Sequence record: OZ035815.1
Reading direction: 5' to 3' (one strand)
Length of the DNA: 40,159 nt
DNA from: Kayfunavirus MT1B1P3
Positions 1 through 40,159 of the stretch are shown here, one piece after another. The notes under the pieces are model-generated. The model made no database searches. It saw nothing but the letters and a program-made list of their open reading frames with translations, and was not told the DNA's origin. The position numbers were made by a program, and so were the translations under genes. Positions within the stretch are counted from its first letter, which is position 1. Each line of letters begins with the position of its first letter.

Positions 1-29
1 AAAACGATTAAAGGAGGCAGTGGTAAAAC

Positions 30-293
30 ATGACGCAGATGGACTTAGAGAAGTTCCTCTTAATGCTAGATACTGAACGTGCTCGACTCATGCTGCAAGA
101 CCTGCGGGATGACACTAAGCGTTCACCTCAGCTCTACAACGCCATTGAGAAGCTGCTTGCTCGTCACAACTTTGTGTTAAGCAAGGTGTCTGTTGACGAG
201 AAGACGCTCGCTGATATGGAGGCCCTGAACGCAGAGTACGATAAGGTGCTCTCAGCTACAGAAGATAATGACACCGGGTATGGTGTTCAATAA
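30..293 (+). CDS. 18: DNA packaging protein A / small terminase subunit (T7 gp18-like)
   Basis: 87-aa ORF with SD (aaaggagg) upstream; recalled similarity to T7 gp18 (FLxMLDT...RSPQLYNAI.KLL.RH.F); position immediately before 18.5 and 19. Confidence 0.8.
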   Translation: MTQMDLEKFLLMLDTERARLMLQDLRDDTKRSPQLYNAIEKLLARHNFVLSKVSVDEKTLADMEALNAEYDKVLSATEDNDTGYGVQ

Positions 294-295
294 GT

Positions 296-345
296 GTTAG
301 ACTCAAGGTCATTACTATATGTAGTGGCCTTTATGGTTAACACTA
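296..345 (+). promoter_or_regulatory. putative RNase III processing site (R18.5-like)
   Basis: motif gactcaaggtcat...gtggcctttatgGtta; near-identical motif recurs at 9741 and 16941 and resembles the T7 R1.1 site from memory. Confidence 0.35.
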
Positions 346-394
346 ACTAGTGGAGGCGACTCTACGTGAAATCTGATAAACCGGGAGGGCAACT

Positions 395-844
395 ATGCTC
401 GAATTTTTAAAGAGAGCGGCTCCGTGGTTACTTGCAGCAGTGATGTTTGCTGGTGGCTACCACACCGCTAACAATAAGTGGGAGGCTAAGGTCAATGAAG
501 AATACACCTCGAATCTTAAGGCATCGGAAGATACAAGGCTTGCTGTCCAAGCTGAAGTCAACAAAGTGTCCAAACGGTTTCAGGACGAAATGTCCTCGCT
601 GGAAGGCAGCACTGATAGGATTATTGCTGACCTTCAGTCTGACAATAAGCGGCTGCGCATCCGAGTCAAGCCAACGAGTGGAACCACGCAAAGTGACGGT
701 CGATGCGTCATTGATGGTTACGCCGAACTTGACGAACGAGATGCTAAACGTCTTATCGCCATCGGAGTGAAAGGAGACAAGTGGATTAAGGCCCTTCAGG
801 ACACTGTGAGAGCCTTGCAGCAAGATAAGGAGGTGACGCATTGA
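395..844 (+). CDS. 18.5: Rz-like i-spanin (T7 gp18.5-like)
   Basis: 149-aa ORF with N-terminal hydrophobic segment ([14 protein letters not shown]), between gene 18 and terminase large subunit as in T7. Confidence 0.75.
495..770 (+). CDS. 18.7: Rz1-like o-spanin embedded in +1 frame of 18.5 (T7 gp18.7-like)
   Basis: ORF inside 18.5 in another frame; lipobox-like LTISGC followed by ASES; recalled similarity to T7 gp18.7 (PRWKxALIGL...ISGCASES...EMLNV); ATG at 495 has SD ggagg 9 nt upstream (ORF track starts earlier at 447). Confidence 0.7.
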   Translation: MKNTPRILRHRKIQGLLSKLKSTKCPNGFRTKCPRWKAALIGLLLTFSLTISGCASESSQRVEPRKVTVDASLMVTPNLTNEMLNVLSPSE

Positions 845-2604
845 GTAAAGATTTAGTGGCGCGTCAGGCGCTAATGACTGCCCGTATGAAGGCAGACTTC
901 GTGTTCTTCCTGTTCGTCCTGTGGAAAGCCCTGTCACTACCAGTCCCGACTCGCTGTCAGATTGACATGGCGAAGAAACTATCGGCTGGGGACAACAGGC
1001 GTTTCATCCTACAGGCGTTCCGTGGTATCGGGAAGTCATTCATAACGTGCGCATTCGTGGTATGGAAACTGTGGAACAACCCAGACTTGAAGTTCATGAT
1101 TGTGTCGGCCTCAAAGGAACGAGCAGATGCGAACTCCATATTCATCAAGCGAATCATCGACCTCATGCCTCAGCTTCAGGAACTTAAACCTAAGCAGGGG
1201 CAGCGAGATGCTGTTATCAGCTTCGACGTTGGACCAGCCAAGCCAGATCACTCACCTTCGGTTAAGTCCGTTGGTATCACTGGTCAGTTGACTGGTAGTC
1301 GTGCTGACATCCTGATTGCCGATGACGTGGAGGTTCCGAACAACTCAGCGACTCAGGCTGCACGAGACCGTCTGTCAGAGCTTGTGAAAGAGTTCGACGC
1401 TATCCTGAAGCCGGGAGGTACAATCATCTATCTGGGTACTCCTCAGAACGAGATGACCTTGTATCGTGAGCTGGAAGGTCGTGGATATACCACTACCATC
1501 TGGCCCGCTCGCTACCCACGCGATAAGAAGGACTGGCAGTCTTACGGAGACCGTCTGGCTCCTATGCTTCAGGCAGAGCTTGAAGAGGACCCTGAGTCCT
1601 TCTACTGGCGTCCTACCGATGAAGTACGATTCGATGATACGGACCTGAAGGAACGTGAGCTGTCCTATGGTAAAGCTGGCTTCGCTCTACAATTCATGCT
1701 TAACCCTAACCTGAGTGATGCCGAGAAGTACCCTCTGAAGCTCCGTGACCTTATCGTAGCAGACTTGGACCCAGCGTCTAGCCCAATGGTCTACCAATGG
1801 CTTCCTAACCCTCAGAACAAGCGTGAGGACGTTCCTAACGTTGGACTCATGGGTGACTCATACCACACGTATCAGACTGTAGGTTCTGCCTTCAGTTCGT
1901 ACACCCAGAAGATTCTGGTCATTGACCCTAGTGGTCGTGGTAAGGATGAAACAGGTTATGCGGTACTGTACCAGCTAAACGGCTACATCTTCGCTATGGA
2001 AGTTGGCGGTATGCGAGGTGGCTATGAAGACTCTACGCTGGAAGCCTTGGCTAAGATTGGTCGTAAGTGGAAGGTAAACGAATACGTCATTGAGGGTAAC
2101 TTCGGTGATGGTATGTACCTTGAGCTATTCAAGCCTGTAGCTTCCCGTATTCATCCTGCTGCTGTAACTGAAGTGAAGAGTAAGGGTCAGAAGGAACTAC
2201 GCATCTGTGACGTTCTGGAGCCTATCATGGGGTCTCACCGACTTATCGTCAACGCTGCTGCTATCGTCCAAGATTACCAGTCTGCCTCTGATAAGGATGG
2301 TGTTCGTAACCCTATCTATTCTCTCTTCTACCAGATGACACGTATCTCTCGTGAACGTGGAGCATTGGCACACGATGACCGACTTGATGCGCTGGCTATC
2401 GGTGTACAGTTCTTCGTTGAGTCTATGGCGAAGGATGCCAACAAAGGCGAACGTGAAGTCACTGAGGAGTGGCTGGAGGAACAGATGGAGAACCCACGGA
2501 AAGGCTTCGAGTCCATCCACACGGAGTTCTGGGACAATGGGGTCCGGGTAACTCACGATACGGACGACGAGCTGGGACTAGGGTCCTACGTTACGTTCCA
2601 CTAG
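841..2604 (+). CDS. 19: terminase large subunit (T7 gp19-like)
   Basis: 587-aa ORF; strong recalled similarity to T7 gp19 ([83 protein letters not shown]); TTG start at 841 has SD aaggagg 7 nt upstream; alternative ATG at 874. Confidence 0.95.
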
Positions 2605-2700
2605 CTGAATGAATAACTATAGGCGAAAACTGAATTAATAAGCAGTTAGTAACCTATAGTTACTACCAGTCTAACCTACTGTTTTACAAGGAGTTTGGAC

Positions 2701-2721
2701 TTAACTATCACTATAGGGAAG
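2701..2721 (+). promoter_or_regulatory. phage RNAP promoter (phiOR-like, after gene 19)
   Basis: ttaactatcactatagggaag matches the in-window promoter consensus; same position as T7 phiOR. Confidence 0.6.
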
Positions 2722-2901
2722 ACCCCCGGTTACTTATAGTATTACTGTAGTGAATATACATATGCAGACTTTATGCAAGACCTTAGGAGGCAGACTCCGA
2801 GTTCTTACCTAAGGCTTGCACCGATGGAAGGAGGGTGATATTAATCATAATCCCTCCAATACAGATAGTCACCGACCATAGATACAGGAGGTATGTAGCA
2901 T

Positions 2902-3060
2902 ATGGCAAAGACCAAAGCTGTACTTAAAGCTCTGGCGACCAATCGAGCTACATACAGGTTTCTTGCTGCTGTTCTACTTGCTGCTGGCGTTACTGCTGGA
3001 AGTCAGTGGGTCGGGTGGGTCGAGACTCTCGTATGTTCTCTGGTGTCTCAGTGTAATTAA
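2902..3060 (+). CDS. 19.5: small protein gp19.5-like
   Basis: 52-aa ORF translated by hand (MAKTKAVLKALATNRATYRFLAAVLLAAGVTAGSQWVGWVETLVCSLVSQCN); SD ggagg upstream; position and TYRFL motif resemble T7 gp19.5; below the ORF-track size cutoff. Confidence 0.55.
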   Translation: MAKTKAVLKALATNRATYRFLAAVLLAAGVTAGSQWVGWVETLVCSLVSQCN

Positions 3061-3093
3061 CGCAATCATGGTAACGATTCATGAGCGGAAGAC

Positions 3094-3136
3094 CTAAGGT
3101 CAGTACGTGGATAAAGACCCACTCTACTGACCTTAG
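3094..3136. repeat. perfect 12-bp inverted repeat (ctaaggtcagta / tactgaccttag) with 19-nt loop
   Basis: direct reading of sequence; lies between gene 19.5 and the inferred genome right end. Confidence 0.6.
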
Positions 3137-3299
3137 CTACTGTAGTCAAGGACTTTAGGTAACACCTTAAGAGAAGCTCACTTAGGGTCATCCTACTTAT
3201 TGGTCTATCCTAGTGTCGCCTGACCTACGGTCCTTGACCTACAGTGGCTGTGGCCTACAGTAGTGACGATGAGTTTTGGACCAAAAGTTTGAGACCACA

Positions 3300-3535
3300 T
3301 CTCACAGTTCAAGAACCTCAAGTCTCCCCATAGGCCCTCTTTAAGTCCAGACCAAAGGCCCTACCCGTTACTACTCCTTGCAGTCACAGCCAGTCTGTCA
3401 TAAGGTTGGACCGATGGTCAGGACTTCAGGTCAACGATAGGTCTAGGCTATGGCTTATGGAAGGACGATAGGTAGAGGCTATAGGTCTTCTTTGAGTCTC
3501 TATCTGTATAGTGTTATAGTATAACATTACGTCCT
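3300..3535. other. inferred physical genome left end and collapsed terminal repeat
   Basis: tctcacagttcaagaacctcaagtctccccatagg at 3300 resembles the recalled T7 left-end sequence (TCTCACAGTGTACGGACCTAAAGTTCCCCCATAGG); flanked by cctacag-type short repeats on both sides, as in the T7 concatemer junction; exact boundaries not determinable. Confidence 0.4.
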
Positions 3536-3538
3536 ACA

Positions 3539-3662
3539 CCTACAGTCTCACTAACCTACAGTCTCACTAACCTACAGTCTCACTAACCTACAGTCTCACT
3601 AACCTACAGTCTCACTAACCTACAGTCTCACTAACCTACAGTCTCACTAACCTACAGTCTCA
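3539..3662. repeat. tandem array of a 16-bp unit (cctacagtctcactaa), 7 full copies plus one partial
   Basis: counted directly: units at 3539, 3555, 3571, 3587, 3603, 3619, 3635 and a partial at 3651-3662; analogous in position to the T7 short-repeat array next to the terminal repeat. Confidence 0.9.
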
Positions 3663-3812
3663 ACCATAAGACACCAACACCTACAGTCATAGATCTACAG
3701 TTACTAGACACAGAGCTATAGACTTAAGGTCCAAGACATGTTAGTCAAAGACTATATCCTCTTACACCATGAGGCCGACGATAGCTTAATCAGTATTATT
3801 TCAAATTACCTA

Positions 3813-3841
3813 TTGACTATAGGTCAAGGATATGGCCTAAT
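3813..3841 (+). promoter_or_regulatory. candidate host sigma70 early promoter (A1-like)
   Basis: TTGACT -35, 17-bp spacer, cctaat -10; about 510 bp from inferred left end, like T7 A1. Confidence 0.3.
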
Positions 3842-3952
3842 AGCTTCCGTCAACACGACACGGCAACAACCGGATAGTGAAGACGCCGGTCCGGTCCGGT
3901 TAAGTAGTCAGCCTGTAAGACATACGAACAACAGGCAACCGACAGAAAGTAG

Positions 3953-3982
3953 TTGACAAGAAGTATATAATTAAAGTATTAT
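3953..3982 (+). promoter_or_regulatory. candidate host sigma70 early promoter (A2-like)
   Basis: TTGACA -35, 18-bp spacer, TATTAT -10. Confidence 0.4.
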
Positions 3983-4221
3983 GAATCTAAAGCAGTAAGA
4001 CGCCACCACGGAATTGGTAGCAGGTACACTCTAACCGCCTCACTAAGAGTAAATTGAGGGGCCGGGCTTCACCGAGTGAAGAAGGTCTGATTGTCGGATA
4101 CTAAGTTACTACCTATAGCGCGGTAACAGAGAACGTTGGGAACTACGCAATACCCCGAGTTGGACAGCCAACAATGCTCTTTAACAATCTGGATAAACTC
4201 TTAATGTACGCAGATAGCGAC

Positions 4222-4277
4222 TAACTACAGGGCCTTTGAGTCTACATCTGAAGGCCCTGACTGATAGTCACTAACTT
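4222..4277 (+). promoter_or_regulatory. putative early-mRNA processing hairpin (RNase III-like)
   Basis: inverted repeat agggcctt...aaggccct followed by ctgactgatagtcactaac, a motif repeated upstream of the next early genes. Confidence 0.3.
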
Positions 4278-4282
4278 AACGG

Positions 4283-4537
4283 ATGAACACTATGAAACAC
4301 TTAAGCACAATCACTAATCACAATGAAGTATTCGTGAACACTAAAGGTTATGCGTGGATTCAGCTTAAAGAGATGACAGGAGCGCGTCACCGTGTGGTAG
4401 TGCGCAAGGTCTCAAGCAAGCCGTTCAGCAACTACAGCATAGATACTGTGCGCATAGACAACGAGACCTACCTGATAGATTCGCAGATAACCGTGAGTCC
4501 TACAGCGGGCGTCTCAGCTCCTTATTTCGCTAACTGA
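4283..4537 (+). CDS. hypothetical early protein (basic, 84 aa)
   Basis: first ORF after the host-promoter region; no similarity recognised; T7 has no gene before 0.3. Confidence 0.45.
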   Translation: MNTMKHLSTITNHNEVFVNTKGYAWIQLKEMTGARHRVVVRKVSSKPFSNYSIDTVRIDNETYLIDSQITVSPTAGVSAPYFAN

Positions 4538-4610
4538 GAGTGATTAACTACAGGTCGTTAGACTTATAGCGGCCTGACTGATAGTCACTAACAACTGAGA
4601 GGATATAACT

Positions 4611-5141
4611 ATGGAACGTAACGCTAACGCATACTATGAGCTGCTGGCTGCAACCGTTGAGCTGTTCAATGAGCGTATTCAGTGCGACGAAATAGCTGAA
4701 GGCGATGACTACAGTGATGCGCTGCATGAGGTCGTAGACGGTAATGTTCCGCATTATTACCACGAGATTTACACGGTGATGGCTGCTGATGGTATTGACA
4801 ATGAGTTCGAAGACTCTGGGCTGATGCCTGAGACCAAGGACGTAACGCGTATACTACAAGCTCGCATCTATGAGGCACTGTATAACGATGTGTCTAATAG
4901 CTCTGAGGTGGTCTGGTTTGAGGCTGAAGAGGAAGACGAAAAGGCTGAAGAGGAGGACGAAAAGGCTGAATATTGGGTAGTTGACACTAGAACAGGCGAG
5001 ATAATTGAGGCAGCTGTATCACTTTGCGAGGCTATTGCATGTGCAAAAGAACTCTATGAGGAAGGTTTTCACATGCAGGTCGAAGACATCAACGATAACG
5101 TAGTGTTCGATCCTGAGGCTGCTGAGGAGGACTGCGAGTGA
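4611..5141 (+). CDS. 0.3: Ocr-like DNA-mimic anti-restriction protein with C-terminal extension (T7 gp0.3-like)
   Basis: strong recalled similarity to T7 Ocr (VPHYY..I..VMA..GID.EFEDSGLMP.TKDV.RILQARIYE); 176 aa versus about 117 in T7; very acidic; SD gagagga upstream. Confidence 0.85.
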   Translation: MERNANAYYELLAATVELFNERIQCDEIAEGDDYSDALHEVVDGNVPHYYHEIYTVMAADGIDNEFEDSGLMPETKDVTRILQARIYEALYNDVSNSSEVVWFEAEEEDEKAEEEDEKAEYWVVDTRTGEIIEAAVSLCEAIACAKELYEEGFHMQVEDINDNVVFDPEAAEEDCE

Positions 5142-5308
5142 TGGTAACTTATGGTCTCTGCCAGCACCACGTCACCAACGCCCGGCTTATGGTCAAGACC
5201 GGGAGATTAAACCACGAGGAGTCTATGCGCCTCTTGAAAGTGGTCTACAGGAGACGCAAGCGCATACACGACAGCCTACACGCTGAGGACAAGAAATATT
5301 TACCATAG
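5141..5308 (+). CDS. hypothetical small early protein (55 aa)
   Basis: hand-translated ORF; ATG overlaps the Ocr stop (tgATGg), suggesting translational coupling; basic C-terminus; below ORF-track cutoff. Confidence 0.3.
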   Translation: MVTYGLCQHHVTNARLMVKTGRLNHEESMRLLKVVYRRRKRIHDSLHAEDKKYLP

Positions 5309-5410
5309 CCTGACCATAACGCTGACAGGTGGGTACTGAGTGTTAAACTACAGGTCATCTACATGGTGGCCTGAGTGATTACCACTTGATAACTACAGAA
5401 GGAAAGAATA

Positions 5411-5758
5411 ATGACTGCTAAAACTCGCAATGTATTCTCGGTAGCATTTAAACTCAACGTTGTTAACTACTACACCTCTCTGCCTGAGGGAGTTATGGAT
5501 AGGGTGACTGAAACCGCCCAAAAGTTCGGGGTGGGAACGAGTTCGGTGAAGCGCTGGTTTACTCAGTATATCCGTGGTGAGCTTGCCATGGAAAACGCCA
5601 TTGCGGTGAGTCGCCGGCCTTCTAAGGTAATAACAGGTGATATTTACCACCTTGCAGGAAAGGACTTCAAGTCCAAAGAGGAGGCGATACGCTATGCGGT
5701 TGAGCTTGCTGGTGGGCTGACTGTAAGCAAGATGACCACTGTATCGGTGGAAGTGTAA
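5411..5758 (+). CDS. early protein with N-terminal transposase-like helix-turn-helix (IS3 OrfA-like HTH)
   Basis: N-terminus FSVAFKLNVVNYY...VTETAQKFGVGTSSVKRWFTQY resembles the IS3/IS911-family OrfA HTH pattern (FSxEFK...VA..xGV....L..W.KQY) from memory. Confidence 0.5.
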   Translation: MTAKTRNVFSVAFKLNVVNYYTSLPEGVMDRVTETAQKFGVGTSSVKRWFTQYIRGELAMENAIAVSRRPSKVITGDIYHLAGKDFKSKEEAIRYAVELAGGLTVSKMTTVSVEV

Positions 5759-5847
5759 CCGTGTAAGGCCTAGCTGAGTGATAGACGAGAGGTCATCGAC
5801 TGATAGGTGGCCTCAAAGATTACCACTTAAATTGATAGAGGTTAACT

Positions 5848-5937
5848 ATGAGTGTTGGACATTTGGTATGCTTATCTCCGGTCATCTTTCTGATAGCTTG
5901 GGGGATATACGACTGTATTAAACGGAAATCACTATGA
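5848..5937 (+). CDS. possible small hydrophobic peptide (29 aa)
   Basis: hand-translated MSVGHLVCLSPVIFLIAWGIYDCIKRKSL; stop overlaps next start (ATGA); speculative. Confidence 0.2.
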   Translation: MSVGHLVCLSPVIFLIAWGIYDCIKRKSL

Positions 5938-6131
5938 GTCTTGCACTATTGATAGCCATAGGCTATGGACTTATCGCCTACGTGCTGGTGAGAGACATCA
6001 ATAAAGCGCATAGAGTATACAAATTAAACTATGTACGTCTGGGCCGCTGGACTGTACGTCAACCTAACGGACGATTCATGCGCAACTTAGCGAACGTCTG
6101 GGATATAGCAACTATTGGGAGCAAACTGTAA
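5934..6131 (+). CDS. hypothetical early protein with N-terminal transmembrane-like segment
   Basis: 65-aa ORF, N-terminus LALLIAIGYGLIAYVLV hydrophobic; end overlaps next start (taATG). Confidence 0.4.
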   Translation: MSLALLIAIGYGLIAYVLVRDINKAHRVYKLNYVRLGRWTVRQPNGRFMRNLANVWDIATIGSKL

Positions 6132-6391
6132 TGAAAACAGTATACATTAACAAGCCATCTATCCGTAGCCGTATAGAGCAAATACAGCGTGACGAGTTCT
6201 TACATCGCCGCATGAAGGCTGAGGGCCATGAGTACGAACTGATGTGTCTGGCGTATGGTGGACGACCGATCACTGACGATGGTAAACTTTTAGTCTCAGG
6301 CTGGAAGGCGATGGACCAACGGTCAACCATCAAGCACACGACCAATGGTGACTTCAGCCATCTCCACGCTAACCAACTGATATGCAAGTGA
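6131..6391 (+). CDS. hypothetical early protein (86 aa)
   Basis: ORF with SD gggag 9 nt upstream; occupies the slot just upstream of gene 1 where T7 has the 0.7 kinase, but far too small to be a kinase. Confidence 0.45.
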   Translation: MKTVYINKPSIRSRIEQIQRDEFLHRRMKAEGHEYELMCLAYGGRPITDDGKLLVSGWKAMDQRSTIKHTTNGDFSHLHANQLICK

Positions 6392-6398
6392 TTATGAC

Positions 6399-6419
6399 TT
6401 AACTATCACTTTAGGACTA
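6399..6419 (+). promoter_or_regulatory. degenerate phage-promoter-like sequence upstream of gene 1
   Basis: ttaactatcactttaggac: matches the consensus except A to T at -3; function uncertain. Confidence 0.2.
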
Positions 6420-6488
6420 AAGGTCTAAGACTACAAGTGAAAGACCAAAGAGACTCTAAGTGAAAGACTAATAACAAGGACTTTAAGT

Positions 6489-9170
6489 ATGAGCGTCATC
6501 TCTATTGATAAACACGACTTCTCTGATGTGTCGAACGCCATTGAGCCGTTTAACCTGCTGGCTGACCACTACGGGAAGGACCTTGCAGTCAAGCAGCTTC
6601 AGCTTGAGCATGAGGCATACACTGAAGGCGAGCGACGTTTCATCAAAAACCTTGAGCGACAGACTGAGCGCGGGGAACTGGCAGACAATCAGGTCGCCAA
6701 GCCTTTGATGCAGACTCTGGTTCCTAAGATTGCGCAAGCCGTCAGGGAGTGGTATGAAGGTCCAGACGGGAAGCTTTCAACCTCTCGTCCTAGCGTAGCG
6801 TTCACCATGTTAAGCACCGAAGAGAAGGCCGTCAAGGACCGCTCTCTGCGTATCCCTTGCGAGTCTGCTGCGGTCATCATACTGAAGGTCATACTCTCCA
6901 AGCTGGTAAAGCCTGAAGGGATACCGATTACACCGATGGCCTCCGCGATAGGTCGCACACTTGAGGACGAAATCCGCTTCGGTCGCATCCGTGACAAAGA
7001 GAAAGAGCACTTCAAGAAGGCGATAGCTGATAACCTGAATAAGCGGGCCGGGGCGTCCTACAAGAAAGCCTACATGCAAGCGGTCGAGACATCCATGCTG
7101 GAGCAAGGCCAACTGGAAGATGCGTGGGGAACTTGGAGTCCTACAGAGGCTGTCCACGTTGGCATCAAGATGCTTGAGATTGTCATCCAGTCAACACAAC
7201 TGGTCGAGCTTAAGCGGTACGGTGCTGGCAATGCAGCGGCTGACGTAGAGATGGTCCACCTGTCAGACTTCTGGGTCAAGAAGATGGCACAACGAGGATT
7301 CAGCCTTGCGGGTATAGCTCCAGTCTACCAGCCTTGCGTCGTTCCACCTAAGCCGTGGACTGGTGTCGTAGGTGGTGGGTACTGGGCCAAAGGTCGCAGA
7401 CCGCTACCCCTGATTCGCTTAGGGTCTAAATCAGCGGTGGCACGTTATGAAGACGTATACATGCCTGAAGTCTATGACGCTGTGAATATCATCCAGAATA
7501 CACCTTGGAAAGTGAACAAGAAGGTACTGGACGTGGTGAACATGGTCGAGAAGTTGAACAACACGCCTATTGATGACATCCCTCAGATGGAGCCACTGAA
7601 GCCTGAAGACTATGCGGGTGAGACTGAGGAGGAACTCAAGGCATGGAAGAAGGCTGCTGCTGGTATCTATCGCCGCGAGAAGGCCCGACAGTCGCGAAGA
7701 TTGTCACTGAGCTTTATCGTTAACCAAGCGAACAAGTTCTCTCAGTTCAAGGCCATCTGGTTCCCGTACAACATGGACTGGCGTGGGCGCGTCTACGCTG
7801 TTCCGATGTTCAACCCTCAGGGTAACGACATGCAGAAAGGTCTCCTTACTCTGGCAGTCGGTAAGCCTATTGGTGCTGACGGTTTCAAATGGCTGAAGGT
7901 CCATGGTGCAAACTGCGCGGGTGTTGATAAAGTCACCTTCGAGGAGCGCATCAAGTGGGTGGAAGACAACCACGACAACATTATGGCTGCTGCTAAGGCA
8001 CCGATGGATAGCATTGAGTGGTGGGGCAAGTTAGACTCTCCGTTCTGCTTCCTTGCGTTCTGCTTCGAGTATGCTGGTGTAATGCACCACGGATTGTCTT
8101 ACTCCTGCTCATTACCGATAGCGTTCGATGGGTCATGCTCAGGGATTCAGCACTTTAGCGCGATGCTTCGTGATCACATAGGTGGACATGCAGTAAACCT
8201 AACGCCTTCCGGTAAGGTCCAAGACATCTACCGAATCGTGTCCGACCGCATTGAGGAAGAGCTTAAAGTCCTGCTGGTTAACGGCACAGACAACGAGATG
8301 GTAACTCACGAGGACAAGAAAACTGGTGAGATTACCGAACGCCTCAAGCTGGGGACACGAGAGCTGGCCCGGCAGTGGCTGACTTACGGCATGTCACGCA
8401 AGGTCACTAAGCGTTCAGTAATGACTCTGGCCTATGGGTCGAAAGAGTACGGCTTCGCAGACCAAGTTTATGAGGACATCGTGATGCCGGCGATTGACTC
8501 AGGGTCTGGCGCTATGTTCACCGAACCAAGCCAAGCGTCCCGCTTCATGGCTAAGATGATTTGGGAAGCTGTGAGCGTGACCGTAGTTGCTGCGGTTGAC
8601 GCGATGAAGTGGCTTCAGGGTGCTGCCAAGCTGCTGGCTGCTGAAGTGAAGGACAAGAAGACTGGAGAAATACTGAAGCCTTGCCTTCCGGTACACTGGG
8701 TAACACCTGATGGTTTCCCGGTCTGGCAGGAATACCGCAAGAAGGATACCACTCGTCTGAATCTGATGTTCTTAGGGTCATTCAACCTTCAGCCTACGGT
8801 CAACAAAGGCACGAAGAAAGAGCTGGACAAGCACAAGCAGGAGTCAGGCATTAGCCCGAACTTCGTCCACTCACAAGATGGTAGCCACCTACGCAAGACT
8901 GTAGTCCACACGCACCGCAAGTATGGCGTGATGTCCTTCGCAGTGATTCACGATAGCTTCGGGACCATCCCGGCTGACGCTGAGTATCTGTTCCGTGGCG
9001 TCCGTGAGACGATGGTCGAGACCTACCGCGATAACGATGTGCTGCTTGACTTCTACGAGCAGTTTGAATACCAGCTTCACGAGAGCCAGCGCGACAAGTT
9101 GCCTGAGCTTCCGAAGAAAGGTAAACTGAATATCGAAGACATCTTGTCTTCAGACTTTGCATTCGCGTAA
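6489..9170 (+). CDS. 1: DNA-directed RNA polymerase, single-subunit (T7 gp1-like)
   Basis: 893-aa ORF; conserved T7 RNAP blocks recognised (TLAYGSKEYGF, PNFVHSQDGSHLRKTVV, VIHDSFGT, final FAFA); size matches T7 RNAP (883 aa). Confidence 0.97.
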   Translation: MSVISIDKHDFSDVSNAIEPFNLLADHYGKDLAVKQLQLEHEAYTEGERRFIKNLERQTERGELADNQVAKPLMQTLVPKIAQAVREWYEGPDGKLSTSRPSVAFTMLSTEEKAVKDRSLRIPCESAAVIILKVILSKLVKPEGIPITPMASAIGRTLEDEIRFGRIRDKEKEHFKKAIADNLNKRAGASYKKAYMQAVETSMLEQGQLEDAWGTWSPTEAVHVGIKMLEIVIQSTQLVELKRYGAGNAAADVEMVHLSDFWVKKMAQRGFSLAGIAPVYQPCVVPPKPWTGVVGGGYWAKGRRPLPLIRLGSKSAVARYEDVYMPEVYDAVNIIQNTPWKVNKKVLDVVNMVEKLNNTPIDDIPQMEPLKPEDYAGETEEELKAWKKAAAGIYRREKARQSRRLSLSFIVNQANKFSQFKAIWFPYNMDWRGRVYAVPMFNPQGNDMQKGLLTLAVGKPIGADGFKWLKVHGANCAGVDKVTFEERIKWVEDNHDNIMAAAKAPMDSIEWWGKLDSPFCFLAFCFEYAGVMHHGLSYSCSLPIAFDGSCSGIQHFSAMLRDHIGGHAVNLTPSGKVQDIYRIVSDRIEEELKVLLVNGTDNEMVTHEDKKTGEITERLKLGTRELARQWLTYGMSRKVTKRSVMTLAYGSKEYGFADQVYEDIVMPAIDSGSGAMFTEPSQASRFMAKMIWEAVSVTVVAAVDAMKWLQGAAKLLAAEVKDKKTGEILKPCLPVHWVTPDGFPVWQEYRKKDTTRLNLMFLGSFNLQPTVNKGTKKELDKHKQESGISPNFVHSQDGSHLRKTVVHTHRKYGVMSFAVIHDSFGTIPADAEYLFRGVRETMVETYRDNDVLLDFYEQFEYQLHESQRDKLPELPKKGKLNIEDILSSDFAFA

Positions 9171-9185
9171 CAGCAGGAGAAGTAT

Positions 9186-9416
9186 ATGTCAATGAAACTT
9201 GTAGCACACAACAAGGCATTCAACGATGGGTCGGGGCGTTGCCATGTAGAGCTTACTTATAAGGATTTAGTCATTCTCCGAGACAGACTACAAGCTGGTG
9301 TGACTGGGTGGATTCAACCTAACGAGTACAACCTTATAGCTTCGATTGATGAAGTGCTTAACGCGTGGATGGAAGACGAGCGCACTCAGTATCCGTCATT
9401 CCCTAGAATTAGATAA
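9186..9416 (+). CDS. hypothetical protein (76 aa)
   Basis: ORF with SD (gcaggag) directly after gene 1; no homolog recognised; T7 has no gene here. Confidence 0.45.
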   Translation: MSMKLVAHNKAFNDGSGRCHVELTYKDLVILRDRLQAGVTGWIQPNEYNLIASIDEVLNAWMEDERTQYPSFPRIR

Positions 9417-9428
9417 GGAGAGAGAGCT

Positions 9429-9644
9429 ATGAAATTTGCACACAAGCATACTGGCGTTAATGGTGGGACTCAAATCGTGACCGTAACAGAACACAATGGC
9501 GCGGGTCTGGTGAAGACCACGGTCATCCCGACCAAGATGTCCAAGCAGCTTAACATCCCGTTCAAGACTCTTGTAGATCTGGTCGAGTCCAGCCACGAGA
9601 AGTACCTGAAGGACGCAGTGTCCAAGCTGGAGCAGGCCAAATGA
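9429..9644 (+). CDS. hypothetical protein (71 aa)
   Basis: ORF with SD (aaggagagag) upstream; no homolog recognised. Confidence 0.45.
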   Translation: MKFAHKHTGVNGGTQIVTVTEHNGAGLVKTTVIPTKMSKQLNIPFKTLVDLVESSHEKYLKDAVSKLEQAK

Positions 9645-9720
9645 CAGACCTACAGTCACTGGCCTTGTGGCTAGGAGCACTCGCAGTATTCACTTTAATC
9701 CAACGCAGAAGAGGTTAACC

Positions 9721-9740
9721 CTAAACTATCACTATAGGAT
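9721..9740 (+). promoter_or_regulatory. phage RNAP promoter (phi1.1-like)
   Basis: ctaaactatcactataggat matches consensus. Confidence 0.65.
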
Positions 9741-9785
9741 TAGACTCAAGGTCATGACTCAAAGTCGTGGCCTTCATGATTAACC
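9741..9785 (+). promoter_or_regulatory. putative RNase III site (R1.1-like)
   Basis: tagactcaaggtcat...gtggccttcatgattaacc; resembles T7 R1.1 (aaggtcaatgagtggcctttatgattgacctt) from memory. Confidence 0.4.
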
Positions 9786-9815
9786 TTAAATAAACACTAC
9801 TGGAGATTTAACCAC

Positions 9816-9995
9816 ATGTATCAGAACACTATCAACTTCGAGCGCATTCGTGAACGTCAGCAGACTGAAGACTACATCCCGAATGGACGCAAGCTGAACA
9901 AGACCAAGCGTGGTGGTGGTGTCAAAGGCGCTTTCCGTAATGCTGAAGGTAAAGACTCTCTGGTCAACCAAGAGAAATACTTCGTAGGAGCATAA
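9816..9995 (+). CDS. 1.1: small basic protein gp1.1-like
   Basis: 59-aa hand-translated ORF containing GRKLNKTKR, as recalled for T7 gp1.1; below ORF-track cutoff. Confidence 0.55.
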   Translation: MYQNTINFERIRERQQTEDYIPNGRKLNKTKRGGGVKGAFRNAEGKDSLVNQEKYFVGA

Positions 9996-9999
9996 CCAA

Positions 10000-10263
10000 A
10001 TGGGCCGACTTTATAGTGGCAACCTCAACGCTTTCAGAGCAGCGTGTAACAGGCTCTACCAGTTAGACTTCGCTGTTATATCTCAGGAGTTTCAAGACCA
10101 TGTGTCACGCCAAGAGTGCATGAGACTCAGGGTGGAGGACCGAGCTGGTAACATCTTCGCGCTTGAGACCTTCACACACTACGATGAAGACGTGCTGTAT
10201 AATACTGCAACCAACTACCTCAACGGTCTCGCTGACCATATCGACACATGGAGCAAAGCATAA
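10000..10263 (+). CDS. 1.2: inhibitor of host dGTP triphosphohydrolase (T7 gp1.2-like)
   Basis: N-terminus MGRLYSGNLNAFRAA...RLRVEDRAGN matches recalled T7 gp1.2 (MGRLYSGNLAAFKAA...RLRIEDRSGN). Confidence 0.8.
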   Translation: MGRLYSGNLNAFRAACNRLYQLDFAVISQEFQDHVSRQECMRLRVEDRAGNIFALETFTHYDEDVLYNTATNYLNGLADHIDTWSKA

Positions 10264-11339
10264 TGACAACTATTAAAACCAACCCGCACCGCGCTGTAGA
10301 TTACTCTGAGTCTGGCGTTAAGAAGGCACTGGAAGCAGCCGGGTCTCTGGAAGCTGAAGTGAAGTACGACGGTGTGCGACTGAATCTCCCGGTCCTGCGT
10401 GAAGGTGAGACCTACTGGTTGAGCCGTGAGTCTAAACCTCTTCCAGCCTTGGAGTGGATGAACTCTGAGTTAGGGAATGCGTGGACACAAGCTGACTGGC
10501 GATGGTTCCTGCGTCAAGCTGGCTACGAAGGTGTGGGCATGATGATTGATGGCGAGGTCATGGTCAAAGGTGTAGACTTCAACACCTCCTCAGGTCTCAT
10601 CCGCACGAAGTGGCTGAAGCCTAACAACGAGGAGTTCGCTGAATGCTATCCGTGGCGTGGTAAGAAGGTCCCGTTCTGGGCAGCCCGGTCAAGACTTCAG
10701 GTTGTGGTATACGGTGTCGTAGACATGACAACCATTGCTGACCCGAAAGCCGAAGGTCCTATCCATAGCGTCACACGCCTGAAGGCTGAAGCTATCGTCC
10801 CTCTCCTCCAGAAATACTTCCCGGAAATCGACTGGGTTCTGTCTGAGTCACACACGGTCTATGACCTTGAGTCGCTCAACTCCCTGTACGAAGAGAAGCG
10901 TCTGGAAGGACATGAGGGTCTGGTAGTCAAAGACCCGCTGGGTAAGTGGAAGCGTGGCAAGAAGTCAGGCATGTGGAAAATGAAGCCTGAGGATACCATC
11001 GACGGGACCGTATGCGGACTCGTGTGGGGGACTCCGGGTAAGGCTAACGAAGGTAAGGTCATCGGCTTCGAGGTTCTGCTGGAGGACGGAATGGTAGTTA
11101 ATGCTTGTGGTCTGACTGAAGAACAGAAGAACGAGTTCACAGCTAACGTCGCTGAATCTAGTGGTTATACCTTGGCTGGTGGCCATGTGGTTATTCAGGA
11201 TGGGACCGAGAAGATCAACCCATACGAAGGCTGGCAGTGCGAAGTCCTCTTCATGGAGCGGTTCCCAGATGGTTCCCTTCGTCACCCTAGCTTCAAGTGC
11301 TGGCGCGGAACGGAAGATAACCCAACTGTTAAGAGTTAA
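10248..11339 (+). CDS. 1.3: ATP-dependent DNA ligase (T7 gp1.3-like)
   Basis: 363 aa; adenylation motif KYDGVR near N-terminus; size and position match T7 ligase. Confidence 0.95.
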   Translation: MEQSIMTTIKTNPHRAVDYSESGVKKALEAAGSLEAEVKYDGVRLNLPVLREGETYWLSRESKPLPALEWMNSELGNAWTQADWRWFLRQAGYEGVGMMIDGEVMVKGVDFNTSSGLIRTKWLKPNNEEFAECYPWRGKKVPFWAARSRLQVVVYGVVDMTTIADPKAEGPIHSVTRLKAEAIVPLLQKYFPEIDWVLSESHTVYDLESLNSLYEEKRLEGHEGLVVKDPLGKWKRGKKSGMWKMKPEDTIDGTVCGLVWGTPGKANEGKVIGFEVLLEDGMVVNACGLTEEQKNEFTANVAESSGYTLAGGHVVIQDGTEKINPYEGWQCEVLFMERFPDGSLRHPSFKCWRGTEDNPTVKS

Positions 11340-11349
11340 CTAAATTTCA

Positions 11350-11388
11350 ACCCAGTGGTCTTAGCGGACTGCTGGGTTTCTTTGCTTT
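11350..11388 (+). terminator. rho-independent terminator after ligase (TE-like, for host RNAP)
   Basis: hairpin acccagtggtc / gactgctgggt (11-bp stem with 2 G-U pairs, 6-nt loop) followed by tttctttgctttg. Confidence 0.55.
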
Positions 11389-11423
11389 GTGCTAGCAAGC
11401 TATCGTCTTGGCCACCAGCTAGA

Positions 11424-11445
11424 CCCTAAGCTATCACTATAGGAC
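11424..11445 (+). promoter_or_regulatory. phage RNAP promoter
   Basis: cctaagctatcactataggaca; consensus core with upstream variation. Confidence 0.55.
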
Positions 11446-11471
11446 AACCATCAACAACCTAAGGAGACTCT

Positions 11472-11732
11472 ATGTCTAAGAACTTAATGTTCAACCGTTA
11501 TACCGATACCTTCCACCTGTCTAACAACCCGTTCGCTTGCATTAAGCGCAACGAGAAGCTGGGATACTTCGGGAAGGCCGTTAAGCTGTCACCTACAGTC
11601 TATGCTCTGATTACTCCCGGCAAAGCTGAAGAGGCTCGCCAAAAGCGTGAGACCGACGTACCTGTGGTATACACCAAGTGGCCTCGCGTTCGTCTGTTTA
11701 TTGAGTTCGTGAAGGAGGTGATCAATGGTTAA
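11472..11732 (+). CDS. hypothetical protein (gp1.6-like by position and size)
   Basis: 86-aa ORF with SD (taaggag); identity by position only. Confidence 0.45.
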   Translation: MSKNLMFNRYTDTFHLSNNPFACIKRNEKLGYFGKAVKLSPTVYALITPGKAEEARQKRETDVPVVYTKWPRVRLFIEFVKEVING

Positions 11733-12165
11733 GGTGGGGGATACAGTTAACTATGTTGGACCAGTTGAAGCCCACACGGGACGCTCCTGTGGCAAGGTGA
11801 TAGTGGTTAAGAATGAGCATGTGGCTGTTGTTAAGTGGCCCCGTTTATCTGAACCACTCACTCACTCCATTAGTTCCTTAAGTATTACCAAGCAGGCGCA
11901 GTCCGAGCCGACAACCATAGGTCAGGAAGATAGCGTCCGTAAGCCATCTCACTATCAGGTCTTTGACGGTGTGGAATCCATTGAGATTATCGCTCGGTCA
12001 ATGACTGTCAGCGAGTTACGTGGGTTCTGCATGGGTAACGTCCTGAAGTATCGACTCCGAGCTGGTAAGAAGTCAGAGCTAGCAACTATGGAGAAGGACC
12101 TAAACAAAGCGGCCTTCTATCAGGAGCTGTTCGACCTGCATAAAGGTAAGTGCTATGACGTATGA
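11725..12165 (+). CDS. gp1.7-like protein with DUF3310-type C-terminal domain (putative nucleotide kinase)
   Basis: C-terminal pattern HYQ..DG.ESIEII......GNVLKY..RAGKK.....EKDL.KA.FY resembles the DUF3310 phage family (recalled); shorter than T7 gp1.7. Confidence 0.45.
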   Translation: MVKVGDTVNYVGPVEAHTGRSCGKVIVVKNEHVAVVKWPRLSEPLTHSISSLSITKQAQSEPTTIGQEDSVRKPSHYQVFDGVESIEIIARSMTVSELRGFCMGNVLKYRLRAGKKSELATMEKDLNKAAFYQELFDLHKGKCYDV

Positions 12166-12382
12166 AGAACTTAAAGCTGTAGGGGTGAAGCGTAGATCAC
12201 TCAGGTTTTATCGAGCATATAAGGCGCTGCGTAAGGGTATGTTAGAGTTCTCATTAGGACACAGCGAATATTGTGACTATGACCTCCTACCGTTTGCTTA
12301 TACGAAGACTCCTAGTATTATTATTAAGGTAGAGGAGTATGACCATTCTGACGACTGTGTAATGGTGAACAGATATGCTTAA
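12155..12382 (+). CDS. hypothetical protein (75 aa)
   Basis: ORF overlapping end of previous gene; no homolog recognised. Confidence 0.4.
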   Translation: MTYEELKAVGVKRRSLRFYRAYKALRKGMLEFSLGHSEYCDYDLLPFAYTKTPSIIIKVEEYDHSDDCVMVNRYA

Positions 12383-12469
12383 ACCTAGTGAGTGGTGCCG
12401 GGAGATGTACGAGAAGACTCTCAACCCGGACTACATTACGTTATACAACCAATGGAAGGAGCGCGGTTT

Positions 12470-12628
12470 ATGACCGAGGTTGAGAAGAAATACATCGTGG
12501 AGCTTGAGGGTCGAGTTCAGTCCTTCGAGGTTCCGGTGTACGCAAAGTCTCTTGAAGAGGCTACCCTGAAGTCCCAAGAGTATGAGGACGCTGGTTTTGT
12601 TGTCGGACGGATTCGTCCTGAGACCTAA
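12470..12628 (+). CDS. 2: inhibitor of host RNA polymerase (T7 gp2-like)
   Basis: [14 protein letters not shown]...GFVVGRIRP matches recalled T7 gp2 (SFEVPIYAETLDEA...GFEVTRVRP); ATG at 12470 has SD aaggag 9 nt upstream; ORF track extends to 12392 but without SD. Confidence 0.7.
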
Positions 12629-12645
12629 ACTATCACTGTAGGACA
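12624..12645 (+). promoter_or_regulatory. phage RNAP promoter variant (phi2.5-like)
   Basis: cctaaactatcactGtaggaca: one substitution at -3; gp2 stop codon is embedded in it. Confidence 0.45.
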
Positions 12646-12685
12646 GACGTCCAGTTCGTAACTTTAAATTAGGAGATGTACACCA

Positions 12686-13384
12686 ATGGCTAAAGAGCAA
12701 CTGAAGACTTTCACCACTCCGGTATCTGGTATCGTTGAGCCTTACGCATGGCTGAACAAAGCAGACACCAAGTTTAACGAGCGTGGTGAGCATAAGGTTA
12801 ACCTGACTTTCGACCTGAGCAACCCTAAGGTCCGTAAGATGATTGATGTCTTACAGAAGATTCACGACGATGCGTATGCGAAAGCACTCGCAGACCACGA
12901 GAAGAACCCACCTCAGGTTCAGCGTGGCAAGAAGCCTATTGAACCACGAGAAGGCGACATGCCGTGGATTGAGAATGGTGACGGTACTGTTACCCTTAAG
13001 TTTAAATGCTTTGCGTCTTACCTTAAAGACGGCAAGTCAGAGCCTATCGTATTACGGTTCTACGACACCGATGCTAAGTTAATCCGTGACGTCCCGAATA
13101 TTGGCGCTGGCTCAAAGCTGAAGGTCAAGTTTAAAGTCCTGCCGTTCAAGTGGAACGCTGCGACTGGTGCAAGCGTTAAGCTCCAGCTTGAGTCCTGCCT
13201 TCTGGTAGAACTGAAGGAATGGAAAGGTGATGGTGCTGGTGGCGATGGTGGCTGGGGTGATGATGAAGACCTCGGTACTGGCTACAAAGCGTCAACCGAT
13301 GGTGACTTCGGTGACGATGACTTCGGTGACGATGGTTCCGAAGGTGGTGACGACTCCAACTCTGGTGGCGATTACGACTTCTAA
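12686..13384 (+). CDS. 2.5: single-stranded DNA-binding protein (T7 gp2.5-like)
   Basis: 232 aa (same as T7 gp2.5); acidic Gly/Asp-rich C-terminal tail ending DYDF, like the T7 gp2.5 tail ending in F. Confidence 0.9.
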   Translation: MAKEQLKTFTTPVSGIVEPYAWLNKADTKFNERGEHKVNLTFDLSNPKVRKMIDVLQKIHDDAYAKALADHEKNPPQVQRGKKPIEPREGDMPWIENGDGTVTLKFKCFASYLKDGKSEPIVLRFYDTDAKLIRDVPNIGAGSKLKVKFKVLPFKWNAATGASVKLQLESCLLVELKEWKGDGAGGDGGWGDDEDLGTGYKASTDGDFGDDDFGDDGSEGGDDSNSGGDYDF

Positions 13385-13836
13385 TGGCCCAATGGTCTGC
13401 AAAACGGGGGCACTCTGTGGGTGCCTACCGCTCTGGACTTGAAGCCAAGAACCAGCAGTGGCTGGAACAGAATGGCGTCAAAGCGGAGTACGAAAGCCAT
13501 TATATCAACTATGTGATTCCGGCTTCCGACCACAAGTATACACCAGACTTTATCCTTCCTAACGGTATCATCGTGGAGACCAAAGGTATCTTCGATAGTG
13601 ATGACCGTAAGAAGCACCTTCTGGTACGAGAACAGCACCCAGAGTTAGACATCCGGTTCGTGTTCTCAAGTTCCCGCTCCAAGCTATACAAAGGGTCTCC
13701 GACCACGTATGGCGCATGGTGTGAAAAGAATGGCTATAAGTATGCCGATAAGTTCATCCCGGTTGAGTGGCTGAAAGAGGCGACTGTACGTCTGCCTTCA
13801 GGTATCCTCATCCCCAAGAAGAAAGGAGTTAAGTGA
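13384..13836 (+). CDS. 3: endonuclease I, Holliday-junction resolvase (T7 gp3-like)
   Basis: strong recalled similarity to T7 gp3 (YVIPAS.H.YTPDF.LPNGI.VETKG...SDDRKKHLL.REQHPELDIR.VFSSSR.KLYKGSPT.YG). Confidence 0.9.
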   Translation: MAQWSAKRGHSVGAYRSGLEAKNQQWLEQNGVKAEYESHYINYVIPASDHKYTPDFILPNGIIVETKGIFDSDDRKKHLLVREQHPELDIRFVFSSSRSKLYKGSPTTYGAWCEKNGYKYADKFIPVEWLKEATVRLPSGILIPKKKGVK

Positions 13837-14306
13837 TGACTCAGAAATATAGACTTAAGGTTAGTGGCTACGGGTGGCCTAAAGGCACTATCGTTACGAA
13901 ATGTGCGAAAGACCCTGCACCATCAAACGGACATACTCTGGTGGAATCCACTGAGCGTGGCACATACAAACACGGAGCAGCAGGTCATAACACTCAGCCT
14001 GATGGTATGTGGGGGGCGTGGGTTGTAAACGAAAATCTTGAGGAAATCGTAGAGGATAAACCTCAGGTCCTACCAGCCTCAAGCGTCCCTCCTGTCACCG
14101 TTAAACGTGAAGTCCTGACCATCAACAAGATTGGTGTAGGCCAGACGTTCATCGTCCACGGTAAGCCTGACGAAGTGTACGTGAAGATTAGCAACTCTCA
14201 CGTATTCAACCACAAGCGGCTACAGATGCACACGACTGACGCACAGCGCTTCCAGTCACATCTGAATCTTGTGGTAGTAGAACTGGTGGTGTACAATGGT
14301 AAGTAA
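13836..14306 (+). CDS. hypothetical protein (156 aa), accessory insertion between endonuclease I and lysozyme
   Basis: ATG at 13836 overlaps gp3 stop (tgATG) with SD aaggag upstream; no homolog recognised; T7 has no gene at this position. Confidence 0.5.
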   Translation: MTQKYRLKVSGYGWPKGTIVTKCAKDPAPSNGHTLVESTERGTYKHGAAGHNTQPDGMWGAWVVNENLEEIVEDKPQVLPASSVPPVTVKREVLTINKIGVGQTFIVHGKPDEVYVKISNSHVFNHKRLQMHTTDAQRFQSHLNLVVVELVVYNGK

Positions 14307-14754
14307 GGTACAGTTCAACCCACGGTCCCGGACTGACGCTATCTTCGTGCACTGTTCGGCTACCAAGCCAGAGATGGACATCGGGGTAGAGACCATCCGT
14401 ATGTGGCACAAGCAGCAAGGCTGGCTGGATGTAGGCTACCACTTTATCATCAAGCGTGATGGTACTGTGGAAGAGGGTCGCCCGGTAAATGTCGTAGGGT
14501 CACACGTTAAGGATTGGAACTCCCGGTCAGTAGGCGTCTGCCTTGTAGGTGGAATTGACGCTAAGGGTCAGTTTGAAGCTAACTTCACTCCAGCCCAGAT
14601 GAACTCCCTGCGCAACAAGCTGGCTGACCTGAAGGTCCTGTATCCTCAGGCAGAAATCAAAGCACACCATGACGTAGCACCTAAGGCGTGTCCAAGTTTT
14701 GACTTGCAACGCTGGCTGTCTACCAATGAACTGGTCACTTCCGACCGTGGTTAA
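14296..14754 (+). CDS. 3.5: lysozyme / N-acetylmuramoyl-L-alanine amidase (T7 gp3.5-like)
   Basis: strong recalled similarity to T7 lysozyme (DAIFVHCSATKP, WLDVGYHFIIKRDGTVE.GR, VGSH, GVCLVGGID, FTPAQM.SLR, HH.VAPKACPSFDL.RW, NELVTSDRG). Confidence 0.95.
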   Translation: MVSKVQFNPRSRTDAIFVHCSATKPEMDIGVETIRMWHKQQGWLDVGYHFIIKRDGTVEEGRPVNVVGSHVKDWNSRSVGVCLVGGIDAKGQFEANFTPAQMNSLRNKLADLKVLYPQAEIKAHHDVAPKACPSFDLQRWLSTNELVTSDRG

Positions 14755-14778
14755 TAAACTCTAAGGGAGAACAACCAA

Positions 14779-14994
14779 ATGATTAAAATTATCGAATTTC
14801 TTGGTCGTCTGGTGGTGCGTGGGTATCGTCGTGCTGCGGTACTGGAACGAAAGGTAGAAAAGAAGAATGCGGACGGTGCGGCTGATGCTGCTGCTCTGGC
14901 TGACAAGCTGACCATCGCGTCACTGGAAGCTGGAATGAAGGCTCGTCAGGCTGATACCAAAGCTGACCAGTTGGCTCAGTTCTTCAAAGCCTAA
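14779..14994 (+). CDS. hypothetical protein (71 aa)
   Basis: ORF with SD (taagggag) upstream; Ala/Lys-rich; not similar to T7 gp3.8. Confidence 0.4.
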   Translation: MIKIIEFLGRLVVRGYRRAAVLERKVEKKNADGAADAAALADKLTIASLEAGMKARQADTKADQLAQFFKA

Positions 14995-15012
14995 ACTATC
15001 ACCTTAGGGATG
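14991..15012 (+). promoter_or_regulatory. phage RNAP promoter variant before gene 4
   Basis: ctaaactatcacCTtagggatg: two substitutions (-4, -3) relative to consensus; followed by hairpin gggaca...tgtccc. Confidence 0.4.
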
Positions 15013-15059
15013 GGACAATTAGTCCTGTCCCTTTGTTCGCATTTGTGATTAAGGAGTGA

Positions 15060-16939
<1,880 letters not shown>

Positions 16940-16940
16940 G

Positions 16941-16985
16941 TCTAGACTCAAGGTCATTCACAGCGAGTGGCCTTTATGATTAGAC
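16941..16985 (+). promoter_or_regulatory. putative RNase III site upstream of DNA polymerase
   Basis: tctagactcaaggtcat...agtggcctttatgattagac, third copy of the conserved motif. Confidence 0.4.
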
Positions 16986-17002
16986 TAAACGGAGGATTAA
17001 CC

Positions 17003-19174
17003 ATGTTTGACCTTAAGAGTATCTGGGGTTCTGACATCGAGACCAACGGTCTCCTTGATACAGTCTCCCAGTTTCACTGTGGGGTCCTGATTAACGCCGA
17101 GTCGAATGAGACCCTTAAGTATGGGGTAGCTCCGATGGTCGGTATCGTCGGTGGCTTCAAAGAGTATGTTCATAAAGTGGAAGAGATTGCCGCATCACCT
17201 GATGGTATGCTGGTATTCCATAACGGTATCAACTATGACGTCCCTGCTATAGACAAGCTGAAACGTCTGTACTTTGGGAAACGCTTTAACTTCCCGAAAC
17301 ACAAGATGATTGATACCTTGGTGCTGGGCCGCTTGATGTATCCAAACATTAAGTTCTCAGACATGGGCGCAGTGAAATCTGGTCGTCTGCCACCTAGTAT
17401 GATGGGACGTCAGTCTCTTGAGGCTTGGGGCTATCGTCTCGGTGAGATGAAGGGTGAGTACAAACACGATTACGTTGCCAAATGCAAGGCTGAAGGTATC
17501 GAATATAAGGCTGGGGACGAATGGTTGTTCCCGTCTCAGGAGATGCTGGACTATAACGTTCAAGACGTTGTGGTCACACTGGCGTTGTTCAAGAAGTTCC
17601 TGACTGACAAGTATTACTTCCAGTCTGAACAGTTCGCTTTCGACCAGATTTATGCGTTGCGTCTGGAACACGATGCTGCGTGGACCTGTGCGAAGATGGA
17701 GCGTAACGGCTATCCGATGAACACCGAGATGGTCGAAGGCTTATATCGTGAACTCACCGTCAAACGTGCAGAGTTGCTGGACAAGCTGCGTTCGACTTTC
17801 GGTAGCTGGTACGCACCAAAGGGCGGAAAGGAGTTCTTCAAGCACCCACGTACAGGCAAGGACCTTCCGAAGTATCCGAGAGTCGTGTATCCTAAGGTCG
17901 GTGGCATCTTTAAGAAGCCGAAGAACAAAGCTCAACGCTTAGGTCTTGAACCTTGTGAACGCGATACGCGAGACACGATGGAGGGAGCACCATTCACACC
18001 TATCACTTACGTTGAGTTCAATCCGGGAAGCGGGGACCACTTAGCGAAAGTTCTGATGGAGCGTGGCTGGGAGCCTGTGGACTTCACTGACACCGGGAAA
18101 CCTGTGGTCGATGACGAGACGTTAGAACACGTTAAGTTGCCAGACGAAGAGGCTCAGGCTTGCGTAGAGCTGGTCCGTGAGTATCTGGTAGTCCAGAAGC
18201 GCATCGGTCAGGCTGCTGAAGGTAAGAACGCATGGTTGAAACTTGTAGGTCCAGACGGACGTATGCACGGTTCAATAAACCCATGCGGGGCAGTAACCGG
18301 ACGTGCGACTCACAGTTCACCAAACATGGCTCAAGTCCCGGCTAACGGTGCTCCATACGGTGAGACTTGCCGTGGTGCTTTCGGTGCAGCTTGGAACAAG
18401 ACGGATGGTAAGCCAGACCCTTGGATTCAAGTAGGCGTGGATGCTTCAGGTCTTGAGCTTCGTTGTCTAGGGAACCGAGCGGCTCCGTTTGATGGTGGAG
18501 ACTATGCGAAGACTGTGGTCGAAGGGGACATACACTGGGCCAACGCAGTAAACGCTGGGTTAGCACCTAACGTCCCACGCGACAAGTCGAGCCACGACCA
18601 TGATGCTTTCCGTAATAACGCTAAGACGTTCATCTATGCGTTCCTGTATGGTGCAGGGGCCGCGAAGATTGGACTGATAGTTGGCGGTGGTAAGAAGGAA
18701 GGTTCAGCTCTCATGAAGAAATTCATTGAGGGCACACCAGCCATCAAGGACCTCAGGGAAGCTGTGAGTGATACGTTAATCTCAGACTCTAAGTGGGTGG
18801 ACGGAGAGAACATCGTCAAGTGGAAACGCCGTTGGTTGCGTGGACTTGATGGTCGGCGTATCCACATCCGGTCTCCACACTCAGCACTTAACGCCTTACT
18901 TCAAGGCGATGGTGCGGTAGTCTGTAAGCACTGGATTGTCGAGACTGAACGTATGCTCGAAGATGCCGGGTATGTTCACGGCTGGGAAGGTGACTTTGCG
19001 TACATGGCTTGGGTTCACGATGAGCTACAGATTGCGTGTCGTACTCAGGAGATTGCCGAAGAAGTCGTCAAGATTGCTCAACTTGCTATGCGTAAGGTGG
19101 GTGAGTTCTATAACTTTAAATGTGTCCTTGATACCGAAGGTAAGATTGGACCAACGTGGAAGGAGTGTCACTAA
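17003..19174 (+). CDS. 5: DNA polymerase (T7 gp5-like, family A with 3'-5' exonuclease)
   Basis: strong recalled similarity to T7 gp5 (SDIE.N.L, HNG..YDVPA, EAWGYRLGEMKGEYK, MDYNVQDVVVT, KYPR...PKVGGIFKKPKNKAQR, DASGLELRCL, DNAKTFIY.FLYGAG, FAYMAWVHDE); ATG at 17003 preferred (SD ggagg); ORF track starts at upstream GTG 16967. Confidence 0.95.
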   Translation: MFDLKSIWGSDIETNGLLDTVSQFHCGVLINAESNETLKYGVAPMVGIVGGFKEYVHKVEEIAASPDGMLVFHNGINYDVPAIDKLKRLYFGKRFNFPKHKMIDTLVLGRLMYPNIKFSDMGAVKSGRLPPSMMGRQSLEAWGYRLGEMKGEYKHDYVAKCKAEGIEYKAGDEWLFPSQEMLDYNVQDVVVTLALFKKFLTDKYYFQSEQFAFDQIYALRLEHDAAWTCAKMERNGYPMNTEMVEGLYRELTVKRAELLDKLRSTFGSWYAPKGGKEFFKHPRTGKDLPKYPRVVYPKVGGIFKKPKNKAQRLGLEPCERDTRDTMEGAPFTPITYVEFNPGSGDHLAKVLMERGWEPVDFTDTGKPVVDDETLEHVKLPDEEAQACVELVREYLVVQKRIGQAAEGKNAWLKLVGPDGRMHGSINPCGAVTGRATHSSPNMAQVPANGAPYGETCRGAFGAAWNKTDGKPDPWIQVGVDASGLELRCLGNRAAPFDGGDYAKTVVEGDIHWANAVNAGLAPNVPRDKSSHDHDAFRNNAKTFIYAFLYGAGAAKIGLIVGGGKKEGSALMKKFIEGTPAIKDLREAVSDTLISDSKWVDGENIVKWKRRWLRGLDGRRIHIRSPHSALNALLQGDGAVVCKHWIVETERMLEDAGYVHGWEGDFAYMAWVHDELQIACRTQEIAEEVVKIAQLAMRKVGEFYNFKCVLDTEGKIGPTWKECH

Positions 19175-19446
19175 TGGCTATGACCAAACGCCTGACCTGT
19201 AAGTTTGACATGAAGATTGTCTTTACGCCTGAGGACGTGGAGTCATACGTTCTTGAGCTGGTGAAGATTACCAAGGCTTATGTCTCCGGTGAGAAACTGG
19301 ATGGCATGGCACGGAAGCTGGTAGAGACTGCTGTAGAGCATGGGGTCGAAGCTGCTATTGAGCTGCACCTGAAGTCTATTCTGGCGTCACAACTGAAAGA
19401 CAAGTTGCAAGAGGTCTACAATATCAGCACGAGGTTCAAGCAATGA
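19174..19446 (+). CDS. 5.5: gp5.5-like protein (H-NS-binding protein in T7)
   Basis: starts MAMTK as in recalled T7 gp5.5 (MAMTKKFKVSFD); ATG overlaps DNAP stop (taATG) with SD ggaaggag; ORF track starts earlier at 19156. Confidence 0.6.
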   Translation: MAMTKRLTCKFDMKIVFTPEDVESYVLELVKITKAYVSGEKLDGMARKLVETAVEHGVEAAIELHLKSILASQLKDKLQEVYNISTRFKQ

Positions 19447-19652
19447 GTGAATACTTACGGGTCCTAGCGGCCCTTAAGTCCTGCCCGAAGACCTTCCAGT
19501 CCAACTATGTGCGCAATAACGCTGCACTTGTGGCTGAGGCTGCGAGTCGTGGACATCTAAGCTGCCTGTCTATGGATGGGCGTAACAACGGTGCGTGGGA
19601 GATTACTGCTGAAGGCACCAAGTTCCTGAACCAACACGGAGGCTGTCTATGA
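19443..19652 (+). CDS. 5.7: gp5.7-like protein
   Basis: 69 aa; MSEYLRVLAALKSCPKTFQSNYVRNNAALVAEAASRGH closely matches recalled T7 gp5.7. Confidence 0.8.
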   Translation: MSEYLRVLAALKSCPKTFQSNYVRNNAALVAEAASRGHLSCLSMDGRNNGAWEITAEGTKFLNQHGGCL

Positions 19653-19867
19653 GTCAAGACGTATCAGGCCGAGAACTTAAGGTAGGTCAAAAAGTTGCTT
19701 TCTGCCTAGCTGGTAAGTCATACGCTATGCGTATAGGGGAAGTAGCCCGGGTAATGCCAAAGTCGGTAGCCATCAAACACGAGACGTATATCCGCTGGAA
19801 GGGAATGACCGAGGAAGTCGAAACGGTACGTGCCTTCTCTTCAGTTTGCATCGTTGAGGAGGCATAA
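19649..19867 (+). CDS. hypothetical protein (72 aa) in the gp5.9 position
   Basis: ORF immediately before exonuclease; not similar to recalled T7 gp5.9 (RecBCD inhibitor). Confidence 0.45.
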   Translation: MSQDVSGRELKVGQKVAFCLAGKSYAMRIGEVARVMPKSVAIKHETYIRWKGMTEEVETVRAFSSVCIVEEA

Positions 19868-20733
19868 TGTCAGAGAAGAAAATAGCTCTGGTTCTGGATG
19901 GTGACTATCTGGTCTTCTCTTCTATGGCTGCTGCCGAGGACGAGACAGACTGGGGCGATGATATTTATACCCTTATCTGCGACCACGCCAAGGCTCGTCG
20001 TATCCTTGAGAACACCATCGCTGAAATCGTTAAGAAGCGCAAGGCGTGGAAAGACGCTAAGATTGTGATGTGCTTCACCGATGATGAGAACTGGCGCAAG
20101 TCCATCCTGCCTACCTATAAGGCCAACCGTAAAGGTTCTCGCAAGCCTGTAGGTTACAAGAAGTTCGTAGCCGAAGTGATGGCTGACCCACGGTTCAACA
20201 GCTTCCTGCGTCCTACGCTTGAGGGTGATGACTGTATGGGCATCATCGGGACCAGACCTCAGATTGTCGGATGTGACCATGCGGTTCTGGTGTCCTGTGA
20301 CAAGGACTTCAAGACCATCCCAAACTGTGAGTTCTTCTGGTTAACCACTGGTGAAATACTGAGTCATACGACTGCCGAGGCAGACTACTGGCACATGGAG
20401 CAGACCATCAAGGGTGACACTACAGATGGCTATGGCGGGATTCCGGGGATGGGTGAGGACACCACTCGTGTGTTCCTTGACGAGCCGTACTACTTCGTGC
20501 AGGAGAGCCGTGAGCTTAAGACTGGCAAGAACAAAGGCCAGATTAAGACTGAGTGGAAGAAGTATCCAAAGCGTGAAGACATGACGCTGTGGGACTGCAT
20601 GGTTACTCTGGCTGCTAAAGCTGGGATGACCGAGGAGGAACTTCTGGTCCAAGCTCAGGTCGCTCGTATTTGTCGAGCCTCCGACTATGACCCTAAGTCC
20701 AAGGAGGTCATCCTGTGGACACCACCCATGTAA
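19867..20733 (+). CDS. 6: 5'-3' exonuclease (T7 gp6-like)
   Basis: recalled similarity to T7 gp6 (DGD.LVF, CDHAKAR.ILE, NWRK...YKANRK..KKPVGY, SCDKDFKTIPNC.F, QTIKGD.TDGY.GI.G, LWDC....AKAGMTEE). Confidence 0.9.
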   Translation: MSEKKIALVLDGDYLVFSSMAAAEDETDWGDDIYTLICDHAKARRILENTIAEIVKKRKAWKDAKIVMCFTDDENWRKSILPTYKANRKGSRKPVGYKKFVAEVMADPRFNSFLRPTLEGDDCMGIIGTRPQIVGCDHAVLVSCDKDFKTIPNCEFFWLTTGEILSHTTAEADYWHMEQTIKGDTTDGYGGIPGMGEDTTRVFLDEPYYFVQESRELKTGKNKGQIKTEWKKYPKREDMTLWDCMVTLAAKAGMTEEELLVQAQVARICRASDYDPKSKEVILWTPPM

Positions 20734-20860
20734 TCTACTGGGCAGGACTTCTGGCCCTTTACTGCATGTACAAGTGGTTCGGGTCGAACAACCGCCCTAA
20801 ACACTGAGTCTAACCGATAGTCATATCCTATTAATCCCACAGTCATCCATAGGTGAAACA

Positions 20861-20883
20861 CTAAACTATCACTATAGGGACTT
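20861..20883 (+). promoter_or_regulatory. phage RNAP promoter (phi6.5-like)
   Basis: ctaaactatcactatagggactt matches consensus. Confidence 0.65.
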
Positions 20884-20943
20884 TAGGACCTAAGATATGA
20901 CTATAAGATAGACTTTAGTCTTAACTTAAAGAGGAGATTCAAG

Positions 20944-21216
20944 ATGGCGATTAATGCTATTGAAAACGTTGTTAAGCAGTTACAGGAAGAAAGACTTGAT
21001 GTCCCGAACATCTCCCAGTCTGCCATCCAGTTTCTGCACGTATTGTTCAACGCAAGCTACGCTGAGAAGATGGGAGCTATCAGTCTCCTCAAGCAGCAGG
21101 GCTACAGCGATGCGTTCATTGCCGGGTTCATCAAGGGTCTCCAGTATTGTTCTGACACTCTCGACTCTGCGATTGCTATGCGTCGTGAGCTGAAAGATAC
21201 CGTTCAGTTTGATTAA
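20944..21216 (+). CDS. hypothetical protein (gp6.5-like by position)
   Basis: 90-aa ORF with SD (aagaggag); identity by position only. Confidence 0.45.
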   Translation: MAINAIENVVKQLQEERLDVPNISQSAIQFLHVLFNASYAEKMGAISLLKQQGYSDAFIAGFIKGLQYCSDTLDSAIAMRRELKDTVQFD

Positions 21217-21230
21217 CTGTAGGAGGGACT

Positions 21231-21455
21231 ATGTGTTTCAGTCCAAAGATTAGCACTCCGAAGCCTTCGGTCCAAGCACCTGAACCAGCACCTCTGAGTG
21301 AGGAAGTTGCGTCAGTTGACATCGGGGCTGAATCGGACGTGGGCACCAACGAGACCAAAGGTATCAAAGACCTGAAGGTCAAGAAGGAGTCTGCACCTAA
21401 AGATAAATCGTCAGTAAGTCGCGCTATGCGTAACTCTGGCGTCAACATGGGGTAA
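21231..21455 (+). CDS. 6.7: virion protein gp6.7-like
   Basis: starts MCFSPKI and contains EPAPL as recalled for T7 gp6.7. Confidence 0.7.
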   Translation: MCFSPKISTPKPSVQAPEPAPLSEEVASVDIGAESDVGTNETKGIKDLKVKKESAPKDKSSVSRAMRNSGVNMG

Positions 21456-21459
21456 GACA

Positions 21460-21882
21460 ATGCTACCATATCTCAACTCACGCGAAGGCCGCCACATGTG
21501 CGCTTGTCGCCTCTGGGAAGACGGGCAGTCTAACTTCAAGTCATTCGAGGACTTCAAGGCTCATACTTACCGTATGGCTGACGAGTTCGACGGTGAGGAG
21601 TACACAATCTACGATGTCTCAGGTCAACCAGTAGCGTATCTCTACATGCTGGCTACCGCATCTTGGCACCGACCGACTCCCGGTCTTGACCTTTCAATCG
21701 TCGCTATTCGTCGTGACTCGCAGTCCTCCCGCAAGGTTCTTGAGACTGTCAGGCACATCATAGACGAAGAGTGCAAGCAGTGGGGTCTTGGCTGGTATTC
21801 TCGTGTCAAGCATGTTTCTGGGTCGGTAGACATCGTAACAACCAAGTGCGTTAGCACGAACAAGGAGATTAACCGTGGGTAA
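21460..21882 (+). CDS. hypothetical protein (gp7-like by position)
   Basis: 140-aa ORF between 6.7 and 7.3; identity by position and size only. Confidence 0.45.
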   Translation: MLPYLNSREGRHMCACRLWEDGQSNFKSFEDFKAHTYRMADEFDGEEYTIYDVSGQPVAYLYMLATASWHRPTPGLDLSIVAIRRDSQSSRKVLETVRHIIDEECKQWGLGWYSRVKHVSGSVDIVTTKCVSTNKEINRG

Positions 21883-22126
21883 ATCAATCAGTAAGGCTTT
21901 CAAGAAAGTGGTGAAAAGTACGTTAGGGACAGTGGGTCTTGGCTCTGACGATGCACCTAAGGTTGTTGAGGCTCCGACCCCAGCAGCAGCACCAGTGGAA
22001 GTACCGAACGATAAAGTGGAAGATGTGGATACCGAAGCAACCGCATCTGATGAGAAGAAAGTGAAGCGTTCAGGTAAGCGGAGCCTTCAGGTCTCTCGCA
22101 CCTCTGGTGGTGGTATTTCTATTTAA
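21875..22126 (+). CDS. 7.3: tail protein gp7.3-like
   Basis: MGK...KK.VK N-terminus and C-terminal SGKRSLQVSRTSGGGISI resemble recalled T7 gp7.3 (GGKKSLSVARSSGGGINI). Confidence 0.7.
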   Translation: MGKSISKAFKKVVKSTLGTVGLGSDDAPKVVEAPTPAAAPVEVPNDKVEDVDTEATASDEKKVKRSGKRSLQVSRTSGGGISI

Positions 22127-22137
22127 GGAGGTGACGA

Positions 22138-23706
22138 ATGGCTGAACGTGAAGGGTTCGCTGCTGAAGGGGCCAAAGCGGTCTATGACCGACTGAAGAAC
22201 GGTAGACAGCCATATGAGACACGCGCTCAGAATTGTGCTGCTGTCACTATCCCGTCACTGTTTCCTAAGGAGTCCGACAACTCGTCTACTGAGTACACCA
22301 CTCCGTGGCAAGCTGTAGGTGCTCGATGTTTGAACAACTTGGCTGCAAAGCTGATGTTGGCATTATTCCCCCAGTCACCGTGGATGCGACTTACAGTCTC
22401 CGAATATGAGGCTAAGACCTTGAGTCAGGACTCAGAGGCTGCTGCTCGTGTTGACGAGGGGCTTGCTATGGTCGAGCGTGTGTTGATGGCCTACATGGAG
22501 ACAAACAGTTTCCGTGTTCCATTGTTCGAAGCTCTGAAGCAGCTTATAGTCTCCGGTAACTGTCTGCTCTACATTCCAGAGCCTGAACAGGGAACCTACA
22601 GTCCCATGCGAATGTACCGCTTAGTGTCTTACGTTGTTCAACGTGATGCGTTCGGTAACATCTTGCAGATTGTGACTCTCGACAAGGTAGCGTTTAGTGC
22701 TCTACCGGAAGACGTGAAGTCTCAACTCAACGCAGACGACTATGAGCCTGACACCGAGCTGGAAGTGTATACGCACATTTACCGTCAGGACGACGAGTAT
22801 CTACGCTACGAGGAAGTGGAAGGCATTGAGGTAGCAGGGACCGATGGTTCTTACCCACTGACTGCCTGTCCATACATCCCGGTACGAATGGTTCGACTGG
22901 ACGGTGAAGACTATGGGCGCTCTTATTGCGAGGAGTATCTGGGAGACCTGAACTCGCTGGAGACGATTACAGAAGCTATCACCAAAATGGCTAAGGTAGC
23001 CTCCAAAGTGGTGGGCCTCGTTAACCCGAACGGTATCACGCAACCTCGTCGTCTGAATAAGGCGGCTACAGGTGAGTTCGTGGCTGGTCGCGTTGAGGAC
23101 ATCAACTTTCTGCAACTGACGAAAGGTCAGGACTTTACGATTGCTAAATCGGTGGCTGACGCTATCGAGCAACGTCTAGGCTGGGCCTTCCTTCTCAATA
23201 GTGCTGTTCAGCGTAATGCCGAGCGAGTCACTGCCGAAGAGATTCGTTATGTTGCTGGCGAACTGGAGGCGACCTTAGGTGGCGTGTATTCAGTACAGTC
23301 ACAAGAGCTTCAGTTACCTATCGTCCGTGTGCTGATGAACCAACTTCAGTCTGCTGGCATGATTCCTGACCTTCCGAAAGAAGCGGTAGAGCCTACTGTC
23401 TCAACTGGTCTGGAAGCTCTGGGCCGTGGTCAGGACTTGGAGAAGCTGACTCAGGCGGTTAACATGATGACTGGTCTTCAGCCGCTATCTCAGGACCCGG
23501 ACATCAATTTGCCGACCCTTAAGCTGCGACTCCTGAACGCTCTGGGCATCGACACCGCTGGCCTACTCCTGACGCAAGACGAGAAGATTCAGCGCATGGC
23601 AGAGCAGTCGTCTCAACAGGCAGTTGTCCAAGGTGCTAGTGCTGCTGGTGCTAACATGGGTGCTGCTGTAGGTCAGGGAGCTGGTGAGGACATGGCTCAA
23701 GCCTAA
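22138..23706 (+). CDS. 8: head-tail connector / portal protein (T7 gp8-like)
   Basis: extensive recalled identity to T7 gp8 (YETRAQNCA, IPSLFPK, TPWQAVGAR.LNNLA.KLMLALFP, YRLVSYVVQRDAFGN, VRMVRLDGEDYGRSY.EEYLGDL, RVTAEEIRYVA.ELE). Confidence 0.95.
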   Translation: MAEREGFAAEGAKAVYDRLKNGRQPYETRAQNCAAVTIPSLFPKESDNSSTEYTTPWQAVGARCLNNLAAKLMLALFPQSPWMRLTVSEYEAKTLSQDSEAAARVDEGLAMVERVLMAYMETNSFRVPLFEALKQLIVSGNCLLYIPEPEQGTYSPMRMYRLVSYVVQRDAFGNILQIVTLDKVAFSALPEDVKSQLNADDYEPDTELEVYTHIYRQDDEYLRYEEVEGIEVAGTDGSYPLTACPYIPVRMVRLDGEDYGRSYCEEYLGDLNSLETITEAITKMAKVASKVVGLVNPNGITQPRRLNKAATGEFVAGRVEDINFLQLTKGQDFTIAKSVADAIEQRLGWAFLLNSAVQRNAERVTAEEIRYVAGELEATLGGVYSVQSQELQLPIVRVLMNQLQSAGMIPDLPKEAVEPTVSTGLEALGRGQDLEKLTQAVNMMTGLQPLSQDPDINLPTLKLRLLNALGIDTAGLLLTQDEKIQRMAEQSSQQAVVQGASAAGANMGAAVGQGAGEDMAQA

Positions 23707-23723
23707 ACTATCACTATAGGAAC
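23702..23723 (+). promoter_or_regulatory. phage RNAP promoter (phi9-like)
   Basis: cctaaactatcactataggaac; portal stop codon embedded. Confidence 0.65.
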
Positions 23724-23814
23724 AACACAACTTGAGTGAGTGAACGCATAGCCAGCCGTAACGGGAGGGCAGGTTGTTGTGTTTCCTATTAACGACTTAA
23801 AGGAGAATGACTTA

Positions 23815-24699
23815 ATGTCTCAATCAGTTTATGCCGAGTTCGGCGTTAGCTCTAATGCAATCACTGGTTCCGTTGAGGACCTGAACGAACACCAGAAGTC
23901 TATGCTTGAACAGGACGTAGCTGTTCGTGATGGCGATGACGCTATTACCTTCAAGCAACTGGAAGCCGAAAACGAAGAGGCGACCGAAGAAGACGAAAAC
24001 GTCGAAGAGACTGAAGGTGAAGAAGACCACGAGTCAGATGACGAAGAGTCTGAGACAGATGGTGAGCAACCTGAGTTCGTAGAACTTGGTGATGCACCTA
24101 AAGAGCTGACCGAAAGTGTCACCGCTCTGGATGAAAACGAAGCTGCATTTGACGACATGGTGTCTTCTGCTGTAGAAGCCGGCAAGGTCACTGCTGATGA
24201 AATTACCGCTATCAAGGCTGAATACGCCAAGGACGGTAAGCTGTCTGACGCATCCTACGCTAAGTTGCAGGAAGCAGGTTACACCAAGCGTTTCGTAGAT
24301 TCGTTTGTCCGTGGTCAGGAAGCTCTGGCTGAACAGTATGCTGCTGGTGTGGTTCGCTACGCTGGCGGAGCTGAACAGTTTAATCGCATCCTGTCACACC
24401 TTGAGTCCAACGACCCATCAACTCGTGAAGCACTGGAAGCTGCTATCGTTCGTAAGGACATTGCGACTACCAAAGCTCTGCTGAATCTGGCTGGCAAGAC
24501 TCTGGGTAAAGCTGTGGGTGTTAAACCTCAGCGTACCATCACCACTCAGGCTAAACCTGTGGTCGCACCTAAGGCTCCTCAGACCGAAGCATTCAGCTCC
24601 AAGGCTGACATGATTAAGGCCATGAGTGACCCGCGATACCTGCGTGACGCTAAATACACTATGGAAGTTCGCGCTAAGGTAGCTGCCTCAAGCCTGTAG
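23815..24699 (+). CDS. 9: capsid assembly scaffolding protein (T7 gp9-like)
   Basis: highly acidic Glu/Asp-rich protein between portal and major capsid; ATG at 23815 with SD aaggag; ORF track starts at upstream GTG 23779. Confidence 0.85.
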   Translation: MSQSVYAEFGVSSNAITGSVEDLNEHQKSMLEQDVAVRDGDDAITFKQLEAENEEATEEDENVEETEGEEDHESDDEESETDGEQPEFVELGDAPKELTESVTALDENEAAFDDMVSSAVEAGKVTADEITAIKAEYAKDGKLSDASYAKLQEAGYTKRFVDSFVRGQEALAEQYAAGVVRYAGGAEQFNRILSHLESNDPSTREALEAAIVRKDIATTKALLNLAGKTLGKAVGVKPQRTITTQAKPVVAPKAPQTEAFSSKADMIKAMSDPRYLRDAKYTMEVRAKVAASSL

Positions 24700-24701
24700 G
24701 A

Positions 24702-24723
24702 CTAAACTATCACTATAGGGAGA
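24702..24723 (+). promoter_or_regulatory. phage RNAP promoter (phi10-like, full consensus)
   Basis: ctaaactatcactatagggaga, identical to T7 consensus from -7 to +6 (CACTATAGGGAGA). Confidence 0.7.
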
Positions 24724-24825
24724 CCAAGAGATAGACTCAAGGTTTCCCTATTACTTCAGTCCATACGGATTGGGCATACAGTAAGTAATAAACTTTATCT
24801 TTCAATTGAATAGGAGAATTATCAT

Positions 24826-25869
24826 ATGGCAAACGTTCCGGGTCAGAAAATTGGTACAGACCAAGGTAAAGGCAAATCCAGTTCAGACGCTCTGGCGTTG
24901 TTCCTGAAGGTATTTGCTGGTGAAGTCCTGACCGCATTCACTCGCCGCTCTGTAACTGCTGACAAGCATATTGTCCGTACCATTCAGAACGGTAAGTCTG
25001 CTCAGTTCCCGGTCATGGGTCGCACCTCTGGTGTGTATCTGGCTCCGGGTGAGCGACTGTCCGATAAGCGTAAAGGTATCAAACATACCGAGAAAGTGAT
25101 TACCATTGATGGTCTGCTGACTGCCGATGTGATGATTTTCGACATTGAAGACGCGATGAACCACTACGACGTGGCTGGCGAGTATTCCAACCAGTTGGGC
25201 GAAGCTCTGGCTATCGCTGCTGATGGTGCGGTGCTGGCTGAAATGGCGATCCTGTGTAACCTACCGGCTGCATCCAACGAGAACATCGTGGGTCTGGGCA
25301 CTGCGTCAGTACTGGAAGTTGGCAAGAAAGCTGACCTCAACACCCCGGCTAAACTGGGTGAAGCAATCATTGGTCAACTGACCATTGCTCGTGCGAAGCT
25401 GACCTCCAACTACGTTCCTGCTGGCGACCGTTACTTCTACACCACGCCGGACAACTACTCTGCAATCCTAGCGGCTCTGATGCCGAACGCTGCTAACTAT
25501 GCTGCGCTGATTGACCCAGAGACTGGTAACATCCGTAACGTGATGGGCTTCGTTGTTGTTGAAGTTCCGCATCTGGTACAGGGTGGCGCTGGTGAGACTC
25601 GTGGTGACGATGGCATCTCTATCGCTTCCGGTCAGAAACACGCATTCCCGGCAACTGCTACTGGCGACGTTAAAGTTGCTATGGACAACGTTGTTGGTCT
25701 GTTCTCTCACCGTTCTGCTGTGGGTACTGTGAAGCTGCGTGACTTGGCGCTGGAACGTGACCGTGACGTAGATGCTCAGGGCGACCTGATTGTTGGTAAA
25801 TACGCTATGGGTCACGGTGGTCTGCGTCCTGAAGCGGCTGGCGCACTGGTTTTCAGCCCAGCGGCGTAA
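24826..25869 (+). CDS. 10A: major capsid protein (T7 gp10A-like)
   Basis: 347 aa; extensive recalled identity to T7 gp10A (LALFLKVF.GEVLTAF, GKSAQFPV.GRT, HTEKVITIDGLLTADV, DIEDAMNHYDV, ALMPNAANYAALIDPE, VGTVKLRDLALER, KYAMGHGGLRPEAAGA). Confidence 0.97.
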   Translation: MANVPGQKIGTDQGKGKSSSDALALFLKVFAGEVLTAFTRRSVTADKHIVRTIQNGKSAQFPVMGRTSGVYLAPGERLSDKRKGIKHTEKVITIDGLLTADVMIFDIEDAMNHYDVAGEYSNQLGEALAIAADGAVLAEMAILCNLPAASNENIVGLGTASVLEVGKKADLNTPAKLGEAIIGQLTIARAKLTSNYVPAGDRYFYTTPDNYSAILAALMPNAANYAALIDPETGNIRNVMGFVVVEVPHLVQGGAGETRGDDGISIASGQKHAFPATATGDVKVAMDNVVGLFSHRSAVGTVKLRDLALERDRDVDAQGDLIVGKYAMGHGGLRPEAAGALVFSPAA

Positions 25870-26000
25870 GCACCTTTAGCCAACCTAACGTCGCTACAGT
25901 AGCGGCTGCACCTGAAGAGGAGACTCTAACTCCTCAACAGAAAGCTGCGCGTACTCGTGCTGCGAACAGGGCCGCTAAACTGGCTGAGTCCAACAACTAA
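25848..26000 (+). CDS. 10B: putative -1 frameshift extension producing minor capsid protein 10B
   Basis: slippery heptamer G GTT TTC at 25848-25854, seven codons before the 10A stop; the -1 frame stays open for 50 codons to TAA at 25998-26000; same sequence and extension length as recalled for T7 gene 10. Confidence 0.5.
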   Translation, partial: GFQPSGVSTFSQPNVATVAAAPEEETLTPQQKAARTRAANRAAKLAESNN

Positions 26001-26004
26001 TTGA

Positions 26005-26043
26005 AACCCCTTGGGTGCCTTCGGGTGCTTGAGGGGTTTTTTG
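26005..26043 (+). terminator. phage RNAP terminator (Tphi-like) after capsid gene
   Basis: aaccccttgggtgccttcgggtgcttgaggggttttttg: GC-rich hairpin plus T-run, very similar to recalled T7 Tphi. Confidence 0.8.
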
Positions 26044-26057
26044 CTTAAGGAGGTACT

Positions 26058-26147
26058 ATGGTCCTTATTTACACAGGGTTAGCACTATTCGTCTTATTCT
26101 GGGCGTACCTGCTGTCCAGCTCACCGTCTAGCGCCTATGACCGTTAA
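26058..26147 (+). CDS. possible small hydrophobic protein (29 aa)
   Basis: hand-translated MVLIYTGLALFVLFWAYLLSSSPSSAYDR; SD aaggagg 6 nt upstream; below ORF-track cutoff. Confidence 0.25.
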   Translation: MVLIYTGLALFVLFWAYLLSSSPSSAYDR

Positions 26148-26158
26148 GGAGTAAACCT

Positions 26159-26725
26159 ATGGCTCAATACATTCCACTGAATGCTAACGATGACTTAGAC
26201 GCCATCAACGATATGTTAGCTGCTATCGGTGAACCAGCAGTCCTACAGCTTGACGAGGGGAACGCTGACGTCTCGAACGCTCAACGTATCCTGCATCGTG
26301 TCAATCGTCAGGTCCAAGCTAAAGGCTGGAACTTTAATATCAATGAAGCTGCTGTCCTGACACCTGATGTCCAAGACAATAGGATTCGATTCTTGCCGTC
26401 ATACCTTCGCGTAATGACCGCTGGGGCCACCAGCTACTACAGCAACATGGGTGGATACCTGTACGACCTATCCACTCAGTCAACCACTTTCACCGACCCC
26501 ATCACGGTAGAGCTTGTGGAGATGAAGCCATTCTCCGAGATGCCTGTGGTCTTCAGGGACTACATCGTCACTAAAGCTAGCCGTGAGTTCAACGCTAAGT
26601 TCTTCGGTAGCCCAGAGTCAGAGCTATACCTTCGTGAGCAGGAAGCAGAACTCTATCAGCAGGTTATGGAGTACGAGATGGACACTGGTCGCTACAACAT
26701 GATGTCTGACATCGGGAGGGACTAA
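26159..26725 (+). CDS. 11: tail tubular protein A (T7 gp11-like)
   Basis: recalled similarity to T7 gp11 (AIGEP.V..L......D...A.RIL...NRQ.Q..GW.FN, YEMD.G.YNM). Confidence 0.9.
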   Translation: MAQYIPLNANDDLDAINDMLAAIGEPAVLQLDEGNADVSNAQRILHRVNRQVQAKGWNFNINEAAVLTPDVQDNRIRFLPSYLRVMTAGATSYYSNMGGYLYDLSTQSTTFTDPITVELVEMKPFSEMPVVFRDYIVTKASREFNAKFFGSPESELYLREQEAELYQQVMEYEMDTGRYNMMSDIGRD

Positions 26726-26952
26726 TGGCTAGTCACAACCTGAAGATTCACCGCCAGCACTTTGGTCCGGTACAACTAGGTCTAAAGACAGCAGAGCTGA
26801 GACTTAACGACCGGGACTTTAAGGTTGGCGATTGGCTTATCCTGAATGAGTGGGACAACGGGTATACTGGACAACAGGTAGCACGTAAGGTTGTCCACAT
26901 TGCTGACGTTGGTGACATCGCTGAGGGATACGTCCTAATGAGTATGATTTAA
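26725..26952 (+). CDS. small ASCH/DUF3850-like protein inserted between tail tubular genes
   Basis: 75 aa; HFGPVQLGLKTAELRLNDRDFKVGDWLILNEW resembles the DUF3850/ASCH pattern (recalled); T7 has no gene between 11 and 12. Confidence 0.5.
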   Translation: MASHNLKIHRQHFGPVQLGLKTAELRLNDRDFKVGDWLILNEWDNGYTGQQVARKVVHIADVGDIAEGYVLMSMI

Positions 26953-26961
26953 GGAGGGCCT

Positions 26962-29319
26962 ATGCCACTAATTACTCAATCAATCAAGAACCTTAAAGGT
27001 GGTATTAGCCAGCAGCCAGACATACTGAGGTTCTCAGACCAAGGCGAAGCACAAGTTAACTGCTGGTCATCCGAGAGTGATGGCCTCCAGAAGCGCCCAC
27101 CTACAGTCTTCAAGCGACGTCTTAACATCGACGTTGGAAGCAACCCTAAGTTCCACCTGATTAACCGTGATGAGCAGGAGCAGTATTACATCGTGTTCAA
27201 TGGGTCAAACATTCAGGTAGTTGACTTGAGTGGTAATCAATACGCAGTGTCAGGTTCGGTAGACTACGTTAAGTCCTCCAACCCACGAGATGACATCCGT
27301 GTCGTTACCGTGGCAGACTATACGTTCGTCGTTAACCGTAAGGTTGTCGTCAAAGGTGGAAGCGAGAAGTCACACTCTGGTTATAACCGCAAAGCACGAG
27401 CTTTAATTAACCTACGTGGTGGACAGTATGGTCGAACCCTTAAGGTGGGAATCAACGGTGGCGTTAAGGTCTCGCATAAGCTACCAGCAGGTAATGATGC
27501 CGAGAATGACCCGCCTAAGGTGGACGCTCAAGCCATTGGTGCAGCTCTGAGAGACCTTCTTGTTACTGCCTACCCTACCTTCACGTTTGACCTTGGGTCT
27601 GGATTCCTGCTAATCACAGCTCCTTCAGGGACCGATATTAACTCAGTGGAGACGGAGGATGGCTACGCTAACCAGCTAATAAGCCCAGTCCTAGACACTG
27701 TGCAGACAATCTCTAAACTACCTCTTGCCGCTCCTAATGGGTATATCATTAAGATTCAAGGTGAGACAAACAGTAGCGCCGATGAATACTACGTGATGTA
27801 TGACTCCAACACTAAGACGTGGAAGGAGACAGTGGAGCCGGGAGTTGTCACTGGGTTCGATAACACCACAATGCCACACGCTCTGGTACGACAATCTGAT
27901 GGCTCCTTTGAGTTCAAGGCTCTGGACTGGTCTAAGCGTGGTGCTGGTAATGATGACACAAGCCCTATGCCTAGCTTCGTGGATGCTACGATTAACGATG
28001 TGTTCTTCTACAGGAACAGGCTAGGGTTCTTGTCAGGCGAGAACGTAATCATGAGCCGTTCAGCAAGCTACTTTGCGTTCTTCCCTAAGAGTGTGGCGAC
28101 ACTGAGTGATGATGACCCTATTGATGTAGCTGTAAGTCACCCTAGAATCTCAATCCTTAAGTATGCCGTTCCGTTTAGCGAGCAGCTACTACTTTGGTCA
28201 GATGAAGTGCAGTTCGTGATGACAAGCTCAGGGGTCCTTACCTCGAAGTCTATCCAGCTTGATGTAGGCTCAGAGTTTGCCTTAGGAGATAATGCCAGAC
28301 CGTTCGCTGTAGGACGCTCAGTCTTCTTCTCAGCGCCTCGTGGGTCATTCACCAGCATTAAGCGATACTTCGCTGTAGCAGATGTGTCTGACGTGAAGGA
28401 TGCCGATGATACCACTGGTCACGTACTATCCTATATCCCTAACGGGGTGTTTGACATTCAGGGAACAGGGACTGAGAACTACATCTGCGTCAACTCTACA
28501 GGTGCATACAACCGAATCTACCTCTACAAGTTCTTGTTTAAGGACGGCGTACAGCTTCAAGCCTCTTGGTCTCACTGGGAGTTCCCTAAAGCTGATAAGA
28601 TTCTGGCGTCTGCGTCGATTGGCTCTACCATGTTCATTGTTCGTCAGCACCAAGGCGGCGTGGACCTTGAGCACCTTAAGTTCATCAAGGAGGCAACTGA
28701 CTTTCCATCAGAGCCGTATAGACTCCACGTTGACTCCAAGGTGTCTATGGTCATCCCAATTGGCTCGTTTAATGCTGACACATATAAGACTACGGTTGAC
28801 ATTGGTGCTGCTTATGGTGGTAATGCTCCGTCTCCCGGTCGGTACTATCTGATTGACAGTCAGGGTGCTTATTTGGACCTTGGGGACTTGACCAGTATCT
28901 CTACTGTGATTACCCTCAACGGCGATTGGTCAGGACGTACAGTGTTCATCGGGCGGCCCTATCTGATGTCCTACAAGTTCTCACGGTTCCTGATTAAGAT
29001 TGAAGATGATAGTGGCACTCAGTCTGAAGACACTGGTCGTCTACAGCTTCGTCGGGCTTGGGTCAACTACAAGGACACTGGCGCTCTGAGACTCATTGTC
29101 AGAAACGGTGAGCGAGAGTTCGTTAACACCTTTAATGGGTACACACTTGGTCAGCAGACCATAGGGACTACTAACATTGGTGACGGGCAGTATCGCTTCG
29201 CTATGAATGGTAACGCATTAACCACGAGTCTAACCTTAGAGTCCGACTATCCTACCCCAGTGTCAATCGTTGGATGTGGCTGGGAGGCGTCATACGCTAA
29301 GAAAGCTCGTTCCGTCTAA
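26962..29319 (+). CDS. 12: tail tubular protein B (T7 gp12-like)
   Basis: 785 aa (T7 gp12 794 aa); conserved position after gene 11; N-terminus MPLITQSIKNLKGGISQQP. Confidence 0.9.
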   Translation: MPLITQSIKNLKGGISQQPDILRFSDQGEAQVNCWSSESDGLQKRPPTVFKRRLNIDVGSNPKFHLINRDEQEQYYIVFNGSNIQVVDLSGNQYAVSGSVDYVKSSNPRDDIRVVTVADYTFVVNRKVVVKGGSEKSHSGYNRKARALINLRGGQYGRTLKVGINGGVKVSHKLPAGNDAENDPPKVDAQAIGAALRDLLVTAYPTFTFDLGSGFLLITAPSGTDINSVETEDGYANQLISPVLDTVQTISKLPLAAPNGYIIKIQGETNSSADEYYVMYDSNTKTWKETVEPGVVTGFDNTTMPHALVRQSDGSFEFKALDWSKRGAGNDDTSPMPSFVDATINDVFFYRNRLGFLSGENVIMSRSASYFAFFPKSVATLSDDDPIDVAVSHPRISILKYAVPFSEQLLLWSDEVQFVMTSSGVLTSKSIQLDVGSEFALGDNARPFAVGRSVFFSAPRGSFTSIKRYFAVADVSDVKDADDTTGHVLSYIPNGVFDIQGTGTENYICVNSTGAYNRIYLYKFLFKDGVQLQASWSHWEFPKADKILASASIGSTMFIVRQHQGGVDLEHLKFIKEATDFPSEPYRLHVDSKVSMVIPIGSFNADTYKTTVDIGAAYGGNAPSPGRYYLIDSQGAYLDLGDLTSISTVITLNGDWSGRTVFIGRPYLMSYKFSRFLIKIEDDSGTQSEDTGRLQLRRAWVNYKDTGALRLIVRNGEREFVNTFNGYTLGQQTIGTTNIGDGQYRFAMNGNALTTSLTLESDYPTPVSIVGCGWEASYAKKARSV

Positions 29320-29344
29320 CTTATTGAAGGGCCTATAGATTTAC

Positions 29345-29365
29345 CTTAACTATCACTATAGGGAC
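29345..29365 (+). promoter_or_regulatory. phage RNAP promoter (phi13-like)
   Basis: cttaactatcactatagggac; sits inside a 12-bp inverted repeat. Confidence 0.65.
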
Positions 29366-29395
29366 TATAGGCCCTTAAGGTTATAAGGAGACTTT

Positions 29396-29866
29396 ATGTA
29401 TATTCGCAAGGCTACGGAACCAGATGTCCACTACTTTCTGTGGCATCTTTCAGCAGATGATGTTAATGAGTGCAAAGCAAACTATGGGTCAACCGTTGGT
29501 CTCTCTGAAAGACTGCTTAAGCACCTATCTCCATCATCTGTGGTTTTAACGAACGGTGTAGGCGAAGTGTTTGCTTATGGTGGAAACCAAGGGGATAACG
29601 TATGGTTCTTGACTTCTGGTCTTGTCTATAAGCTGAGACCTAAAGAGAAGCGGGAGTTCATAAAGCGTATCTCTGAGTACAGGGACTTAATGTTAGACCA
29701 ATACGGGACCATCTGGAACTACGTGTGGTCAGGCAATAAGTCTCACATTAAATTCTTGAAGTTGCTTGGGGCTAAATTCCATGATGATTGGACTGTAAGC
29801 CCAGTAACTGGTGAGCGTTTTCAACTATTCACTATCTCTAAGGAGGACGTATGTGCGAGCCAGTAA
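29396..29866 (+). CDS. 13: internal virion protein A (T7 gp13-like)
   Basis: 156-aa ORF with SD (taaggag); assigned by position and size. Confidence 0.65.
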   Translation: MYIRKATEPDVHYFLWHLSADDVNECKANYGSTVGLSERLLKHLSPSSVVLTNGVGEVFAYGGNQGDNVWFLTSGLVYKLRPKEKREFIKRISEYRDLMLDQYGTIWNYVWSGNKSHIKFLKLLGAKFHDDWTVSPVTGERFQLFTISKEDVCASQ

Positions 29867-30438
29867 GTATCGGTCTAGGTATCATGTCTGTAGCTGGCGC
29901 CACTATGTCCGCATCCCAACAGGCCAAGGCTGAAGGTGCAGCAATTGACGCTCAGAACCGACAGTCTCAGGAAATGGTTAAGCAGATGAACTACTCTGAC
30001 GCCAACCTGAAGATGCAGGAGCGAGACCTGAAGGAGCAGCAGATGGCTGAACTGACAGAGACCACGCTCAACGGTATCCGCAATCAGGGTATGGTCAGAG
30101 CTGCGGTAGCTGAGTCCGGTCTGGAAGGTAACTCTATGGACAGGATTGAACGTCAGGTCGCAGGAGATACAGTCAAGGAGCGAGCAGGGATTACCGAAAG
30201 TTACAACCGCGACTATGCGGCTATCTTCGGGAACCGTATCGCCAACATTGAGAACACCAAGTCTGCTATCCGTGGTCAAGGTAAAATCATCAAGACCAGC
30301 CCACTGGCTCATGCACTTAATGTTGCTAACGCCGGGATGCAAGGTTACGCCGCTGGTAAGGCAATCTCTGGAGCGTCCAGCTCTGGTGGTGCTGCACCAA
30401 TTAGTGCTGCTAAAGGCACACCTACAGGTCATAGCTAA
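29851..30438 (+). CDS. 14: internal virion protein B (T7 gp14-like)
   Basis: 195 aa (T7 gp14 196 aa); starts MC as in T7 gp14; recalled motifs (SMDRI.R, NYRRDY.AIF, AAKGT.TG at C-terminus). Confidence 0.85.
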   Translation: MCEPVSIGLGIMSVAGATMSASQQAKAEGAAIDAQNRQSQEMVKQMNYSDANLKMQERDLKEQQMAELTETTLNGIRNQGMVRAAVAESGLEGNSMDRIERQVAGDTVKERAGITESYNRDYAAIFGNRIANIENTKSAIRGQGKIIKTSPLAHALNVANAGMQGYAAGKAISGASSSGGAAPISAAKGTPTGHS

Positions 30439-30449
30439 GAGGAGGACTA

Positions 30450-32732
30450 ATGGCTAGTAATATTGAATCAGCTCTGGCTAATCGGACTATGGGTCGTGGC
30501 AGAGCGCCTGGTAAAACTATCGCCGTCAACTATCAAGCAGCCAGCGTTCAGGCTCCAACTGGTGACTCCGGTCTGGCTCGTGCGTTGACCAACTTCGTTG
30601 AGTCTGGGACTGGATTGTACAAGCAGTTCAAGGACGAGGAGAAGACCAGAGCTGACGAGCGGTCTAACGAGATTATCCGTAAACTGACACCTCAGCAAAG
30701 ACGTGAGGCTATCCAGAACGGCACATTGCTGTATCAGGATGACCCTTACGCTATGGAAGCACTTCGAGTCAAGACTGGTCGTAATGCTGCCTTTGCTGTA
30801 GACGACGAGATTAACGTTAAGATTCAGAACGGTGAGTTCCGTACACGTCAGGACATGGAAGAGTATCGCCACCAGCGACTTCAGGACGCCGCTAAGTCCT
30901 ATGCTGAAGAGGCGGGTATTAACCCTACAGACGAGTTCTTCCAGCGTGGGTTCAACGATAACATCACAGACCGCAACATAGCTATCTATGGGTCTTTCAA
31001 TAAGTATTTCAGCAAGCAGTCTGAAGAGACAGCAATGTTGAACACCCGTATTGAGATGAACTCATTCCTGAACGATGGCGACCTGATGCGTTCACCTGAG
31101 TCTGGCAAGACATTCATGACCTACCTTCGTGACGGACTGACTACTGCTGCTATCCCCTCGGACCAGCGAGCGCGTGAGGTCATTACCCAGACTGTACGTG
31201 ACGCAATCCAGAAGTCAGGCGGCTCAAACTTCCTACAGCAAGTACGAGGCGAGCGAATCACACTTAACGGTGTGGATGCTACAGTCGAAGAGATTGTAGG
31301 ACCTGATGTCTTCAACGCTGCTATTGTTGAGGCACAAGGAACTGAGTACAAGCTGGTGGCTAAGTATCAGGAAGACTTAGCGTTAGGCGTTCAGTCTGCG
31401 ATTCTTCAGGACGACCCAACCATCGGTCTTGCCCAGATTCAGAAACTCAAGGAGCAGAACAACCTGCTTCAACCGGGTGAAGAACTCACACCTCAGCGTC
31501 AGATGCTTATTAATGCCGAAGCCAGCTTACTGGAAGCGGTAAAGCGTAAGTCTGCTGAACAGGCGAAGGAGAACACGAAGTTAATCCAGACCCAGAACAA
31601 GCAACTTGTCATTGACCAAGTTTATCAGCGACGTCTGGCTGGAGACAACGTGTCCACCAACTATGAGGACCTTCCGGTCTCTGAAGCCACAGGAGAGTTC
31701 AAGCGTTCAGACATGAACAACTATGCGTCTTCTAAGCTACAGCAGATTGACCAGATGGACATCCCTGAGGCTGCTAAGGACGCCCAGAAGGTGGCATTGT
31801 TAAGAGCTGACACTAACAACGGTCCGTTCCGTAATGCCTTCCAGACTCTTACTCAGGACGCTGCTGGTGAGTGGCAAGCTGCTGTCATCCGTGGACAGTA
31901 CGACCCAGACAAGATGCAACGCTTCGAGTCTCTTCGTCGTGCCTACACTCAGGACCCTTCAAGTTTCGCTGCTCTGTATCCTGACCAAGCTCAGTTGTTC
32001 TCTACGTTCGACCAGATGGACAAGATGGGTCTGGACCCTCAGACGATGATTGAAGCTGATAAGCAAGCTGCAAGTCAAAGCCGTGAGATGCGCATGGAGT
32101 CAGACAAGGCGTGGCAGGAGTTGAAGAACGACTCCAAGAACACCCAGTTGTCTCGCCTCCCAACGTCTCTGGACTCAAGTGCTCGTAAGGTCTGGGACTC
32201 ATGGTACTATCGTACAGGTAACGCTGACGCTGCAACGCAGCAGACTCAACGCTGGCTGAATGAGAACACCGTAACGTTCCAGTCTGAAGGTTCTGACGGT
32301 AAGTCCATCGGCATGGTGTCAAAGCACCAGCTTATGGTAGGGGATAACCCAGAGTCGTGGCAGGCTGGTCGAGACATTATCGACACCGCTCGTAAGCAGC
32401 TCATTAATGCCAACCCTTGGGTAGTGAACTCTCAGTTGTCCGTTGTTGAACAGAATGGCTCTATCTTCCTCCAAGACGCTACAGGTACTATTCGTATTCG
32501 CTACGATAAAGAACTTGTAGGTAAACTCTACCGCGAACAACAGCAGAAGGCACAAGATGCCGCATACGCTCAGGCAGAACGTGACGCTAACAAGCGAGCG
32601 CGTATCGTCGGGACCAAAGCTGCCGGTGACAAACGTCGAGCTGACCGAGAGGCCAACATCGAGAAGCGCGGAGGGATGTACAATGACGTCTCATTGGAGG
32701 GTATCGCAAACGTACTAATCGGTAAGGAGTAA
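30450..32732 (+). CDS. 15: internal virion protein C (T7 gp15-like)
   Basis: 760 aa (T7 gp15 747 aa); position between 14 and 16. Confidence 0.85.
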   Translation: MASNIESALANRTMGRGRAPGKTIAVNYQAASVQAPTGDSGLARALTNFVESGTGLYKQFKDEEKTRADERSNEIIRKLTPQQRREAIQNGTLLYQDDPYAMEALRVKTGRNAAFAVDDEINVKIQNGEFRTRQDMEEYRHQRLQDAAKSYAEEAGINPTDEFFQRGFNDNITDRNIAIYGSFNKYFSKQSEETAMLNTRIEMNSFLNDGDLMRSPESGKTFMTYLRDGLTTAAIPSDQRAREVITQTVRDAIQKSGGSNFLQQVRGERITLNGVDATVEEIVGPDVFNAAIVEAQGTEYKLVAKYQEDLALGVQSAILQDDPTIGLAQIQKLKEQNNLLQPGEELTPQRQMLINAEASLLEAVKRKSAEQAKENTKLIQTQNKQLVIDQVYQRRLAGDNVSTNYEDLPVSEATGEFKRSDMNNYASSKLQQIDQMDIPEAAKDAQKVALLRADTNNGPFRNAFQTLTQDAAGEWQAAVIRGQYDPDKMQRFESLRRAYTQDPSSFAALYPDQAQLFSTFDQMDKMGLDPQTMIEADKQAASQSREMRMESDKAWQELKNDSKNTQLSRLPTSLDSSARKVWDSWYYRTGNADAATQQTQRWLNENTVTFQSEGSDGKSIGMVSKHQLMVGDNPESWQAGRDIIDTARKQLINANPWVVNSQLSVVEQNGSIFLQDATGTIRIRYDKELVGKLYREQQQKAQDAAYAQAERDANKRARIVGTKAAGDKRRADREANIEKRGGMYNDVSLEGIANVLIGKE

Positions 32733-32736
32733 CATA

Positions 32737-35700
32737 ATGGCGACTCGTGGTATTCGCAATAACAATCCTGGTAATATACGGGTAAGTAAGGACCAATGGG
32801 AAGGAATGACTGGAGATGATGGCGCCTTCGTCACCTTCGATAGTCCAGAGTCTGGCGTCCGAGCTTTAGGTAAAAACCTGCTGTCCTACGGTCGCCAAGG
32901 TTATGACTCCATCGAGAAGATTATCAACAGATGGGCGCCTCCTAACGAGAATGACACTAAGGCTTATATTGACTCAGTGGTGGCTGCAACTGGTATTCCA
33001 GCTACCCAGAGTCTCGACCTATCGAACCCTGACACCCTGTCTGCTCTGGCGCAAGCTATTAGCTTCCATGAGACAGGCTCCCGGTACAATCCTGAAGTCT
33101 ATCAGAAGGGAGTCGAAAGAGCACTTAACGGCATTAGCCCAAAGACTCCACCAGTAAGCGCTAACGTATTTGACGCACTCACGGAAGGACTCAAGGCTAA
33201 ACCTAAAGTAGCTCTGGGTGAGAACCTTCCGACCGCTGCTGGTCTAAACATTGAGGGTCAAGCACCTGAAGCTCCCAACGAATCGTTCGGTGAGATGTTC
33301 TATAAGTCTACTGGCGAGACCATGCAGGAACGAGAGGATCGCTCTACGTGGTTCGGTTTCGGCGCGGCTACAGAAGCTGAAGTGAAGAACTCTATGGTCG
33401 GCGTGGCTATCCGCGCTGGTCAGACCGAGGACTCACTTGATGTCATTGGCGATGTGTTCAACCCTACCCGCTGGAACAACCATAAGTGGTCTCGTGAGGA
33501 GCTGGACCAGATTCGTAACGCTGGAGTTCTCCCTCAGTATTACGGTGTCATTACGGGTGGCTCTCCTCAGAACCTGACTGAGCTTATTAACTTGGCGCTT
33601 GAGAACCAGAAGTTGGACCAAGAGAAGGCCAAGGCTGGGACTGGTGCTCAGCTAGCAGCTGGTGTGATTGGTGCTGGTGTAGACCCGCTGACCTATGTTC
33701 CTATCGCTGGACAGGTTGGCAAAGGTGCGAAGCTAGTCAACAAGATGTTCACCGTGGCTGCTCAATCTGGAGCACTTGCTGGTGTATCAGAGATGGCCCG
33801 TACCTCAGTGGCTGGTGGGGATGCTCATGTGGCTGAAGCTATCCTTGGTGGTGCTCTCTTTGGTGGTGGTATGACTGCCATCGCTGATGGGTTAGGCAGA
33901 GCCTTAGGTCGCAACACTAATGAGTTTGCTGGCCCAGCTACACGTCTGGAAGCTCGTGAGACCGCTCGTAACGTTGATGGTCAGGACCTGTCTCGTCTTC
34001 CTATTCAGGAAGGTGAGCAGACCTTTAGTCATCAAGGCGTTAAGTTCGCTGACGTTCCTAATGAGCCGGGAAGTGTACGATTAGAAGATGGTTCAATCCT
34101 GATTGGTGAGAACCCTCTGAACCCTAAGACACGTCAAGTCTTCGACGAAGTGATTGAGCCAGAACGTGCCGCTGCTGGTGTGAACCTTGGTGGACTTACC
34201 GAGATTGGCCTGAAGCTGCTTCGGTCTGATAACCCTGAGATTCGTGGAGTAGCTGCTGACTTAGTACGTTCACCGACTGGTATGCAGTCTGGGGCCTCAG
34301 GTAAAATAGGGACAACTGCGTCAGACGTGTTCGAGAGGCTTCGTGCTGTGGACCATCGGTTCTACAACGACATCGACGATGCGGTTACTGAGGCACTAAA
34401 GGACCCGTACTTCCAGACAGCATTCTGGCGAGACTCTGGAGCATTCCGTCAGGACATCTACCAGCGCGTGTCTATGGCTATCGAAGATGGCAGCGGAAAC
34501 CTGAAGGCTGAACTGACTCCGGGAGAACTTAAAGTCTATGACCTACTGAAGAACCAGTTTGACGCCAAGCGTGAGATGATGGAGAACCCAGCTATGTTTG
34601 GTCGGTCAGATGCTCAGTCTATCTTTCCGGGTAGCCGCTTCAAGGGAACCTACGTCCCTCATGTGTATAGCAAACAGATGAAGGAGCTGTACACCAAGGA
34701 GCTTGGGAGTCCAGAGGCGTTGCAGGAGGCCATCAAGAAGTCATGGTTGACCAGCTATGCGTCTCGACCTGAAGTCAAGAAACGCGTGGACGAGGCACTC
34801 TTAGAGTCTGACCCTACGTTGACTCCAGAAGGGCTTGCGGCTGCGGTCGATAAGTACGCCAACGATAAGGCTTACGGTATCTCCCACACCGAGCAGTTCG
34901 AACGTTCATCCGTAATGGAAGAGAACATCAACGGTCTGGTTGGTCTGGAGAACAACAGCTTCCTTGAGGCTCGTAACCTGTTCGATAGCGATATGTCAAT
35001 CGTCCTGCCTAACGGTCAGACCTTCAGTGTCAACAACCTGCGTGAGTGGGACATGGACAAGATTGTCCCGGCATACAACCGTCGAGTTAATGGTGACATT
35101 GCTATTATGGCTGGTACAGGCAAGACAACGAAAGAAATGAAGGACTTGGTTGAGACCATGATGAACAAGGCTGGTGATGACGGAAAGTTGAAAGGTGAAG
35201 TATCTACCTTGCGTGACACACTGAAGATTCTAACTGGTCGTTCTCGACGTGATGGGGCTGACGATGCAGCCTTCGCTGCCGTGATGCGCACAATGACAGA
35301 CCTATCGTTCTTCGCTAAGAATGCCTATATGGGTGTTCAGAACTTAACGGAGATTGGTGGTATGCTGGCCCGTGGTAACGTTCGCGCAATGCTGCATGGA
35401 GTCCCAATTTTCCGTGACCTAGCCTTCCGTAACAAGAAAGTTGGGGCCTCAGAGATTAAGGACCTGCACAATGTTATCTTTGGTAAGGAGCTGGATGACT
35501 CAATCCGTCCGTCTAAACAGGATGTCATTGACCGTCTGCGATCTTACAGTGACCTCGGTCGTGGTGCAGCTACAGCTCTGGGGACTGCCAAGTATTACAC
35601 TGGCGAACTTGCAGTACGCTCTCCGTTCACTAAAGTCCTCAACGGTACGACCAACTACCTGTTAGATGCTGGACGTCAAGGCTTCCTGTCTGACATCGTG

Positions 35701-36624
35701 GAGCATAGCCTGACTGGTAGTAAGCGTAAGTTCGATGACCGCTGGCTGAAGACCGCTGGTATCTCTGACGAGCAGTGGAAGGGCATTAAGTCCCTAATCC
35801 GTGAGTCAGTGACTCGTGGTCCAGACGGGAAGTATACCATCAAGGATAAGAAGGCGTTCAGTCAGGACCCAAGGGCTATGGACCTATGGCGTATGGGTGA
35901 CACCATCGCTGACGAAACGTTACTCCGGCCCCACAAGCTGTCCAACATGGACGCCAAGGCTTATGGTCCTCTCGCTAAGACTGTCCTTCAGTTTAAGAAC
36001 TTCGTCATCAAGTCCATCAATGGACGTACCATGCGAACCTTCTATAACGCCACGAAGAACAACCGAGCGATGGACGCTGCCTTGTCCACTGTGATGTCTA
36101 TGGGTCTGGCTGGTATCTACTACATGGCTCAGGCGCACGTCAAGGCTTACGCTATGCAGGATGGTCGAGACCGTGACTACCTCAAGCAAGCTCTAGACCC
36201 GACGATGATTGGATATGCAGCTCTATCACGTAGTTCACATCTTGGTGGACCACTTGGGGTAGCTAACATTCTGGGTGGCATCGCTGGGTATGAGGACACT
36301 AAGATGCTCCGTTCGTCTATCCTACCTCGTTCGCCTACAGAGAAGCCTGAACGTGCCATCGCGTATGGTGCAGCTACAAGTGGCCCTGTGATGAATGTTG
36401 TTGGTAACTTCTTGGAGCAGGTTCCAGCTTTCGGATATGCTGCTAACGTTGGCGCTTCGGCTTACAACTTGGCTGGCTACCTCAAGGCGGATACTCGTGT
36501 CAACGAGCGTGACTACATGACCGGGATGTATAATACGTTCCGTGAACTGGTTCCGAACGACCCAATTACCCAGAAGCTGTTGCTTGGAACGTTTGAGGAG
36601 CAAGGTATCCACATCAAGGACTAA
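32737..36624 (+). CDS. 16: internal virion protein D with N-terminal peptidoglycan-hydrolase domain (T7 gp16-like)
   Basis: 1295 aa (T7 gp16 1318 aa); position; largest core protein. Confidence 0.9.
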   Translation: MATRGIRNNNPGNIRVSKDQWEGMTGDDGAFVTFDSPESGVRALGKNLLSYGRQGYDSIEKIINRWAPPNENDTKAYIDSVVAATGIPATQSLDLSNPDTLSALAQAISFHETGSRYNPEVYQKGVERALNGISPKTPPVSANVFDALTEGLKAKPKVALGENLPTAAGLNIEGQAPEAPNESFGEMFYKSTGETMQEREDRSTWFGFGAATEAEVKNSMVGVAIRAGQTEDSLDVIGDVFNPTRWNNHKWSREELDQIRNAGVLPQYYGVITGGSPQNLTELINLALENQKLDQEKAKAGTGAQLAAGVIGAGVDPLTYVPIAGQVGKGAKLVNKMFTVAAQSGALAGVSEMARTSVAGGDAHVAEAILGGALFGGGMTAIADGLGRALGRNTNEFAGPATRLEARETARNVDGQDLSRLPIQEGEQTFSHQGVKFADVPNEPGSVRLEDGSILIGENPLNPKTRQVFDEVIEPERAAAGVNLGGLTEIGLKLLRSDNPEIRGVAADLVRSPTGMQSGASGKIGTTASDVFERLRAVDHRFYNDIDDAVTEALKDPYFQTAFWRDSGAFRQDIYQRVSMAIEDGSGNLKAELTPGELKVYDLLKNQFDAKREMMENPAMFGRSDAQSIFPGSRFKGTYVPHVYSKQMKELYTKELGSPEALQEAIKKSWLTSYASRPEVKKRVDEALLESDPTLTPEGLAAAVDKYANDKAYGISHTEQFERSSVMEENINGLVGLENNSFLEARNLFDSDMSIVLPNGQTFSVNNLREWDMDKIVPAYNRRVNGDIAIMAGTGKTTKEMKDLVETMMNKAGDDGKLKGEVSTLRDTLKILTGRSRRDGADDAAFAAVMRTMTDLSFFAKNAYMGVQNLTEIGGMLARGNVRAMLHGVPIFRDLAFRNKKVGASEIKDLHNVIFGKELDDSIRPSKQDVIDRLRSYSDLGRGAATALGTAKYYTGELAVRSPFTKVLNGTTNYLLDAGRQGFLSDIVEHSLTGSKRKFDDRWLKTAGISDEQWKGIKSLIRESVTRGPDGKYTIKDKKAFSQDPRAMDLWRMGDTIADETLLRPHKLSNMDAKAYGPLAKTVLQFKNFVIKSINGRTMRTFYNATKNNRAMDAALSTVMSMGLAGIYYMAQAHVKAYAMQDGRDRDYLKQALDPTMIGYAALSRSSHLGGPLGVANILGGIAGYEDTKMLRSSILPRSPTEKPERAIAYGAATSGPVMNVVGNFLEQVPAFGYAANVGASAYNLAGYLKADTRVNERDYMTGMYNTFRELVPNDPITQKLLLGTFEEQGIHIKD

Positions 36625-36642
36625 ACTATCACTATAGGAAAC
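36621..36642 (+). promoter_or_regulatory. phage RNAP promoter (phi17-like)
   Basis: ctaaactatcactataggaaac; gp16 stop codon embedded. Confidence 0.65.
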
Positions 36643-36688
36643 GGGAGGCGCTACCATAGGTCTCCTTTAATTCATAACAGGAGGCATA

Positions 36689-39600
36689 ATGTCCACGATT
36701 ACACAATTCCCTTCAGGAAACACTCAGTACAGGATTGAGTTCGACTACCTAGCCAGAACGTTTATTGTTGTTACGCTGGTGAATAGCTCTAACCCTACCC
36801 TAAACCGTGTACTGGAAGTTGGTCGAGATTACCGATTCCTTAATCCAACGATGATTGAGATGTTGGTTGACCAATCAGGTTTCGACATCGTTCGTATTCA
36901 CCGTCAGACTGGAACTGACTTAGTGGTAGACTTCAGGAATGGCTCAGTGTTGACAGCTAGTGACCTGACTAATTCAGAGCTTCAGGCTATCCATATTGCA
37001 GAAGAAGGTCGAGACCAAACGGTTGACTTAGCGAAGGAATATGCCGATGCTGCTAGTAGCTCTGCTGGCAACGCTAAGGATAGCGAGGACGAAGCACGAC
37101 GAATCGCTGAGAGTATCAGGGAAGCTGGTAGACTTGGCTATATTACCCGTCGCTCCTTCGAGAAAGGCTACAACGTTACAACATGGAGCGAGGTCCTGCT
37201 ATGGGAAGAGGATGGTGATTATTACCGCTGGGATGGTACGCTTCCAAAGAACGTTCCTGCTGGTTCAACTCCTGAAACTTCCGGTGGGATTGGATTAGGT
37301 GCGTGGGTTAGTGTTGGTGATGCTGCTTTAAGAAGTCAGATTTCAAATCCTGAAGGGGCAATACTCTACCCTGAATTACATAGAGCACGCTGGCTTGATG
37401 AAAAAGATGTTCGTGGTTGGGGTGCTAAAGGTGATGGCGTCACTGATGATACAGCAGCGTTAACGAGCGCATTAAACGACATACCGGTTGGACAAAAGAT
37501 TAATGGCAATGGGAAGACATATAAGGTCACATCCCTACCTGACATTAGTCGCTTCATCAACACTCGTTTCGTTTATGAGCGCATTCCCGGACAACCTCTT
37601 TATTATGCCTCTGAGGAATTTGTTCAGGGTGAGTTGTTCAAAATAACGGACACCCCTTATTACAATGCGTGGCCTCAGGATAAAGCGTTCGTATATGATA
37701 ATGTGATATATGCACCTTACATGGGTAGCGATCGTCATGGTGTTAGTCGTCTGCATGTATCATGGGTTAAGTCTGGTGATGATGGTCAAACATGGTCTAC
37801 TCCAGAGTGGCTAACTGATCTGCATCCAGATTACCCTACAGTGAACTATCACTGTATGAGTATGGGTGTATGTCGCAACCGTCTGTTTGCCATGATTGAA
37901 ACACGTACTTTAGCCAAGAACGCATTAACCAATTGTGCATTATGGGATCGCCCCATGTCTCGTAGCCTGCATCTTACTGGTGGTATCACTAAAGCTGCAA
38001 ATCAGCAATATGCAACAATACATGTACCAGACCACGGACTATTCGTGGGTGATTTTGTTAACTTCTCTAATTCTGCGGTAACAGGTGTATCCGGTGATAT
38101 GACTGTTGCAACCGTAATAGATAAGGACAACTTCACGGTTCTTACACCCAACCAGCAGACTTCAGATTTGAATAACGCTGGAAAGAATTGGCACATGGGT
38201 ACGTCTTTCCATAAGTCTCCATGGCGTAAGACAGACCTTGGTCTAATCCCTCGTGTCACAGAGGTGCATAGCTTTGCTACTATTGATAACAATGGCTTTG
38301 TTATGGGTTATCATCAAGGCGATGTAGCTCCACGCGAAGTTGGGCTTTTCTACTTCCCTGACGCTTTCAATAGCCCATCTAGTTATGTTCGCCGTCAGAT
38401 ACCATCTGAGTATGAACCAGATGCGTCAGAGCCGTGCATAAAGTACTATGACGGTGTATTATACCTTATCACTCGTGGCACTCGTGGGGATAGGCTAGGT
38501 AGCTCTTTGCATCGTAGTAGAGACATAGGTCAGACTTGGGAGTCACTGAGATTTCCACATAATGTTCATCATACTACATTACCTTTTGCTAAAGTAGGGG
38601 ATGACCTTATTATGTTTGGTTCAGAACGTGCAGAAAATGAATGGGAAGCAGGTGCACCAGATGATCGTTACAAGGCATCTTATCCTCGCACCTTCTATGC
38701 ACGATTGAATGTAAACAATTGGAATGCAGATGATATTGAATGGGTTAACATCACTGACCAGATTTATCAGGGCGGAATAGTTAACTCAGGTGTAGGTGTT
38801 GGTTCGGTAGTTGTGAAGGATAATTACATCTACTACATGTTTGGTGGAGAGGACCATTTTAACCCATGGACCTATGGAGATAACTCAGCGAAGGACCCAT
38901 TCAAAGCGGATGGTCATCCCTCAGATTTGTATTGCTACAAAATGAAGATTGGCCCAAGCAATCATGTTTCCCGTGATTTCAGGTATGGTGCTGTACCTAA
39001 CAGAGCTGTTCCCGTGTTTTTTGATACGAATGGGATTCGCACTGTTCCTGCACCAATGGAATTTACAGGGGATTTGGGTTTAGGTCATGTGACCCTTAGA
39101 GCCAGCACCAGTAGTAACATTCGCTCTGAAGTTTTAATGGAAGGTGAATATGGGTTTATCGGGAAGTCTATACCGACTGATAACCCGGCAGGGCAGCGCA
39201 CCATATTTTGCGGAGGTGAAGGCACCAGTTCAACGACTGGCGCACAGATTACGCTTTATGGTGCAAATAACACAGACTCAAGGCGAATAGTTTACAATGG
39301 TGATGAGCATCTGTTCCAGACTGCTGACGTTAAGCCTTATAACGATAACGTCATTGCGCTTGGTGGACCAAGTAACCGTTTCACAACTGCATATCTCGGA
39401 AGCAACCCTATTGTTACTTCTAATGGGGAGAAGAAAACAGAGCCGGTAGTTTTTGATGATGCTTTCCTAGATGCCTGGGGTGACGTTCACTACATCATGT
39501 ATCAATGGTTAGATGCTGTTCAACTGAAAGGCAATGATGCTCGTATTCACTTCGGGGTTATTGCTCAGCAAATTCGTGATGTATTCATTGCACACGGTCT

Positions 39601-39883
39601 GATGGATGAAAACAGTACGAATTGTCGTTATGCCGTTCTGTGCTATGACAAGTATCCACGGATGACCGATACGGTATTTTCGCACAATGAAATCATTGAA
39701 CACACTGACGAGGAGGGTAATGTCACTACTACGGAAGAGCCTGTATTCACTGAGGTGGTTATCCATGAAGAGGGTGAGGAGTGGGGTGTTCGGCCTGACG
39801 GAATTTTCTTTGCTGAAGCCGCTTATCAGAGAAGAAAACTGGAAAGAATCGAAGCCAGACTTTCTGCTCTTGAACAGAAGTAA
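36689..39883 (+). CDS. 17: tail fibre/tailspike: T7 gp17-like N-terminal adaptor fused to endosialidase-like catalytic region and C-terminal intramolecular chaperone (peptidase S74-like) domain
   Basis: 1064 aa versus 553 in T7; N-terminus (FDYLARTFIVVTL...DYRF) resembles T7 gp17 N-terminal domain; remainder and C-terminal block (DAWGDVHYIMYQWLDAV...IHFGVIAQQI) recalled as K1F endosialidase and its C-terminal chaperone domain; marked drop in GC and change in codon use from about 37300. Confidence 0.85.
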   Translation: MSTITQFPSGNTQYRIEFDYLARTFIVVTLVNSSNPTLNRVLEVGRDYRFLNPTMIEMLVDQSGFDIVRIHRQTGTDLVVDFRNGSVLTASDLTNSELQAIHIAEEGRDQTVDLAKEYADAASSSAGNAKDSEDEARRIAESIREAGRLGYITRRSFEKGYNVTTWSEVLLWEEDGDYYRWDGTLPKNVPAGSTPETSGGIGLGAWVSVGDAALRSQISNPEGAILYPELHRARWLDEKDVRGWGAKGDGVTDDTAALTSALNDIPVGQKINGNGKTYKVTSLPDISRFINTRFVYERIPGQPLYYASEEFVQGELFKITDTPYYNAWPQDKAFVYDNVIYAPYMGSDRHGVSRLHVSWVKSGDDGQTWSTPEWLTDLHPDYPTVNYHCMSMGVCRNRLFAMIETRTLAKNALTNCALWDRPMSRSLHLTGGITKAANQQYATIHVPDHGLFVGDFVNFSNSAVTGVSGDMTVATVIDKDNFTVLTPNQQTSDLNNAGKNWHMGTSFHKSPWRKTDLGLIPRVTEVHSFATIDNNGFVMGYHQGDVAPREVGLFYFPDAFNSPSSYVRRQIPSEYEPDASEPCIKYYDGVLYLITRGTRGDRLGSSLHRSRDIGQTWESLRFPHNVHHTTLPFAKVGDDLIMFGSERAENEWEAGAPDDRYKASYPRTFYARLNVNNWNADDIEWVNITDQIYQGGIVNSGVGVGSVVVKDNYIYYMFGGEDHFNPWTYGDNSAKDPFKADGHPSDLYCYKMKIGPSNHVSRDFRYGAVPNRAVPVFFDTNGIRTVPAPMEFTGDLGLGHVTLRASTSSNIRSEVLMEGEYGFIGKSIPTDNPAGQRTIFCGGEGTSSTTGAQITLYGANNTDSRRIVYNGDEHLFQTADVKPYNDNVIALGGPSNRFTTAYLGSNPIVTSNGEKKTEPVVFDDAFLDAWGDVHYIMYQWLDAVQLKGNDARIHFGVIAQQIRDVFIAHGLMDENSTNCRYAVLCYDKYPRMTDTVFSHNEIIEHTDEEGNVTTTEEPVFTEVVIHEEGEEWGVRPDGIFFAEAAYQRRKLERIEARLSALEQK

Positions 39884-39994
39884 TAAACAAAACCCTTTTG
39901 CCATTAAGTTGTGGAGGTAGAGGCTAACTACACGCTAAACAACATAAGGTAACAACTTTGGGTCACGGACGACCCGCTTTAAACTGGAGGTTTT

Positions 39995-40159
39995 ATGATT
40001 GAGTTAGACTTCAAGAATGAGGTCCTTAAAGCCTCTCCTATCGTCGGGACCGCTGCGGCTGATGGTGCCAGTCGGTTCTTCTTCGGACTTACACTGAACG
40101 AATGGTTCTACGTTGCAGCTATCGCGTACACCGTTGTCCAGATTGGTGTGCTAGTCTAC
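39995..40159 (+). CDS. 17.5: holin, class II (T7 gp17.5-like), 3'-truncated by window end
   Basis: MIELDFKNEVLKASPIVGTAAADGASRFFFGLTLNEWFYVAAIAYTVVQIG matches recalled T7 gp17.5 (MLSLDFNNELIKAAPIVGTGVADVSARLFFGLSLNEWFYVAAIAYTVVQIG); SD ggagg upstream. Confidence 0.85.
   Translation, partial: MIELDFKNEVLKASPIVGTAAADGASRFFFGLTLNEWFYVAAIAYTVVQIGVLVY

Follow-up and report, generated by a model that had tools for sequence, protein, structure and literature searches.

The window, which is the whole stretch of 40,159 bp analysed here, carries the genes of a T7-family podophage on a single strand. By tblastn, 36 of the 56 T7 proteins have homologues in it, all on the plus strand and collinear with T7, in the order 18, 18.5/18.7, 19 and 19.5, then the ends, then 0.3 through to 17 and 17.5. 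From 0.3 to 5 these are the homologues of 0.3, 1, 1.2, 1.3, 1.6, 1.7, 1.8, 2, 2.5, 3, 3.5, 4 and 5, and after 5 those of 5.7, 6, 6.5, 6.7, 7.3, 8 to 16, 17 (N-terminus only) and 17.5. The match spans include 54-239 for gp18, 395-823 for 18.5, 510-758 for 18.7, 862-2577 for 19, 2920-3048 for 19.5 (weak, E 5e-4), 4659-4907 for 0.3 and 39995-40156 for 17.5. Furthermore, all 47 CDS of the GenBank record MT496969.1 (Escherichia phage Mt1B1_P3) map to the plus strand of the window, no PHROG match was found for the ten longest minus-strand ORFs, and the cumulative GC skew rises monotonically. Gene order and single coding strand are thus as an earlier, sequence-only reading had given them. Scanning all of the window for Rfam families and tRNAs returned no matches.

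The early region opens with a predicted strong, A1-like sigma-70 promoter at 3953-3982, a consensus match (TTGACA-18-TATTAT, 11/12) the counterpart of which carries a promoter annotation in Escherichia phage vB_EcoA_ASO2B (MZ726794.1). A gp0.2-like ORF of 84 aa at 4283-4537 (PHROG 10124, 7.6e-41; noted in the ASO2B record as similar to K1F gp0.2) stands ahead of gene 0.3 at 4611-5141, which encodes the 176-aa DNA-mimic anti-restriction protein Ocr (Pfam PF08684, 2.4e-30; PHROG 2568, 3e-55) with 58% identity to T7 gp0.3 by tblastn and an acidic C-terminal extension. It is followed by a 115-aa ORF at 5411-5758, for which a PDB search gave spurious short leucine-rich-repeat matches only, with no significant stretch, Pfam only sub-threshold HTH matches and PHROGs none. 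Gene 1 (6489-9170) encodes the single-subunit RNA polymerase, 62.6% identical to T7 gp1 over aa 1-883, and gene 1.3 (10263-11339) a DNA ligase with 50% identity to T7 gp1.3; behind the latter, a TE-like terminator at 11349-11378, where T7 has its own, consists of a hairpin (-20.5 kcal/mol, z -3.8) and a T-run. The primase/helicase gene 4 lies at 15063-16763 (63% identity to T7 gp4A), and the DNA polymerase gene 5 at 17003-19174 (55% identity to T7 gp5) is uninterrupted, without the HNH insertion of the K1F type.

In order to locate phage promoters, a consensus, CTAAACTATCACTATAGGGA, was derived from all CTATAG sites in the window; a previous pattern built from the phiOR site had proved too specific, with 2 matches only, and was replaced. 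Ten matches to CTAAACTATCACTATAGGGA were found against 0 expected by chance, all on the plus strand, intergenic and at T7-equivalent positions, and they agree with the K1F promoter consensus quoted in the ASO2B record. These ten sites are predicted K1F-type phage promoters. The site at 2700-2722, with one mismatch to CTAAACTATCACTATAGGGA, occupies the position of T7 phiOR, which lies between genes 19 and 19.5.

Among the structural genes, gene 8 (22138-23706) encodes the portal or head-tail connector, 67% identical to T7 gp8, and gene 10 extends over 24826-26000, its 10A product (24826-25869) showing 71% identity to T7 gp10A. In the frame analysis, the -1 frame stays open from a GGTTTTC at 25848 as far as 26000, and by analogy with T7 a frameshift there would give 10B. 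A Tphi-like terminator, made up of a 17-bp stem and a U6 run (-25.2 kcal/mol, z -4.5), lies after gene 10 at 26003-26040, matching the position of T7 Tphi. The tail tube genes 11 (A) and 12 (B) span 26159-29319 (51% identity to T7 gp11 and gp12) with a 75-aa ASCH/DUF3850 gene between them at 26725-26952 (PF12961, 1.9e-19; absent from K1F), and genes 13, 14, 15 and 16, for the internal virion or ejectosome proteins, span 29396-36624 (36-53% identity to T7 gp13 to gp16).

Gene 17 at 36689-39883 encodes the tailspike. Its Pfam domains are, in order, Phage_T7_tail, End_N_terminal, End_beta_propel (4.9e-222), End_beta_barrel, End_tail_spike and Peptidase_S74; residues 245-910 match the K1F endosialidase structures 3GVL/1V0E (E 0) and residues 790-1064 the chaperone domain structure 3GW6. 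This is the K1F gp17 type, namely a T7-type N-terminal adaptor, a beta-propeller with a nested beta-barrel, a tailspike stalk and a self-cleaving C-terminal chaperone. The product is a predicted K1-specific endosialidase by its domain architecture and the solved K1F structures. Consistently, the receptor-binding protein of MT1B1_P3 has been described as a K1F-like endosialidase (bioRxiv 10.1101/2023.11.22.567924), and strain Mt1B1 is K1-capsulated, with capsule loss leading to resistance to P3 and K1 dependence being reported (PMC12361893).

The lysis and packaging genes run across both ends of the window. The first 55 codons of the holin gene 17.5 lie at 39995-40159, and its last 10 codons and stop at 1-33; the holin is 70% identical to T7 gp17.5 by tblastn. 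The small terminase gene 18 (30-293; 52% identity to T7 gp18 and annotated as gp18 in MT496969.1) is followed by 18.5, an Rz-like i-spanin (395-844; 52%), within which 18.7, the o-spanin with lipobox TISGC, is embedded in another frame at about 495-770 (52%), and by the large terminase gene 19 (841-2604; 65% identity to T7 gp19 over aa 7-580). A candidate for T7 gene 19.2 was rejected given that its tblastn match at 1499-1732 contains stop codons in the window. A small ORF of 52 aa at 2902-3060 resembles gene 19.5 (PHROG 2193, E 6e-25; T7 gp19.5, 33% identity, E 5e-4). Gene 18.7 is absent from the annotation of MT496969.1, a record that under-annotates conserved small genes, gp1.8, a PHROG 2385 ORF and 10B among them as well.

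Downstream of 19.5 lie the features of a T7-type genome end. Short CCTACRG repeats at 3222-3261, with CCTACAGT at 3238 and 3254, are the counterpart of the T7 SRR, T7 having CCTAAAG/CCTAAGG arrays at the equivalent place. They precede one copy of the direct terminal repeat (DTR) at 3300-3501, which starts TCTCACAGT...CCCCATAGG, as in T7. The end of MT496969.1 and nucleotide 1 of K1F both map to 3300, and the last nucleotide of K1F to about 3500. Immediately after the DTR, ATCTGTA at 3502-3508 is the counterpart of the T7 class II pause signal ATCTGTT at the concatemer junction, found in T7 at 161-167, directly after the 160-bp DTR; a matching motif is annotated as 'concatemeric junction' in the PE3-1 record. 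With T7 RNA polymerase, changing a single base reportedly abolishes this signal (bioRxiv 10.1101/2021.01.11.426313, where ATCTGTT is described). As ATCTGTA is one base off ATCTGTT, its pause function is inferred from position only.

The sequence-only reading had regarded the genome as near-complete, with the 3' end of the holin gene missing. Indeed, the holin ORF runs off the end of the window and is absent from the program-made ORF list, as would be seen if sequence had been lost between window end and start. However, in MT496969.1 window positions 1-60 follow 40100-40159 without a gap, and an intact 65-codon holin ORF is restored when 39995-40159 is joined to 1-33. This ORF ends at nt 33 and overlaps the gene 18 ATG at 30, the same overlap being present in ASO2B and K1F. 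Moreover, the rotated window aligns end to end with the unique sequence of MT496969.1. Loss of sequence is thus refuted unless the reference record carries the same deletion, and has practically no probability left. Given that end and start are contiguous in MT496969.1 and that the holin ORF is intact once joined, the window is a complete unit-length genome, with the holin end simply found at its other extremity. A prophage or plasmid was also considered and rejected, as there is no flanking host DNA and no integrase, and the sequence closes on itself. With its 40,159 bp, the window almost certainly represents the linear dsDNA genome of the lytic K1F-like Escherichia phage Mt1B1_P3 at one full unit length.

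MT496969.1 is written as the complementary strand of the window, begins at the physical end and has two copies of the DTR instead of one; its 47 annotated CDS and its 202-bp repeat sequence, exact at both of its ends, agree with the window. Its termini were set from reads with PhageTerm by the phage's authors, giving the 202-bp DTR (Lourenço et al., bioRxiv 10.1101/810705). By homology and by this record of the same phage, the physical ends of the window are placed at 3300 (left) and 3501 (right); the earlier placement between 19.5 and the early region at about 3300 agrees exactly with the left one. The start of the window is, as had also been proposed, a linearisation artefact, and the rotation is almost certainly not biological: the DNA in the virion would end at fixed points, with the 202-bp DTR on either side. 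During assembly, the two repeat copies would collapse, the graph would close to a circle and the contig would be opened wherever chance or the pipeline placed the cut, in this case within the holin gene 17.5. A packaged genome would measure 40,361 bp, with its left end at 3300, its course continuing past 40159 into position 1 and its right end at 3501. Among the ENA 'Kayfunavirus' records listed, at least ten start 3 nt ahead of the counterpart of window nt 1, which points to a shared linearisation convention. If the permutation were biological instead, through headful packaging into circularly permuted virion genomes with no fixed terminus, differing start positions such as those of many GenBank Kayfunavirus records would be expected, but these varied starts are deposit conventions. 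The exact DTR of the PhageTerm-derived record, the 178-bp DTR of K1F at the homologous place, the T7-type terminase and the conservation of end motifs common to T7, whose ends are fixed, all argue against headful packaging, the likelihood of which is negligible.

Once rotated to 3300, the window shows 0 mismatches in an end-to-end alignment with the 40,111 unique bases of MT496969.1 and one 48-base gap, the sole difference between them. This gap corresponds to three additional copies of a 16-bp tandem unit, ACCTACAGTCTCACTA, in an array adjoining the DTR at 3538-3662, the counterpart of the T7 SRL: MT496969.1 has 4 full units and the window 7 (7.8 copies by TRF, 100% matches). As a scan of IMG/VR for a dimer of the unit yielded no locus, copy numbers in relatives were read from GenBank records and range from 0 to 5 full units. 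Since copy number varies between relatives, the 48-bp difference could be taken as the mark of another isolate, a distinct natural relative of Mt1B1_P3. Against this, there are zero substitutions across the 40,111 aligned bases, the next closest isolate, ASO2B, is only ~97% similar, and independent isolates without one SNP between them are very unlikely; a separate isolate is hence highly improbable. For Mt1B1_P3 itself, the data fit real variation and an assembly difference alike. A real expansion, through slippage while one phage stock was being passaged, is possible but somewhat doubtful.

For classification, ICTV sets the genus threshold at 70% or more genome-wide nucleotide similarity with the type species, here K1F, and the species threshold at 95% or more. 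The window aligns to K1F (NC_007456 / DQ111067) with 94.5% coverage at 94.2% identity, a genome similarity of ~89% that places it in the genus Kayfunavirus and outside the species Kayfunavirus K1F, while it falls in one 95% cluster with ASO2B and Mt1B1_P3. GenBank taxonomy likewise lists MT496969.1 as Kayfunavirus; two papers call Mt1B1_P3 Teseptimavirus nevertheless. Family traits in the window are an early-region gene for a phage single-subunit RNA polymerase, a conserved single-strand order from early genes to DNA metabolism to structural, lysis and packaging genes, and predicted phage-specific promoters spread over the middle and late regions. On these sequence grounds the phage is a member of the T7 family (Autographiviridae, Studiervirinae), genus Kayfunavirus. 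The earlier label 'T7-like' holds for the family and the collinearity; in the narrow sense the phage is K1F-like and only ~23% similar to T7 in nucleotides, and it lacks part of the T7 gene set.

ASO2B, the closest relative, is collinear with the window and has the same endosialidase tailspike, ASCH gene between 11 and 12 and 115-aa early ORF, with three small modules unshared at the nucleotide level (window 11724-11934, 12158-12383 and 19658-19872); it has 3 array units, and its record starts inside the DTR. K1F shares the gene order, promoter consensus, endosialidase tailspike, Ocr and DTR position, and the first 67 nt of its DTR are identical, although that repeat is shorter than the 202 bp of the window. 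Its gene 5 consists of two joined pieces with an HNH ORF between them, it has a single unit of the 16-mer, and besides the ASCH gene it lacks the 115-aa early ORF and a 76-aa ORF (9186-9416). T7 (NC_001604) shares the one-strand gene order, the single-subunit RNA polymerase, the first bases of the DTR, the post-DTR ATCTGT motif, flanking heptamer arrays, the TE and Tphi terminators and the gene 10 GGTTTTC site. In contrast, its promoter sequence differs, the endosialidase tailspike replaces its tail fibre beyond aa 119, and 20 of its genes have no homologue in the window by tblastn, including the 0.7 kinase, 5.9 and the HNH genes 2.8, 3.8, 5.3 and 7.7.

By homology with T7 and K1F, a life cycle can be proposed. 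The endosialidase tailspike would degrade the K1 polysialic-acid capsule, giving access to the cell surface, and the left genome end would enter first. Starting at sigma-70 promoters near 3950, host RNA polymerase would read the early region, with Ocr and the phage RNA polymerase, after which the phage enzyme would read the replication, structural and lysis genes from the ten K1F-type promoters. Replicating DNA would form concatemers joined via the terminal repeat, which the terminase (genes 18 and 19) would process at the junction, where the phiOR promoter, the pause-like ATCTGT motif and the flanking short-repeat arrays are kept. Finally, holin, amidase and spanins would lyse the cell.

The phage has already been published and the finding itself brings no new biology. 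It matters mainly for bookkeeping, as the contig represents in full the genome of a phage already described and used in experiments, K1-capsule specific and employed in gnotobiotic mouse studies. Re-orientation would set its start at 3300, the left physical end, and append the 202-bp repeat on the right. If the expansion of the 16-bp array, the counterpart of the T7 SRL repeats beside the concatemer junction, is real, this array would be a fast-changing locus, the copy number of which could be a lineage marker or influence concatemer processing and packaging.

A megablast search of the GenBank phage records matched the window to hundreds of T7-family genomes, and to Escherichia phage Mt1B1_P3 (MT496969.1, 40,313 bp, Kayfunavirus) at 99.8-100% on the opposite strand, the end of that record falling at window position 3300. 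An exact 202-bp repeat is found at either end of MT496969.1. After rotation of the window to 3300, all of its 40,159 bases align with the 40,111 unique bases of the record, with no mismatches and a single 48-base gap, and the second repeat copy of the record is also matched by window 3300-3501. Given this full-length alignment, the window represents the Mt1B1_P3 genome, reverse-complemented, rotated and with its terminal repeat collapsed to one copy, and the sequence-only reading of a permuted T7-family genome was right in all essentials.

Genome similarity, calculated as BLAST coverage x identity, is ~97% to vB_EcoA_ASO2B (ASO2B, MZ726794.1), 89% to K1F, the type species of Kayfunavirus, 82% to LM33_P1 and 23% to T7. 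On the basis of sequence, Mt1B1_P3 is a Kayfunavirus outside the K1F species and not a Teseptimavirus, the genus given to it in PMC10470868 and bioRxiv 10.1101/810705; this placement draws on the similarities to K1F and T7 as well as on GenBank taxonomy. 'Acinetobacter phage vB_Aba_01KA' is ~95% identical to the window coliphage, and its match statistics are near-identical to those of Escherichia phage vB_Eco_1RS (39,611 versus 39,612 bp). 'Enterococcus phage EFA-1' is also found inside the Kayfunavirus cluster of the window (PV615262.1 and MT350292.1 are the accessions for the vB_Aba_01KA/EFA-1 entry), and the host labels of both phages look doubtful.

The physical ends were located by comparison. 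By alignment, base 1 of the K1F record, whose terminal repeat is 178 bp, corresponds to window 3300 and its last base to about 3500, the first 67 bases being identical. The T7 genome opens with TCTCACAGT, as does the window at 3300, and CCCCATAGG is common to both at 27-35. Directly after the repeat T7 carries ATCTGTT (161-167), while the window has ATCTGTA in the same place (3502-3508); in both genomes heptamer arrays lie on either side of the repeat, with CCTAAAG in T7 and CCTACAG in the window. ATCTGTT is a class II pause/termination signal of T7 RNA polymerase that occurs at the concatemer junction (bioRxiv 10.1101/2021.01.11.426313), and the same motif is labelled 'concatemeric junction' in the PE3-1 record. 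Furthermore, the termini of Mt1B1_P3 were set with PhageTerm by the authors of the phage (bioRxiv 10.1101/810705), which is the check on reads suggested along with the sequence-only reading. Since the K1F ends, the T7 end motifs and the PhageTerm-set record agree, the physical ends would lie at 3300 and 3501, giving a packaged genome of 40,361 bp, in agreement with the terminus proposed from sequence at about 3300.

The start of the window is of another nature. At least 10 ENA 'Kayfunavirus' records (OZ0357xx/OZ0358xx) align from their own position 4 to window position 1, and OZ035813.1 starts with TAC, the last three bases of the window. The OZ records presumably come from PRJEB69283, under which a study using MT1B1_P3 deposited its phages, assembled with SPAdes (bioRxiv 10.1101/2023.11.22.567924). 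Because these records share a near-identical start point, the window start reflects either a convention common to one pipeline or a cut made during assembly, and is no biological end, as the earlier claim of an artefact had it. That reading also took the 3' end of the holin gene to be missing, which is wrong: the last 60 and first 60 window bases are neighbours in MT496969.1, and once 39995-40159 is joined to 1-33, the holin gene is intact at 65 codons; its product is 70% identical to T7 gp17.5, and its stop codon overlaps the start of gene 18 at nt 30. Linearisation has simply cut the gene in two, and nothing is missing from the window.

The 56 annotated T7 genes were translated and searched against the window. 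Matches were obtained for 36 of the 56, in every case on the + strand, at 32% to 77% protein identity (RNA polymerase 63%, capsid 71%, terminase 65%), and their order is exactly the one first read: 18, 18.5/18.7, 19, 19.5, then 0.3, 1, 1.2, 1.3, 1.6, 1.7, 1.8, 2, 2.5, 3, 3.5, 4, 5, 5.7, 6, 6.5, 6.7, 7.3, 8 to 16, 17, 17.5. No homologue was found in the window for the other 20, including 5.9, the HNH genes 2.8, 3.8, 5.3 and 7.7, and 0.4 to 0.7; the window therefore has no protein kinase. That all genes lie on one strand is confirmed by the 47 CDS of MT496969.1, which all fall on the + strand and contain no internal stop codons, by the ten longest minus-strand ORFs, which match no phage protein family, and by a cumulative GC skew that climbs steadily across the window.

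Ten sites, all on the + strand, fit CTAAACTATCACTATAGGGA at ≤3 mismatches (0 expected by chance) and agree with the K1F consensus given in the ASO2B record. These putative phage-RNAP promoters, at 2700, 9721, 11426, 12625, 14991, 20861, 23703, 24702, 29345 and 36621, are in order the counterparts of T7 phiOR, phi1.1, phi1.5/1.6, phi2.5, phi3.8, phi6.5, phi9, phi10, phi13 and phi17. A strong sigma-70 consensus match (TTGACA-18-TATTAT) is found at 3953-3982, a hairpin with T-run likened to T7 TE after the ligase gene (11349-11378), and a 17-bp hairpin with U6 likened to Tphi after gene 10 (26003-26040). Near the end of gene 10 lies GGTTTTC (25848), with a -1 frame that stays open as far as 26000; a frameshift there would yield a 10B product as in T7. 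Between early genes, a conserved hairpin element (GAGTGATTAACTACAGGTC ... GGCCTGA(C/G)TGAT...CACT) occurs in four copies (4213-4275, 4536-4592, 5338-5387 and 5776-5828), two of which fold with z of -2.7 and -3.6, and which by position resemble the sites where RNase III processes T7 early mRNA.

Several features are absent from the MT496969.1 annotation: the conserved embedded o-spanin 18.7 with lipobox TISGC (495-770), a conserved 65-aa ORF of PHROG 2385 (1.9e-31; 5934-6131), a conserved gp1.8 homologue (12375-12473) and the probable 10B extension (25848-26000). Moreover, gene 3 probably starts at the ATG at 13384 and not at the record's GTG at 13417, because T7 gp3 aligns from residue 1 there. 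Like a separate cassette, a 115-aa early ORF (5411-5758) is flanked by two conserved hairpins; ASO2B, BUCT788, TM1 and Citrobacter phage SH3 carry it and K1F lacks it. This ORF has no PHROG family and only sub-threshold Pfam HTH matches. The stretch from the Tphi-like terminator to gene 11 holds an unannotated ORF of 29 codons (26058-26147) for a hydrophobic peptide (MVLIYTGLALFVLFWAYLL...), with AAGGAGG lying 6 nt ahead of it; LM33_P1 and ASO2B carry an identical ORF, and none was found in K1F or T7. Tail genes 11 and 12 are separated by an inserted gene for a 75-aa ASCH/DUF3850 protein (26725-26952; PF12961 at 1.9e-19, PHROG 986 'RNA-binding protein'), which K1F and T7 both lack. Three small modules have no nucleotide-level counterpart even in ASO2B, at 97% similarity: 11724-11934, 12155-12382, a 75-aa ORF without match among PHROGs, and 19649-19867, a 72-aa ORF of PHROG 2251, a family of unknown function, in the position taken in T7 by gene 5.9, the RecBCD inhibitor. 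The DNA polymerase gene (17003-19174) is uninterrupted, whereas in K1F an HNH-endonuclease insertion divides gene 5.

In the 1,064-aa gene 17 product, the match to T7 gp17 is confined to aa 12-119, beyond which lie the complete K1F endosialidase architecture and a C-terminal chaperone domain, matching the solved K1F structures 3GVL/1V0E and 3GW6. The MT1B1_P3 receptor-binding protein was previously described as K1F-like (bioRxiv 10.1101/2023.11.22.567924); strain Mt1B1 has a K1 capsule, the loss of which leads to resistance to Mt1B1_P3 (PMC12361893). Gene 0.3 encodes a homologue of Ocr that is extended at its C-terminus by an acidic stretch.

The single difference from MT496969.1 lies in a 16-bp tandem array (unit ACCTACAGTCTCACTA; 3538-3662; 7.8 perfect copies) starting 36 bp right of the terminal repeat, the counterpart of the T7 SRL repeats. 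The 48 extra bases are three more units, with seven full units in the window against four in the record. Among eight relatives the number ranges from 0 to 5: five in Zappy, three in ASO2B, two in SD6, PhiNW-B1 and Esher7, one in K1F, LM33_P1 and SR04, and none in PE3-1. Since unit counts differ among relatives, the array is a variable-number repeat within the genus, and seven units versus four may reflect either genuine expansion or a difference in how the sequences were assembled. As the phage is already sequenced and published, its novelty is nil and its interest low, and this repeat-number difference adjoining the terminal repeat is the sole curiosity left.

Follow-up and report, generated by a model that had tools for sequence, protein, structure and literature searches.

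The locus considered here lies between the packaging genes and the early region of a phage genome. The window, i.e., the whole stretch of 40,159 bp that was analyzed, was placed by BLAST against phage records in Kayfunavirus, a K1F-like genus (Studiervirinae, Autographiviridae). The genes and main features at and around the locus are as follows.

30-293, + strand: homologue of gene 18, the small terminase (DNA packaging protein A), from a Pfam DNA_Packaging_2 match (E=3e-12) and the annotation of MT496969.1
841-2604, + strand: homologue of gene 19, the large terminase, 587 aa, from Pfam matches to Terminase-T7_RNaseH-like (E=5e-38) and Terminase_6N; Gp19 in MT496969.1
2701-2722, + strand: phage RNA polymerase promoter-like sequence, TTAACTATCACTATAGGGAAGA, at the position of T7 phiOR, from core matches and position
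2902-3060, + strand: homologue of gene 19.5, a 52-aa ORF and the last gene before the right genome end, with the size and position of 19.5 in CR44b and the place of that gene in T7
3300-3501, + strand: direct terminal repeat of 202 bp, most probably a single collapsed copy, from the exact repeat at both ends of MT496969.1 and homologous boundaries in relatives, T7 and T3
3953-3982, + strand: strong sigma-70-like promoter (TTGACA, 18-nt spacer, TATTAT) that matches 11 of 12 consensus positions, in an early A-type cluster
4611-5141: homologue of ocr (gene 0.3), from Pfam
6489-9170: single-subunit RNA polymerase, from Pfam (RNA_pol/RPOL_N)

The order of these features is that of T7. The repeat is located between genes 19/19.5 on one side and the early host-polymerase promoters and gene 0.3 on the other, and the position equivalent to 3953-3982 is occupied in T7 and T3 by promoters A1-A3. 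The gene content is also of this type, as both a T7-type terminase (gp18 and gp19) and a single-subunit RNA polymerase are encoded. By analogy, the gene 19 homologue is the predicted enzyme that cuts at the repeat boundaries. The 52-aa homologue of 19.5 had no Pfam match, and an Rfam scan of 2600-4700 (E <= 1) found no RNA families. A putative gene of 72 aa (ORF 3738-3956), flanked by the heptamer array that follows the repeat and by the early promoter cluster, also had no Pfam match; it corresponds to a hypothetical protein in relatives (e.g., ASO2B_001).

The promoter-like sequence at 2701-2722 is directed rightward, through gene 19.5 and the repeat. T7 phiOR likewise lies between genes 19 and 19.5, and CR44b has a predicted promoter at the equivalent place. 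The 15-nt core CTATCACTATAGGGA had 11 matches in the window at <=3 mismatches (1.0 expected), all on the + strand, at 2705, 6403, 9726, 11431, 12630, 14996, 20866, 23708, 24707, 29350 and 36626. No counterpart of T7 phiOL was observed in the interval from the repeat to the early promoters.

A first-pass annotation, made from the letters of the window alone, had proposed that a physical terminus lies at 3300 and that its terminal repeat had been collapsed by assembly. This proposal is borne out by MT496969.1 (Escherichia phage Mt1B1_P3, 40,313 bp), which by BLAST has 100% identity over the junction region. On direct comparison, rotating the window to open at 3300 reproduces MT496969.1 base for base, apart from one missing 202-bp copy and 48 bp of array copy number. 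The record is the reverse complement of the window, opens at the physical end and shows two terminal copies of the repeat; the two sequences agree fully in the repeat and in its flanks, and a 16-bp unit right of the repeat is present in 4.8 copies in the record vs 7.8 in the window. In the reverse complement of MT496969.1, window 3300-3501 stands at either end as an exact direct repeat of 202 bp, TCTCACAG...GAGTCTCT. The window is the complete, circularly permuted genome of a Kayfunavirus, the same phage as Mt1B1_P3.

The window itself holds one copy of the repeat, as the first-pass annotation had noticed: no 20-mer of 3300-3501 recurs in the whole window, and no overlap was found between the window ends. 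We consider 3300-3501 to be the single merged copy of a 202-bp direct terminal repeat, in the form of a T7-type concatemer junction, with the genome ends overlapped in assembly (probability of roughly 0.95). The implied virion genome is 40,159 + 202 = 40,361 bp (~40.36 kb). The feature, already known from this phage, is a terminal repeat arranged as is standard for the T7 type and displayed in collapsed form, a frequent artefact of assembly.

Short-read assembly of T7-like phages can produce a contig with one repeat copy in its interior (PMC10438801; PMC9503643). A single-copy junction could also have been read from replicative concatemers or joined molecules rather than made by the assembler, as T7-type concatemers have one repeat per junction (PMC10438801) and the window sequence is exactly such a form. 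We regard this origin as very unlikely, given that phage sequencing is normally done on purified virion DNA and that assemblers are documented to merge or delete such repeats. Both routes lead to the same sequence, and the end positions are unaffected by the choice between them.

Merging by the assembler thus remains the preferred origin of the single copy, and the positions of the ends can be read from the boundaries of the repeat. The physical left end is 3300 (TCTCACAG...), and the right end is 3501 (...GAGTCTCT), within approximately +/-4 bp. At the left end, positions 3300-3308 are TCTCACAGT, which agrees with TCTCA(C/T)AGT, as in T7 and all Kayfunavirus relatives; T3 has TCTCATAGT. There are two occurrences of TCTCACAGT in the window, and only the one at 3300 is on the + strand. 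The longer segment 3300-3334, TCTCACAGTTCAAGAACCTCAAGTCTCCCCATAGG, agrees with T7 (NC_001604) at 28 of the first 35 positions, with TCTCACAGT and CCCCATAGG exact, and so confirms the resemblance to the T7 left end that had been noted in the first reading. At the right end, ...GAGTCTCT|ATCTGTAT is divided at 3501/3502, directly before ATCTGT, as in T7, T3 and relatives. Alignment to the ends of T7 and K1F, which the first-pass annotation had named as a check, found a homologous left start and a right boundary before ATCTGT in both. Because the right end is 3501, the interval 3215-3535 that it had marked takes in the motifs of the left flank and the entire repeat and reaches 34 bp into the right flank.

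Related genomes point to the same bases. Many Kayfunavirus records have the exact homologue of window 3300 as their first base (BLAST), and ten independent Kayfunavirus genome records, together with T7 and T3, start and stop at homologous bases. Repeats at both ends that open at TCTCACAG and close just before ATCTGT (within 4 bp) are present in Milel (202 bp), Emlis (179 bp), Midid (179 bp) and K1F (178 bp), and four IMG/VR isolate genomes have the same ends with repeats of 179, 184, 189 and 190 bp. The 160-bp repeat of T7 has the same left start and also stops just before ATCTGT, and the 231-bp repeat of T3 is TCTCATAG...GTGTCCCT|ATCTGTT. The Penshu1 record carries an annotation of a 179-bp repeat based on PhageTerm, a method that relies on read-start and coverage statistics. 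The termini of Mt1B1_P3 were also reported as determined with PhageTerm (PMC10470868), and run-off Sanger sequencing of virion DNA from the K1F-like phages SH3-SH5 gave repeats of 183-190 bp (PMC4925675).

These data bear on whether the phage has fixed ends at all. If it were packaged by a headful mechanism with circular permutation, the likeness to the T7 end would merely be inherited sequence, and the window itself indeed shows no ends; nothing further speaks in favor of this idea. It is exceedingly improbable in view of the T7-type terminase, the PhageTerm termini of the identical phage, the experimentally determined ends of close relatives, and the shared end positions of the ten independent Kayfunavirus records.

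A less extreme alternative to the boundaries 3300-3501, although still an unlikely one, accepts ends at this locus and places them at other bases, e.g., with the right end at 3505 or with a shorter, K1F-like repeat. The left end is invariant among the records with both-end repeats; the CR44b and KM02 records begin 1-2 bases before TCTCACAG. The right end varies by <=4 bp between records: the exact repeat of a 39,444-bp IMG/VR genome runs 4 bp further, into ATCT (...CTCTATCT), and the K1F record stops 1 bp short. In addition, PhageTerm boundaries may err by a base or two. Against a shift stand the exact 202-bp repeat of the identical record, which ends ...GAGTCTCT, and the stop immediately before ATCTGT in T7, in T3 and in six of the eight Kayfunavirus records with exact both-end repeats. 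A shorter repeat of the K1F kind is further opposed by the presence in the window of the following segment, which separates 202 from 178 bp.

3366-3389, + strand: 24-bp segment inside the repeat, CGTTACTACTCCTTGCAGTCACAG, from the junction alignment

In the junction alignment, this segment is present in the window/Mt1B1_P3 and in Milel and is absent in K1F, Emlis and Penshu1. The repeat is 202 bp rather than 178/179 bp long because of this 24-bp indel. An internal direct repeat, ACGATAGGT..AGGCTAT (3434/3465), was considered as the cause of the difference between 202 and 179 bp and was rejected, as the alignment puts the indel at 3366-3389. A second route to repeat-length variation was observed in another genome, IMGVR_UViG_3300045988_000139, in which a 23-bp unit, GGTGGGACTATTGGTCAACGATA, is repeated 3.1 times in tandem inside the terminal repeat, ~98-170 bases after TCTCACAG; here the distance from TCTCACAG to ATCTGT is ~231 bp.

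Three elements adjoin or overlap the two boundaries.

3274-3299, + strand: element conserved immediately before the left-end cut, TTTTGGACCAAAAGTTTGAGACCACA, from comparison with relatives
3501-3508, + strand: TATCTGTA, located where T7 has the concatemer-junction (CJ) class II pause/termination signal (H)ATCTGTT and taken as its homologue from position and conservation
3492-3520, + strand: sigma-70-like site with an extended -10 (TTGAGT, 17-nt spacer, TGtTATAGT), from a consensus scan (9/12, with TG before the -10)

The element at 3274-3299 is identical or differs by 1-2 bases in most relatives examined, and two loci have GTTCGAGAGTCCA. T7 and T3 have ACCA(T/C)AAAAATCTGA(G/A)TG...TA at the same place; the sequence left of the cut is ACCAAAAGTTTGAGACCACA in the window, ACCATAAAAATCTGAGTGACTA in T7 and ACCACAAAAATCTGAATGGGTA in T3. 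We infer that this element is a recognition sequence. It begins with a palindrome, TTTTGGACCAAAA (3274-3286), which was rejected as a hairpin: its predicted ssDNA fold, at -2.0 kcal/mol, is no more stable than those of shuffles (z = -0.26), and two relatives have uncompensated changes in it (TTTTGGACTAAAA and TTTTATACCAAAA). An inverted repeat beyond the right end, TGTTATAgTATAACA (~3512-3526), was rejected as a hairpin as well; at -3.3 kcal/mol (z = -2.05) it exceeds shuffles in stability only weakly, and K1F, like many others, lacks it.

In T7, in T3 and in all Kayfunavirus relatives, the first bases beyond the repeat are ATCTGT, and the form ATCTGTA is invariant in the Kayfunavirus junctions examined; T7 and T3 have TATCTGTT at the same position. 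The CJ class II signal is ATCTGTT preceded by A, C or T on the non-template strand (bioRxiv 10.1101/2021.01.11.426313; 10.64898/2026.02.12.705533), with the cognate phage RNA polymerase pausing or terminating 6-8 nt downstream; any base change in ATCTGTT is reported to abolish termination by T7 RNA polymerase (bioRxiv 10.1101/2021.01.11.426313). The window has T-ATCTGTA, a 6/7 match with A instead of T as the last base, and the site is therefore a positional homologue of the signal and not a strict class II member. Genome-wide, HATCTGTW is not significantly enriched (12 vs 8.4 expected), so that it is position and conservation that argue for pausing at 3501-3508. ATCTGTA may be a genus-specific variant of the pause signal that is read by the K1F-type polymerase, as its invariance would fit. 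The sigma-70-like site at 3492-3520, a consensus match, overlaps both the right end and the CJ-like signal. In this respect it resembles the T7 CJ sequence, which was reported to act as an E. coli promoter (bioRxiv 10.64898/2026.02.12.705533).

Short repeated motifs flank the repeat on both sides.

3224-3260, + strand: left-flank heptamers CCTACGG (3224), CCTACAG (3238) and CCTACAG (3254), which correspond to the CCTAAAG copies on the left of the T7 repeat
3538-3662, + strand: right-flank array of 7.8 perfect copies of the 16-bp unit ACCTACAGTCTCACTA, with CCTACAG in each (TRF score 250, 100% matches)
3680-3701, + strand: further degenerate heptamers, CCTACAG (3680) and TCTACAG (3695), from a motif scan

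The spaced cctacgg/cctacag motifs upstream of the repeat, the cctacag-containing 16-bp array downstream of it, and the parallel with the 7-bp repeats on both sides of the T7 junction had all been pointed out in the first-pass annotation. Each was recovered here at the positions listed, and the CCTAAAG arrays of T7 flank its 160-bp repeat in the same manner. Within 3224-3686, CCTACRG occurs 12 times on the + strand (CCTACGG at 3224 included), three times left of the repeat and nine times right of it; it is absent from the - strand within 3224-3686 and from the repeat, 3300-3501. The 7-bp motif arrays on the two sides of the repeat thus have one orientation. CCTACAG occurs 33 times in the window vs 6.1 +/- 2.4 expected, and none of 100 shuffles reached 33. 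This enrichment, together with the placement of CCTACRG, indicates that the pattern at these coordinates is real and not due to chance. The left-flank heptamers are kept in nearly all relatives. Heptamers are spaced 16 bp apart on both flanks, i.e., the spacing between 3238 and 3254 is the period of the right array, and by analogy this array corresponds to the CCTAAAG array that T7 has on the right.

Outside the junction (outside 3200-3720), 22 copies of CCTACAG are found on both strands, vs ~6 expected. This count ranks 54th of ~15,000 heptamers, the commonest of which has 42 copies, and the excess is probably a coding-sequence bias. One of the outside copies overlaps the promoter-like site at 12630-12644. 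The GC skew is strongly negative over the C-rich top strand of the array and the sequence after it (-0.61 at 3500-3699 and -0.38 at 3600-3799).

The right array varies in copy number among near-identical flanks, with 7.8 copies of ACCTACAGTCTCACTA in the window, 4.8 in MT496969.1, 3.8 in ASO2B and 2.8 in KM02; at this site, the arrays of other Kayfunavirus relatives consist of 2-8 copies of units of 13-16 bp. The difference between the window and MT496969.1 amounts to seven vs four full copies (48 bp), and reflects either a copy-number-variable minisatellite or an assembly miscount. To our knowledge, the role of the flanking heptamer arrays is not established even in T7. A wider proposal would make the array a fast-evolving functional element to which the packaging or DNA-entry machinery binds, so that the number of copies would tune packaging or genome internalisation, and would combine it with ATCTGTA as the genus-specific pause variant; we consider this proposal doubtful.

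A mechanism by which the ends might be formed can be outlined from homology with T7 and T3; the end positions, in turn, are based on record identity, boundaries, synteny and boundary conservation. Replication would produce head-to-tail concatemers with one repeat per junction. The phage RNA polymerase would start at the 2701 promoter, transcribe gene 19.5 and the repeat, and pause at TATCTGTA (3501-3508), and this pause may help recruit the gp18/gp19 terminase and the prohead. The terminase would then cut at 3299/3300 and 3501/3502, and DNA synthesis would duplicate the repeat, leaving a copy at both virion ends. The resulting virion DNA would be linear, running from 3300 round the permuted window and closing with a second copy of 3300-3501. 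The single copy in the window would arise when a short-read assembler overlaps the identical ends or deletes one of them, yielding an arbitrarily opened contig with the repeat in mid-sequence.

The accepted picture of T7-type genome ends is unchanged by this case, and its value is mainly practical: the true virion genome opens at 3300 and has 3300-3501 a second time on the right. The record therefore needs to be re-oriented, and its repeat restored, for annotation, comparative genomics and engineering or rebooting. More generally, the conserved boundary motifs (TCTCACAG on the left and CT|ATCTGT on the right) let the ends of Studiervirinae genomes be placed from sequence alone. In the BLAST match list, several unannotated OZ0358xx Kayfunavirus records have the junction ~2.6-3.7 kb from their start, like the window, which suggests a shared assembly and orientation convention, with the start near gene 18 and the repeat collapsed. 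The BLAST lists also contain Kayfunavirus records very similar to coliphages that were deposited as 'Acinetobacter phage vB_Aba_01KA', 'Enterococcus phage EFA-1' and 'Providencia phage EPr2'. The first of these has a length difference of 1 bp from an E. coli phage record, with equal scores. Some of the host labels among these three may be wrong.

The T7 junction was reconstructed and then aligned with the window and its relatives. T7 has its repeat at the same site, between gene 19.5 and the early promoters, and shares with the window the first nine bases, a right end that abuts ATCTGT, heptamer arrays on the top strand to either side and a phiOR-type promoter upstream. Four blocks are conserved: the element left of the cut, the left end (with TCTCACAGT, ACCT(C/A)AAGT and CCCCATAGG), the right boundary CT|ATCTGT, and the flank heptamer arrays. 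The two junctions are otherwise diverged, with identity at 143 of 301 aligned positions. The repeat is 202 bp in the window vs 160 bp in T7, the pause-signal homologue is ATCTGTA rather than ATCTGTT, and the heptamer is CCTACAG rather than CCTAAAG. T7 has CCTAAAG at -106 and -77 on the left, at 175-332 on the right and in three copies inside its repeat, whereas the window has a perfect 16-bp tandem array and no exact copies inside the repeat.

Among the other known systems, K1F (NC_007456), the type Kayfunavirus with a 178/179-bp repeat, has an 85-bp left flank that is identical to that of the window apart from one base, and shares the first 60 bases of the repeat and the right boundary ...GAGTCTC(T)|ATCTGTAT. 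It is without the 24-bp segment at 3366-3389, and its terminal repeat is followed on the right by a 29-bp x 2 repeat of the CCATAAG type, not a 16-bp CCTACAG array. T3 (NC_003298), with a 231-bp repeat, has the left end TCTCATAGTTCAAGAACC..., the right end ...CCCT|ATCTGTT, and heptamers on both flanks. It differs from the window in its genus, Teetrevirus, in the greater length of its repeat, and in its heptamer, CCTAAAG, some copies of which lie inside the repeat.

Follow-up and report, generated by a model that had tools for sequence, protein, structure and literature searches.

What does a T7-like phage gain, if anything, from a run of short units that stand next to its terminal repeat and are identical to the last base, and is that identity owed to function, to recent history or to the way the sequence was assembled? 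We know of no work that has settled what the short-repeat arrays next to the terminal repeat of T7 itself are for. The question is taken up here for the window, by which the whole analysed stretch of 40,159 nucleotides from Kayfunavirus MT1B1P3 (OZ035815.1) is meant.

The array and its neighbourhood

Tandem Repeats Finder describes 3538-3662 as a repeat of period 16 with 7.8 copies, 100% matches, no indels and a score of 250, and the longest exact period-16 run has the same limits (125 bp), the array unit cctacagtctcactaa beginning at 3539. The initial annotation had counted about 7.75 copies of a perfect 16-bp unit, which agrees with this result, 7.8 being the number of this particular assembly. 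Each analysis below refers to the 8-mer CCTACAGT as the core. The core occurs 19 times in the window, whereas 1.9 occurrences are expected from shuffled sequence (5 at most); 11 of the 19 copies fall in 3238-3687 on the + strand, where core density is ~20 per kb in 3100-3760 as against 0.9 per kb elsewhere. All 10 cores of 3539-3701 are on the + strand, and the pair that follows the array (CCTACAGTCAxAGACCTACAGTTA) is present in most relatives and usually conserved across the genus.

The array was said to be non-coding and not CRISPR-like, and both statements hold: stop codons interrupt all six frames, 3192-3737 is free of ORFs of at least 40 aa, and the units are joined head to tail with no spacers between them. 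The top strand is poor in G (8 G in 125 nt). A search of 2600-4600 against Rfam at a permissive threshold gave no family match, and 3502-3700, treated as RNA, has less structure than shuffled controls (z = +2.3), a weakness of folding that speaks for no structured RNA in this stretch. A promoter and terminator scan placed no such site within the array. The units were also considered as phage promoters and rejected, since a hand alignment to the family consensus matches only 2 of 10 positions in the specificity region (-17 to -8); the matches between unit and promoter are limited to TCACTA and to the start-region 8-mer in reverse (7/8). As a separate observation, CCTACAGT is one base away from CCTATAGT, the reverse complement of the phage-promoter start region ACTATAGG, as is the T7 core CCTAAAGT, and the promoter variant at 12620-12644 (CACTGTAGG) includes the exact reverse complement of CCTACAGT; this resemblance between core and promoter start may be a coincidence.

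Table 1. Features of the window that bear on the array (coordinates of the window).
Feature	Coordinates	Strand	Remarks
Terminase large subunit ORF, 587 aa	841-2604		
Phage RNA polymerase promoter	2695..2719	+	Downstream of the terminase gene; positional equivalent of T7 phiOR
Three cores CCTACGGT, CCTACAGT, CCTACAGT	3224..3261 (starts 3224, 3238, 3254)	+	Right-end side of the repeat
Direct terminal repeat, 202 bp	3300..3501	+	Single copy in the circularised assembly
ATCTGTA concatemer-junction motif	3502..3508	+	Directly after the repeat
Tandem array, 7.8 copies of CCTACAGTCTCACTAA, 8 CCTACAGT cores	3538..3662	+	Expanded block of the left-hand short-repeat array
Two isolated cores 3' of the array, CCTACAGT and TCTACAGT	3680-3687, 3694-3701	+	
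Early host-RNA-polymerase promoter region	3813..3982	+	Right limit of the non-coding end region
RNA polymerase	6489-9170		

The window is a circularly permuted version of MT496969 (Escherichia phage Mt1B1_P3; Kayfunavirus, K1F group). Once it is rotated to 3300 and three 16-bp units are removed, there are 0 mismatches over 40,111 unique bases, so that three extra units (7.8 vs 4.8 copies) are the sole difference genome-wide. As deposited, the window begins at the small-terminase gene and carries the terminal repeat once only. A counterpart of 3300-3501 is found at both ends of MT496969, which identifies this stretch as a direct terminal repeat of 202 bp, and at 3300 the genome has a left end (TCTCACAGTT...) that agrees with the conserved one of T7, which starts TCTCACAGTG. 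The array, described earlier as lying next to the terminal repeat, indeed starts 37 bp beyond it.

Shorter terminal repeats in K1F (179 bp), EcoDS1 (178 bp) and Penshu1 (179 bp) are followed immediately by ATCTGT, as is that of Mt1B1_P3. The junction of the window, T-ATCTGTA, agrees at 6 of 7 positions with the class II signal ATCTGTT, at which T7 RNA polymerase pauses or terminates; T7, T3 and SP6 have ATCTGTT at the corresponding position, and the records of EcoDS1 and PE3-1 annotate the motif as 'concatemeric junction'. For class II signals the 7-base motif ATCTGTT has been reported as strictly conserved and as preceded by A, C or T. A sigma-70-like site at 3492-3520 (TTGAGT-17-TATAGT, with TG before the second hexamer) reaches from the last bases of the repeat across the junction motif, and according to a 2026 preprint E. 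coli RNA polymerase uses the T7 junction signal, depending on the context, as an extended -10 promoter.

Two palindromes were noted in the same region. The first, TTTTGG-A-CCAAAA, is perfect, lies at 3274-3286, 14 bp before the repeat, and is present in all Kayfunavirus relatives read; it could be tied to the hairpin intermediate of T7 end duplication, which Chung and colleagues reportedly proposed in 1990. The second, TGTTATA-G-TATAACA (15 bp, 3512-3526), comes after the junction motif and ahead of the array in roughly half of the relatives: it is found in Mt1B1_P3, ASO2B, SD6, Zappy and SR04, with one change in Penshu1, vB_EcoP_F and phiYIO1-1, and its place is taken by ACCATAAG-type repeats in K1F, EcoDS1, PE3-1 and GA2A.

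Around the array lie the terminal repeat, promoters and early genes of the Ocr type. The phage promoter at 2695..2719 belongs to an 11-copy family with the consensus CTAAACTATCACTATAGGGA, and transcripts starting there are predicted to cross, in the rightward direction, first the terminal repeat and then the array. Beyond the array, a T7-A1-like TTGACT begins at 3813, and the promoter scan finds TTGACA-18-TATTAT at 3953-3982 (11/12 match); host promoters are annotated at homologous places in the records of EcoDS1, GA2A and ASO2B, and as A1-A3 in that of T7. These early host promoters are overlapped by a 72-aa ORF (3738-3956), whose counterpart in relatives, of conserved length (~71 aa), is annotated as a hypothetical protein and in two records as alpha,alpha-trehalase, an implausible label.

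Conservation of the core in T7-group phages and in Kayfunavirus

Its sequence and place identify the array as the form that the short-repeat arrays on either side of the terminal repeat of T7-group phages take in Kayfunavirus (K1F group). The analogy with the short repeats of T7, already drawn in the initial annotation, is well founded: T7 has about 10 CCTAAAG-type cores at ~170-345, just past its 160-bp repeat, and more of them before the right-hand repeat, arrays which we take to be the SRL and SRR of Dunn and Studier (1983). In both phages the array follows the repeat and the ATCTGT junction, precedes the early host promoters, keeps to the same strand, is non-coding and has a partner array on the far side of the repeat, and the cores themselves, CCTAAAGT in T7 and CCTACAGT in the window, are one base apart. 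Where the window has its three right-end cores, the right-hand array of T7 has CCTAAAG, CCTAAGG and CCTATAG cores; the position and sequence of the right-end cores are kept in all 8 Kayfunavirus loci that cover this side, with occasional single-base variants. The C[CT]TAAAG cores of T3 and the CCTTAGT cores of SP6 occupy the same place, in the same orientation, after ATCTGTT. The difference lies in regularity, since the T7 array is imperfect, with cores ~11-16 bp apart and mostly different spacers, whereas in the window a single core-plus-spacer unit is amplified to 7.8 identical copies. The type of array was already known from T7, and the window is distinguished by the amplification of one core-plus-spacer unit to identical copies.

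For the comparison within the genus, 18 Kayfunavirus genomes were examined over the region after the junction motif up to a conserved downstream block (CTATAGACTTAA). Every one of them has exact CCTACAGT cores in this region (4-10 per genome), and the number of opposite-strand cores is 0 throughout the 18 genomes. The distance from core to core is 14-16 bp in 67 of 88 spacings. Among 51 distinct contexts, the position preceding the core (-1) is A in 47 and the one following it (+8) is C in 42. Hence only A-CCTACAGT-C is kept among relatives, the remainder of the unit varying at a period of 14-16 bp: the spacer is TCTCACTAA in the window, TCCTACA(A) in ZG49 and vB_EcoP_F, TCTAACCAA in GA2A and TCTAACTA in 216Ecol046PP. 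The suggestion that the identity of the copies reflects a functional constraint does not survive this comparison, because the 18 relatives retain the core only and differ in period, spacer and number.

The window's own 16-bp unit is present in ~1.8 copies in K1F and one metagenome contig, 2.8 in SD6, SHAK9454 and PhiNW-B1, 3.8 in ASO2B (whose flanks are 99.6% identical to those of the window), 4.8 in GenBank Mt1B1_P3, 5.8 in Zappy, 6.8 in a metagenome contig, 7.8 in the window and ~9 in Salmonella phage KE14. The two metagenome contigs (1.8 and 6.8 copies) are those recovered by a scan of metagenome contigs for two adjacent units; the same scan of IMG/VR gave 0 contigs. A comparison of copy number across related genomes had been proposed at the outset, together with the view that numbers varying freely and without phenotype would speak against a function. 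The range of about 2 to 9 copies and the three-unit difference from MT496969 come near to such free variation.

A closely similar repeat has been described in the 2026 genome paper on the Kayfunavirus vB_EcoA-Sparklingdew: tandem units of 15 bp, AACCTACAGTCCTAC, on the 3' side of the terminal repeat (PMC13298934). It resembles the array of the window in genus, core (CCTACAGT) and position and in being perfect enough to disturb assembly and coverage, and differs from it in spacer (TCCTACA(A) vs TCTCACTAA) and period (15 vs 16); the paper treats it descriptively and proposes no function (PMC13298934). The same type of 15-bp unit is shared by ZG49 and vB_EcoP_F.

Other repeats were seen in this part of the genome. 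A second motif, ACCATA(A/G)G, occurs once in the window (3663-3671), immediately 3' of the array, and stands in tandem in PE3-1 (5 copies of CAACAACCATAGGTCT, locus ~737-820) and in EcoDS1 (3 copies of a 14-bp unit, ~260-305). In 216Ecol046PP (PP328844.1) a tandem duplication of ~100 bp at ~760-980 comprises two cores and the downstream conserved block and is either genuine or an assembly artefact. Finally, a dispersed repeat, GAC(A/T)CAGA..ATAGACTTAAGGT, has three copies in the window, one just after the core pair (3707-3730) and the other two (13838-13861 and 24720-24743) near phage promoters.

These comparisons lead us to favour, with moderate confidence, a K1F-group array of the T7 type in which the oriented core would be functional and act in cis, and in which the 125-bp block would be recently expanded and unstable. 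The alternatives bear on different parts of this reading, i.e. on the number of copies, on the function of the core and on the identity of the units.

Origins of the copy number and of the identical units

Recent expansion had been suggested from the identity of the copies and is corroborated by the three-unit difference from MT496969, a genome otherwise identical over 40,111 bp. The very same observation is also what one would expect if the array were real and its 7.8 copies had been set by the assembler, the differences among deposited genomes being largely technical. We rate this explanation as a substantial possibility, slightly short of an even chance. In de Bruijn graphs built from a longer artificial array with the flanks of the window, the shortest traversal measures 45, 61, 77, 109, 125 and 141 bp at k = 33, 55, 77, 99, 119 and 127, respectively. 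The array of GenBank Mt1B1_P3 measures 77 bp, exactly the collapsed length at k=77, and k=77 is the largest SPAdes default for 150-nt reads. Further matches to collapsed lengths are a metagenome contig (109 bp, k=99), ASO2B (61 bp, k=55), SD6, SHAK9454 and PhiNW-B1 (45 bp, k=33) and the window itself (125 bp, k=119), and k of 99 or below leaves a 125-bp run ambiguous. These coincidences are suggestive and are no test, as some range of k fits every copy number of the form n.8; moreover, the 5.8 copies of Zappy and the 7.8 copies of the window fit no SPAdes default k.

For the collection that includes MT1B1_P3, 2x150 Illumina reads were assembled by means of SPAdes and ambiguities resolved by hand, although 125 bp can be spanned by 150-nt reads at high coverage. 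The window presumably comes from this collection, since Kayfunavirus records numbered OZ0357xx-OZ0358xx begin at almost the same rotation. Experience with comparable loci points in the technical direction as well: spurious repeats near the terminal repeats of related phages have arisen from short-read assembly, and at the homologous repeat of Sparklingdew the assembly broke and local coverage fell 12.7-fold (PMC13298934). On the other hand, the older genomes of K1F and EcoDS1, as well as T7, have other spacers and other numbers, which makes real evolutionary variation certain. Complete E. coli genomes searched with 3300-3800 yielded nothing, so that no long-read copies are hidden in host assemblies. 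The gap between 7.8 and 4.8 copies may accordingly be technical, biological or both. In practical terms, short-read assemblies are easily misled by the array, and copy numbers deposited for T7-like phages are not comparable without long reads or PCR sizing.

A second alternative takes the variation at face value and denies the function: the block would be a neutral minisatellite, tolerated at a non-coding end that accepts insertions and deletions, and its core would have been kept by descent and re-amplification. We think this unlikely, and it is nevertheless a serious rival. The array shares with minisatellites, i.e. variable-number tandem repeats, its perfect head-to-tail units and copy numbers that form an unbroken series in the relatives, and copies differ between otherwise identical genomes, although part of that difference may be an assembly effect. 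The number ranges from ~2 to ~9 with no visible cost, the otherwise identical genome included; local repeats and spacers come and go, as the fivefold CAACAACCATAGGTCT of PE3-1 and the duplication in 216Ecol046PP illustrate; and the lack of promoter-like sites and RNA family matches in the array, together with a transcript less structured than its shuffles, would suit a functionless block. What a neutral minisatellite does not readily explain is the behaviour of the core. Non-tandem cores stand at fixed sites on both sides of the repeat throughout the genus, their orientation is invariant (0 reverse in 18 genomes), and the distant phages T7, T3 and SP6 retain arrays of related cores in place despite diverged surroundings. 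Unlike what is seen in minisatellites, the core of the unit is thus also kept beyond the tandem block and in other genera, so that the sequence of the unit is probably not arbitrary. Within tandem blocks, conservation of the core could in part be due to concerted evolution instead of selection.

Improbable in our view is a third possibility, in which the cores on both sides of the repeat would be docking sites of the maturation machinery (terminase, paused RNA polymerase or both) and the unstable block a tuning knob for the efficiency or timing of end formation and packaging. If it were true, there would be isogenic variants of Mt1B1_P3, with 4.8 and with 7.8 copies, unequal in burst or competitiveness. 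We hold it very improbable that identity and number are themselves selected, as they would be if binding required some eight 16-bp sites without any difference between them: eight identical and evenly spaced sites are indeed present, but close relatives with near-identical flanks have 2.8-5.8 copies, the otherwise identical genome has 4.8, and other members of the genus have units of 14, 15 or 16 bp with different spacers. The least credible readings can be dismissed briefly, as the 16-bp direct repeats are of the size of replication-origin iterons but have no initiator gene beside them, the terminal repeat and the early host promoters standing there instead, while a CRISPR is at odds with head-to-tail units that lack spacers and a coding repeat with stops in six of six frames. 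Replication in the T7 group initiates at RNA-polymerase promoters and not at iterons.

Proposed role of the core

Returning to the T7-type array with a functional core and an unstable block, the functional unit would be the 8-10 bp core A-CCTACAGT-C on a constant strand, with three sites at fixed positions on the left side of the concatemer junction and 4-10 on the right side. The 125-bp block would have arisen, recently and unstably, by replication slippage or by unequal recombination between direct repeats, its copy number being free of tight selection. The perfect identity of the units is best read as a product of such slippage or recombination, or of assembler behaviour, and not of selection for identical units: relatives keep the core only and an otherwise identical genome differs in the number of units, which argues against selection acting on the entire 16-mer.

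The cores would serve as cis-acting sites, and concatemer maturation or packaging is the process in which the conserved core probably has its part. The idea of a binding-site array for packaging or concatemer processing, put forward in the initial annotation, is therefore reasonable as far as the conserved core is concerned and fits neither the copy number nor the identity of the units. Since the cores stand on both sides of the repeat and of the putative RNA-polymerase pause motif, around the place of end formation, their reader would probably be a phage maturation protein, i.e. the terminase subunits gp18/gp19 or a paused RNA polymerase complex. In T7 packaging, recognition of PacB is ascribed to the small terminase gp18 and cleavage at PacC to gp19. 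By analogy, the P1 pac hexamers, the lambda cosB R sites, SPP1 pacL/pacR and T7/T3 PacB may be compared with the CCTACAGT cores as oriented short motifs that bracket an end-cutting site. The cores would be redundant, so that several sites could be gained or lost with little difference.

Some observations narrow what the core could do. T3 and T7 reportedly differ in packaging specificity, according to Tsuchida and colleagues in 1996, although they share the CCTAAAG core, so that the core is unlikely to be the determinant of specificity. In the plasmid-packaging assays of Chung and Hinkle (1990), T7 reportedly required little of the sequence on the right-hand side of the repeat. A period of 14-16 bp corresponds to a non-integral number of helical turns, which disfavours cooperative binding on the same face of the DNA. 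The open-access literature searched held no statement of a function for the short-repeat array of T7 (SRL/SRR), and a literature search with the motif strings returned unrelated primer lists only.

Taken together, the importance of the finding is modest. The Kayfunavirus data provide a clean core, A-CCTACAGT-C, for which orientation and two-sided placement are conserved and number and spacer are not, and they supply a natural copy-number variant in an otherwise identical genome that is useful for testing the role of the array.

Follow-up and report, generated by a model that had tools for sequence, protein, structure and literature searches.

Four successive intergenic gaps in the early region of Kayfunavirus MT1B1P3 carry a recurrent motif, which raises the question of whether these segments are equivalent to the sites at which host RNase III processes the early mRNA of T7 or serve some other purpose between the early genes. 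We analysed the whole sequence record OZ035815.1 (40,159 nt, hereafter the window), of which bases 3700-6500 match Escherichia phage Mt1B1_P3 (MT496969.1), classified as Kayfunavirus (K1F-like), Studiervirinae, Autographiviridae, at 100% identity and coliphage K1F at 93% identity over ~70% of their length. The four segments are very probably intercistronic processing signals of host RNase III, belonging to the family of T7 R0.3, R0.5, R1, R1.1, R4.7, and R18.5, a reading for which homology, structure, covariation, and genomic context all speak.

The genome is circularly permuted in the window, and the layout of its genes places sites 1 to 4, as the elements in the four segments are numbered here, within the early, host-transcribed part of a T7-like genome (Table 1). 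The sigma-70-type promoter matched upstream of them would drive a polycistronic early transcript carrying all four.

A recurrent motif between early genes

The preliminary description had proposed one motif shared by four intergenic segments, and the motif was found at the places it gave. AACTACAGG occurs at 4223-4231, 4546-4554, and 5346-5354, and G(G/C)CCTGA(C/G)TGAT at 4254-4265, 4571-4582, and 5368-5379. Segment 4, which reads GACGAGAGG...GGCCTCAAAGATTACCACTT, fits the literal pattern only loosely, and its motif-like 'ggcctagctgagtgat' at 5768-5783 consists of flanking sequence together with the 5' arm of the lower stem described below. The composite AACTACAGG-N15-40-GSCCTGASTGAT was matched twice, against 0.00 matches expected from shuffled sequence, and the third composite copy has a spacer slightly shorter than 15 nt. 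The fixed-spacing pattern AGGNC-N16-GGCCT had no match in the window because the loop lengths vary. A search with GGCCTGASTGAT allowing two mismatches returned 16 matches against 6.7 expected and was set aside as too loose to identify members outside the early region.

The inverted repeat noticed in segment 1, AGGGCCTT / AAGGCCCT, lies at 4229-4236 and 4251-4258 and corresponds to the upper stem of a larger element. As originally drawn, the segments covered this upper stem and the 3' half of the element; the complete elements begin 7-10 nt further upstream since the 5' arm of the lower stem had been overlooked. The family also extends beyond 4222-5830, with three further copies elsewhere in the window (Table 1).

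A common two-stem fold

Alignment and folding of the four segments gave a single two-stem structure common to all, in keeping with the hairpins that had been suspected. The 9-bp lower stem (e.g., GAGUGAUUA with UAGUCACU) is followed by an asymmetric internal loop, with 4 nt on the 5' side (ACUA or ACGA) and 5 nt on the 3' side (ACUGA, AGUGA, or AAAGA), and by an upper stem of 10-11 bp (CAGGUC... with ...GGCCUG). Segment 4 has the same architecture despite its departing furthest from the literal pattern. Single-sequence folding gave z-scores of -5.5, -4.5, and -2.7 for segments 1 to 3, and site 1 folds with -25.6 kcal/mol, while segment 4 reached a z-score of only -1.4 in a 96-nt context and was weak alone in longer context. 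Every site lies in an intergenic gap, 15-50 nt before a start codon. The region upstream of gene 1 (6385-6495) had no significant fold (z -0.62) and no canonical site.

Early gene content around these sites varies among relatives. The 115-aa ORF at 5411-5758, between sites 3 and 4, matched no PHROG family and is absent from several relatives, with alignment breaks at 5387 and 5774-5776. Two related loci, L012 and L018, have a hybrid site whose 5' side is that of site 1 and whose 3' side is the flank of site 2 together with the ocr leader.

Table 1. Candidate RNase III-type sites and neighbouring features of the window; site scores and E-values are from the T7-trained covariance model (model R1).
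Feature	Position	Strand	Score	Lower stem	Internal loop (5' / 3')	Upper stem	Context
Site before spanin gene (T7 R18.5 equivalent)	292-345 (match 289-348)	+	55.9 bits, E 4.5e-12; fold z -4.9				Between gene 18-like ORF (30-293) and Rz-like spanin gene (395-844, family assignment)
Terminase gene	841-2604
Genome-end region	~2600-3700
Sigma-70-type early promoter	3953-3982	+	11/12, consensus match only				TTGACA-18-TATTAT
Site 1	4215-4273	+	34.7 bits, E 2.4e-6	4215-4223 / 4265-4273	ACUA 4224-4227 / ACUGA 4260-4264	4228-4238 / 4249-4259 (apical loop 4239-4248)	Before gp0.2-like gene (ATG 4283)
Site 2 (positional equivalent of T7 R0.3)	4538-4590	+	41.7 bits, E 3.1e-8	4538-4546 / 4582-4590	ACUA 4547-4550 / ACUGA 4577-4581	4551-4561 / 4566-4576	Before ocr homologue (ATG 4611)
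Ocr (gene 0.3) homologue	4611-5141						Family assignment
Site 3	5338-5387	+	50.9 bits, E 9.9e-11	5338-5346 / 5379-5387	ACUA 5347-5350 / AGUGA 5374-5378	5351-5361 / 5363-5373	Before 115-aa ORF (ATG 5411)
Site 4	5776-5828	+	35.5 bits, E 1.4e-6	5776-5784 / 5820-5828	ACGA 5785-5788 / AAAGA 5815-5819	5789-5799 / 5804-5814	Before 29-aa ORF (ATG 5848) and the small-ORF cluster leading into gene 1
Single-subunit RNA polymerase gene	6489-9170
Site downstream of RNA polymerase gene	9735-9788 (match 9732-9791)	+	46.3 bits, E 1.8e-9; fold z -3.9	5' arm formed by phage promoter-like sequence 9723-9740			Following ATG 9816
Site before DNA polymerase gene (positional analogue of T7 R4.7)	16937-16988 (match 16934-16991)	+	50.5 bits, E 1.3e-10; fold z -3.4				Directly before DNA polymerase start (ATG 17003)

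Reciprocal model searches of the window and T7

Model R1 was trained on seven T7 sites only, at positions that we take to be the RNase III sites reportedly mapped by Dunn & Studier 1983; the only checks on these coordinates were the hairpin present at each one and the names of the genes. R3.8 and R13 were left out of the training set, being of different architecture, as was R6.5, for which no such hairpin was found at the coordinate first assumed (18852), which was wrong. The two-stem hairpin was present at all seven of the positions used, and the aligned T7 sites themselves covary (92.5% paired, with double changes at 11 pairs). Scanned with filters off against both strands of the window, model R1 gave exactly seven matches, all of them to the + strand and scoring 34.7-55.9 bits (E 2.4e-6 to 4.5e-12). 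The four segments are all among them, and the next-best match scored 16 bits (E 0.24).

The reverse search gave a corresponding result. Trained only on the seven sites of the window, model R2 recovered R0.5, R1.1, R0.3, R18.5, R4.7, and R1 from the T7 genome (E 3.6e-9 to 7.6e-4), with R1.3 matched weakly (E 0.55). Model R2 also matched T7 18499-18577, directly before gene 6.5, at E <= 7.6e-4. By its position and fit to the model this interval is R6.5 and, having been in no training set, provides an unplanned positive control. Promoter phi6.5 is embedded in the apical part of the interval, which agrees with the published placement of the phi6.5 start ahead of the point at which R6.5 is cut (PMC6938266).

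The likeness can also be followed by eye, the T7 intergenic regions before genes 0.3, 0.5, and 1 being visibly the same element. Site 4 is nearest to T7 R0.5: the latter reads ctgagtgatagactcaaggtcgc...gtggcctttatgattatcactt and the former ctgagtgatagacgagaggtcatc...gtggcctcaaagattaccactt, with ctgagtgatagac..aggtc....gtggcct....gatta.cactt common to both. Site 3 is nearest in sequence to T7 R1, with which it has cttacaggtcatct...ggtggcctga in common. The preliminary description had suggested hairpins equivalent to the T7 early intergenic sites, made of a different sequence family. Homology and structure lend strong support to the equivalence, whereas the notion of a different family has to be abandoned: the T7-only model matches the four segments at E 2.4e-6 to 9.9e-11, and the sites correspond to T7 R1 and R0.5 base by base in alignment. 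Judged by this homology, the sites are ordinary members of the classical T7 element.

Selection on the sense-strand RNA structure

The structure of these RNAs is under selection. A structure-blind MAFFT alignment of the seven window sites, folded with RNAalifold, gave stems of 9 bp and 11 bp separated by a 4/5 loop, and 12 of the 20 pairs were kept through changes on both sides. For a wider sample, 80 related T7-like loci were fetched by searching with the RNA polymerase protein, and both strands (777 kb of sequence) were scanned with model R1, which gave 227 matches at E <= 0.01, every one of them on the coding strand. In an alignment of 83 sites from Kayfunavirus relatives and the window (A2), 94.1% of pair cells were paired, compared with 21-45% when partners were slid, and double changes were found at 13 of 19 pairs, pair counts that are somewhat inflated because A2 was fitted to the model structure. 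The covariation score of A2 was 0.59, compared with 0.22 in shuffles. The compensatory series among orthologues are plain in the raw rows too: at site 4, AGGUCAUC/GGUGGCCU is replaced by AGGCCACU/AGUGGUCU and by AGACCGCU/AGUGGUCU, and at site 1, CAGGGCC/GGCCCUG is replaced by CAGGACC/GGUCCUG and by AAGAGAC/GUCUCUU.

These data bear on whether the repeats could act mainly as DNA, as recombination or module-boundary sites or as protein-binding sites flanking early-gene cassettes, with folding incidental. Cassette insertion and deletion junctions among relatives do fall inside the sites, L012 and L018 have one hybrid site and lack the gene at 4283-4537, and 31 of 165 BLAST segment ends lie within the sites ±15 nt, compared with 19.7 expected. 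Recombination is, however, expected to arise incidentally from any repeat that is dispersed and is compatible with an RNA function, and we give almost no credence to a mainly DNA-level role given the restriction of all matches to the sense strand and the way in which G·U pairs and compensatory changes keep pairing in the sense RNA only. Several conserved pairs are G·U or U·G (e.g., U-G at columns 21/77 and 25/73), and since these form only in the sense RNA, model R1 scores on the reverse strand are low, at ~14 bits or less.

A secondary role in recombination is a separate matter. The modest enrichment of segment ends at the sites suggests that they may serve early-gene cassettes as points of recombination. 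In K1F-like phages, the dispersed RNase III sites might thereby also act as patches of homology for the gain, loss, or swap of such cassettes, each of which would comprise one small host-takeover gene and one site, a tentative proposal that we think rather unlikely to hold. In its favour are the hybrid site of relatives without the gene at 4283-4537 and the variable presence of the 115-aa ORF between sites 3 and 4.

Covariation and strand bias are evidence of structural selection and not of cleavage, and the sites might be conserved sense-strand RNA elements that act uncleaved, either by regulating translation through the binding of RNase III or another protein or by passively blocking exonucleases. 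Their internal-loop sequences are unlike the commonest T7 form, and changes in the R1.1 internal loop can uncouple RNase III binding from cleavage. We nevertheless consider uncleaved action very unlikely: their scores are those of full-length members of the cleaved T7 family, the cleaved T7 R1 carries the same CAGG...CCUGA variant, and nothing points to a different binding partner.

Annotation of the sites

Rfam at gathering thresholds returned no match across the whole window, and RNase III sites are absent from the T7 feature-table entries listed (NC_001604, V01146). Relatives of site 3 were found in 147 phage records and, among those listed, the feature under the match was 'none' or a hypothetical protein. 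In the closely related vB_EcoA_ASO2B (MZ726794, 99.6% identical), the equivalents of sites 2 to 4 are labelled 'rho-independent terminator', found with WebGeSTer. According to these labels, the sites would attenuate early transcription between genes.

The sites do resemble intrinsic terminators in being stable, GC-containing intergenic hairpins. They differ from them in that no U tract follows any site, the 3' flanks being GACUGAUAGUCACUAAC, GACTGATAGTCACTAAC, and similar, and the MZ726794 labels are therefore unsupported. A terminator scan of 3600-6600 reported none of the four sites, and termination leaves unexplained the conserved lower stem and the 4/5 loop, both of which match T7 RNase III sites. 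Three to four serial terminators before the essential RNA polymerase gene would, moreover, presumably block phage development. Attenuation by rho-independent termination is thus scarcely credible.

On the homology described above, the sites belong to a long-known family and had so far gone unannotated as such, and the annotation of Kayfunavirus genomes can be corrected where these hairpins are unlabelled, lie under spurious 'hypothetical protein' calls, or are called terminators. The two covariance models indicate that a simple profile finds the whole family across T7-like phages.

Predicted processing of the early transcript

If the sites are processed by RNase III, host RNA polymerase starting from early promoters near 3950 would produce a single long early transcript through gene 1, in which the RNA between cistrons would fold into an irregular duplex of ~20 bp. 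A host RNase III dimer would bind this duplex and, owing to the asymmetric internal loop, would cut the 3' strand only, within the 5-nt loop. Aligned to T7, the predicted cuts fall after 4262 (site 1), 4579 (site 2), 5376 (site 3), and 5817 (site 4), leaving predicted leaders of 20, 31, 34, and 30 nt, respectively, to the following start codon. The corresponding T7 leaders at R0.3, R0.5, and R1 are presumably 34, 27, and 32 nt, calculated from presumed cut positions and annotated gene starts. Each upstream mRNA would keep a stable 3'-terminal hairpin that would protect it from 3' exonucleases, while each downstream mRNA would begin 20-34 nt ahead of its start codon with its ribosome-binding region released from the lower stem. 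It is from homology to T7 that we infer cleavage, its exact positions, and the effects on stability and translation.

The 60-nt T7 R1.1 RNA is structured and its internal loop is asymmetric (4-nt/5-nt); E. coli RNase III makes one primary cut in it, in vivo and in vitro, that gives 47-nt and 13-nt products (PMC6121014). An upstream mRNA is stabilised when one cut leaves its 3' end folded (PMC6993053). RNase III processes the polycistronic RNAs of T7, and the host of the present phage, E. coli, is the species whose enzyme was shown to cut T7 sites (PMC6938266). Hosts without RNase III still support the growth of T7 (PMC6938266), and hence the sites are perhaps of little importance to fitness. 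As the internal loops are unlike the commonest T7 form (ACUC / UAUGA), the reactivity of the early sites could also differ from that in T7. A full-text search of the literature on RNase III in K1F or Kayfunavirus found nothing relevant. The sites leave the understanding of RNase III processing unchanged and supply predicted early-gene mRNA boundaries for a phage used in gut-colonisation studies.

Comparison with known processing sites

Dunn & Studier reportedly described in 1983 the T7 sites R0.3, R0.5, R1, R1.1, R1.3, R4.7, R6.5, and R18.5, of which R1.1 has become a standard RNase III substrate. Some features set the window apart from T7. In contrast to T7, it has no canonical site directly upstream of gene 1, and thus no R1 by position, and has an additional site before the gp0.2-like gene, which T7 lacks. 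The ORF list of the early region contains no ORF long enough for the gp0.7 kinase, which in T7 reportedly stimulates RNase III. The base of the upper stem in the window early sites is the variant CAGG...CCUG(A/C), unlike the commonest T7 form CUCAAGG...CCUUUAUGA, although T7 R1 has this variant too.

Two further hairpins of the window have counterparts among the T7 sites of other architecture. The hairpin at 15004-15035 has a 3' flank (TCCCTTTGTTCGCATT) identical to that of T7 R3.8, and that at 29327-29378 has a phage promoter within it, like T7 R13. Unlike canonical sites, both lack the 4/5 loop, and both are missed by the two models.

The features shared with T7 extend from position to sequence. 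Positional equivalents of T7 R0.3, R1.1, R4.7, and R18.5 are present in the window, and at 9735-9788 a promoter-like sequence supplies the 5' arm, like phi1.1A at T7 R1.1. The host species is the same, the covariance models match reciprocally, and placement is on the sense strand between cistrons, 20-35 nt before start codons. The window sites and the canonical T7 sites have in common the core A(A/C)AGGUC...GGCCU(U/G), the lower-stem arms GAGUGAU.. / ..AUCACU, and the two-helix architecture with its 4-nt/5-nt internal loop.

Early-gene cassettes and the sites between them

Across Kayfunavirus relatives, early-gene cassettes were variably present or absent, with junctions falling inside the predicted RNase III sites (window 4275-4573 and 5387-5776). 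Two related T7-like loci without the gp0.2-like gene, L012 (2072-2185) and L018 (1356-1470), had a single hybrid site combining the 5' part of site 1, the first early hairpin, with the 3' flank of site 2; ORF 5411-5758 was absent from L009, L013, and L022. BLAST segment ends fell within sites, allowing ±15 nt, in 31 of 165 cases vs 19.7 expected. In some relatives, the upper stem of the site 1 orthologue has an apical ~23-nt insertion that forms an extra small hairpin, recalling T7 R6.5 (T7 genome, 18499-18577), where promoter phi6.5 occupies the apical region.

The equivalents of sites 2 to 4 are annotated as rho-independent terminators in MZ726794.1 (L003; vB_EcoA_ASO2B, 99.6% identical), and no U tract was found after any of the three labeled features.

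Small early ORFs and flanking repeats

ORF 5848-5937, which is below the usual ORF cut-offs, would encode a hydrophobic 29-aa peptide, MSVGHLVCLSPVIFLIAWGIYDCIKRKSL, and overlaps the start of the following ORF (ATGA). Neither this ORF nor the 115-aa ORF 5411-5758 matched a PHROG family. From the early promoters up to gene 1 (window 3700-6488), no ORF exceeds 176 aa, and the phage therefore lacks a gp0.7-type protein kinase. The T7 gp0.7 kinase has been reported to stimulate RNase III.

Adjoining the genome-end region, approximately eight tandem copies of a 16-bp unit, CTCACTAACCTACAGT, occupy window ~3541-3662, recalling the short repeat arrays that flank the T7 terminal repeats, and further CCTACAGT-like copies lie at ~3225-3265. 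The CTACAG core of the repeat unit also occurs in the early RNase III sites, at their 5' loop, possibly by chance.

Predicted sites beyond the early region and related features (L015 to L026, related T7-like loci)
Feature	Position	Strand	Remark
Canonical T7-type RNase III site (predicted)	289-348	+	Positional equivalent of T7 R18.5
Canonical T7-type RNase III site (predicted)	9732-9791	+	Positional equivalent of T7 phi1.1/R1.1
Canonical T7-type RNase III site (predicted)	16934-16991	+	Positional equivalent of T7 R4.7
R3.8-like hairpin	14993-15035 (region including promoter-like sequence)	+	3' flank TCCCTTTGTTCGCATT
R13-like hairpin	29327-29378	+	Encloses promoter 29347-29364
"Rho-independent terminator" features	MZ726794.1: 1060-1095, 1860-1892, 2298-2333		Equivalents of sites 2-4
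Site 1 orthologues with ~23-nt insertion	L015:818-905, L017:727-813, L024:785-871, L025:832-919, L026:713-800

Comparison with T7 sites

In T7, R1 immediately precedes the RNA polymerase gene, whereas the window had no canonical RNase III site at that place (6392-6488). The same interval showed no significant fold (z -0.62); it contained a repeated CTAAGTGAAAGAC-like element and, at 6400-6417, a degenerate phage-promoter-like sequence with three mismatches.

Beyond the early region, the 5' arm of the phi1.1/R1.1 equivalent is supplied by the phage promoter-like sequence 9723-9740, and the DNA polymerase ATG (17003) lies closely downstream of the R4.7 equivalent. By their likeness to T7, the two remaining hairpins are predicted analogues of non-canonical T7 RNase III sites: the R3.8-like hairpin, preceded by a promoter-like sequence, has a 3' flank identical to that of R3.8, and its R13-like counterpart surrounds a promoter just as T7 R13 encloses phi13.

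Follow-up and report, generated by a model that had tools for sequence, protein, structure and literature searches.

T7-like phages have compact early regions made up of genes for host takeover and anti-defence functions, among them Ocr, gp0.4 and a protein kinase. This kinase, gp0.7 (T7K; PF27024, phrog_2828), has its place in the early region of T7, T3, SRT7 and Dev2 (kinase-only form), and the T7 enzyme has recently been reported to disarm many defences (PMC13645617). In K1F (AM084414; genes 0.3, 0.35, 0.36, 0.37, 0.38 and 1), by comparison, only gp0.35–0.38 are encoded between ocr and gene 1; a search of the literature found no explicit statement that gene 0.7 is missing from K1F. Escherichia phage Mt1B1_P3, to which the DNA investigated here is 100 % identical, is a K1F-like Kayfunavirus that shares genus and gene order with K1F, and both phages are without the kinase.

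Early module of Mt1B1_P3 compared with K1F and T7

The window (the whole stretch of DNA that was analysed, 40,159 nt) carries its early module on the + strand in the order Ocr, gp0.4 homologue, hairpin, 115-aa gene, hairpin, 29-aa ORF, gp0.37-like gene, gp0.38-like gene and RNA polymerase. The left border is Ocr (gp0.3; 4611–5141), which was recognized by the Pfam ocr family over residues 7–99 (E 2.4e-30), by phrog_2568 (E 3e-55) and by tblastn with T7 gp0.3 (E 8e-28), and which has a C-terminal extension of ~60 aa. The right border is the T7-type single-subunit RNA polymerase (gene 1; 6489–9170, + strand), an 893-aa ORF whose identical counterpart is listed with the RPOL_N and RNA_pol families in the precomputed Pfam table. 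The four ORFs described from the sequence alone, at 5141(5138)–5308, 5411–5758, 5934–6131 and 6131–6391, were all found on the + strand between these borders, and 115 aa was indeed the greatest start-to-stop ORF length between ocr and gene 1. An Rfam scan of 2600–10300 gave no match.

The module is collinear with that of K1F for Ocr, gp0.35 (gp0.4-like), gp0.37, gp0.38 and gene 1, with near-identical DNA for gp0.37 and gp0.38. The two phages differ in the middle of the interval: in K1F a single hairpin precedes the 55-aa gp0.36 and there is no 115-aa gene, whilst Mt1B1_P3 has a hairpin, the 115-aa gene, a second hairpin and a 29-aa ORF.

The three ORFs flanking the 115-aa gene had been called unrecognized, a description that did not hold. 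The 55-aa ORF at 5141–5308 (+ strand), which overlaps the ocr stop codon at an ATGA, is by profile and by position after ocr a member of the T7 gp0.4 family, whose expected activity is FtsZ inhibition, and a homologue of K1F gp0.35: PF26807 (Phage_T7_GP04) is listed in precomputed Pfam, with no weak mark, for the identical gene in MT496969 and MZ726794, phrog_5058 was matched at E 9e-25 (T7 gp0.4 itself cross-matches phrog_5058 at 9e-5), and the best tblastn match of T7 gp0.4 in the window falls on this ORF (E 0.12). The 65-aa ORF at 5934–6131 (+ strand; phrog_2385, E 1.9e-31, and a note in the ASO2B annotation) is a homologue of K1F gp0.37 and has the hydrophobic N-terminus ascribed to it, and the 86-aa ORF at 6131–6391 (+ strand; phrog_7066, E 3.9e-38) is a homologue of K1F gp0.38.

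A further small ORF of 29 codons (5848–5937, + strand), missed in the sequence-only reading and unannotated in the phage's record, encodes a hydrophobic, putatively membrane-bound peptide (GRAVY 1.08) and is a positional analogue of T7 gene 0.5. It is preceded by a GAGG Shine–Dalgarno sequence, overlaps the next gene at an ATGA and was conserved over its full length in 93 phage records (tblastn). A 47-aa GTG ORF at 5778–5921 (phrog_36394) was rejected as a gene, as it starts within a hairpin and has no Shine–Dalgarno sequence; the conserved ORF is the 29-aa one, in another frame.

All of the sequence tests applied agreed that a 0.7-type kinase is absent. T7 gp0.7, SRT7 gp42 and Dev2 gp0.5, three kinases of the T7 type that have diverged from one another, were used as tblastn and phmmer queries; as a positive control, each recovered the others at E 1e-34 to 1e-70. 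Against the whole 40-kb window their best tblastn E-values were 1.0–3.6, and phmmer against all stop-to-stop frames gave no match at E<=10. PF27024 (Phage_T7_kinase) was absent from the precomputed Pfam table for the called genes from gp0.2 to ligase of MT496969. Nothing between ocr and gene 1 approached the length of a kinase ORF (at least ~240 aa), the longest stop-to-stop frames in 5141–6488 being 121 aa (+ strand) and 139 aa (− strand). A local Pfam-A scan for kinase and gp0.4 was uninformative because T7's own gp0.7 and gp0.4 received no match from the copy used, which was without PF27024 and PF26807.

Since K1F likewise has no kinase between ocr and gene 1, the Mt1B1_P3 genome is not peculiar in this respect: to be without the kinase is normal for the K1F lineage. 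Nor does the 115-aa gene stand in place of the kinase, as had been proposed: most K1F-like phages have neither, and five other lineages have a homologue beside the kinase. Public annotation already implies both the lack of a kinase and the HTH resemblance described below.

A two-domain protein of 115 aa

The ORF at 5411–5758 has an AGAAGGA Shine–Dalgarno sequence 7 nt upstream and homologues in several genera; by these sequence comparisons it is a real gene whose product has two domains. No paper describing the family was found in the literature, and PADLOC and NCBIfam scans yielded no functional lead past the transposase-type HTH.

The N-terminal domain (residues 1–55; 5411–5575, + strand) is basic (pI 10.1) and was predicted to form a tri-helical HTH, with AlphaFold2 pLDDT of 79–90 across the three helices and a predicted fold resembling solved transposase/homeodomain-like DNA-binding domains. 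The close resemblance to the IS3/IS911 OrfA HTH that had been proposed proved overstated for the Mt1B1_P3 protein itself, which scored 14.0 bits (E 0.062) with Pfam HTH_Tnp_1 (PF01527; gathering cut-off 24.1 bits), fell below every curated family threshold and had Brinker as its best single match (4e-4). Evidence for the class of the domain came also from its relatives. Among 21 homologues, 14 had a match to HTH_Tnp_1 (best E 3.6e-6); the clear relatives P0041 (40.4 bits) and P0038 (25.0 bits) scored above the cut-off; precomputed PF01527 assignments were present for P0025 and P0032; P0032 matched IS66 TnpA at E 4e-11; and several family members had IS3 N-terminal matches. A profile search of the PDB gave Brinker at E 0.003, whilst Foldseek E-values against the PDB were not significant. 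Taken together, the profiles (HTH_Tnp_1, IS66 TnpA and IS3) and the modelled folds (CENP-B, Brinker and IS629 OrfA) place the domain in the transposase/homeodomain-like HTH class, and the proposal that the protein is a DNA-binding regulator is plausible; the basic pI of the domain speaks for DNA binding.

Taken at the level of the protein family, the likeness to IS3-family OrfA and IS66 TnpA (PF01527; 2rn7, 2jn6) lies in a tri-helical HTH of the same Pfam family; the predicted fold is shared, as are the motifs F-K-x-x-V and W. Likeness to the Brinker, CENP-B and pipsqueak-type domains (2glo, 1hlv) of eukaryotic transcription and centromere proteins is at the level of fold or superfamily only, with 12–22 % identity.

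As the protein bears recognizable similarity only to the N-terminal HTH domains of transposases, and the homologues in SFPH2 and Phoria are named ‘Transposase’ in UniProt, the gene might be thought a truncated IS3/IS66 OrfA/TnpA left by a past transposition and without function in the phage. This explanation is effectively refuted. No DDE/OrfB transposase ORF is present and no ORF >115 aa follows in the ocr–gene 1 interval; the 115-aa gene has neither the slippery heptamer (A6G or A7) of a frameshift site nor the leucine heptads of a zipper; flanking inverted repeats of the kind that form IS ends were looked for and not found; and the score with NCBIfam transpos_IS3, for which the cut-off is 160 bits, was 14 bits. 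Moreover, the protein bears a C-terminal domain that is unrelated to IS3/IS66 proteins, specific to this phage protein family and, as set out below, under purifying selection. Its architecture was seen repeatedly in early regions of Autographiviridae, in several genera, and in no other setting across 5.8 billion clusters. The 115-aa protein is thus not a transposase.

The C-terminal domain (residues 56–115 with the stop codon; 5576–5758, + strand) is near-invariant in family alignments and belongs to no known family. Its ~60 residues were predicted to form a helix, a β-hairpin, a second helix and a tail (AlphaFold2 pLDDT ~60–82). Comparison of this half with Dev2 revealed 17 synonymous versus five nonsynonymous codon differences, a pattern of purifying selection. 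An exhaustive phmmer search with the domain recovered family members only, apart from repeat-protein false positives: the BNR, cadherin-like and ‘VTGDIQHLAG’ repeat proteins, whose long multi-stretch matches were rejected as artefacts of repeats and composition.

In four natural variants the C-terminal domain is kept in frame in another setting, namely in fusions to SAMase-N (Dev2), to Ocr (IMEP24) and to gp0.4-N (P0029); in the fourth, P0019, a stretch of 19 residues at the N-terminus stands in place of residues 1–45. Such variants, which keep the C-terminal domain and dispense with the HTH, point to a selected function that may not require DNA binding. One tentative possibility is that the C-terminal domain is an autonomous effector that acts, early in infection, on a protein or a defence system of the host, with the HTH merely concentrating it on DNA; that such a domain would be a previously undescribed one is an equally tentative suggestion. 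Selection acting on the C-terminal domain would then explain two things, its in-frame retention behind other N-termini in the four variants with a deletion or replacement, and the company of the kinase in which the gene is found in several lineages.

Hairpins and distribution of the gene

The 115-aa gene lies between two hairpins. The upstream one (5336–5393, + strand) has two stems, is of the T7 RNase III-site type by its fold and its alignment with T7 hairpins, and is at the position of T7 R0.5. The downstream one (5774–5834, + strand) is of the same type; it corresponds to the copy present in K1F, which precedes gp0.36 and is near-identical, and it forms a direct repeat with 5336–5387 (81–87 % identity, 438-nt spacing). 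Both could be aligned with the T7 intergenic hairpins at 851–907, 1426–1485 and 3099–3155, and in this alignment 94.7 % of cells were paired, with 10 covarying (compensatory) pairs, compared with <=44 % in slid controls. A covariance model scored the two at 69.3 and 67 bits, respectively, values that are circular because both were among its eight training sequences; the model also recovered the T7 hairpin at 5846–5904, which was outside the training set, and all 34 of its matches were on the + strand.

These T7 hairpins presumably correspond to the RNase III sites R0.3, R0.5 and R1, whose positions, not annotated in the sequence records used, were reportedly set out by Dunn and Studier in 1983. 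The window hairpins resemble T7 R0.3, R0.5, R1 and R1.1 in having two stems with an internal loop, in alignable sequence, in intergenic position and in lying on the transcribed strand, and are putative RNase III sites. They differ from the T7 set in that the cassette contributes an extra copy and none lies upstream of gene 1. The ‘Rho-independent terminators’ annotated around the gene in ASO2B were rejected: the structures have no U-tracts, a terminator scan was negative there, and they are these RNase III-type hairpins.

Arranged in this way, the 115-aa gene forms an optional cassette, a unit of ~438 bp that consists of hairpin, Shine–Dalgarno sequence and ORF and is bounded by two diverged hairpin copies. 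A 123-aa variant in pO2 is also situated between two hairpins. Flanking hairpins were absent where the gene adjoins the kinase (SRT7, L009, L011 and L013), so the cassette structure is specific to Kayfunavirus.

All the homologues examined are in the early region of Autographiviridae phages. The gene was carried by 25 records, compared with 237 that matched the region, and was absent from most K1F-like phages; it is a rare, optional early gene, and its small product is probably DNA-binding. A 16-nt tandem repeat at the left end of the genome was considered as a feature linked to the HTH gene and rejected, its copy number not tracking presence of the gene.

Homologues are found directly 5′ of a T7-type kinase in SRT7, in the metagenomic T7-like contigs L009, L011 and L013, and in Dev2, where the adjoining homologue is the C-terminal-domain fusion. 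Since the T7 kinase is reportedly directed to nucleic-acid-binding proteins via a DNA-binding C-terminal domain (PMC13645617), the protein could be a partner of the kinase, either a DNA-tethered adaptor or a protected or regulated substrate, and in kinase-less K1F-like phages the leftover of a two-gene unit. This is improbable, however: Kayfunaviruses, which have no kinase, keep the gene intact and conserved; it is missing from T7, T3 and the majority of phages with a kinase; in L012 and VLCpiA3d ocr and other genes intervene between it and the kinase; and adjacency may mean no more than that the early region is small.

In VLCpiA3d and L012 the homologue is directly upstream of ocr, whilst in Mt1B1_P3 it lies 3′ of that gene. 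A small HTH protein in one operon with an anti-restriction gene recalls the anti-CRISPR-associated (Aca) HTH proteins, which are reported to repress acr promoters (PMC9410906), and T7 Gp5.7, which is reported to repress host-polymerase promoters on phage DNA (PMC5569994). By analogy, the protein might be an autoregulator that binds the phage early promoters or early operon and damps Ocr and other early genes. We consider this unlikely, as most K1F-like phages share the promoters but not the gene, natural variants exist in which the HTH is missing and the C-terminal domain retained, and promoter-like sites do not outnumber those in shuffled sequence. The last comparison was also the ground for rejecting the sigma-70 promoter annotated near the gene in ASO2B.

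Proposed role in infection

The reading that we prefer, at a probability of roughly 0.6, is that the interval is an ordinary K1F-like early accessory module of a kinase-less lineage with an optional 115-aa cassette, which would encode a host-takeover or counter-defence protein; it is not a replacement for the kinase. The interval would be a class I module, expressed early and transcribed by host RNA polymerase. Cleavage by RNase III would free the cassette as a separate mRNA, and recombination between the hairpin copies may account for its gain and loss. The protein would be produced in the first minutes of infection, its HTH binding DNA and its C-terminal domain serving as an effector or oligomerization module, and the two domains would jointly aid host takeover or counter-defence, as do Ocr, gp0.4 and the kinase of other phages.

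Nothing known is overturned by these results, which are ordinary to mildly interesting. As Mt1B1_P3 and K1F-like phages are in experimental use, the function of the 115-aa gene would be cheap to test. An accessory early gene that is rare, and whose product contains a strongly constrained domain of no known family, may reasonably be regarded as a candidate for some new function directed at the host, and the hairpin copies that bound it suggest a simple route by which such genes may be shuffled among K1F-like phages.

Early region and absence of the T7-type kinase

The region 4200-6600 of the window was identical (100 %) to Escherichia phage Mt1B1_P3 (MT496969) and shared 99.5 % identity with vB_EcoA_ASO2B, both of which are Kayfunavirus, i.e. 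K1F-like Studiervirinae. The genome in the window is circularly permuted: the large terminase occupies 841-2604, the left end together with the early promoters ~2700-4200, Ocr (176 aa) 4611-5141 and the RNA polymerase (gene 1) 6489-9170. At its C-terminus, Ocr extends ~60 aa past the ocr domain of Pfam; its gene also contains a short repeat of 21 nt at 4921-4970. In the non-coding DNA of the left end, upstream of the early promoters, the 16-nt unit ACCTACAGTCTCACTA occurs in 7.8 perfect tandem copies (3538-3662); its copy number differs between close relatives (one in K1F, three in ASO2B and two in the Logan contig SRR18158884_1429) and did not track with presence of the helix–turn–helix (HTH) gene among them.

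The four ORFs that the sequence-only reading had placed between ocr and gene 1 (5141-5308, 5411-5758, 5934-6131 and 6131-6391) were all present. In T7, this interval holds genes 0.4, 0.5 and 0.6 and the 359-aa kinase gp0.7; the same reading had seen no ORF of kinase size here. The longest open frames in 5141-6488 were 121 codons on the (+) strand and 139 codons on the (-) strand. Three diverged members of the kinase family (T7 gp0.7, Foetvirus SRT7 gp42 and the kinase-only Dev2 gp0.5), which detect one another at E values of 1e-34 to 1e-70, were used as queries; tblastn against the whole window gave nothing better than E ~1, and phmmer against every stop-to-stop frame of the window gave no match. 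The local Pfam-A library does not include PF27024 (kinase), PF26807 (gp0.4) or PF26813 (gp0.5), and T7's own kinase and gp0.4 were unmatched in it, so that a negative hmmscan there is uninformative for T7 early-gene families. In the precomputed Pfam table, PF27024 (Phage_T7_kinase) was listed on SRT7-like and metagenomic relatives and, in the stretch shown, on none of the called genes of MT496969 or MZ726794. As judged from open-frame lengths, tblastn, phmmer and this table, all negative, the kinase is absent from the window, as that reading had correctly noted. In K1F, the type phage of the genus, the interval is taken up by gp0.35 to gp0.38 alone; the absence is therefore a trait of the lineage, not of the Mt1B1_P3 genome alone, and K1F-type phages normally lack the kinase. 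The absence is not genus-wide, since the Kayfunavirus Cronobacter phage Dev2 has a 244-aa homologue consisting of the kinase domain only.

Three of the ORFs had been left unrecognized, which does not hold for 5141-5308: it encodes a gp0.4 homologue (PF26807, Phage_T7_GP04, on the identical gene), T7 gp0.4 matched its PHROG (phrog_5058) at 9e-5 with a reverse match also seen, and this ORF was the sole notable tblastn match of T7 gp0.4 in the window. T7 gp0.4 is reportedly the FtsZ inhibitor (Kiro et al. 2013, cited in PMC7693777). The products of 5934-6131 (phrog_2385) and 6131-6391 (phrog_7066) are homologues of K1F gp0.37 and gp0.38, respectively, without assigned function. A further (+) strand ORF at 5848-5937, missed in the sequence-only reading and unannotated in MT496969, encodes a strongly hydrophobic 29-aa product, MSVGHLVCLSPVIFLIAWGIYDCIKRKSL; it has its own Shine–Dalgarno sequence (GAGG), overlaps the following gene at an ATGA, is kept at full length in 93 phage records, and is the positional analogue of the small, hydrophobic T7 gp0.5.

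Distribution of the 115-aa protein family

The family of the 115-aa protein (5411-5758, + strand) is very small. Of 5.8 billion clusters formed at 90 % identity, 34 contained homologues, and an exhaustive search with the C-terminal half gave ~10 genuine representatives among 1.84 billion; long multi-hit proteins in the latter search were repeat artefacts and were discarded. The gene was carried by 25 of 50,697 phage records (isolate genomes), the surrounding region being matched in 237. All homologues that could be placed belonged to early regions of Autographiviridae phages. In the Foetvirus SRT7 and three metagenomic T7-like contigs the homologue is immediately upstream of a T7-type kinase of 385-411 aa. 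The early genes of Przondovirus VLCpiA3d and contig L012 begin with the homologue, which precedes ocr, and the kinase follows farther downstream. In Dev2 (L005 759-1813), an ORF in which the family's C-terminal domain is fused to the N-terminus of a SAMase directly precedes the kinase homologue, which lacks the shut-off domain. Phimunavirus Phoria has a partial relative. In view of these contexts the protein normally coexists with a kinase, and the earlier idea that the 115-aa gene is present instead of the kinase was wrong. The protein might function together with the kinase, since the gene adjoins it in relatives and T7K is reportedly targeted to nucleic-acid-binding proteins (PMC13645617); we consider this quite unlikely. 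The contig SRR18158884_1429, which encodes an identical 115-aa protein, carries an HNH_3 endonuclease gene (1909-2451) directly after the large terminase gene and has no called gp0.4 homologue.

A transposase-type HTH joined to a conserved C-terminal domain

For the window protein alone, profile evidence for the N-terminal domain (~residues 1-55) was sub-threshold (Brinker DBD, E 4e-4; HTH_Tnp_ISL3, 0.005; HTH_28, 0.008; HTH_23, 0.015; HTH_Tnp_1, 0.06). At the family level the HTH evidence is sound: 14 of 21 homologues matched HTH_Tnp_1, the family members P0041 (40.4 bits) and P0038 (25.0 bits) scored above its cut-off of 24.1 bits, P0032 reached 4e-11 with the model of IS66 TnpA, and for several members there was a match to positions 1-47 of the model for IS3 transposase. 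Searched against the PDB, the family profile matched the Brinker DNA-binding domain (E 0.003) and, more weakly, SETMAR, Cgl2762 and TnsB DNA-binding domains. AlphaFold2 with a more diverse alignment predicted three helices (11-23, 31-39 and 43-54; pLDDT 79-90), and the domain is basic (pI 10.1). The HTH call thus survived profile and structure comparison of the family, although the description of the window protein as 'closely resembling' IS3/IS911 OrfA was too strong. The resemblance is real and already implicit in public databases: the homologues in SFPH2 and Phoria are entered in UniProt as 'Transposase', and one metagenomic copy carries the name of the SiR5 structural-genomics protein. Descent of the ORF from an insertion sequence, as a relic, is effectively excluded by the lack of an OrfB or DDE ORF, slippery heptamer, leucine zipper and flanking inverted repeats, and by a score of 14 bits against the full-length IS3 model (cut-off 160); on these features the gene is not an IS element.

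The C-terminal domain (~residues 56-115) is the most conserved part of the protein, with the signature G-x-L-S-x-x-N-A-I-A-V-S-R-x-P ... Y-H-L-A-G-K-x-F-x-S-K-x-E-A-I-R-Y-A-V-E-L-A-G-G, and is nearly invariant even between homologues whose HTH domains share only ~30-40 % identity. Over its 61 codons the window and Dev2 differ at 17 synonymous and five nonsynonymous codons, and the window and pO2 at 15 and 11, respectively; by this comparison, conservation acts on the protein and not on the DNA. The predicted fold (pLDDT ~60-82) starts with a short helix and continues with a beta-hairpin (79-81, 84-86) and a second helix (89-99) before the C-terminal tail, and sequence searches of Pfam, PHROG, NCBIfam, PADLOC and the PDB gave no match. 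The domain recurs in frame behind unrelated N-termini: the first ~45 residues of SAMase in Dev2 gp0.2, ~130 residues of Ocr in phage IMEP24 (L006 1275-1835), the first 40 residues of the gp0.4 homologue in P0029 and, in P0019, 19 different N-terminal residues in place of residues 1-45. The IMEP24 junction falls at a shared (E/D)AIA motif. These ORFs look like early-region deletions that lost the HTH and kept the C-terminal domain translatable, a pattern that is only suggestive because predicted-protein searches favour in-frame cases.

Hairpin-bounded cassette and possible role

A unit of ~438 bp in the window is additional to the K1F arrangement. The 115-aa gene is flanked by two copies of a ~58-nt element (5336-5393 and 5774-5834), whose repeat cores share 81-87 % identity, and the one copy that K1F has is nearly identical to the downstream one. 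In the fold of each copy, an internal loop separates the lower stem from a G+C-rich upper stem; the element is also found ahead of the gp0.2-like gene (4213-4279) and of ocr (4536-4596). It could be aligned with the T7 intergenic hairpins 851-907, 1426-1485 and 3099-3155, which we take to be the RNase III sites R0.3, R0.5 and R1 (Dunn and Studier 1983). In the alignment of eight sequences 94.7 % of cells were paired, with compensatory changes in 10 of 19 pairs, compared with only 28-44 % pairing when partners were slid by 1-3 columns. A covariance model trained on these eight gave 34 of 34 matches on the transcribed (+) strand. It found T7 5846-5904, outside the training set and presumably the R1.1 position, and further (+) hairpins in the window at 290-351 (upstream of ORF 395-844), 9733-9794 (upstream of the gene 1.1 homologue 9816-9995, PF08200) and 16936-16993. 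Directly upstream of gene 1, where T7 has R1 and E. coli promoter C, the stretch 6391-6489 contained no hairpin of the RNase III type according to the model; a phage-promoter-like 23-mer, ACTTAACTATCACTTTAGGACTA, occurs there (6386-6419) and at 2688-2721 and 9709-9742. The elements annotated as 'rho-independent terminators' in ASO2B are these RNase III-type hairpins and lack a U-tract.

In pO2, a 123-aa variant of the gene likewise lies between two hairpins. Other Kayfunaviruses have different small genes in the same slot (gp0.36 in K1F, a 50-aa ORF in pO91, and gp0.36 plus the 29-aa ORF in PE3-1), which makes it a mosaic. A scan around the 115-aa gene detected no terminator and no promoter above background. 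The gene would be expressed as part of the polycistronic early mRNA, from which RNase III would release it, and homology between the two hairpin copies may allow the cassette to be gained or lost.

The predicted protein combines a basic transposase-type HTH with a constrained C-terminal domain, and its gene, optional within the genus, sits among host-takeover and anti-restriction genes. A regulator of phage early promoters resembling Aca or Gp5.7, for which there are precedents (PMC9410906, PMC5569994), is an unlikely identity. We favour an early accessory, putatively DNA-binding protein acting in takeover or counter-defence, in which the C-terminal domain would carry the selected activity, either partner binding or oligomerization. 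Mildly new are the two-domain architecture with an uncharacterized and very conserved C-terminal domain, the repeated survival of this domain within fusion ORFs, the frequent position of genes of this type next to a kinase, and the bounding of the cassette by hairpins.

Follow-up and report, generated by a model that had tools for sequence, protein, structure and literature searches.

Constant C-terminal domain and exchangeable N-terminal modules in gp3.2, a conserved hypothetical protein of K1F-like phages

Among the class II proteins of phage T7 are several that bind host factors: gp1.2 (an inhibitor of dGTPase), gp2 (an inhibitor of RNA polymerase), gp4.5, gp5.5 and gp5.9. Genes 3 and 3.5 of T7 (10257-10706 and 10706-11161) are immediate neighbours with nothing between them, as an earlier note on the DNA studied here, made from the letters alone, had said. 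In a number of other phages the same junction holds a further gene, named gp3.2 in K1F (CAJ29361.1) and EcoDS1, and 3.01 in CR44b and CR8. The K1F, EcoDS1 and CR44b products resemble the protein described below in their position between genes 3 and 3.5, in length (156-163 aa) and in two-domain layout, and are 72-82% identical to it in amino-acid sequence (76% for K1F gp3.2); they differ, however, in a strongly diverged N domain, where nucleotide identity to K1F is ~70% compared to 95-96% in the flanking genes. A second group – gp3.2 of Cronobacter phage Dev2 and ORF18 of the Citrobacter phages SH3, SH4 and SH5 (74-76 aa; PHROG 15211) – occupies this junction too. The proteins of this group are ~80% identical (aa) to residues 87-156 of the longer protein and keep its SNSH...QMH.T...RF motif, but they consist of the C domain alone, without linker and N module.

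The stretch of DNA analysed here (the window) is 40,159 nucleotides long and is 100% identical to MT496969.1 (Escherichia phage Mt1B1_P3, genus Kayfunavirus), of which it is the reverse strand. Within it gp3.2 is a plus-strand ORF at 13836-14306 – 156 codons and a TAA stop (14304-14306), specifying a small protein of 17 kDa – flanked on the same strand by gene 3 (endonuclease I, 150 aa in the ORF listing, 13384-13836; Pfam Phage_endo_I, 2.4e-81) and gene 3.5 (lysozyme / N-acetylmuramoyl-L-alanine amidase, 14296-14754; Pfam Amidase_2, 2.4e-16). Coordinates and flanking Pfam matches confirm the 156-aa ORF that the earlier note had placed between these two genes, and its account of the start, a tgATG overlap preceded by a good Shine-Dalgarno sequence, also agrees with the DNA: the A of the ATG at 13836 is common to the endonuclease I stop (TGA, 13834-13836, within TGATG at 13834-13838) and AAAGGAG is read at 13822-13828 (plus strand), 7 nt 5' of the ATG. 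At the other end, the gene 3.5 ATG at 14296 produces an 11-nt overlap with the 3' end of gp3.2, and the ribosome-binding region and start codon of lysozyme lie within the last gp3.2 codons. As an aside on the neighbouring annotation, the endonuclease I CDS in MT496969.1 (QNJ49157.1) uses an internal start and is 139 aa long, while the Pfam match spans residues 1-147 of the 150-aa ORF, whose start at 13384 adjoins the stop of gp2.5; the start given in the record probably lies too far downstream.

The operon context is that of a single 2.5-3-3.2-3.5-3.7 unit bracketed by two plus-strand copies of a phage-RNAP promoter, members of one direct-repeat family. The nearest copy upstream of genes 2.5-3-3.2-3.5 (12622-12644; consensus CTAAACTATCACTATAGG, 10 copies in the family) precedes gene 2.5; the next (14988-15010) precedes the primase/helicase gene and thus sets the downstream limit of the gp3.2 transcription unit. 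Between promoters 12622 and 14988 there is no Rfam match, and terminator-like matches occur at chance level only. Over the window as a whole the promoter consensus (CTAAACTATCACTATAGGGA, 20-23 nt) has about 11 copies, all on the plus strand and each 5' of a gene block (2697, 6395, 9718, 11422, 12622, 14988, 20858, 23700, 24699, 29342 and 36618).

Other repeats are present in the window. About nine tandem 16-bp units (ACCTACAGTCTCACTA) fill a non-coding stretch at 3506-3678, probably near the genome end or the early region. An element of ~50 nt (TAGACTCAAGGTCAT...GTGGCCTT.ATG.TTAAC) recurs at 290-352, 9733-9795 and 16935-16997, the second copy overlapping the 3' end of a phage promoter copy; the copies form strong predicted hairpins (z = -5.3, -4.05 and -2.6 vs shuffles) that look like RNase III-type processing sites. 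The 5' end of gp3.2 (13838-13861) resembles 3707-3730 over 24 nt. This likeness was rejected as the mark of a paralogue (no ORF relation) and as an RNase III-type site (folding no better than shuffled, z = -0.24), and is judged to be chance.

The gp3.2 ORF is already annotated in MT496969.1, as 'hypothetical protein' QNJ49156.1. With an annotated CDS there and named counterparts (gp3.2, 3.01) elsewhere, the idea of a phage-specific or novel insertion falls: gp3.2 is a conserved hypothetical gene of K1F-like phages that has been annotated for some twenty years. The earlier note had called the ORF unrecognised, which is right for Pfam, NCBIfam, PADLOC and PDB sequences and wrong for phage families, since PHROG 16385 (function unknown) matches over the full length (E = 4.3e-95; residues 1-156 vs profile positions 1-157 of 157). 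Relatives were found by tblastn in ~220 phage records, 57 of which cover at least 80% of the query; 15 among the matches listed are full-length matches of the N-terminal type carried by the window (type 1, below). A word-indexed search of 5.8 billion proteins returned 255 clusters, nearly all from contigs of ~39-41 kb, and HMMER, run exhaustively over 1.84 billion cluster representatives, returned 17 of them only: together these results confine the family to K1F-like phages and a few neighbours, which include Caroctavirus CR8 and Providencia phages. One record, MT350292.1 (L040; 'Enterococcus phage EFA-1', UNVERIFIED_ORG), is a typical Kayfunavirus that is 92.8% identical to the window here; its Enterococcus faecalis host label is probably an error or contamination.

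Synteny is strict. A survey of the 3/3.5 junction in related phages, one of the checks proposed in the earlier note, found every homologue examined between endonuclease I and lysozyme; even the most divergent members (~33% identity in the C domain) stand directly after Phage_endo_I and before Amidase_2. Conservation in ~220 records, together with the retention of amino acids while synonymous changes accumulate (19 genomes), argues that the ORF is a real gene, beyond a chance open frame.

What is new here is the architecture: a swappable, fast-evolving front half and a near-invariant back half. On the plus strand of the window an N-terminal module of type 1 (aa 1-72; 13836-14051) is followed by a Pro-rich linker (aa 73-86, EDKPQVLPASSVPP; 14052-14093) and a constant, basic C-terminal domain (aa 87-156; 14094-14303). 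Structure prediction, also proposed in the earlier note, proved informative for the N module, for which AF2 confidently gives a five-stranded, SH3-like beta-barrel; this barrel can be superposed on SH3-type structures and so belongs to that fold class; the AF2 model of the C domain reaches only low confidence (pLDDT 61). The invariant scaffold of the type-1 module comprises GWP, T.VT.C..DP, LV and HG..G..Q. Alignments give the linker a dN/dS of ~0.1-0.2 with high dS, and its Pro-rich core (PQVLPASSVPPVT) is common to most N-module forms and missing from the short form. An SH3-binding role for the linker was considered and rejected, there being neither a class I nor a class II PxxP motif. In the C domain the motif VG..F...Y...SNSH.FN....QMH.T...RF is invariant (alignments A2 and A3), the pI is 9.8 and the net charge is +4; PHROG 15211, a 74-aa family, matches aa 87-156 only (E = 2.1e-40), and in Dev2-type phages this domain alone is the whole protein (74-76 aa).

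In alignments, and in ORFs extracted from some 40 loci, at least eight unrelated N-terminal module types, or none, precede this one near-invariant C domain. The N part is missing from proteins of 74-76 aa (Dev2, SH3/SH4/SH5 and many others); it is of type 1 (GWP.GTIVTKC...HG..G..QP.GMWGAWV) in proteins of 156-163 aa (the window, K1F, EcoDS1, CR44b), of type 2 in proteins of 149-156 aa (L011-L013, P0127), and of types 1 and 2 in tandem in proteins of 226-227 aa (P0090, P0118, P0120, P0121). Four or more other unrelated modules are found in proteins of 134-155 aa (PRF-SP4, L021, P0126, P0130, P0137). Seven metagenome protein entries (P0123, P0124, P0132-P0136) are frameshifted, internally deleted or contig-end chimeric forms of gp3.2 – in P0123 the N domain is read in another frame – and so are not true variants of the architecture. 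Some relatives carry an additional ORF downstream. In the Salmonella phage PRF-SP4 (OL773676.2; L004, 1751-2200) a gene for an HNH homing endonuclease (Pfam HNH_3, 3.1e-14; PHROG 59) lies between gp3.2 and lysozyme, so that this junction also receives mobile endonucleases. In the Providencia-type contigs of the most divergent branch (L030, 4456-4812; Logan contig SRR31019977_6544) a 118-aa ORF, for which no family match was obtained, separates the gp3.2 homologue from the amidase.

Module swapping takes place on closely similar backbones. The short form, with no N module, is found in loci (L022, L024) whose endonuclease I and lysozyme genes are 94-99% identical to those of the window, and the type-2 module in loci (L011, L013) whose flanks are 95-97% identical; modules have turned over recently compared with the backbone. 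Mean nucleotide identity, measured against the window, is ~95% in endonuclease I, 68-86% from codon 1 to about codon 84 of gp3.2, 85-96% over the rest of the C domain and ~95% in lysozyme, and GC3 is 0.42 in the N domain compared to 0.59-0.61 in the flanks.

Selection regimes were compared among 19 genomes with the type-1 form, using median pairwise Nei-Gojobori values; candidate sequences of this type number at least 57 GenBank records and more than 100 protein clusters from Logan and ENA contigs. The C domain (dN/dS 0.10, median dN 0.045) and the linker (0.11, 0.116) stand beside endonuclease I (0.09, 0.009) and lysozyme (0.09, 0.019), the value for the N domain being 0.48 (median dN 0.28). 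The C domain, with a dN/dS like those of the two enzymes, is accordingly under strong purifying selection. That its conservation reflects an overlapping nucleic-acid signal was rejected, since its synonymous sites are free to vary (median dS 0.42). Within the N domain, changes counted by parsimony on a neighbour-joining tree are distributed unevenly over 71 sites: 29 show zero nonsynonymous changes despite 45 synonymous ones, and 23 show at least five nonsynonymous changes each (sites 8-12, 16, 24, 28, 30-31, 33-34, 39, 41, 43, 49, 51-52, 64-67 and 72). The hypervariable positions are mostly in loops. Pooled dN/dS at the 23 variable sites, picked post hoc, is 1.24; with classes predefined from the AF2 model it is 0.37 for strands and 0.64 for loops, and no single N-domain site gave significant positive selection in the 19 sequences (best p ~0.065). 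Given the post hoc choice of sites and the lack of a significant one, diversifying selection on the N domain is suggested but falls short of proof, and the loops may vary because constraint is relaxed and not because of an arms race.

These patterns bear on a further claim of the earlier note, that gp3.2 is an accessory gene acquired horizontally. For the N half (aa 1-72) it holds up: this half is a divergence island with a GC3 of 0.42 vs ~0.6, and is swapped or absent on near-identical backbones. It does not extend to the C half, which is found at the gene 3/3.5 junction even in the most divergent members, has the dN/dS of the flanking enzymes and behaves like a vertically inherited, lineage-wide element fixed at that junction.

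Our preferred hypothesis, held tentatively and with a probability of roughly 0.4, is that gp3.2 is a non-enzymatic two-barrel adaptor whose constant domain engages a conserved partner and whose N module engages a variable host factor; that it binds, what each domain binds and any tie to defence are what we infer. According to this hypothesis gp3.2 would belong to the middle (class II, DNA-metabolism) period and share one transcript with gp2.5, endonuclease I and lysozyme, would be translationally coupled to both neighbours, and would consist of two small beta-barrel modules and the conserved Pro-rich linker. The C-terminal module would carry the core activity by way of one conserved partner: nucleic acid, a candidate because the C domain is basic, or some conserved machine of phage or host. 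The N module would be an exchangeable add-on that binds a variable, strain-specific host factor; as a modular adaptor, gp3.2 would then help to take over the host or to counter its defences. The invariant polar motif of the C domain (SNSH..QMH.T) could, on the other hand, be an active site and not a binding surface. A more specific version of the adaptor, which we regard as doubtful, is a 'plug-and-play' counter-defence or host-takeover protein: the C barrel would dock on a conserved machine, recombination at the linker would swap N-terminal binders, hypervariable loops would diversify, and each module would neutralize a different strain-specific host factor.

Alternatives to the adaptor begin with gp3.2 as an accessory factor that binds nucleic acid in recombination, replication or transcription, a role which we consider possible though unlikely. 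The protein would then work with gp2.5, endonuclease I and lysozyme (the last as RNAP inhibitor), its basic C-terminal barrel binding DNA or RNA and its N module tuning specificity. Membership of a DNA-metabolism operon with strict linkage to genes 3 and 3.5 speaks for this explanation, as do the charge and pI of the C domain and fold neighbours that include barrels known to bind nucleic acid, namely the Hpy99I N-terminal barrel, KOW/Spt5, KorB-C, the TnsB C-terminus, L2 and EF-P; as regards the C domain it is compatible with the adaptor. Far less probable is a role in lysis, either as a cell-wall helper of the amidase (for example SH3b-like peptidoglycan binding in trans) or chiefly as a translational-coupling leader by which the dose of lysozyme is set. 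No Pfam SH3b family (SH3_3, SH3_5 or others) matches at E <1, and eukaryotic SH3, KOW and nuclease barrels score equally well or better, which argues against a helper; a pure leader, for its part, has no need of 70 near-invariant residues at a dN/dS of 0.1 with synonymous sites free, and the insertions that separate gp3.2 from lysozyme in PRF-SP4 and the Providencia-type contigs show direct coupling to be dispensable.

That gp3.2 is a relocated T7-family gene (2.8 or 3.8, both HNH homing endonucleases), another homing endonuclease or a chance ORF is refuted. The homing endonuclease at the junction in PRF-SP4 lends the second of these some plausibility, but Pfam detects neither an HNH or GIY-YIG nor any other nuclease domain in gp3.2, and no paralogue exists within the window. 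The earlier note had named clear homology to a relocated T7-family gene, such as 2.8 or 3.8, among what would overturn its view; the gp3.2 profile, run against all 638 six-frame ORFs of T7 with filters off (hmmsearch --max), gave a best E of 3.1, so that gp3.2 is absent from T7 and is neither gene moved. A chance ORF is excluded by purifying selection and conservation in ~220 genomes. An HNH (beta-beta-alpha-metal) finger in the His/Asn-rich motif of the C domain (SNSHVFNHKRLQMH) was likewise rejected, because its spacing and the places of the predicted strands are wrong for such a finger and HNH profiles give no match; within the motif H122 and H132 are invariant, and H126 and H142 variable. 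Broader searches point to no catalytic or other known family in Pfam, NCBIfam, PADLOC or PDB sequences: the sole Pfam match is a spurious Cu-oxidase_3 (0.038, under its cut-off), PADLOC-DB defence-system profiles gave 0 families at E <=1, a BFVD viral structure search returned only uncharacterized phage proteins, and the type-2 middle module, used as a query in a large protein search, yielded no candidates. A search of the literature on gp3.2, Kayfunavirus and accessory-gene screens found no experiment or paper on gp3.2 function, and gp3.2 sequences are absent from the supplements of one published screen of this kind.

How, then, does the adaptor compare with known systems? The N module shares the fold of the SH3-like small-barrel class (eukaryotic SH3, KOW, Tudor, the Hpy99I N-terminal barrel, FeoA) without sequence membership in Pfam – SH3, SH3b, KOW and Tudor families give no match at E <=1 – and differs from it in a long beta3-beta4 loop and in a linker that has no canonical PxxP; fold class alone does not define the ligand. 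Like the T7 class II accessory proteins, gp3.2 is small and, in so far as no catalytic family was detected, non-enzymatic, has its gene among those for DNA metabolism and is missing from some relatives; unlike them, it has no similarity to any T7 ORF, and we know of no described T7 counterpart to its constant/variable two-module architecture. If the 'plug-and-play' version were true, gp3.2 would represent a hitherto undescribed family of modular accessory proteins in phages. Within an operon that is otherwise 95% conserved, the N part of gp3.2 is the most sharply marked divergence island, a pattern that makes gp3.2 a reasonable candidate for strain-specific interaction between phage and host in a genus of wide use in phage therapy (K1F, LM33_P1, CLB_P1, Mt1B1_P3). 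Natural near-isogenic variants already exist in which the module is present, missing or exchanged, and with these the question can be tested cheaply. As a gene gp3.2 is ordinary: the useful result is an invariant C domain fused to an exchangeable N barrel.

What the first reader, a model, noticed from the sequence alone, without database searches (positions are those of the whole stretch)
14779..15030. Small Ala/Lys-rich ORF in the 3.8 slot, followed by a variant promoter and a 5' hairpin
The 71-aa ORF does not resemble the HNH-type T7 gp3.8. Its stop is embedded in a promoter with two substitutions at -4/-3, and the predicted transcript begins with a gggaca...tgtccc hairpin, possibly a stabilising 5' structure or attenuator for the gene 4 transcript.
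Basis: seen in the sequence. Interest (0 to 1): 0.35.

Follow-up and report, generated by a model that had tools for sequence, protein, structure and literature searches.

The report
K1F-type copy of T7 phi3.8/R3.8
The small gene, variant promoter and hairpin are real, but they are this K1F-like phage's versions of parts already named in phage T7 (the gene 4.3 family, promoter phi3.8 and stem-loop R3.8), so the finding is ordinary.

Summary
The window is Escherichia phage Mt1B1_P3, a K1F-like Kayfunavirus. The 71-aa ORF (14779-14994) is K1F gp3.7. It is conserved, under purifying selection and predicted to be one long helix. It is not an HNH protein but a remote member of the T7 gp4.3 family (phrog_1950; profile-profile 99% to Pfam DUF5471 members), function unknown.

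Its stop codon lies at -15..-13 of a phage-polymerase promoter (+1 = 15007). This is the weakest of 11 promoter copies in the window, with CTTA instead of TATA at -4..-1. The -4 C is kept in every relative with this promoter type.

The conserved structure is a 10-bp stem from +1 to +25 (15007-15031). Compensatory changes support it within Kayfunavirus and across other Studiervirinae genera, and a near-invariant UUUGUUCGC follows it.

Promoter, hairpin and tail correspond to T7 phi3.8/R3.8. Other records annotate that hairpin as a putative RNase III site or as a terminator. The true "3.8 slot" lies downstream of the hairpin and is empty here.

The mechanism is unresolved: transcript-end hairpin, leaky terminator or RNase III site. 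The T7-type lower stem is not conserved in Kayfunavirus. Novelty is low.

The parts
14764..14771 (+). Shine-Dalgarno region (TAAGGGAG) of the gp3.7 ORF
   Evidence: Read directly from the sequence. It ends 7 nt before the ATG.
14779..14994 (+). gp3.7 gene: a 71-aa single-helix protein, the Kayfunavirus member of the T7 gp4.3 / DUF5471 / phrog_1950 family. Function unknown.
   Evidence: ORF. phrog_1950 match, E 8e-25. 72 homolog clusters, including K1F Gp3.7. hhalign against T7 gp4.3-type proteins gives 99%, E 3.5e-18. dN/dS is 0.3-0.7 overall, with the N-terminal 20 codons at dN 0.05-0.07 and dS 0.31-0.42. AlphaFold2 predicts a helix over residues 2-70, pLDDT 94.5.
14990..15012 (+). Phage RNA polymerase promoter, positions -17..+6 with +1 = 15007. 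It is the positional and sequence ortholog of T7 phi3.8, with CTTA instead of TATA at -4..-1.
   Evidence: Repeat family. Position weight matrix. The variant is conserved in relatives. T7 phi3.8 sits at the same junction.
15007..15031 (+). Conserved RNA stem-loop: 10 bp, 5-nt loop, from +1 to +25. It is the ortholog of the upper stem of T7 R3.8.
   Evidence: Folds. Covariation. Homology. Annotated as a terminator in the ASO2B record, at the equivalent of window 15006-15042.
15003..15035 (+). Extended stem that can form only in read-through transcripts: -1 A with +26 U and -4 C with +29 G, around a UU/UU internal loop.
   Evidence: Appears in the minimum-free-energy fold. Across genera the extension is 80% paired, with full 4-bp pairing in T7, the T3-likes and Kc166A.
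15032..15040 (+). Near-invariant U-rich tail, TTTGTTCGC.
   Evidence: Identical or nearly so in 19 of 19 representatives from Kayfunavirus, Teseptimavirus, Teetrevirus, Helsettvirus and others.
15051..15065 (+). Shine-Dalgarno sequence (AAGGAG) and ATG of gene 4 (primase/helicase, 15063-16763), the first gene served by the promoter.

Best explanation
The region is the junction between the gene 3.5/3.7 block and gene 4 in a K1F-like phage. All of its parts are orthologs of known T7-group parts.

(1) The ORF is gp3.7, the only member in this genome of the T7 gp4.3 family. It is a roughly 70-aa single-helix protein. It probably acts as an oligomeric helical binder of a host or defence protein. 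That function is inferred, not shown.

(2) The promoter is the equivalent of class II promoter phi3.8. It is a deliberately sub-consensus copy that starts the gene 4 transcript at 15007.

(3) The first 25 nt of that transcript form a conserved stem-loop, followed by UUUGUUCGC.

Most likely working (inferred). On transcripts started here, the stem-loop is a flush 5'-terminal hairpin. It hinders 5'-end-dependent decay, and a U-rich leader and a strong ribosome-binding site follow it. On transcripts reading through from upstream promoters, the same stem, lengthened by -4..-1 pairing with the tail, sits before a U-tract. There a fraction of the RNAs end, either by leaky termination or by RNase cutting. 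This would leave the upstream messages with a protective 3' hairpin and lower the RNA dose of gene 4 and the genes after it.

That the RNA structure is conserved is shown by the comparisons. Its biochemical activities are inferred.
For: Identity of the phage: 100% match to Mt1B1_P3.

ORF:
- phrog_1950 match, and T7 gp4.3-type proteins fall in the same phrog.
- The gp3.7 profile finds DUF5471 proteins among 1.8 billion sequences.
- hhalign gives 99%.
- An HMM built from T7-type proteins hits only this ORF in the window, E 3e-15.
- A T7 gene 4.3 match confirms the link (H89).

Promoter: it belongs to the 11-copy family. The -4 C is conserved in all relatives of the ACTATCAC type.

Hairpin:
- Energy -15.9 kcal/mol, z = -3.9.
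- 98% paired with 3 compensatory pairs within Kayfunavirus.
- 95% paired with 5 of 10 compensatory pairs across genera. Versions with the 3' partners slid by 1-3 columns (whole structure, extension included) are at most 55% paired.

Orthology to T7 phi3.8/R3.8: T7 reads CACTAAA|GGGAGACCACAGCGGTTTCCC|TTTGTTCGCATT at the lysozyme/3.8 junction. The same module occurs in IME15, phiSG-JL2, fPS-9 and others.

Effect in T7: RNA-seq shows a sustained fall in reads downstream of R3.8 (PMC6938266).

5' hairpins: they are known to stabilise E. coli mRNAs by impeding RppH (PMC3997798). A second promoter in this window (24718) also starts with a flush GGGAGACC..GGUUUCCC hairpin.

The intergenic region is about 90% identical between lineages whose gp3.7 coding sequence is only about 64% identical.
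Against: - No transcript ends were measured for this phage or for any Kayfunavirus.
- The U-tract is short (UUUGUU), against U6 in this phage's own Tphi-like terminator at 26018.
- The simple terminator scan finds no more sites than chance: 1 found against 1.4 expected.
- Sequestering the 5' end did not stabilise a lacZ mRNA made by T7 RNA polymerase (PMC3997798).
- GGGA at +1..+4 is fixed by the promoter anyway, so the flush 5' start could be a by-product.
- The conservation of GUUCGC beyond the U-run is not explained.
- For gp3.7 there is no functional evidence at all. Natural truncations and frameshifts exist: ZG49-type, 66 aa, and NS1.
Confidence: 0.55

Rival explanations
1. The hairpin is an RNase III processing site, as its T7 ortholog R3.8 is annotated. 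Host RNase III would cut read-through transcripts at the 3' base of the stem, separating the upstream mRNAs from gene 4 mRNA.
For: - Sequence and positional orthology to T7 R3.8.
- Annotated as 'possible RNase III site R3.8' in T7.1 and 'putative RNaseIII site R3.8' in phiSG-JL2.
- T7 folds into the classic two-stem site with an asymmetric internal loop.
- T7 reads fall after R3.8.
Against: - The T7 lower stem (-16..-9 pairing with +25..+33) depends on GAAC in the promoter. It is not predicted in K1F, Dev2, Kc166A, the T3-likes or IME15. In this window only a weak, non-conserved substitute appears.
- What remains is an 11-bp stem, about half the length of a usual substrate (general knowledge of E. 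coli RNase III).
- The same genome holds three canonical T7-type two-stem sites sharing ..AGACUCAAGGUCAU..GUGGCCUUUAUGAUUA.. (292-349, 9735-9792, 16937-16990). This hairpin does not resemble them.
- R3.8 is itself labelled only 'possible' or 'putative' in the records seen.
Confidence: 0.2
2. The hairpin plus U-tract is mainly a leaky intrinsic (class I type) terminator or attenuator for the phage RNA polymerase. It would trim transcription into gene 4 from both upstream promoters and its own promoter.
For: - A stem with a G+C-rich base is directly followed by UUUGUU. This is the part that is invariant across genera, while the upper stem covaries.
- In most genera -3..-1 AAA pairs with the U-tract, as in A-tract/U-tract terminators.
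- Two published records call it a terminator, using WebGeSTer/TransTermHP.
- The T7 coverage 'cliff' occurs at the orthologous site, where no terminator is otherwise known.
Against: - There are only three consecutive U, and K1F itself has UCUGUU.
- Simple-scan hits are at chance level.
- A terminator 25 nt after its own promoter would waste that promoter's output.
- Essential gene 4 has no other promoter between 15007 and 20877.
Confidence: 0.2
3. The stem-loop matters only as a 5'-terminal stabiliser and leader of the gene 4 mRNA. It would work like the T7 phi10 or ompA 5' stem-loops, and its effects on read-through RNA would be incidental.
For: - The stem starts exactly at +1 in every lineage.
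- It is followed by a U-rich single-stranded leader and a strong Shine-Dalgarno sequence.
- The same design appears at the capsid-gene promoter at 24718.
- Review evidence supports protection by 5' hairpins.
Against: - It does not explain the pairing of -4..-1 with the tail. That pairing is 80% across genera, with a compensatory U-A in Kc166A, and it exists only in read-through RNA.
- It does not explain the fall in T7 reads after the site.
Confidence: 0.15
4. The promoter-derived sequence UCACCUUA acts as an anti-Shine-Dalgarno element. It would mask the gene 4 ribosome-binding site only in read-through transcripts, which would explain the -4/-3 variant.
For: The minimum-free-energy fold of an 81-nt read-through RNA pairs UCACCUU with AAGG-AGUGA.
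Against: - Ensemble calculations show the same Shine-Dalgarno accessibility with 0 to 150 nt of upstream RNA in five lineages; only at 250 nt upstream does it rise somewhat in K1F-type sequences (about 0.3 to 0.5). In K1F-type sequences it is about 0.3 unpaired either way.
- The pairing is not kept in the lineages with TAAA or TTAA promoters.
Confidence: 0.03

Closest known systems
T7 promoter phi3.8 with the RNase III site R3.8 (Dunn and Studier map; annotated in the T7.1 and phiSG-JL2 records)
   Same: - Same genomic junction: after the lysozyme-side genes and before gene 3.8 or gene 4.
- The promoter overlaps the preceding stop codon.
- The transcript starts with GGGA, which pairs with UCCC to form a stem-loop.
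- The same TTTGTTCGC(ATT) tail follows.
- The upper stem is kept by compensatory changes.
   Different: - The promoter specificity region is the K1F type (AACTATCAC).
- Positions -4..-1 read CTTA, against TAAA in T7.
- The stem is 10 bp, against 8 bp in T7.
- The T7 lower stem (AAUUGAAC with GUUCGCAUU) is not conserved in Kayfunavirus.
- Gene 4 follows directly, because the HNH gene 3.8 is absent here.
T7 gp4.3 (Pfam DUF5471, phrog_1950)
   Same: - About 70 aa.
- N-terminal motif M(F/I)K(L/I)I..LG(R/K)LVV..Y and a C-terminal FF(K).
- Predicted single long helix.
- Profile-profile probability 99%.
   Different: - The gene lies upstream of gene 4 rather than downstream.
- The single sequence scores below Pfam's cut-off (15.2 bits against 25).
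- About 37% identity over the aligned profile columns.
- Function is unknown in both. T7 gp4.3 is dispensable (PMC12664982) and is proposed, with weak effect, to counter a RADAR system (preprint PMC11482910).
5'-terminal stem-loops of T7 phi10 and E. coli ompA/papA mRNAs
   Same: A stem that begins at the first transcribed nucleotide. In phi10 it is the same GGGA..UCCC design. Phage C5 even carries GGGAGACCACAACGGTTTCCC at this site.
   Different: No stability measurement exists for this element. The conserved U-tract and the pairing with promoter bases -4..-1 are not features of those stabilisers.
T7 Tphi, a class I terminator for phage RNA polymerase
   Same: A stem-loop with a G+C-rich base, followed by a U-run and then G.
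   Different: Tphi-type sites have a longer stem and six U; this phage's own copy is at 26018-26045. Here there are only three U before the G, and the site lies 25 nt after a promoter.

Membership tests
T7-group phage RNA polymerase promoter (K1F specificity) | Match to the genome's own -17..-5 recognition sequence | tested here: met
   CCTAAACTATCAC is identical to the consensus of the other ten copies.
T7-group phage RNA polymerase promoter (K1F specificity) | TATA at -4..-1 (the melting region) and GG at +1/+2 | tested here: inconclusive
   GGGA at +1 is present. Positions -4..-1 read CTTA, not TATA. Two other copies in the window also vary at -3 (TTTA, TGTA). The total score is the lowest of the 11 copies but far above background.
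T7-group phage RNA polymerase promoter (K1F specificity) | Initiation by the phage polymerase at +1 | not testable with these tools
   Needs in vitro transcription or 5'-end mapping.
T7 phi3.8/R3.8 module | Position between the gene 3.5 side and gene 3.8/4, with the promoter overlapping the upstream stop codon | tested here: met
   Window. T7. phiSG-JL2. fPS-9. IME15.
T7 phi3.8/R3.8 module | GGGA..UCCC upper stem from +1, followed by TTTGTTCGC | tested here: met
   Covariation: 95% paired, 5 of 10 pairs compensatory.
T7 phi3.8/R3.8 module | Lower stem between promoter -16..-9 and +25..+33, giving the two-stem RNase III architecture | tested here: not met
   Predicted in T7, C5, WW2, fPS-9 and Sarma103. 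Not predicted in K1F, Dev2 or Kc166A. In the window only a different, non-conserved pairing appears.
T7 phi3.8/R3.8 module | Cleavage by host RNase III | not testable with these tools
   The records seen call it 'possible' or 'putative'.
Intrinsic (class I) terminator | G+C-rich stem-loop immediately followed by a U-rich tract | tested here: inconclusive
   The stem is present, and 5 of the 8 bases after it are T. Only 3 U are consecutive. The count of such sites is no higher than in shuffles (1 against 1.4). The Tphi-like site in this phage has U6.
5'-terminal stabilising stem-loop | Stem begins within a few nucleotides of the 5' end of the primary transcript | tested here: met
   The predicted stem starts at +1, provided that initiation is at 15007.
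5'-terminal stabilising stem-loop | Lengthens mRNA half-life | not testable with these tools
   Needs a decay measurement.
T7 gp4.3 / DUF5471 / phrog_1950 | Significant match to the family model | tested here: met
   phrog_1950 E 8e-25, full length. hhalign 99%, E 3.5e-18. Pfam DUF5471 with the single sequence is below the cut-off (15.2 bits against 25).
T7 gp4.3 / DUF5471 / phrog_1950 | About 70 aa, conserved N-terminal M-x-K-x-I..LG-x-LVV..Y and C-terminal FF | tested here: met
   Alignments.
T7 gp4.3 / DUF5471 / phrog_1950 | Gene located after gene 4, as in T7 and T3-like phages | tested here: not met
   Here it lies before gene 4. No second copy exists in the window.
T7 gp3.8 (HNH endonuclease) | HNH domain | tested here: not met
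   No HNH match for the ORF. A real HNH_3 ORF sits downstream of the hairpin in a relative.

The most novel reading that the evidence does not exclude
The element called 'RNase III site R3.8' may not be an RNase III site at its core. It could be a conserved, leaky attenuator of the phage's own polymerase, made of a stem plus UUUGUUCGC, that sets the lower RNA dose of the DNA-replication genes throughout Studiervirinae. Three observations fit this reading. Kayfunaviruses, T3-likes and IME15 lack the T7 lower stem. The tail is near-invariant regardless of promoter type. And T7 RNA coverage drops at a place where 'no terminators are present'.
Probability: 0.25. Interest if true: 0.45.

Novelty: new member of a known kind. 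Interest (0 to 1): 0.2.

Why it matters
The result mainly tidies annotation.
- The hypothetical gp3.7 of K1F-like phages can be labelled a T7 gp4.3/DUF5471 family protein.
- The unannotated intergenic region can be labelled as the phi3.8/R3.8-type promoter and stem-loop.
- The 'terminator' labels in some records and the 'RNase III site' labels in others refer to the same conserved element.

The comparison also sharpens a small open question in T7 biology: what R3.8 does, and why RNA levels fall after it. It shows which parts are universal (the upper stem and the UUUGUUCGC tail) and which are specific to certain lineages (the lower stem).

K1F-type promoters and polymerases are used as orthogonal expression parts. 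A natural weak promoter variant with a 5' hairpin leader may therefore have minor practical use.

Tried and rejected
It is 64% paired with no covariation, against 98% for the +1 register.
- An anti-Shine-Dalgarno role for the variant promoter bases was rejected. Shine-Dalgarno accessibility is unchanged with up to 150 nt of upstream RNA.
- A conserved long duplex around the site, as expected for a classical RNase III substrate, was not found. Only the +1 stem recurs in folds of 160-nt read-through RNAs from 12 lineages.
- The 12-codon mini-ORF ATG 15010..TGA 15048 in the leader is not conserved. In the Dev2 type it stops after 3 codons (read).
- Rfam has no family match anywhere in the window.
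- Fold searches with the single-helix model gave no hits in BFVD or PDB, as expected for a lone helix.
- The K1F genome paper and the Chen and Schneider promoter paper are not in the held library. The high-throughput T7 promoter paper that I read gives no value for the -4 or -3 substitutions.
- A class II (ATCTGTT) pause signal was considered, because K1F itself reads CTCTGTT. Most lineages, including this window, read TTTGTT, so I did not pursue it.

Full report
**Identity and context**

The 1.2 kb around the finding is 100% identical to Escherichia phage Mt1B1_P3, a Kayfunavirus, and about 95% identical to K1F. The local gene order is ssDNA-binding protein (2.5), endonuclease I (3), a 157-aa ORF (3.2), amidase/lysozyme (3.5), the 71-aa ORF, and primase/helicase (4). 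In the K1F record the 71-aa ORF is 'gp3.7', with no function given.

**The ORF**

The ORF at 14779-14994 has a good ribosome-binding site. Its composition is 22.5% Ala and 11% Lys.

It is conserved. It has 72 homolog clusters in the large protein collection and occurs in 191 phage records, nearly all of them Kayfunavirus. The N-terminus MIKxIEFLGRLVVRGY is invariant, the middle is variable, and the protein ends in FFK.

Between lineages whose coding DNA is only 60-68% identical, dN/dS is 0.4-0.7. The first 20 codons show dN 0.05-0.07 against dS 0.31-0.42. It is therefore a real gene.

AlphaFold2 predicts one continuous helix over residues 2-70, with pLDDT 94.5. Fold searches return nothing.

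It has no HNH domain. Instead:
- It matches phrog_1950, E 8e-25.
- Its family profile, searched against 1.8 billion proteins, finds roughly 70-aa proteins beginning MFKLI..LGKLVV.
- Those proteins are Pfam DUF5471 members and fall in the same phrog.
- One of them matches T7 gene 4.3 (H89).
- Profile-profile comparison gives 99% probability, E 3.5e-18, over 70 columns.
- An HMM built only from the T7-type proteins hits this ORF and nothing else in the window.

So gp3.7 is the Kayfunavirus gp4.3-family protein, placed before gene 4 instead of after it.

T7 gp4.3 is dispensable (PMC12664982). One preprint proposes it as a weak counter to a RADAR defence system and likens it to the helical ATPase inhibitor IF1 (PMC11482910). 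No function is established for the family.

**The promoter**

The window holds eleven copies of ..(C/A)CT(A/T)A(A/G)CTATCACTATAGG(G/A)... The copy at 14990-15012 has a perfect recognition region but reads CTTA at -4..-1. The TAA of gp3.7 lies at -15..-13.

It scores lowest of the eleven copies (27.4 bits against 28.3-36.5). It is still the 11th best of 80,272 positions in the window.

The variant is not a private mutation:
- CACCTTAGGGA is kept in the K1F, Dev2 and SH4 lineages.
- Ro45lw has CACCTAA and Kc166A has CACCATA, so the -4 C is constant.
- In Kayfunaviruses whose own promoter consensus is ACCCTCACTATAGG (EcpYZU01), the copy at this site is again off-consensus: ACACTCACTTAAGGGA.

**The hairpin**

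RNAfold places a 10-bp stem at +1..+25 (15007-15031): GGGAUGGGAC/GUCCUGUCCC with an AAUUA loop. Its energy is -15.9 kcal/mol, z = -3.9, and no shuffle folds as well. It is the strongest 5' structure among the window's promoters.

On 18 distinct Kayfunavirus sequences this register is 98% paired. It shows G-C/A-U, G-C/C-G and A-U/C-G exchanges at three pairs, while versions slid by 1-3 columns reach at most 61%.

**Orthology to T7 phi3.8/R3.8**

A pattern scan found the same hairpin and tail after a T7-type promoter in Stenotrophomonas phage IME15, directly between the lysozyme gene and gene 4.

T7 itself reads ..AATTGAACTCACTAAA|GGGAGACCACAGCGGTTTCCC|TTTGTTCGCATT.. at phi3.8, with +1 at 11180.

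The module also occurs in C5, WW2, phiSG-JL2, ChM-G5, Leclercia 10164-302, Seera, fPS-9, phi1_146030 and Sarma103. The TTTGTTCGC tail is nearly invariant throughout.

Across these genera the main helix is 95% paired, with compensatory changes at 5 of 10 pairs. A 4-bp extension, -4..-1 pairing with the first four tail bases, is 80% paired.

Public records label the element in different ways:
- 'possible RNase III site R3.8' in T7.1, as a stem-loop spanning -16..+33
- 'putative RNaseIII site R3.8' in phiSG-JL2
- 'terminator' in fPS-9 and in ASO2B, the window's nearest annotated relative

From memory, the T7 map places R3.8 at 11203, just 3' of the stem. The paper I could read says only that the phi3.8 start lies upstream of the cut site (PMC6938266).

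**The real 3.8 slot**

In T7 and fPS-9 the HNH gene 3.8 follows the hairpin. One Kayfunavirus contig carries an HNH_3 ORF at exactly that place.

Other relatives carry different inserts at the same spot:
- a 59-aa ORF
- short ORFs of 35 and 36 aa; the 36-aa one looks like a truncated N-terminus of the HNH ORF
- a tRNA gene: tRNA-Thr in ST31 and tRNA-Ser in Kc166A

In ST31 and the 59-aa-ORF contigs the gene 4 ribosome-binding sequence reappears directly before gene 4. In this window the slot is empty.

**What the hairpin does**

The comparisons show a selected RNA structure but not its activity.

For T7, the fold gives the classic two-stem RNase III shape. The lower stem needs GAAC in the promoter. 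It is predicted only in T7, C5, WW2, fPS-9 and Sarma103. It is not predicted in K1F, Dev2 or Kc166A, in phiSG-JL2 and ChM-G5 among the T3-likes, or in IME15; EcpYZU01, IMGVR_160 and Leclercia 10164-302 show only a few such pairs.

This window does contain three canonical T7-type two-stem sites, at 292-349, 9735-9792 and 16937-16990. They look quite different from this hairpin. RNase III is therefore not the best reading here.

The universal parts are a stem with a GGG/CCC base followed by UUUGUU. These resemble a weak intrinsic terminator. T7 RNA-seq shows a lasting drop in reads after the orthologous site, in a region where the authors note no terminator is known. However, the U-run is short, and the simple scan finds such sites at chance frequency.

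The flush 5' stem, U-rich leader and strong Shine-Dalgarno sequence also fit a stabilised 5' leader. The pairing of -4..-1 with the tail can form only in read-through RNA.

I therefore favour a boundary element that works on both kinds of transcript. I rate RNase III processing, pure termination and pure 5' stabilisation as rivals of similar, lower weight.

An anti-Shine-Dalgarno role for the variant promoter bases was tested and rejected.

**Verdict**

The elements are orthologs of known T7-group parts. Novelty is low.

Noticed in passing
L012 1480-1558 (phage ST31) and L022 975-1052 (Kosakonia phage Kc166A): A tRNA gene sits between the conserved hairpin and gene 4: tRNA-Thr(CGU) in ST31 and tRNA-Ser(UGA) in Kc166A. 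This is exactly the T7 gene 3.8 slot. The window itself has no tRNA gene.
   Followed up: partly
L004/L006 1485-1664, L021 967-1074, L013 1485-, L052 299-: The slot after the hairpin is a hotspot for small inserts in relatives. It holds a 59-aa ORF, short ORFs of 35 and 36 aa, or a 120-aa HNH_3 endonuclease (T7 gp3.8 type). The 36-aa ORF in L013 looks like a truncated N-terminus of the HNH ORF. In the 59-aa-ORF contigs (and in ST31) the gene 4 ribosome-binding sequence TAAGGAGTGACCAATG reappears directly before gene 4, which suggests insertion by recombination at that sequence.
   Followed up: partly
window 292-349, 9735-9792, 16937-16990: Three copies of a conserved element, ..TAGACTCAAGGTCAT..GTGGCCTTTATGATTA.., fold into two stems with an asymmetric internal loop. 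They look like canonical T7-type RNase III sites. One follows the promoter at 9737 and one lies just before gene 5.
   Followed up: partly
window 3506-3678: Array of about ten 16-nt tandem repeats (ACCTACAGTCTCACTA). It resembles the repeat arrays next to the terminal repeats of T7-group genomes, which suggests the window is a permuted or reversed version of the deposited linear genome.
   Followed up: no
window 24718-24748: The promoter before the capsid gene region also starts with a flush 5' hairpin, GGGAGACC..GGUUUCCC (-16.3 kcal/mol for the first 45 nt). This is the same design as the T7 phi10 leader.
   Followed up: no
window 26018-26045 and 11349-11388: Two strong terminator-like hairpins. 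One resembles Tphi and is followed by TTTTTTG. The other has 13 bp, is followed by TCTTTGCTTT, and lies just upstream of the promoter at 11442; it may be the early terminator.
   Followed up: no
window 13833-14306: The 157-aa ORF between endonuclease I and the amidase (K1F gp3.2, phrog_16385) is about twice the length of its counterpart in the Dev2/SH4-type relatives (about 74 aa). Only its C-terminal half matches the short form (phrog_15211).
   Followed up: no
L014 1201-1401 (ZG49-type) and protein P0067 (Citrobacter phage NS1): Natural gp3.7 variants exist with a premature stop (66 aa, CAG>TAG) or a frameshift after residue 40. This hints that the protein is dispensable in at least some hosts.
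   Followed up: no
window 6414: A phage-type promoter copy (ACTATCACTTTAGG) lies immediately upstream of what appears to be the RNA polymerase gene region. This position has no counterpart that I know of in T7.
   Followed up: no

Follow-up and report, generated by a model that had tools for sequence, protein, structure and literature searches.

The RecBCD inhibitor genes of phages lambda and T7 stand beside recombination exonuclease genes (gam-bet-exo in lambda, 5.9 and 6 in T7). In T7, gene 5.9 lies between gene 5.7 and gene 6. Its product, gp5.9, is a very acidic protein that mimics the phosphates of DNA and forms a parallel alpha-helical coiled-coil dimer (PMC9836394). A second small phage protein is catalogued as PHROG 2251 and as Pfam DUF7205. 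It is about 70 aa long, and it includes EcoDS1 AS9_0028 and PaP1 gp034. Members of this family are named "hypothetical" or "uncharacterized" in every source, and no mention of PF23835 or DUF7205 was found in the literature searched.

We analyzed one stretch of DNA from Kayfunavirus MT1B1P3 (OZ035815.1), which contains 40,159 nt and is called the window here. It is the nearly complete genome of Escherichia phage Mt1B1_P3 (Kayfunavirus; GenBank MT496969.1) at 100% identity and in the opposite orientation. It encodes a 72-aa protein in the position of T7 gp5.9. An earlier note on this DNA had suggested that this protein might be an alternative RecBCD inhibitor or another antidefense protein. The protein is a plain member of PHROG 2251/DUF7205, a family of phage proteins listed with no assigned function.

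The 72-codon ORF and its neighbors

The ORF was read directly from the sequence. It runs from an ATG start to a TAA stop at positions 19649 to 19867 on the plus strand. It is listed in MT496969.1 as hypothetical protein QNJ49148.1. Its Shine-Dalgarno sequence (GGAGG, 19638 to 19642, plus strand) lies 6 nt 5' of the ATG, inside the 3' end of gene 5.7. Gene 5.7 (19443 to 19652, plus strand) encodes 69 aa with 77% identity to T7 gp5.7 and matches phrog_1334 (E 1.3e-38). The gene before it (19174 to 19446, plus strand, with the start codon as annotated in the GenBank record) encodes a divergent 90-aa homolog of the H-NS inhibitor gp5.5. It matches phrog_1452 ("Gp5.5-like") at 6e-19 and has 27% identity to T7 gp5.5 (E 5e-6). 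Directly 3' of the ORF is gene 6 (19867 to 20733, plus strand), which encodes a 5'-3' exonuclease of 288 aa (phrog_107 E 4.1e-79; Pfam 5_3_exonuc_N 3.5e-9). The layout is the one that the earlier note described, with recognizable gp5.5 and gp5.7 and the ORF directly before the exonuclease gene.

The three genes overlap. The TGA of gene 5.7 overlaps the ATG of the ORF (ATGA), and the TAA of the ORF has one base in common with the ATG of gene 6 (TAATG). The Shine-Dalgarno sequence of gene 6 (GAGGAGG, 19856 to 19862, plus strand) lies within the last codons of the ORF and encodes its ...VEEA end. With overlapping starts and stops and an embedded ribosome-binding site, gene 5.7, the ORF, and gene 6 are packed for coupled translation. 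The ORF is coupled in translation to gp5.7 on its 5' side and to the gene 6 exonuclease on its 3' side.

Among Kayfunavirus alleles, the dN/dS of the ORF was 0.15. Over the same genome pairs it was 0.07 for gp5.7 and 0.06 for gp6. The ORF is thus a real gene under purifying selection. Homologs in the same slot with 43 to 52% identity were present in T7-like contigs whose DNA polymerases were 53 to 56% identical and whose gp6 proteins were 51 to 59% identical. DUF7205 is an old resident of the gp5.7-gp6 slot that diverges in step with the core replication genes. In a paralog search with the DUF7205 HMM, the window contained a single copy, and T7, K1F, and TH16 contained none.

Family membership

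The ORF product matched phrog_2251 over its full length (residues 2 to 71; E 3.7e-20). Its assignment to DUF7205 is based on precomputed Pfam matches (PF23835.2). PF23835 is recorded, with no mark of a weak or faint match, on proteins 79 to 93% identical to the ORF product and on the representative of its own cluster. A Pfam-A scan gave no PF23835 match for the ORF or its close homologs, and the precomputed record has PF23835.2; the two evidently use different Pfam releases. NCBIfam contained no model matching the ORF.

HMMER, run exhaustively against 1.84 billion cluster representatives, retrieved 42 clusters (50% identity) at an E value of ≤0.001. Nearly all of their members are stand-alone proteins of 63 to 84 residues. 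In an alignment of 41 members, D4, V16, and K38 were invariant and G7, G13, and R61 were nearly invariant. The conserved polar residues were mostly basic (R/K8 in 76%, K/R34 in 76%, K38 in 100%, and R61 in 98%), plus the invariant D4. The beta3-beta4 hairpin was highly variable and contained indels. The pI of the family is mostly 7.7 to 9.8, which is neutral to mildly basic.

The ORF product has the traits of this alignment. It stands alone, is about 70 aa long, and has D4, G7, G13, V16-A-F-C, K38, and R61. It has the motif D-x2-G-[RK]-x-L-x-V-G-x2-V-A-F-C...P-K-T-V...R...V-C-x-V in common with the family. Its barrel model aligned to the BFVD model of the Henu5 DUF7205 homolog with a TM score of 0.82, and no difference of substance from the family was seen. 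The earlier note had named a match to a known unrelated family, along with no effect on RecBCD, as grounds against its reading. Such a match was found, to a family with no assigned function. Gene and family both have database entries already (a GenBank hypothetical protein, Pfam DUF7205, and PHROG 2251), and the finding is an ordinary one.

In the phage collection, tblastn retrieved about 27 records from enterobacterial phages with identities of ≥60%, most of them Kayfunavirus. The DUF7205 query also matched 131 Pseudomonas records. Most of these came from Pakpunavirus myoviruses, among them PaP1 (gp034) and PAK_P1. The gene was also present in a small number of Drulisvirus and Warsawvirus podoviruses.

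Comparison with T7 gp5.9

The ORF and T7 gene 5.9 have three features in common: the position between gene 5.7 and gene 6, the small size of the product, and the class II transcription context. The proteins differ in charge. The ORF product has a pI of 8.68 and a net charge of +1.6, compared with 4.08 and -8.5 for T7 gp5.9. They also differ in predicted architecture, with an all-beta barrel in the ORF model and a parallel coiled-coil dimer in gp5.9. The ORF product has no acidic DNA-mimic surface, and its model contains no coiled coil.

The gp5.9 family is Pfam PF25708 and, in PHROG, phrog_9014, phrog_6234, and phrog_4790. BLASTP gave no alignment between the ORF product and T7 gp5.9. The ORF did not match PF25708 (Phage_T7_Gp5_9) at an E value of ≤1, and the positive controls matched it at 2.4e-6 (T7 gp5.9) and at 1e-15 to 1e-17 (slot homologs). 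Comparison of the DUF7205 family profile with gp5.9 in hhalign gave a probability of 0.2%. A divergent gp5.9 is ruled out by Pfam, BLAST, hhalign, charge, and fold. The earlier note was right that the protein does not resemble the acidic gp5.9. Both computational checks that it proposed were run: homology searches did not place the protein in the gp5.9 family, and structure prediction gave an all-beta barrel and no gp5.9-like DNA mimic. Because the protein is neutral to basic and predicted to be all beta, DNA mimicry of the gp5.9/Gam type is excluded.

A gp5.9 gene relocated within the genome was also considered and rejected. In the six-frame translation of the window, neither an HMM built from five homologs nor tblastn with four variants gave a match. 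The best E value for T7 gp5.9 in tblastn over the window was 0.24.

Predicted fold

The AlphaFold2 model of the ORF product was built from a 16-sequence alignment. It had a pLDDT of 86.7 and a pTM of 0.74, and it contained five beta-strands and one 4-residue helix. The model confidently predicts a generic SH3/Tudor/KOW-like small beta-barrel. Its best structural neighbors were Tudor domains (Sgf29, PHF19, TDRD3), KOW domains (Spt5 and the NusG C-terminal domain), PWWP domains, and ribosomal protein eL21. Tudor, KOW, PWWP, and eL21 domains are nucleic-acid- or protein-binding modules.

The ORF product was 10 to 20% identical in sequence to such small SH3-like barrels (Tudor, KOW, PWWP, eL21, and PF24203), which is a resemblance of fold and not family membership. 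Foldseek against the PDB gave weak eL21 matches at most. A sequence-profile search of the PDB gave nothing significant (best E 0.025). Links to characterized DNA- or RNA-binding families at the sequence level were limited to subthreshold Pfam matches at most. The 41-member alignment contained no conserved aromatic cage, and the protein is not a Tudor family member. A NusG-KOW mimic, suggested by the G-x2-V...G...V pattern, was rejected; hhalign gave 0.16% against the NusG C-terminal domain, and there was no Pfam KOW match. A relative of the ProQ C-terminal domain was rejected as well (hhalign 0.85%). PF24203 (Phage_ProQ_C_like) matched the ORF below threshold, at 14.2 bits and an E value of 0.072 (gathering threshold, 27 bits). 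It also matched 12 of the 41 family members below threshold (best E 1.6e-4). We treat these matches as an echo of the fold and not as membership.

Contents of the gp5.7-gp6 slot

We classified the content between gp5.7 and gene 6 at 80 IMG/VR loci with a gp5.7 homolog. The sample was not dereplicated. The slot was empty (gap of ≤41 nt) at 24 of the 80 loci (30%). It contained phrog_2251 beta-barrels at 21 of the 80. Nineteen of these were a divergent type of 66 to 111 aa, and two were of the window type; one locus (L024) contained a tailed form. A basic protein of 58 aa (phrog_12303) was present at 16 loci, an acidic protein of 127 to 150 aa (phrog_4382) at 9 loci, and an acidic protein of 94 to 121 aa (phrog_18166) at 8 loci. 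True gp5.9-family proteins were present at 6 loci (PF25708 E 4e-15 to 3e-17; PHROG "host RecBCD nuclease inhibitor"). A 42-aa Zn-ribbon ORF was present at 2 loci. Some loci contained two cassettes; where DUF7205 was present, it was the single cassette. It shared the slot with gp5.9 at 0 of 21 loci, compared with gp5.9 at 6 of the 59 others, a difference that is not statistically meaningful.

The gp5.9 slot is real. It is a replaceable accessory position and a hotspot for cassettes, and DUF7205-type barrels are its commonest occupant in this sample (21 of 80 loci, compared with 6 for gp5.9). That the ORF occupies the same slot as T7 gp5.9, as the earlier note had it, is confirmed by the true gp5.9 homologs in the gp5.7-gp6 gap of the 6 related loci. 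In the type phage K1F and in ASO2B, gp5.7 directly abuts gene 6. Together with the 24 empty loci, these phages indicate that the content of the slot is replaceable and dispensable. The ORF itself is dispensable, as K1F, T7, and most relatives lack it.

Neighborhoods and tails of DUF7205 genes

In Kayfunavirus and in more distant T7-like phages, DUF7205 is located directly 5' of a FEN-type exonuclease gene. Other lineages have other neighbors. One locus (L110) contains a DnaB-like helicase, DUF7205, and an ATP-dependent DNA ligase in that order, with overlapping starts. Another (L112) contains DUF7205 followed by a DNA ligase, a metallophosphoesterase, a T4 Rnl1-type RNA ligase, and a kinase. 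DUF7205 is immediately 5' of the ligase gene in a 105-kb phage (L102) and immediately 3' of it in a T7-like contig (L100). In PaP1 it is two genes from the dCMP deaminase and ligase genes. One Warsawvirus encodes the ligase, then DUF7205, then a dNMP kinase. One Drulisvirus encodes an RNase H/FEN protein, a small ORF, DUF7205, endonuclease VII, and polynucleotide kinase. What these neighbors have in common, judged from gene order, is that they encode enzymes for processing or sealing nucleic acid ends.

Some DUF7205 proteins carry C-terminal tails. The protein of phage vB_EcoP_SP7 (P0084) ends in a tail, ...LMPATVAMATGGLDDGF. Its end resembles the tails of gp2.5 and gp4, which are acidic and terminate in Phe (...EDGDF and ...DTDF in T7, and ...GDYDF and ...EASDF in the window). 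In T7, these two tails serve to dock their proteins on the DNA polymerase. By analogy, the tail hints that these slot proteins may dock on the replisome. Other variants (P0018 and P0058) have a Cys-rich or Zn-ribbon tail, and the allele in the window has no tail. A tail of the form ...(S)LMPATVA(M/V)ATGGLDDGF is present on two unrelated slot proteins, the SP7 DUF7205 protein and a 149-aa acidic protein (L013:2207-2656 and similar loci).

Coexistence with gp5.9 in Pakpunavirus

Pakpunavirus PaP1 encodes both families. Its DUF7205 gene (gp034) and its gp5.9-family gene (gp080) were both examined directly. The latter encodes 65 aa (NC_019913, 52124 to 52321; L113:2501-2698) and matches PF25708 with an E value of 2.7e-12 and 46.9 bits (cutoff, 24.5). 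In tblastn, a gp5.9-type query matched 121 Pseudomonas phage records, compared with the 131 matched by the DUF7205 query. At least 12 named Pakpunavirus genomes were common to both lists. Since both genes are present in Pakpunavirus, the two families are not redundant there.

The PaP1 gp080 protein, annotated as a hypothetical protein, clearly belongs to the family of T7 gp5.9. The gp5.9-type tblastn query also matched Xanthomonas, Bacillus, and Roseobacter phages. With the Pseudomonas matches, these indicate that the gp5.9 family reaches well beyond the T7-like phages and is mostly unannotated there.

Chi sites

The window contains nine Chi octamers (GCTGGTGG), a density about that of the Escherichia coli chromosome. 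Six are on the plus strand (449, 5708, 11175, 13235, 31352, and 33811), and three are on the minus strand (11412, 26427, and 30869). Dinucleotide shuffles gave an expectation of 1.5. Synonymous shuffles that preserved the proteins and the codon usage gave 3.3 ± 1.4, and 0 of 1,000 shuffles reached nine.

Three other DUF7205-positive Kayfunaviruses contained 6 to 10 Chi sites. Five other Kayfunaviruses, including K1F, contained 6 to 10 (z of 2.8 to 4.7). K1F, in which the slot is empty, had 8 (z of 4.7). T7, which encodes gp5.9, had 7, all on the plus strand (z of 1.8). Chi content was considered as a proxy for the lack of a RecBCD inhibitor and was rejected, because counts were similar with gp5.9, with DUF7205, and with an empty slot. 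The Chi excess is thus not tied to the slot gene.

Possible functions

The reading that we prefer, tentatively and at less than even confidence, is that the ORF protein is a dispensable accessory of DNA-end processing that binds nucleic acid or an enzyme. Binding to DNA, or to an enzyme of the replisome or of end processing, is the function that we infer. The barrel would be made with the middle (DNA-metabolism) genes and be translationally coupled to the gene 6 exonuclease. Within the replication-recombination-repair module of the phage, it may bind where DNA has a nick, a flap, or an end. The conserved face (Asp4, Arg/Lys8, Lys/Arg34, Lys38, and Arg61) would contact nucleic acid or an acidic partner, and the protein may assist or regulate the 5'-3' exonuclease/ligase step.

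Several results were counted in favor of a role at DNA ends. They are the recurrence of end-processing neighbors in unrelated phage lineages, the 1-nt overlap with gene 6 and the location of its Shine-Dalgarno sequence inside the ORF, and the small-barrel model with its Tudor, KOW, PWWP, and eL21 neighbors. The mostly basic conserved residues with the family pI of 7.7 to 9.8, the acidic Phe tail of SP7 with the Cys-rich or Zn-ribbon fusions, and the divergence in step with DNA polymerase and gp6 were counted in the same direction. The presence of a gp5.9-family protein beside DUF7205 in Pakpunavirus indicates that the role of DUF7205 differs from that of gp5.9. Synteny is suggestive and not proof, since DNA-metabolism genes cluster in small phage genomes. 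The net charge of the ORF protein, slightly positive at most, was counted against a role at DNA ends. So were the failure to link it by sequence to any characterized DNA- or RNA-binding family and the lack, in the window allele, of the tails that some variants carry. So was the hypervariability of the slot, whose one characterized occupant (gp5.9) acts against the host; this favors a host-directed role. No essential enzymatic step depends on the ORF, as the gene is missing from K1F, T7, and most relatives.

Close to the DNA-end role, and almost as likely, is the possibility that the protein is a host- or defense-directed binder other than a RecBCD inhibitor. The barrel would bind and neutralize a host protein, for example, a defense nuclease, a protein that senses replication intermediates, or a factor for host repair or transcription, and it would be kept solely by phages that meet that host factor. 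This would suit a hypervariable slot that contains at least seven alternative cassettes or is empty, and a dispensable gene that is cleanly absent from K1F and ASO2B. The occupant of the slot in some relatives (gp5.9) and the fixed neighbors (gp5.5 and gp5.7) are all host directed, and the variable beta3-beta4 hairpin with its indels would suit a target-specificity loop. Counterdefense genes are reported to be abundant in phage accessory regions and in hotspots at recombination loci (10.1101/2023.04.06.535777; 10.64898/2026.07.10.737580), which is consistent with a host-directed product of this slot. The roughly clock-like, long retention in the slot and the dN/dS of 0.15, with no arms-race signature, argue against it. 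Repeated adjacency to ligase, FEN, and polynucleotide kinase genes would be unexpected for a generic antidefense gene. The ORF sequence was absent from the supplements of two phage accessory-gene screens, and an anti-defense catalogue preprint names no antidefense fold of the SH3, Tudor, or barrel type. A nonhomologous replacement for gp5.9 is improbable. Such a protein would inhibit or redirect RecBCD by protein contact (like Abc2, with no DNA mimicry) or would shield DNA ends. The ORF is in the exact position of true gp5.9 homologs in relatives, the window contains no gp5.9-like sequence elsewhere, and RecBCD inhibitors typically adjoin phage recombination exonucleases. DUF7205 and gp5.9 were also never found together in the slot, a pattern that is not statistically meaningful in the 80 loci. 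Set against these points are a protein that is neither acidic nor helical, which excludes the gp5.9/Gam mechanism (PMC9836394), the coexistence of gp034 and gp080 in PaP1 and the ≥12 named Pakpunavirus genomes in both tblastn lists, and the empty slot in 30% of relatives, K1F included. DUF7205 also adjoins DNA ligase, FEN/RNase H, or polynucleotide kinase genes in other lineages, and Chi content does not distinguish gp5.9-positive T7 from Kayfunaviruses that are DUF7205 positive or have an empty slot. The idea of a shared slot in the earlier note stands, and its suggestion of a RecBCD inhibitor is not supported; nothing favors the latter beyond the position and the lack of gp5.9 in the genome, and charge, fold, PaP1, empty slots, and other genomic contexts argue against it. 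Least probable is a spurious or decaying ORF, for example, a spacer that merely carries the ribosome-binding site of gene 6. The ORF is short, and gp5.7 abuts gene 6 in many close relatives. It has its own Shine-Dalgarno sequence, a dN/dS of 0.15, a confident AlphaFold2 fold, a family of 42 clusters (50% identity) in which D4, V16, and K38 do not vary, and same-slot retention at 43 to 52% identity across deep divergence, all of which oppose this reading. The conservation data already effectively rule it out.

A broader proposal, which we consider rather unlikely, is that DUF7205 is an unrecognized class of small-barrel factors for DNA ends and nicks. Its members might be nonmimic inhibitors of a host nuclease that depends on DNA ends (RecBCD or a defense nuclease). 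They might otherwise be clamp-less adaptors that link the phage exonuclease and ligase to the replisome by way of the sites where the gp2.5 and gp4 tails dock. If true, such a class would explain both the alternation with gp5.9 in the T7-type slot and the travel with ligase, FEN, and polynucleotide kinase genes. A proven, defined role for DUF7205 would matter, because it fills the gp5.9 slot more often than any other family in our sample and is also conserved in about 130 Pseudomonas Pakpunavirus genomes of the therapeutic type. The slot is a compact set of mutually replaceable cassettes beside an exonuclease gene (gp5.9, DUF7205, three other families, and Zn-ribbon mini-ORFs). A gp2.5-like acidic Phe tail is present on several of these proteins. 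The slot may be a tractable place in which to find new modulators of DNA-end metabolism or of host nucleases.

A small ORF at the end of gene 6

The window contains a hydrophobic ORF of 30 codons (MDTTHVIYWAGLLALYCMYKWFGSNNRPKH) at positions 20715 to 20807 on the plus strand. It is unannotated in MT496969 and has no Pfam match. It overlaps the end of gene 6 and is placed like T7 gene 6.3 and EcoDS1 ORF AS9_0030.
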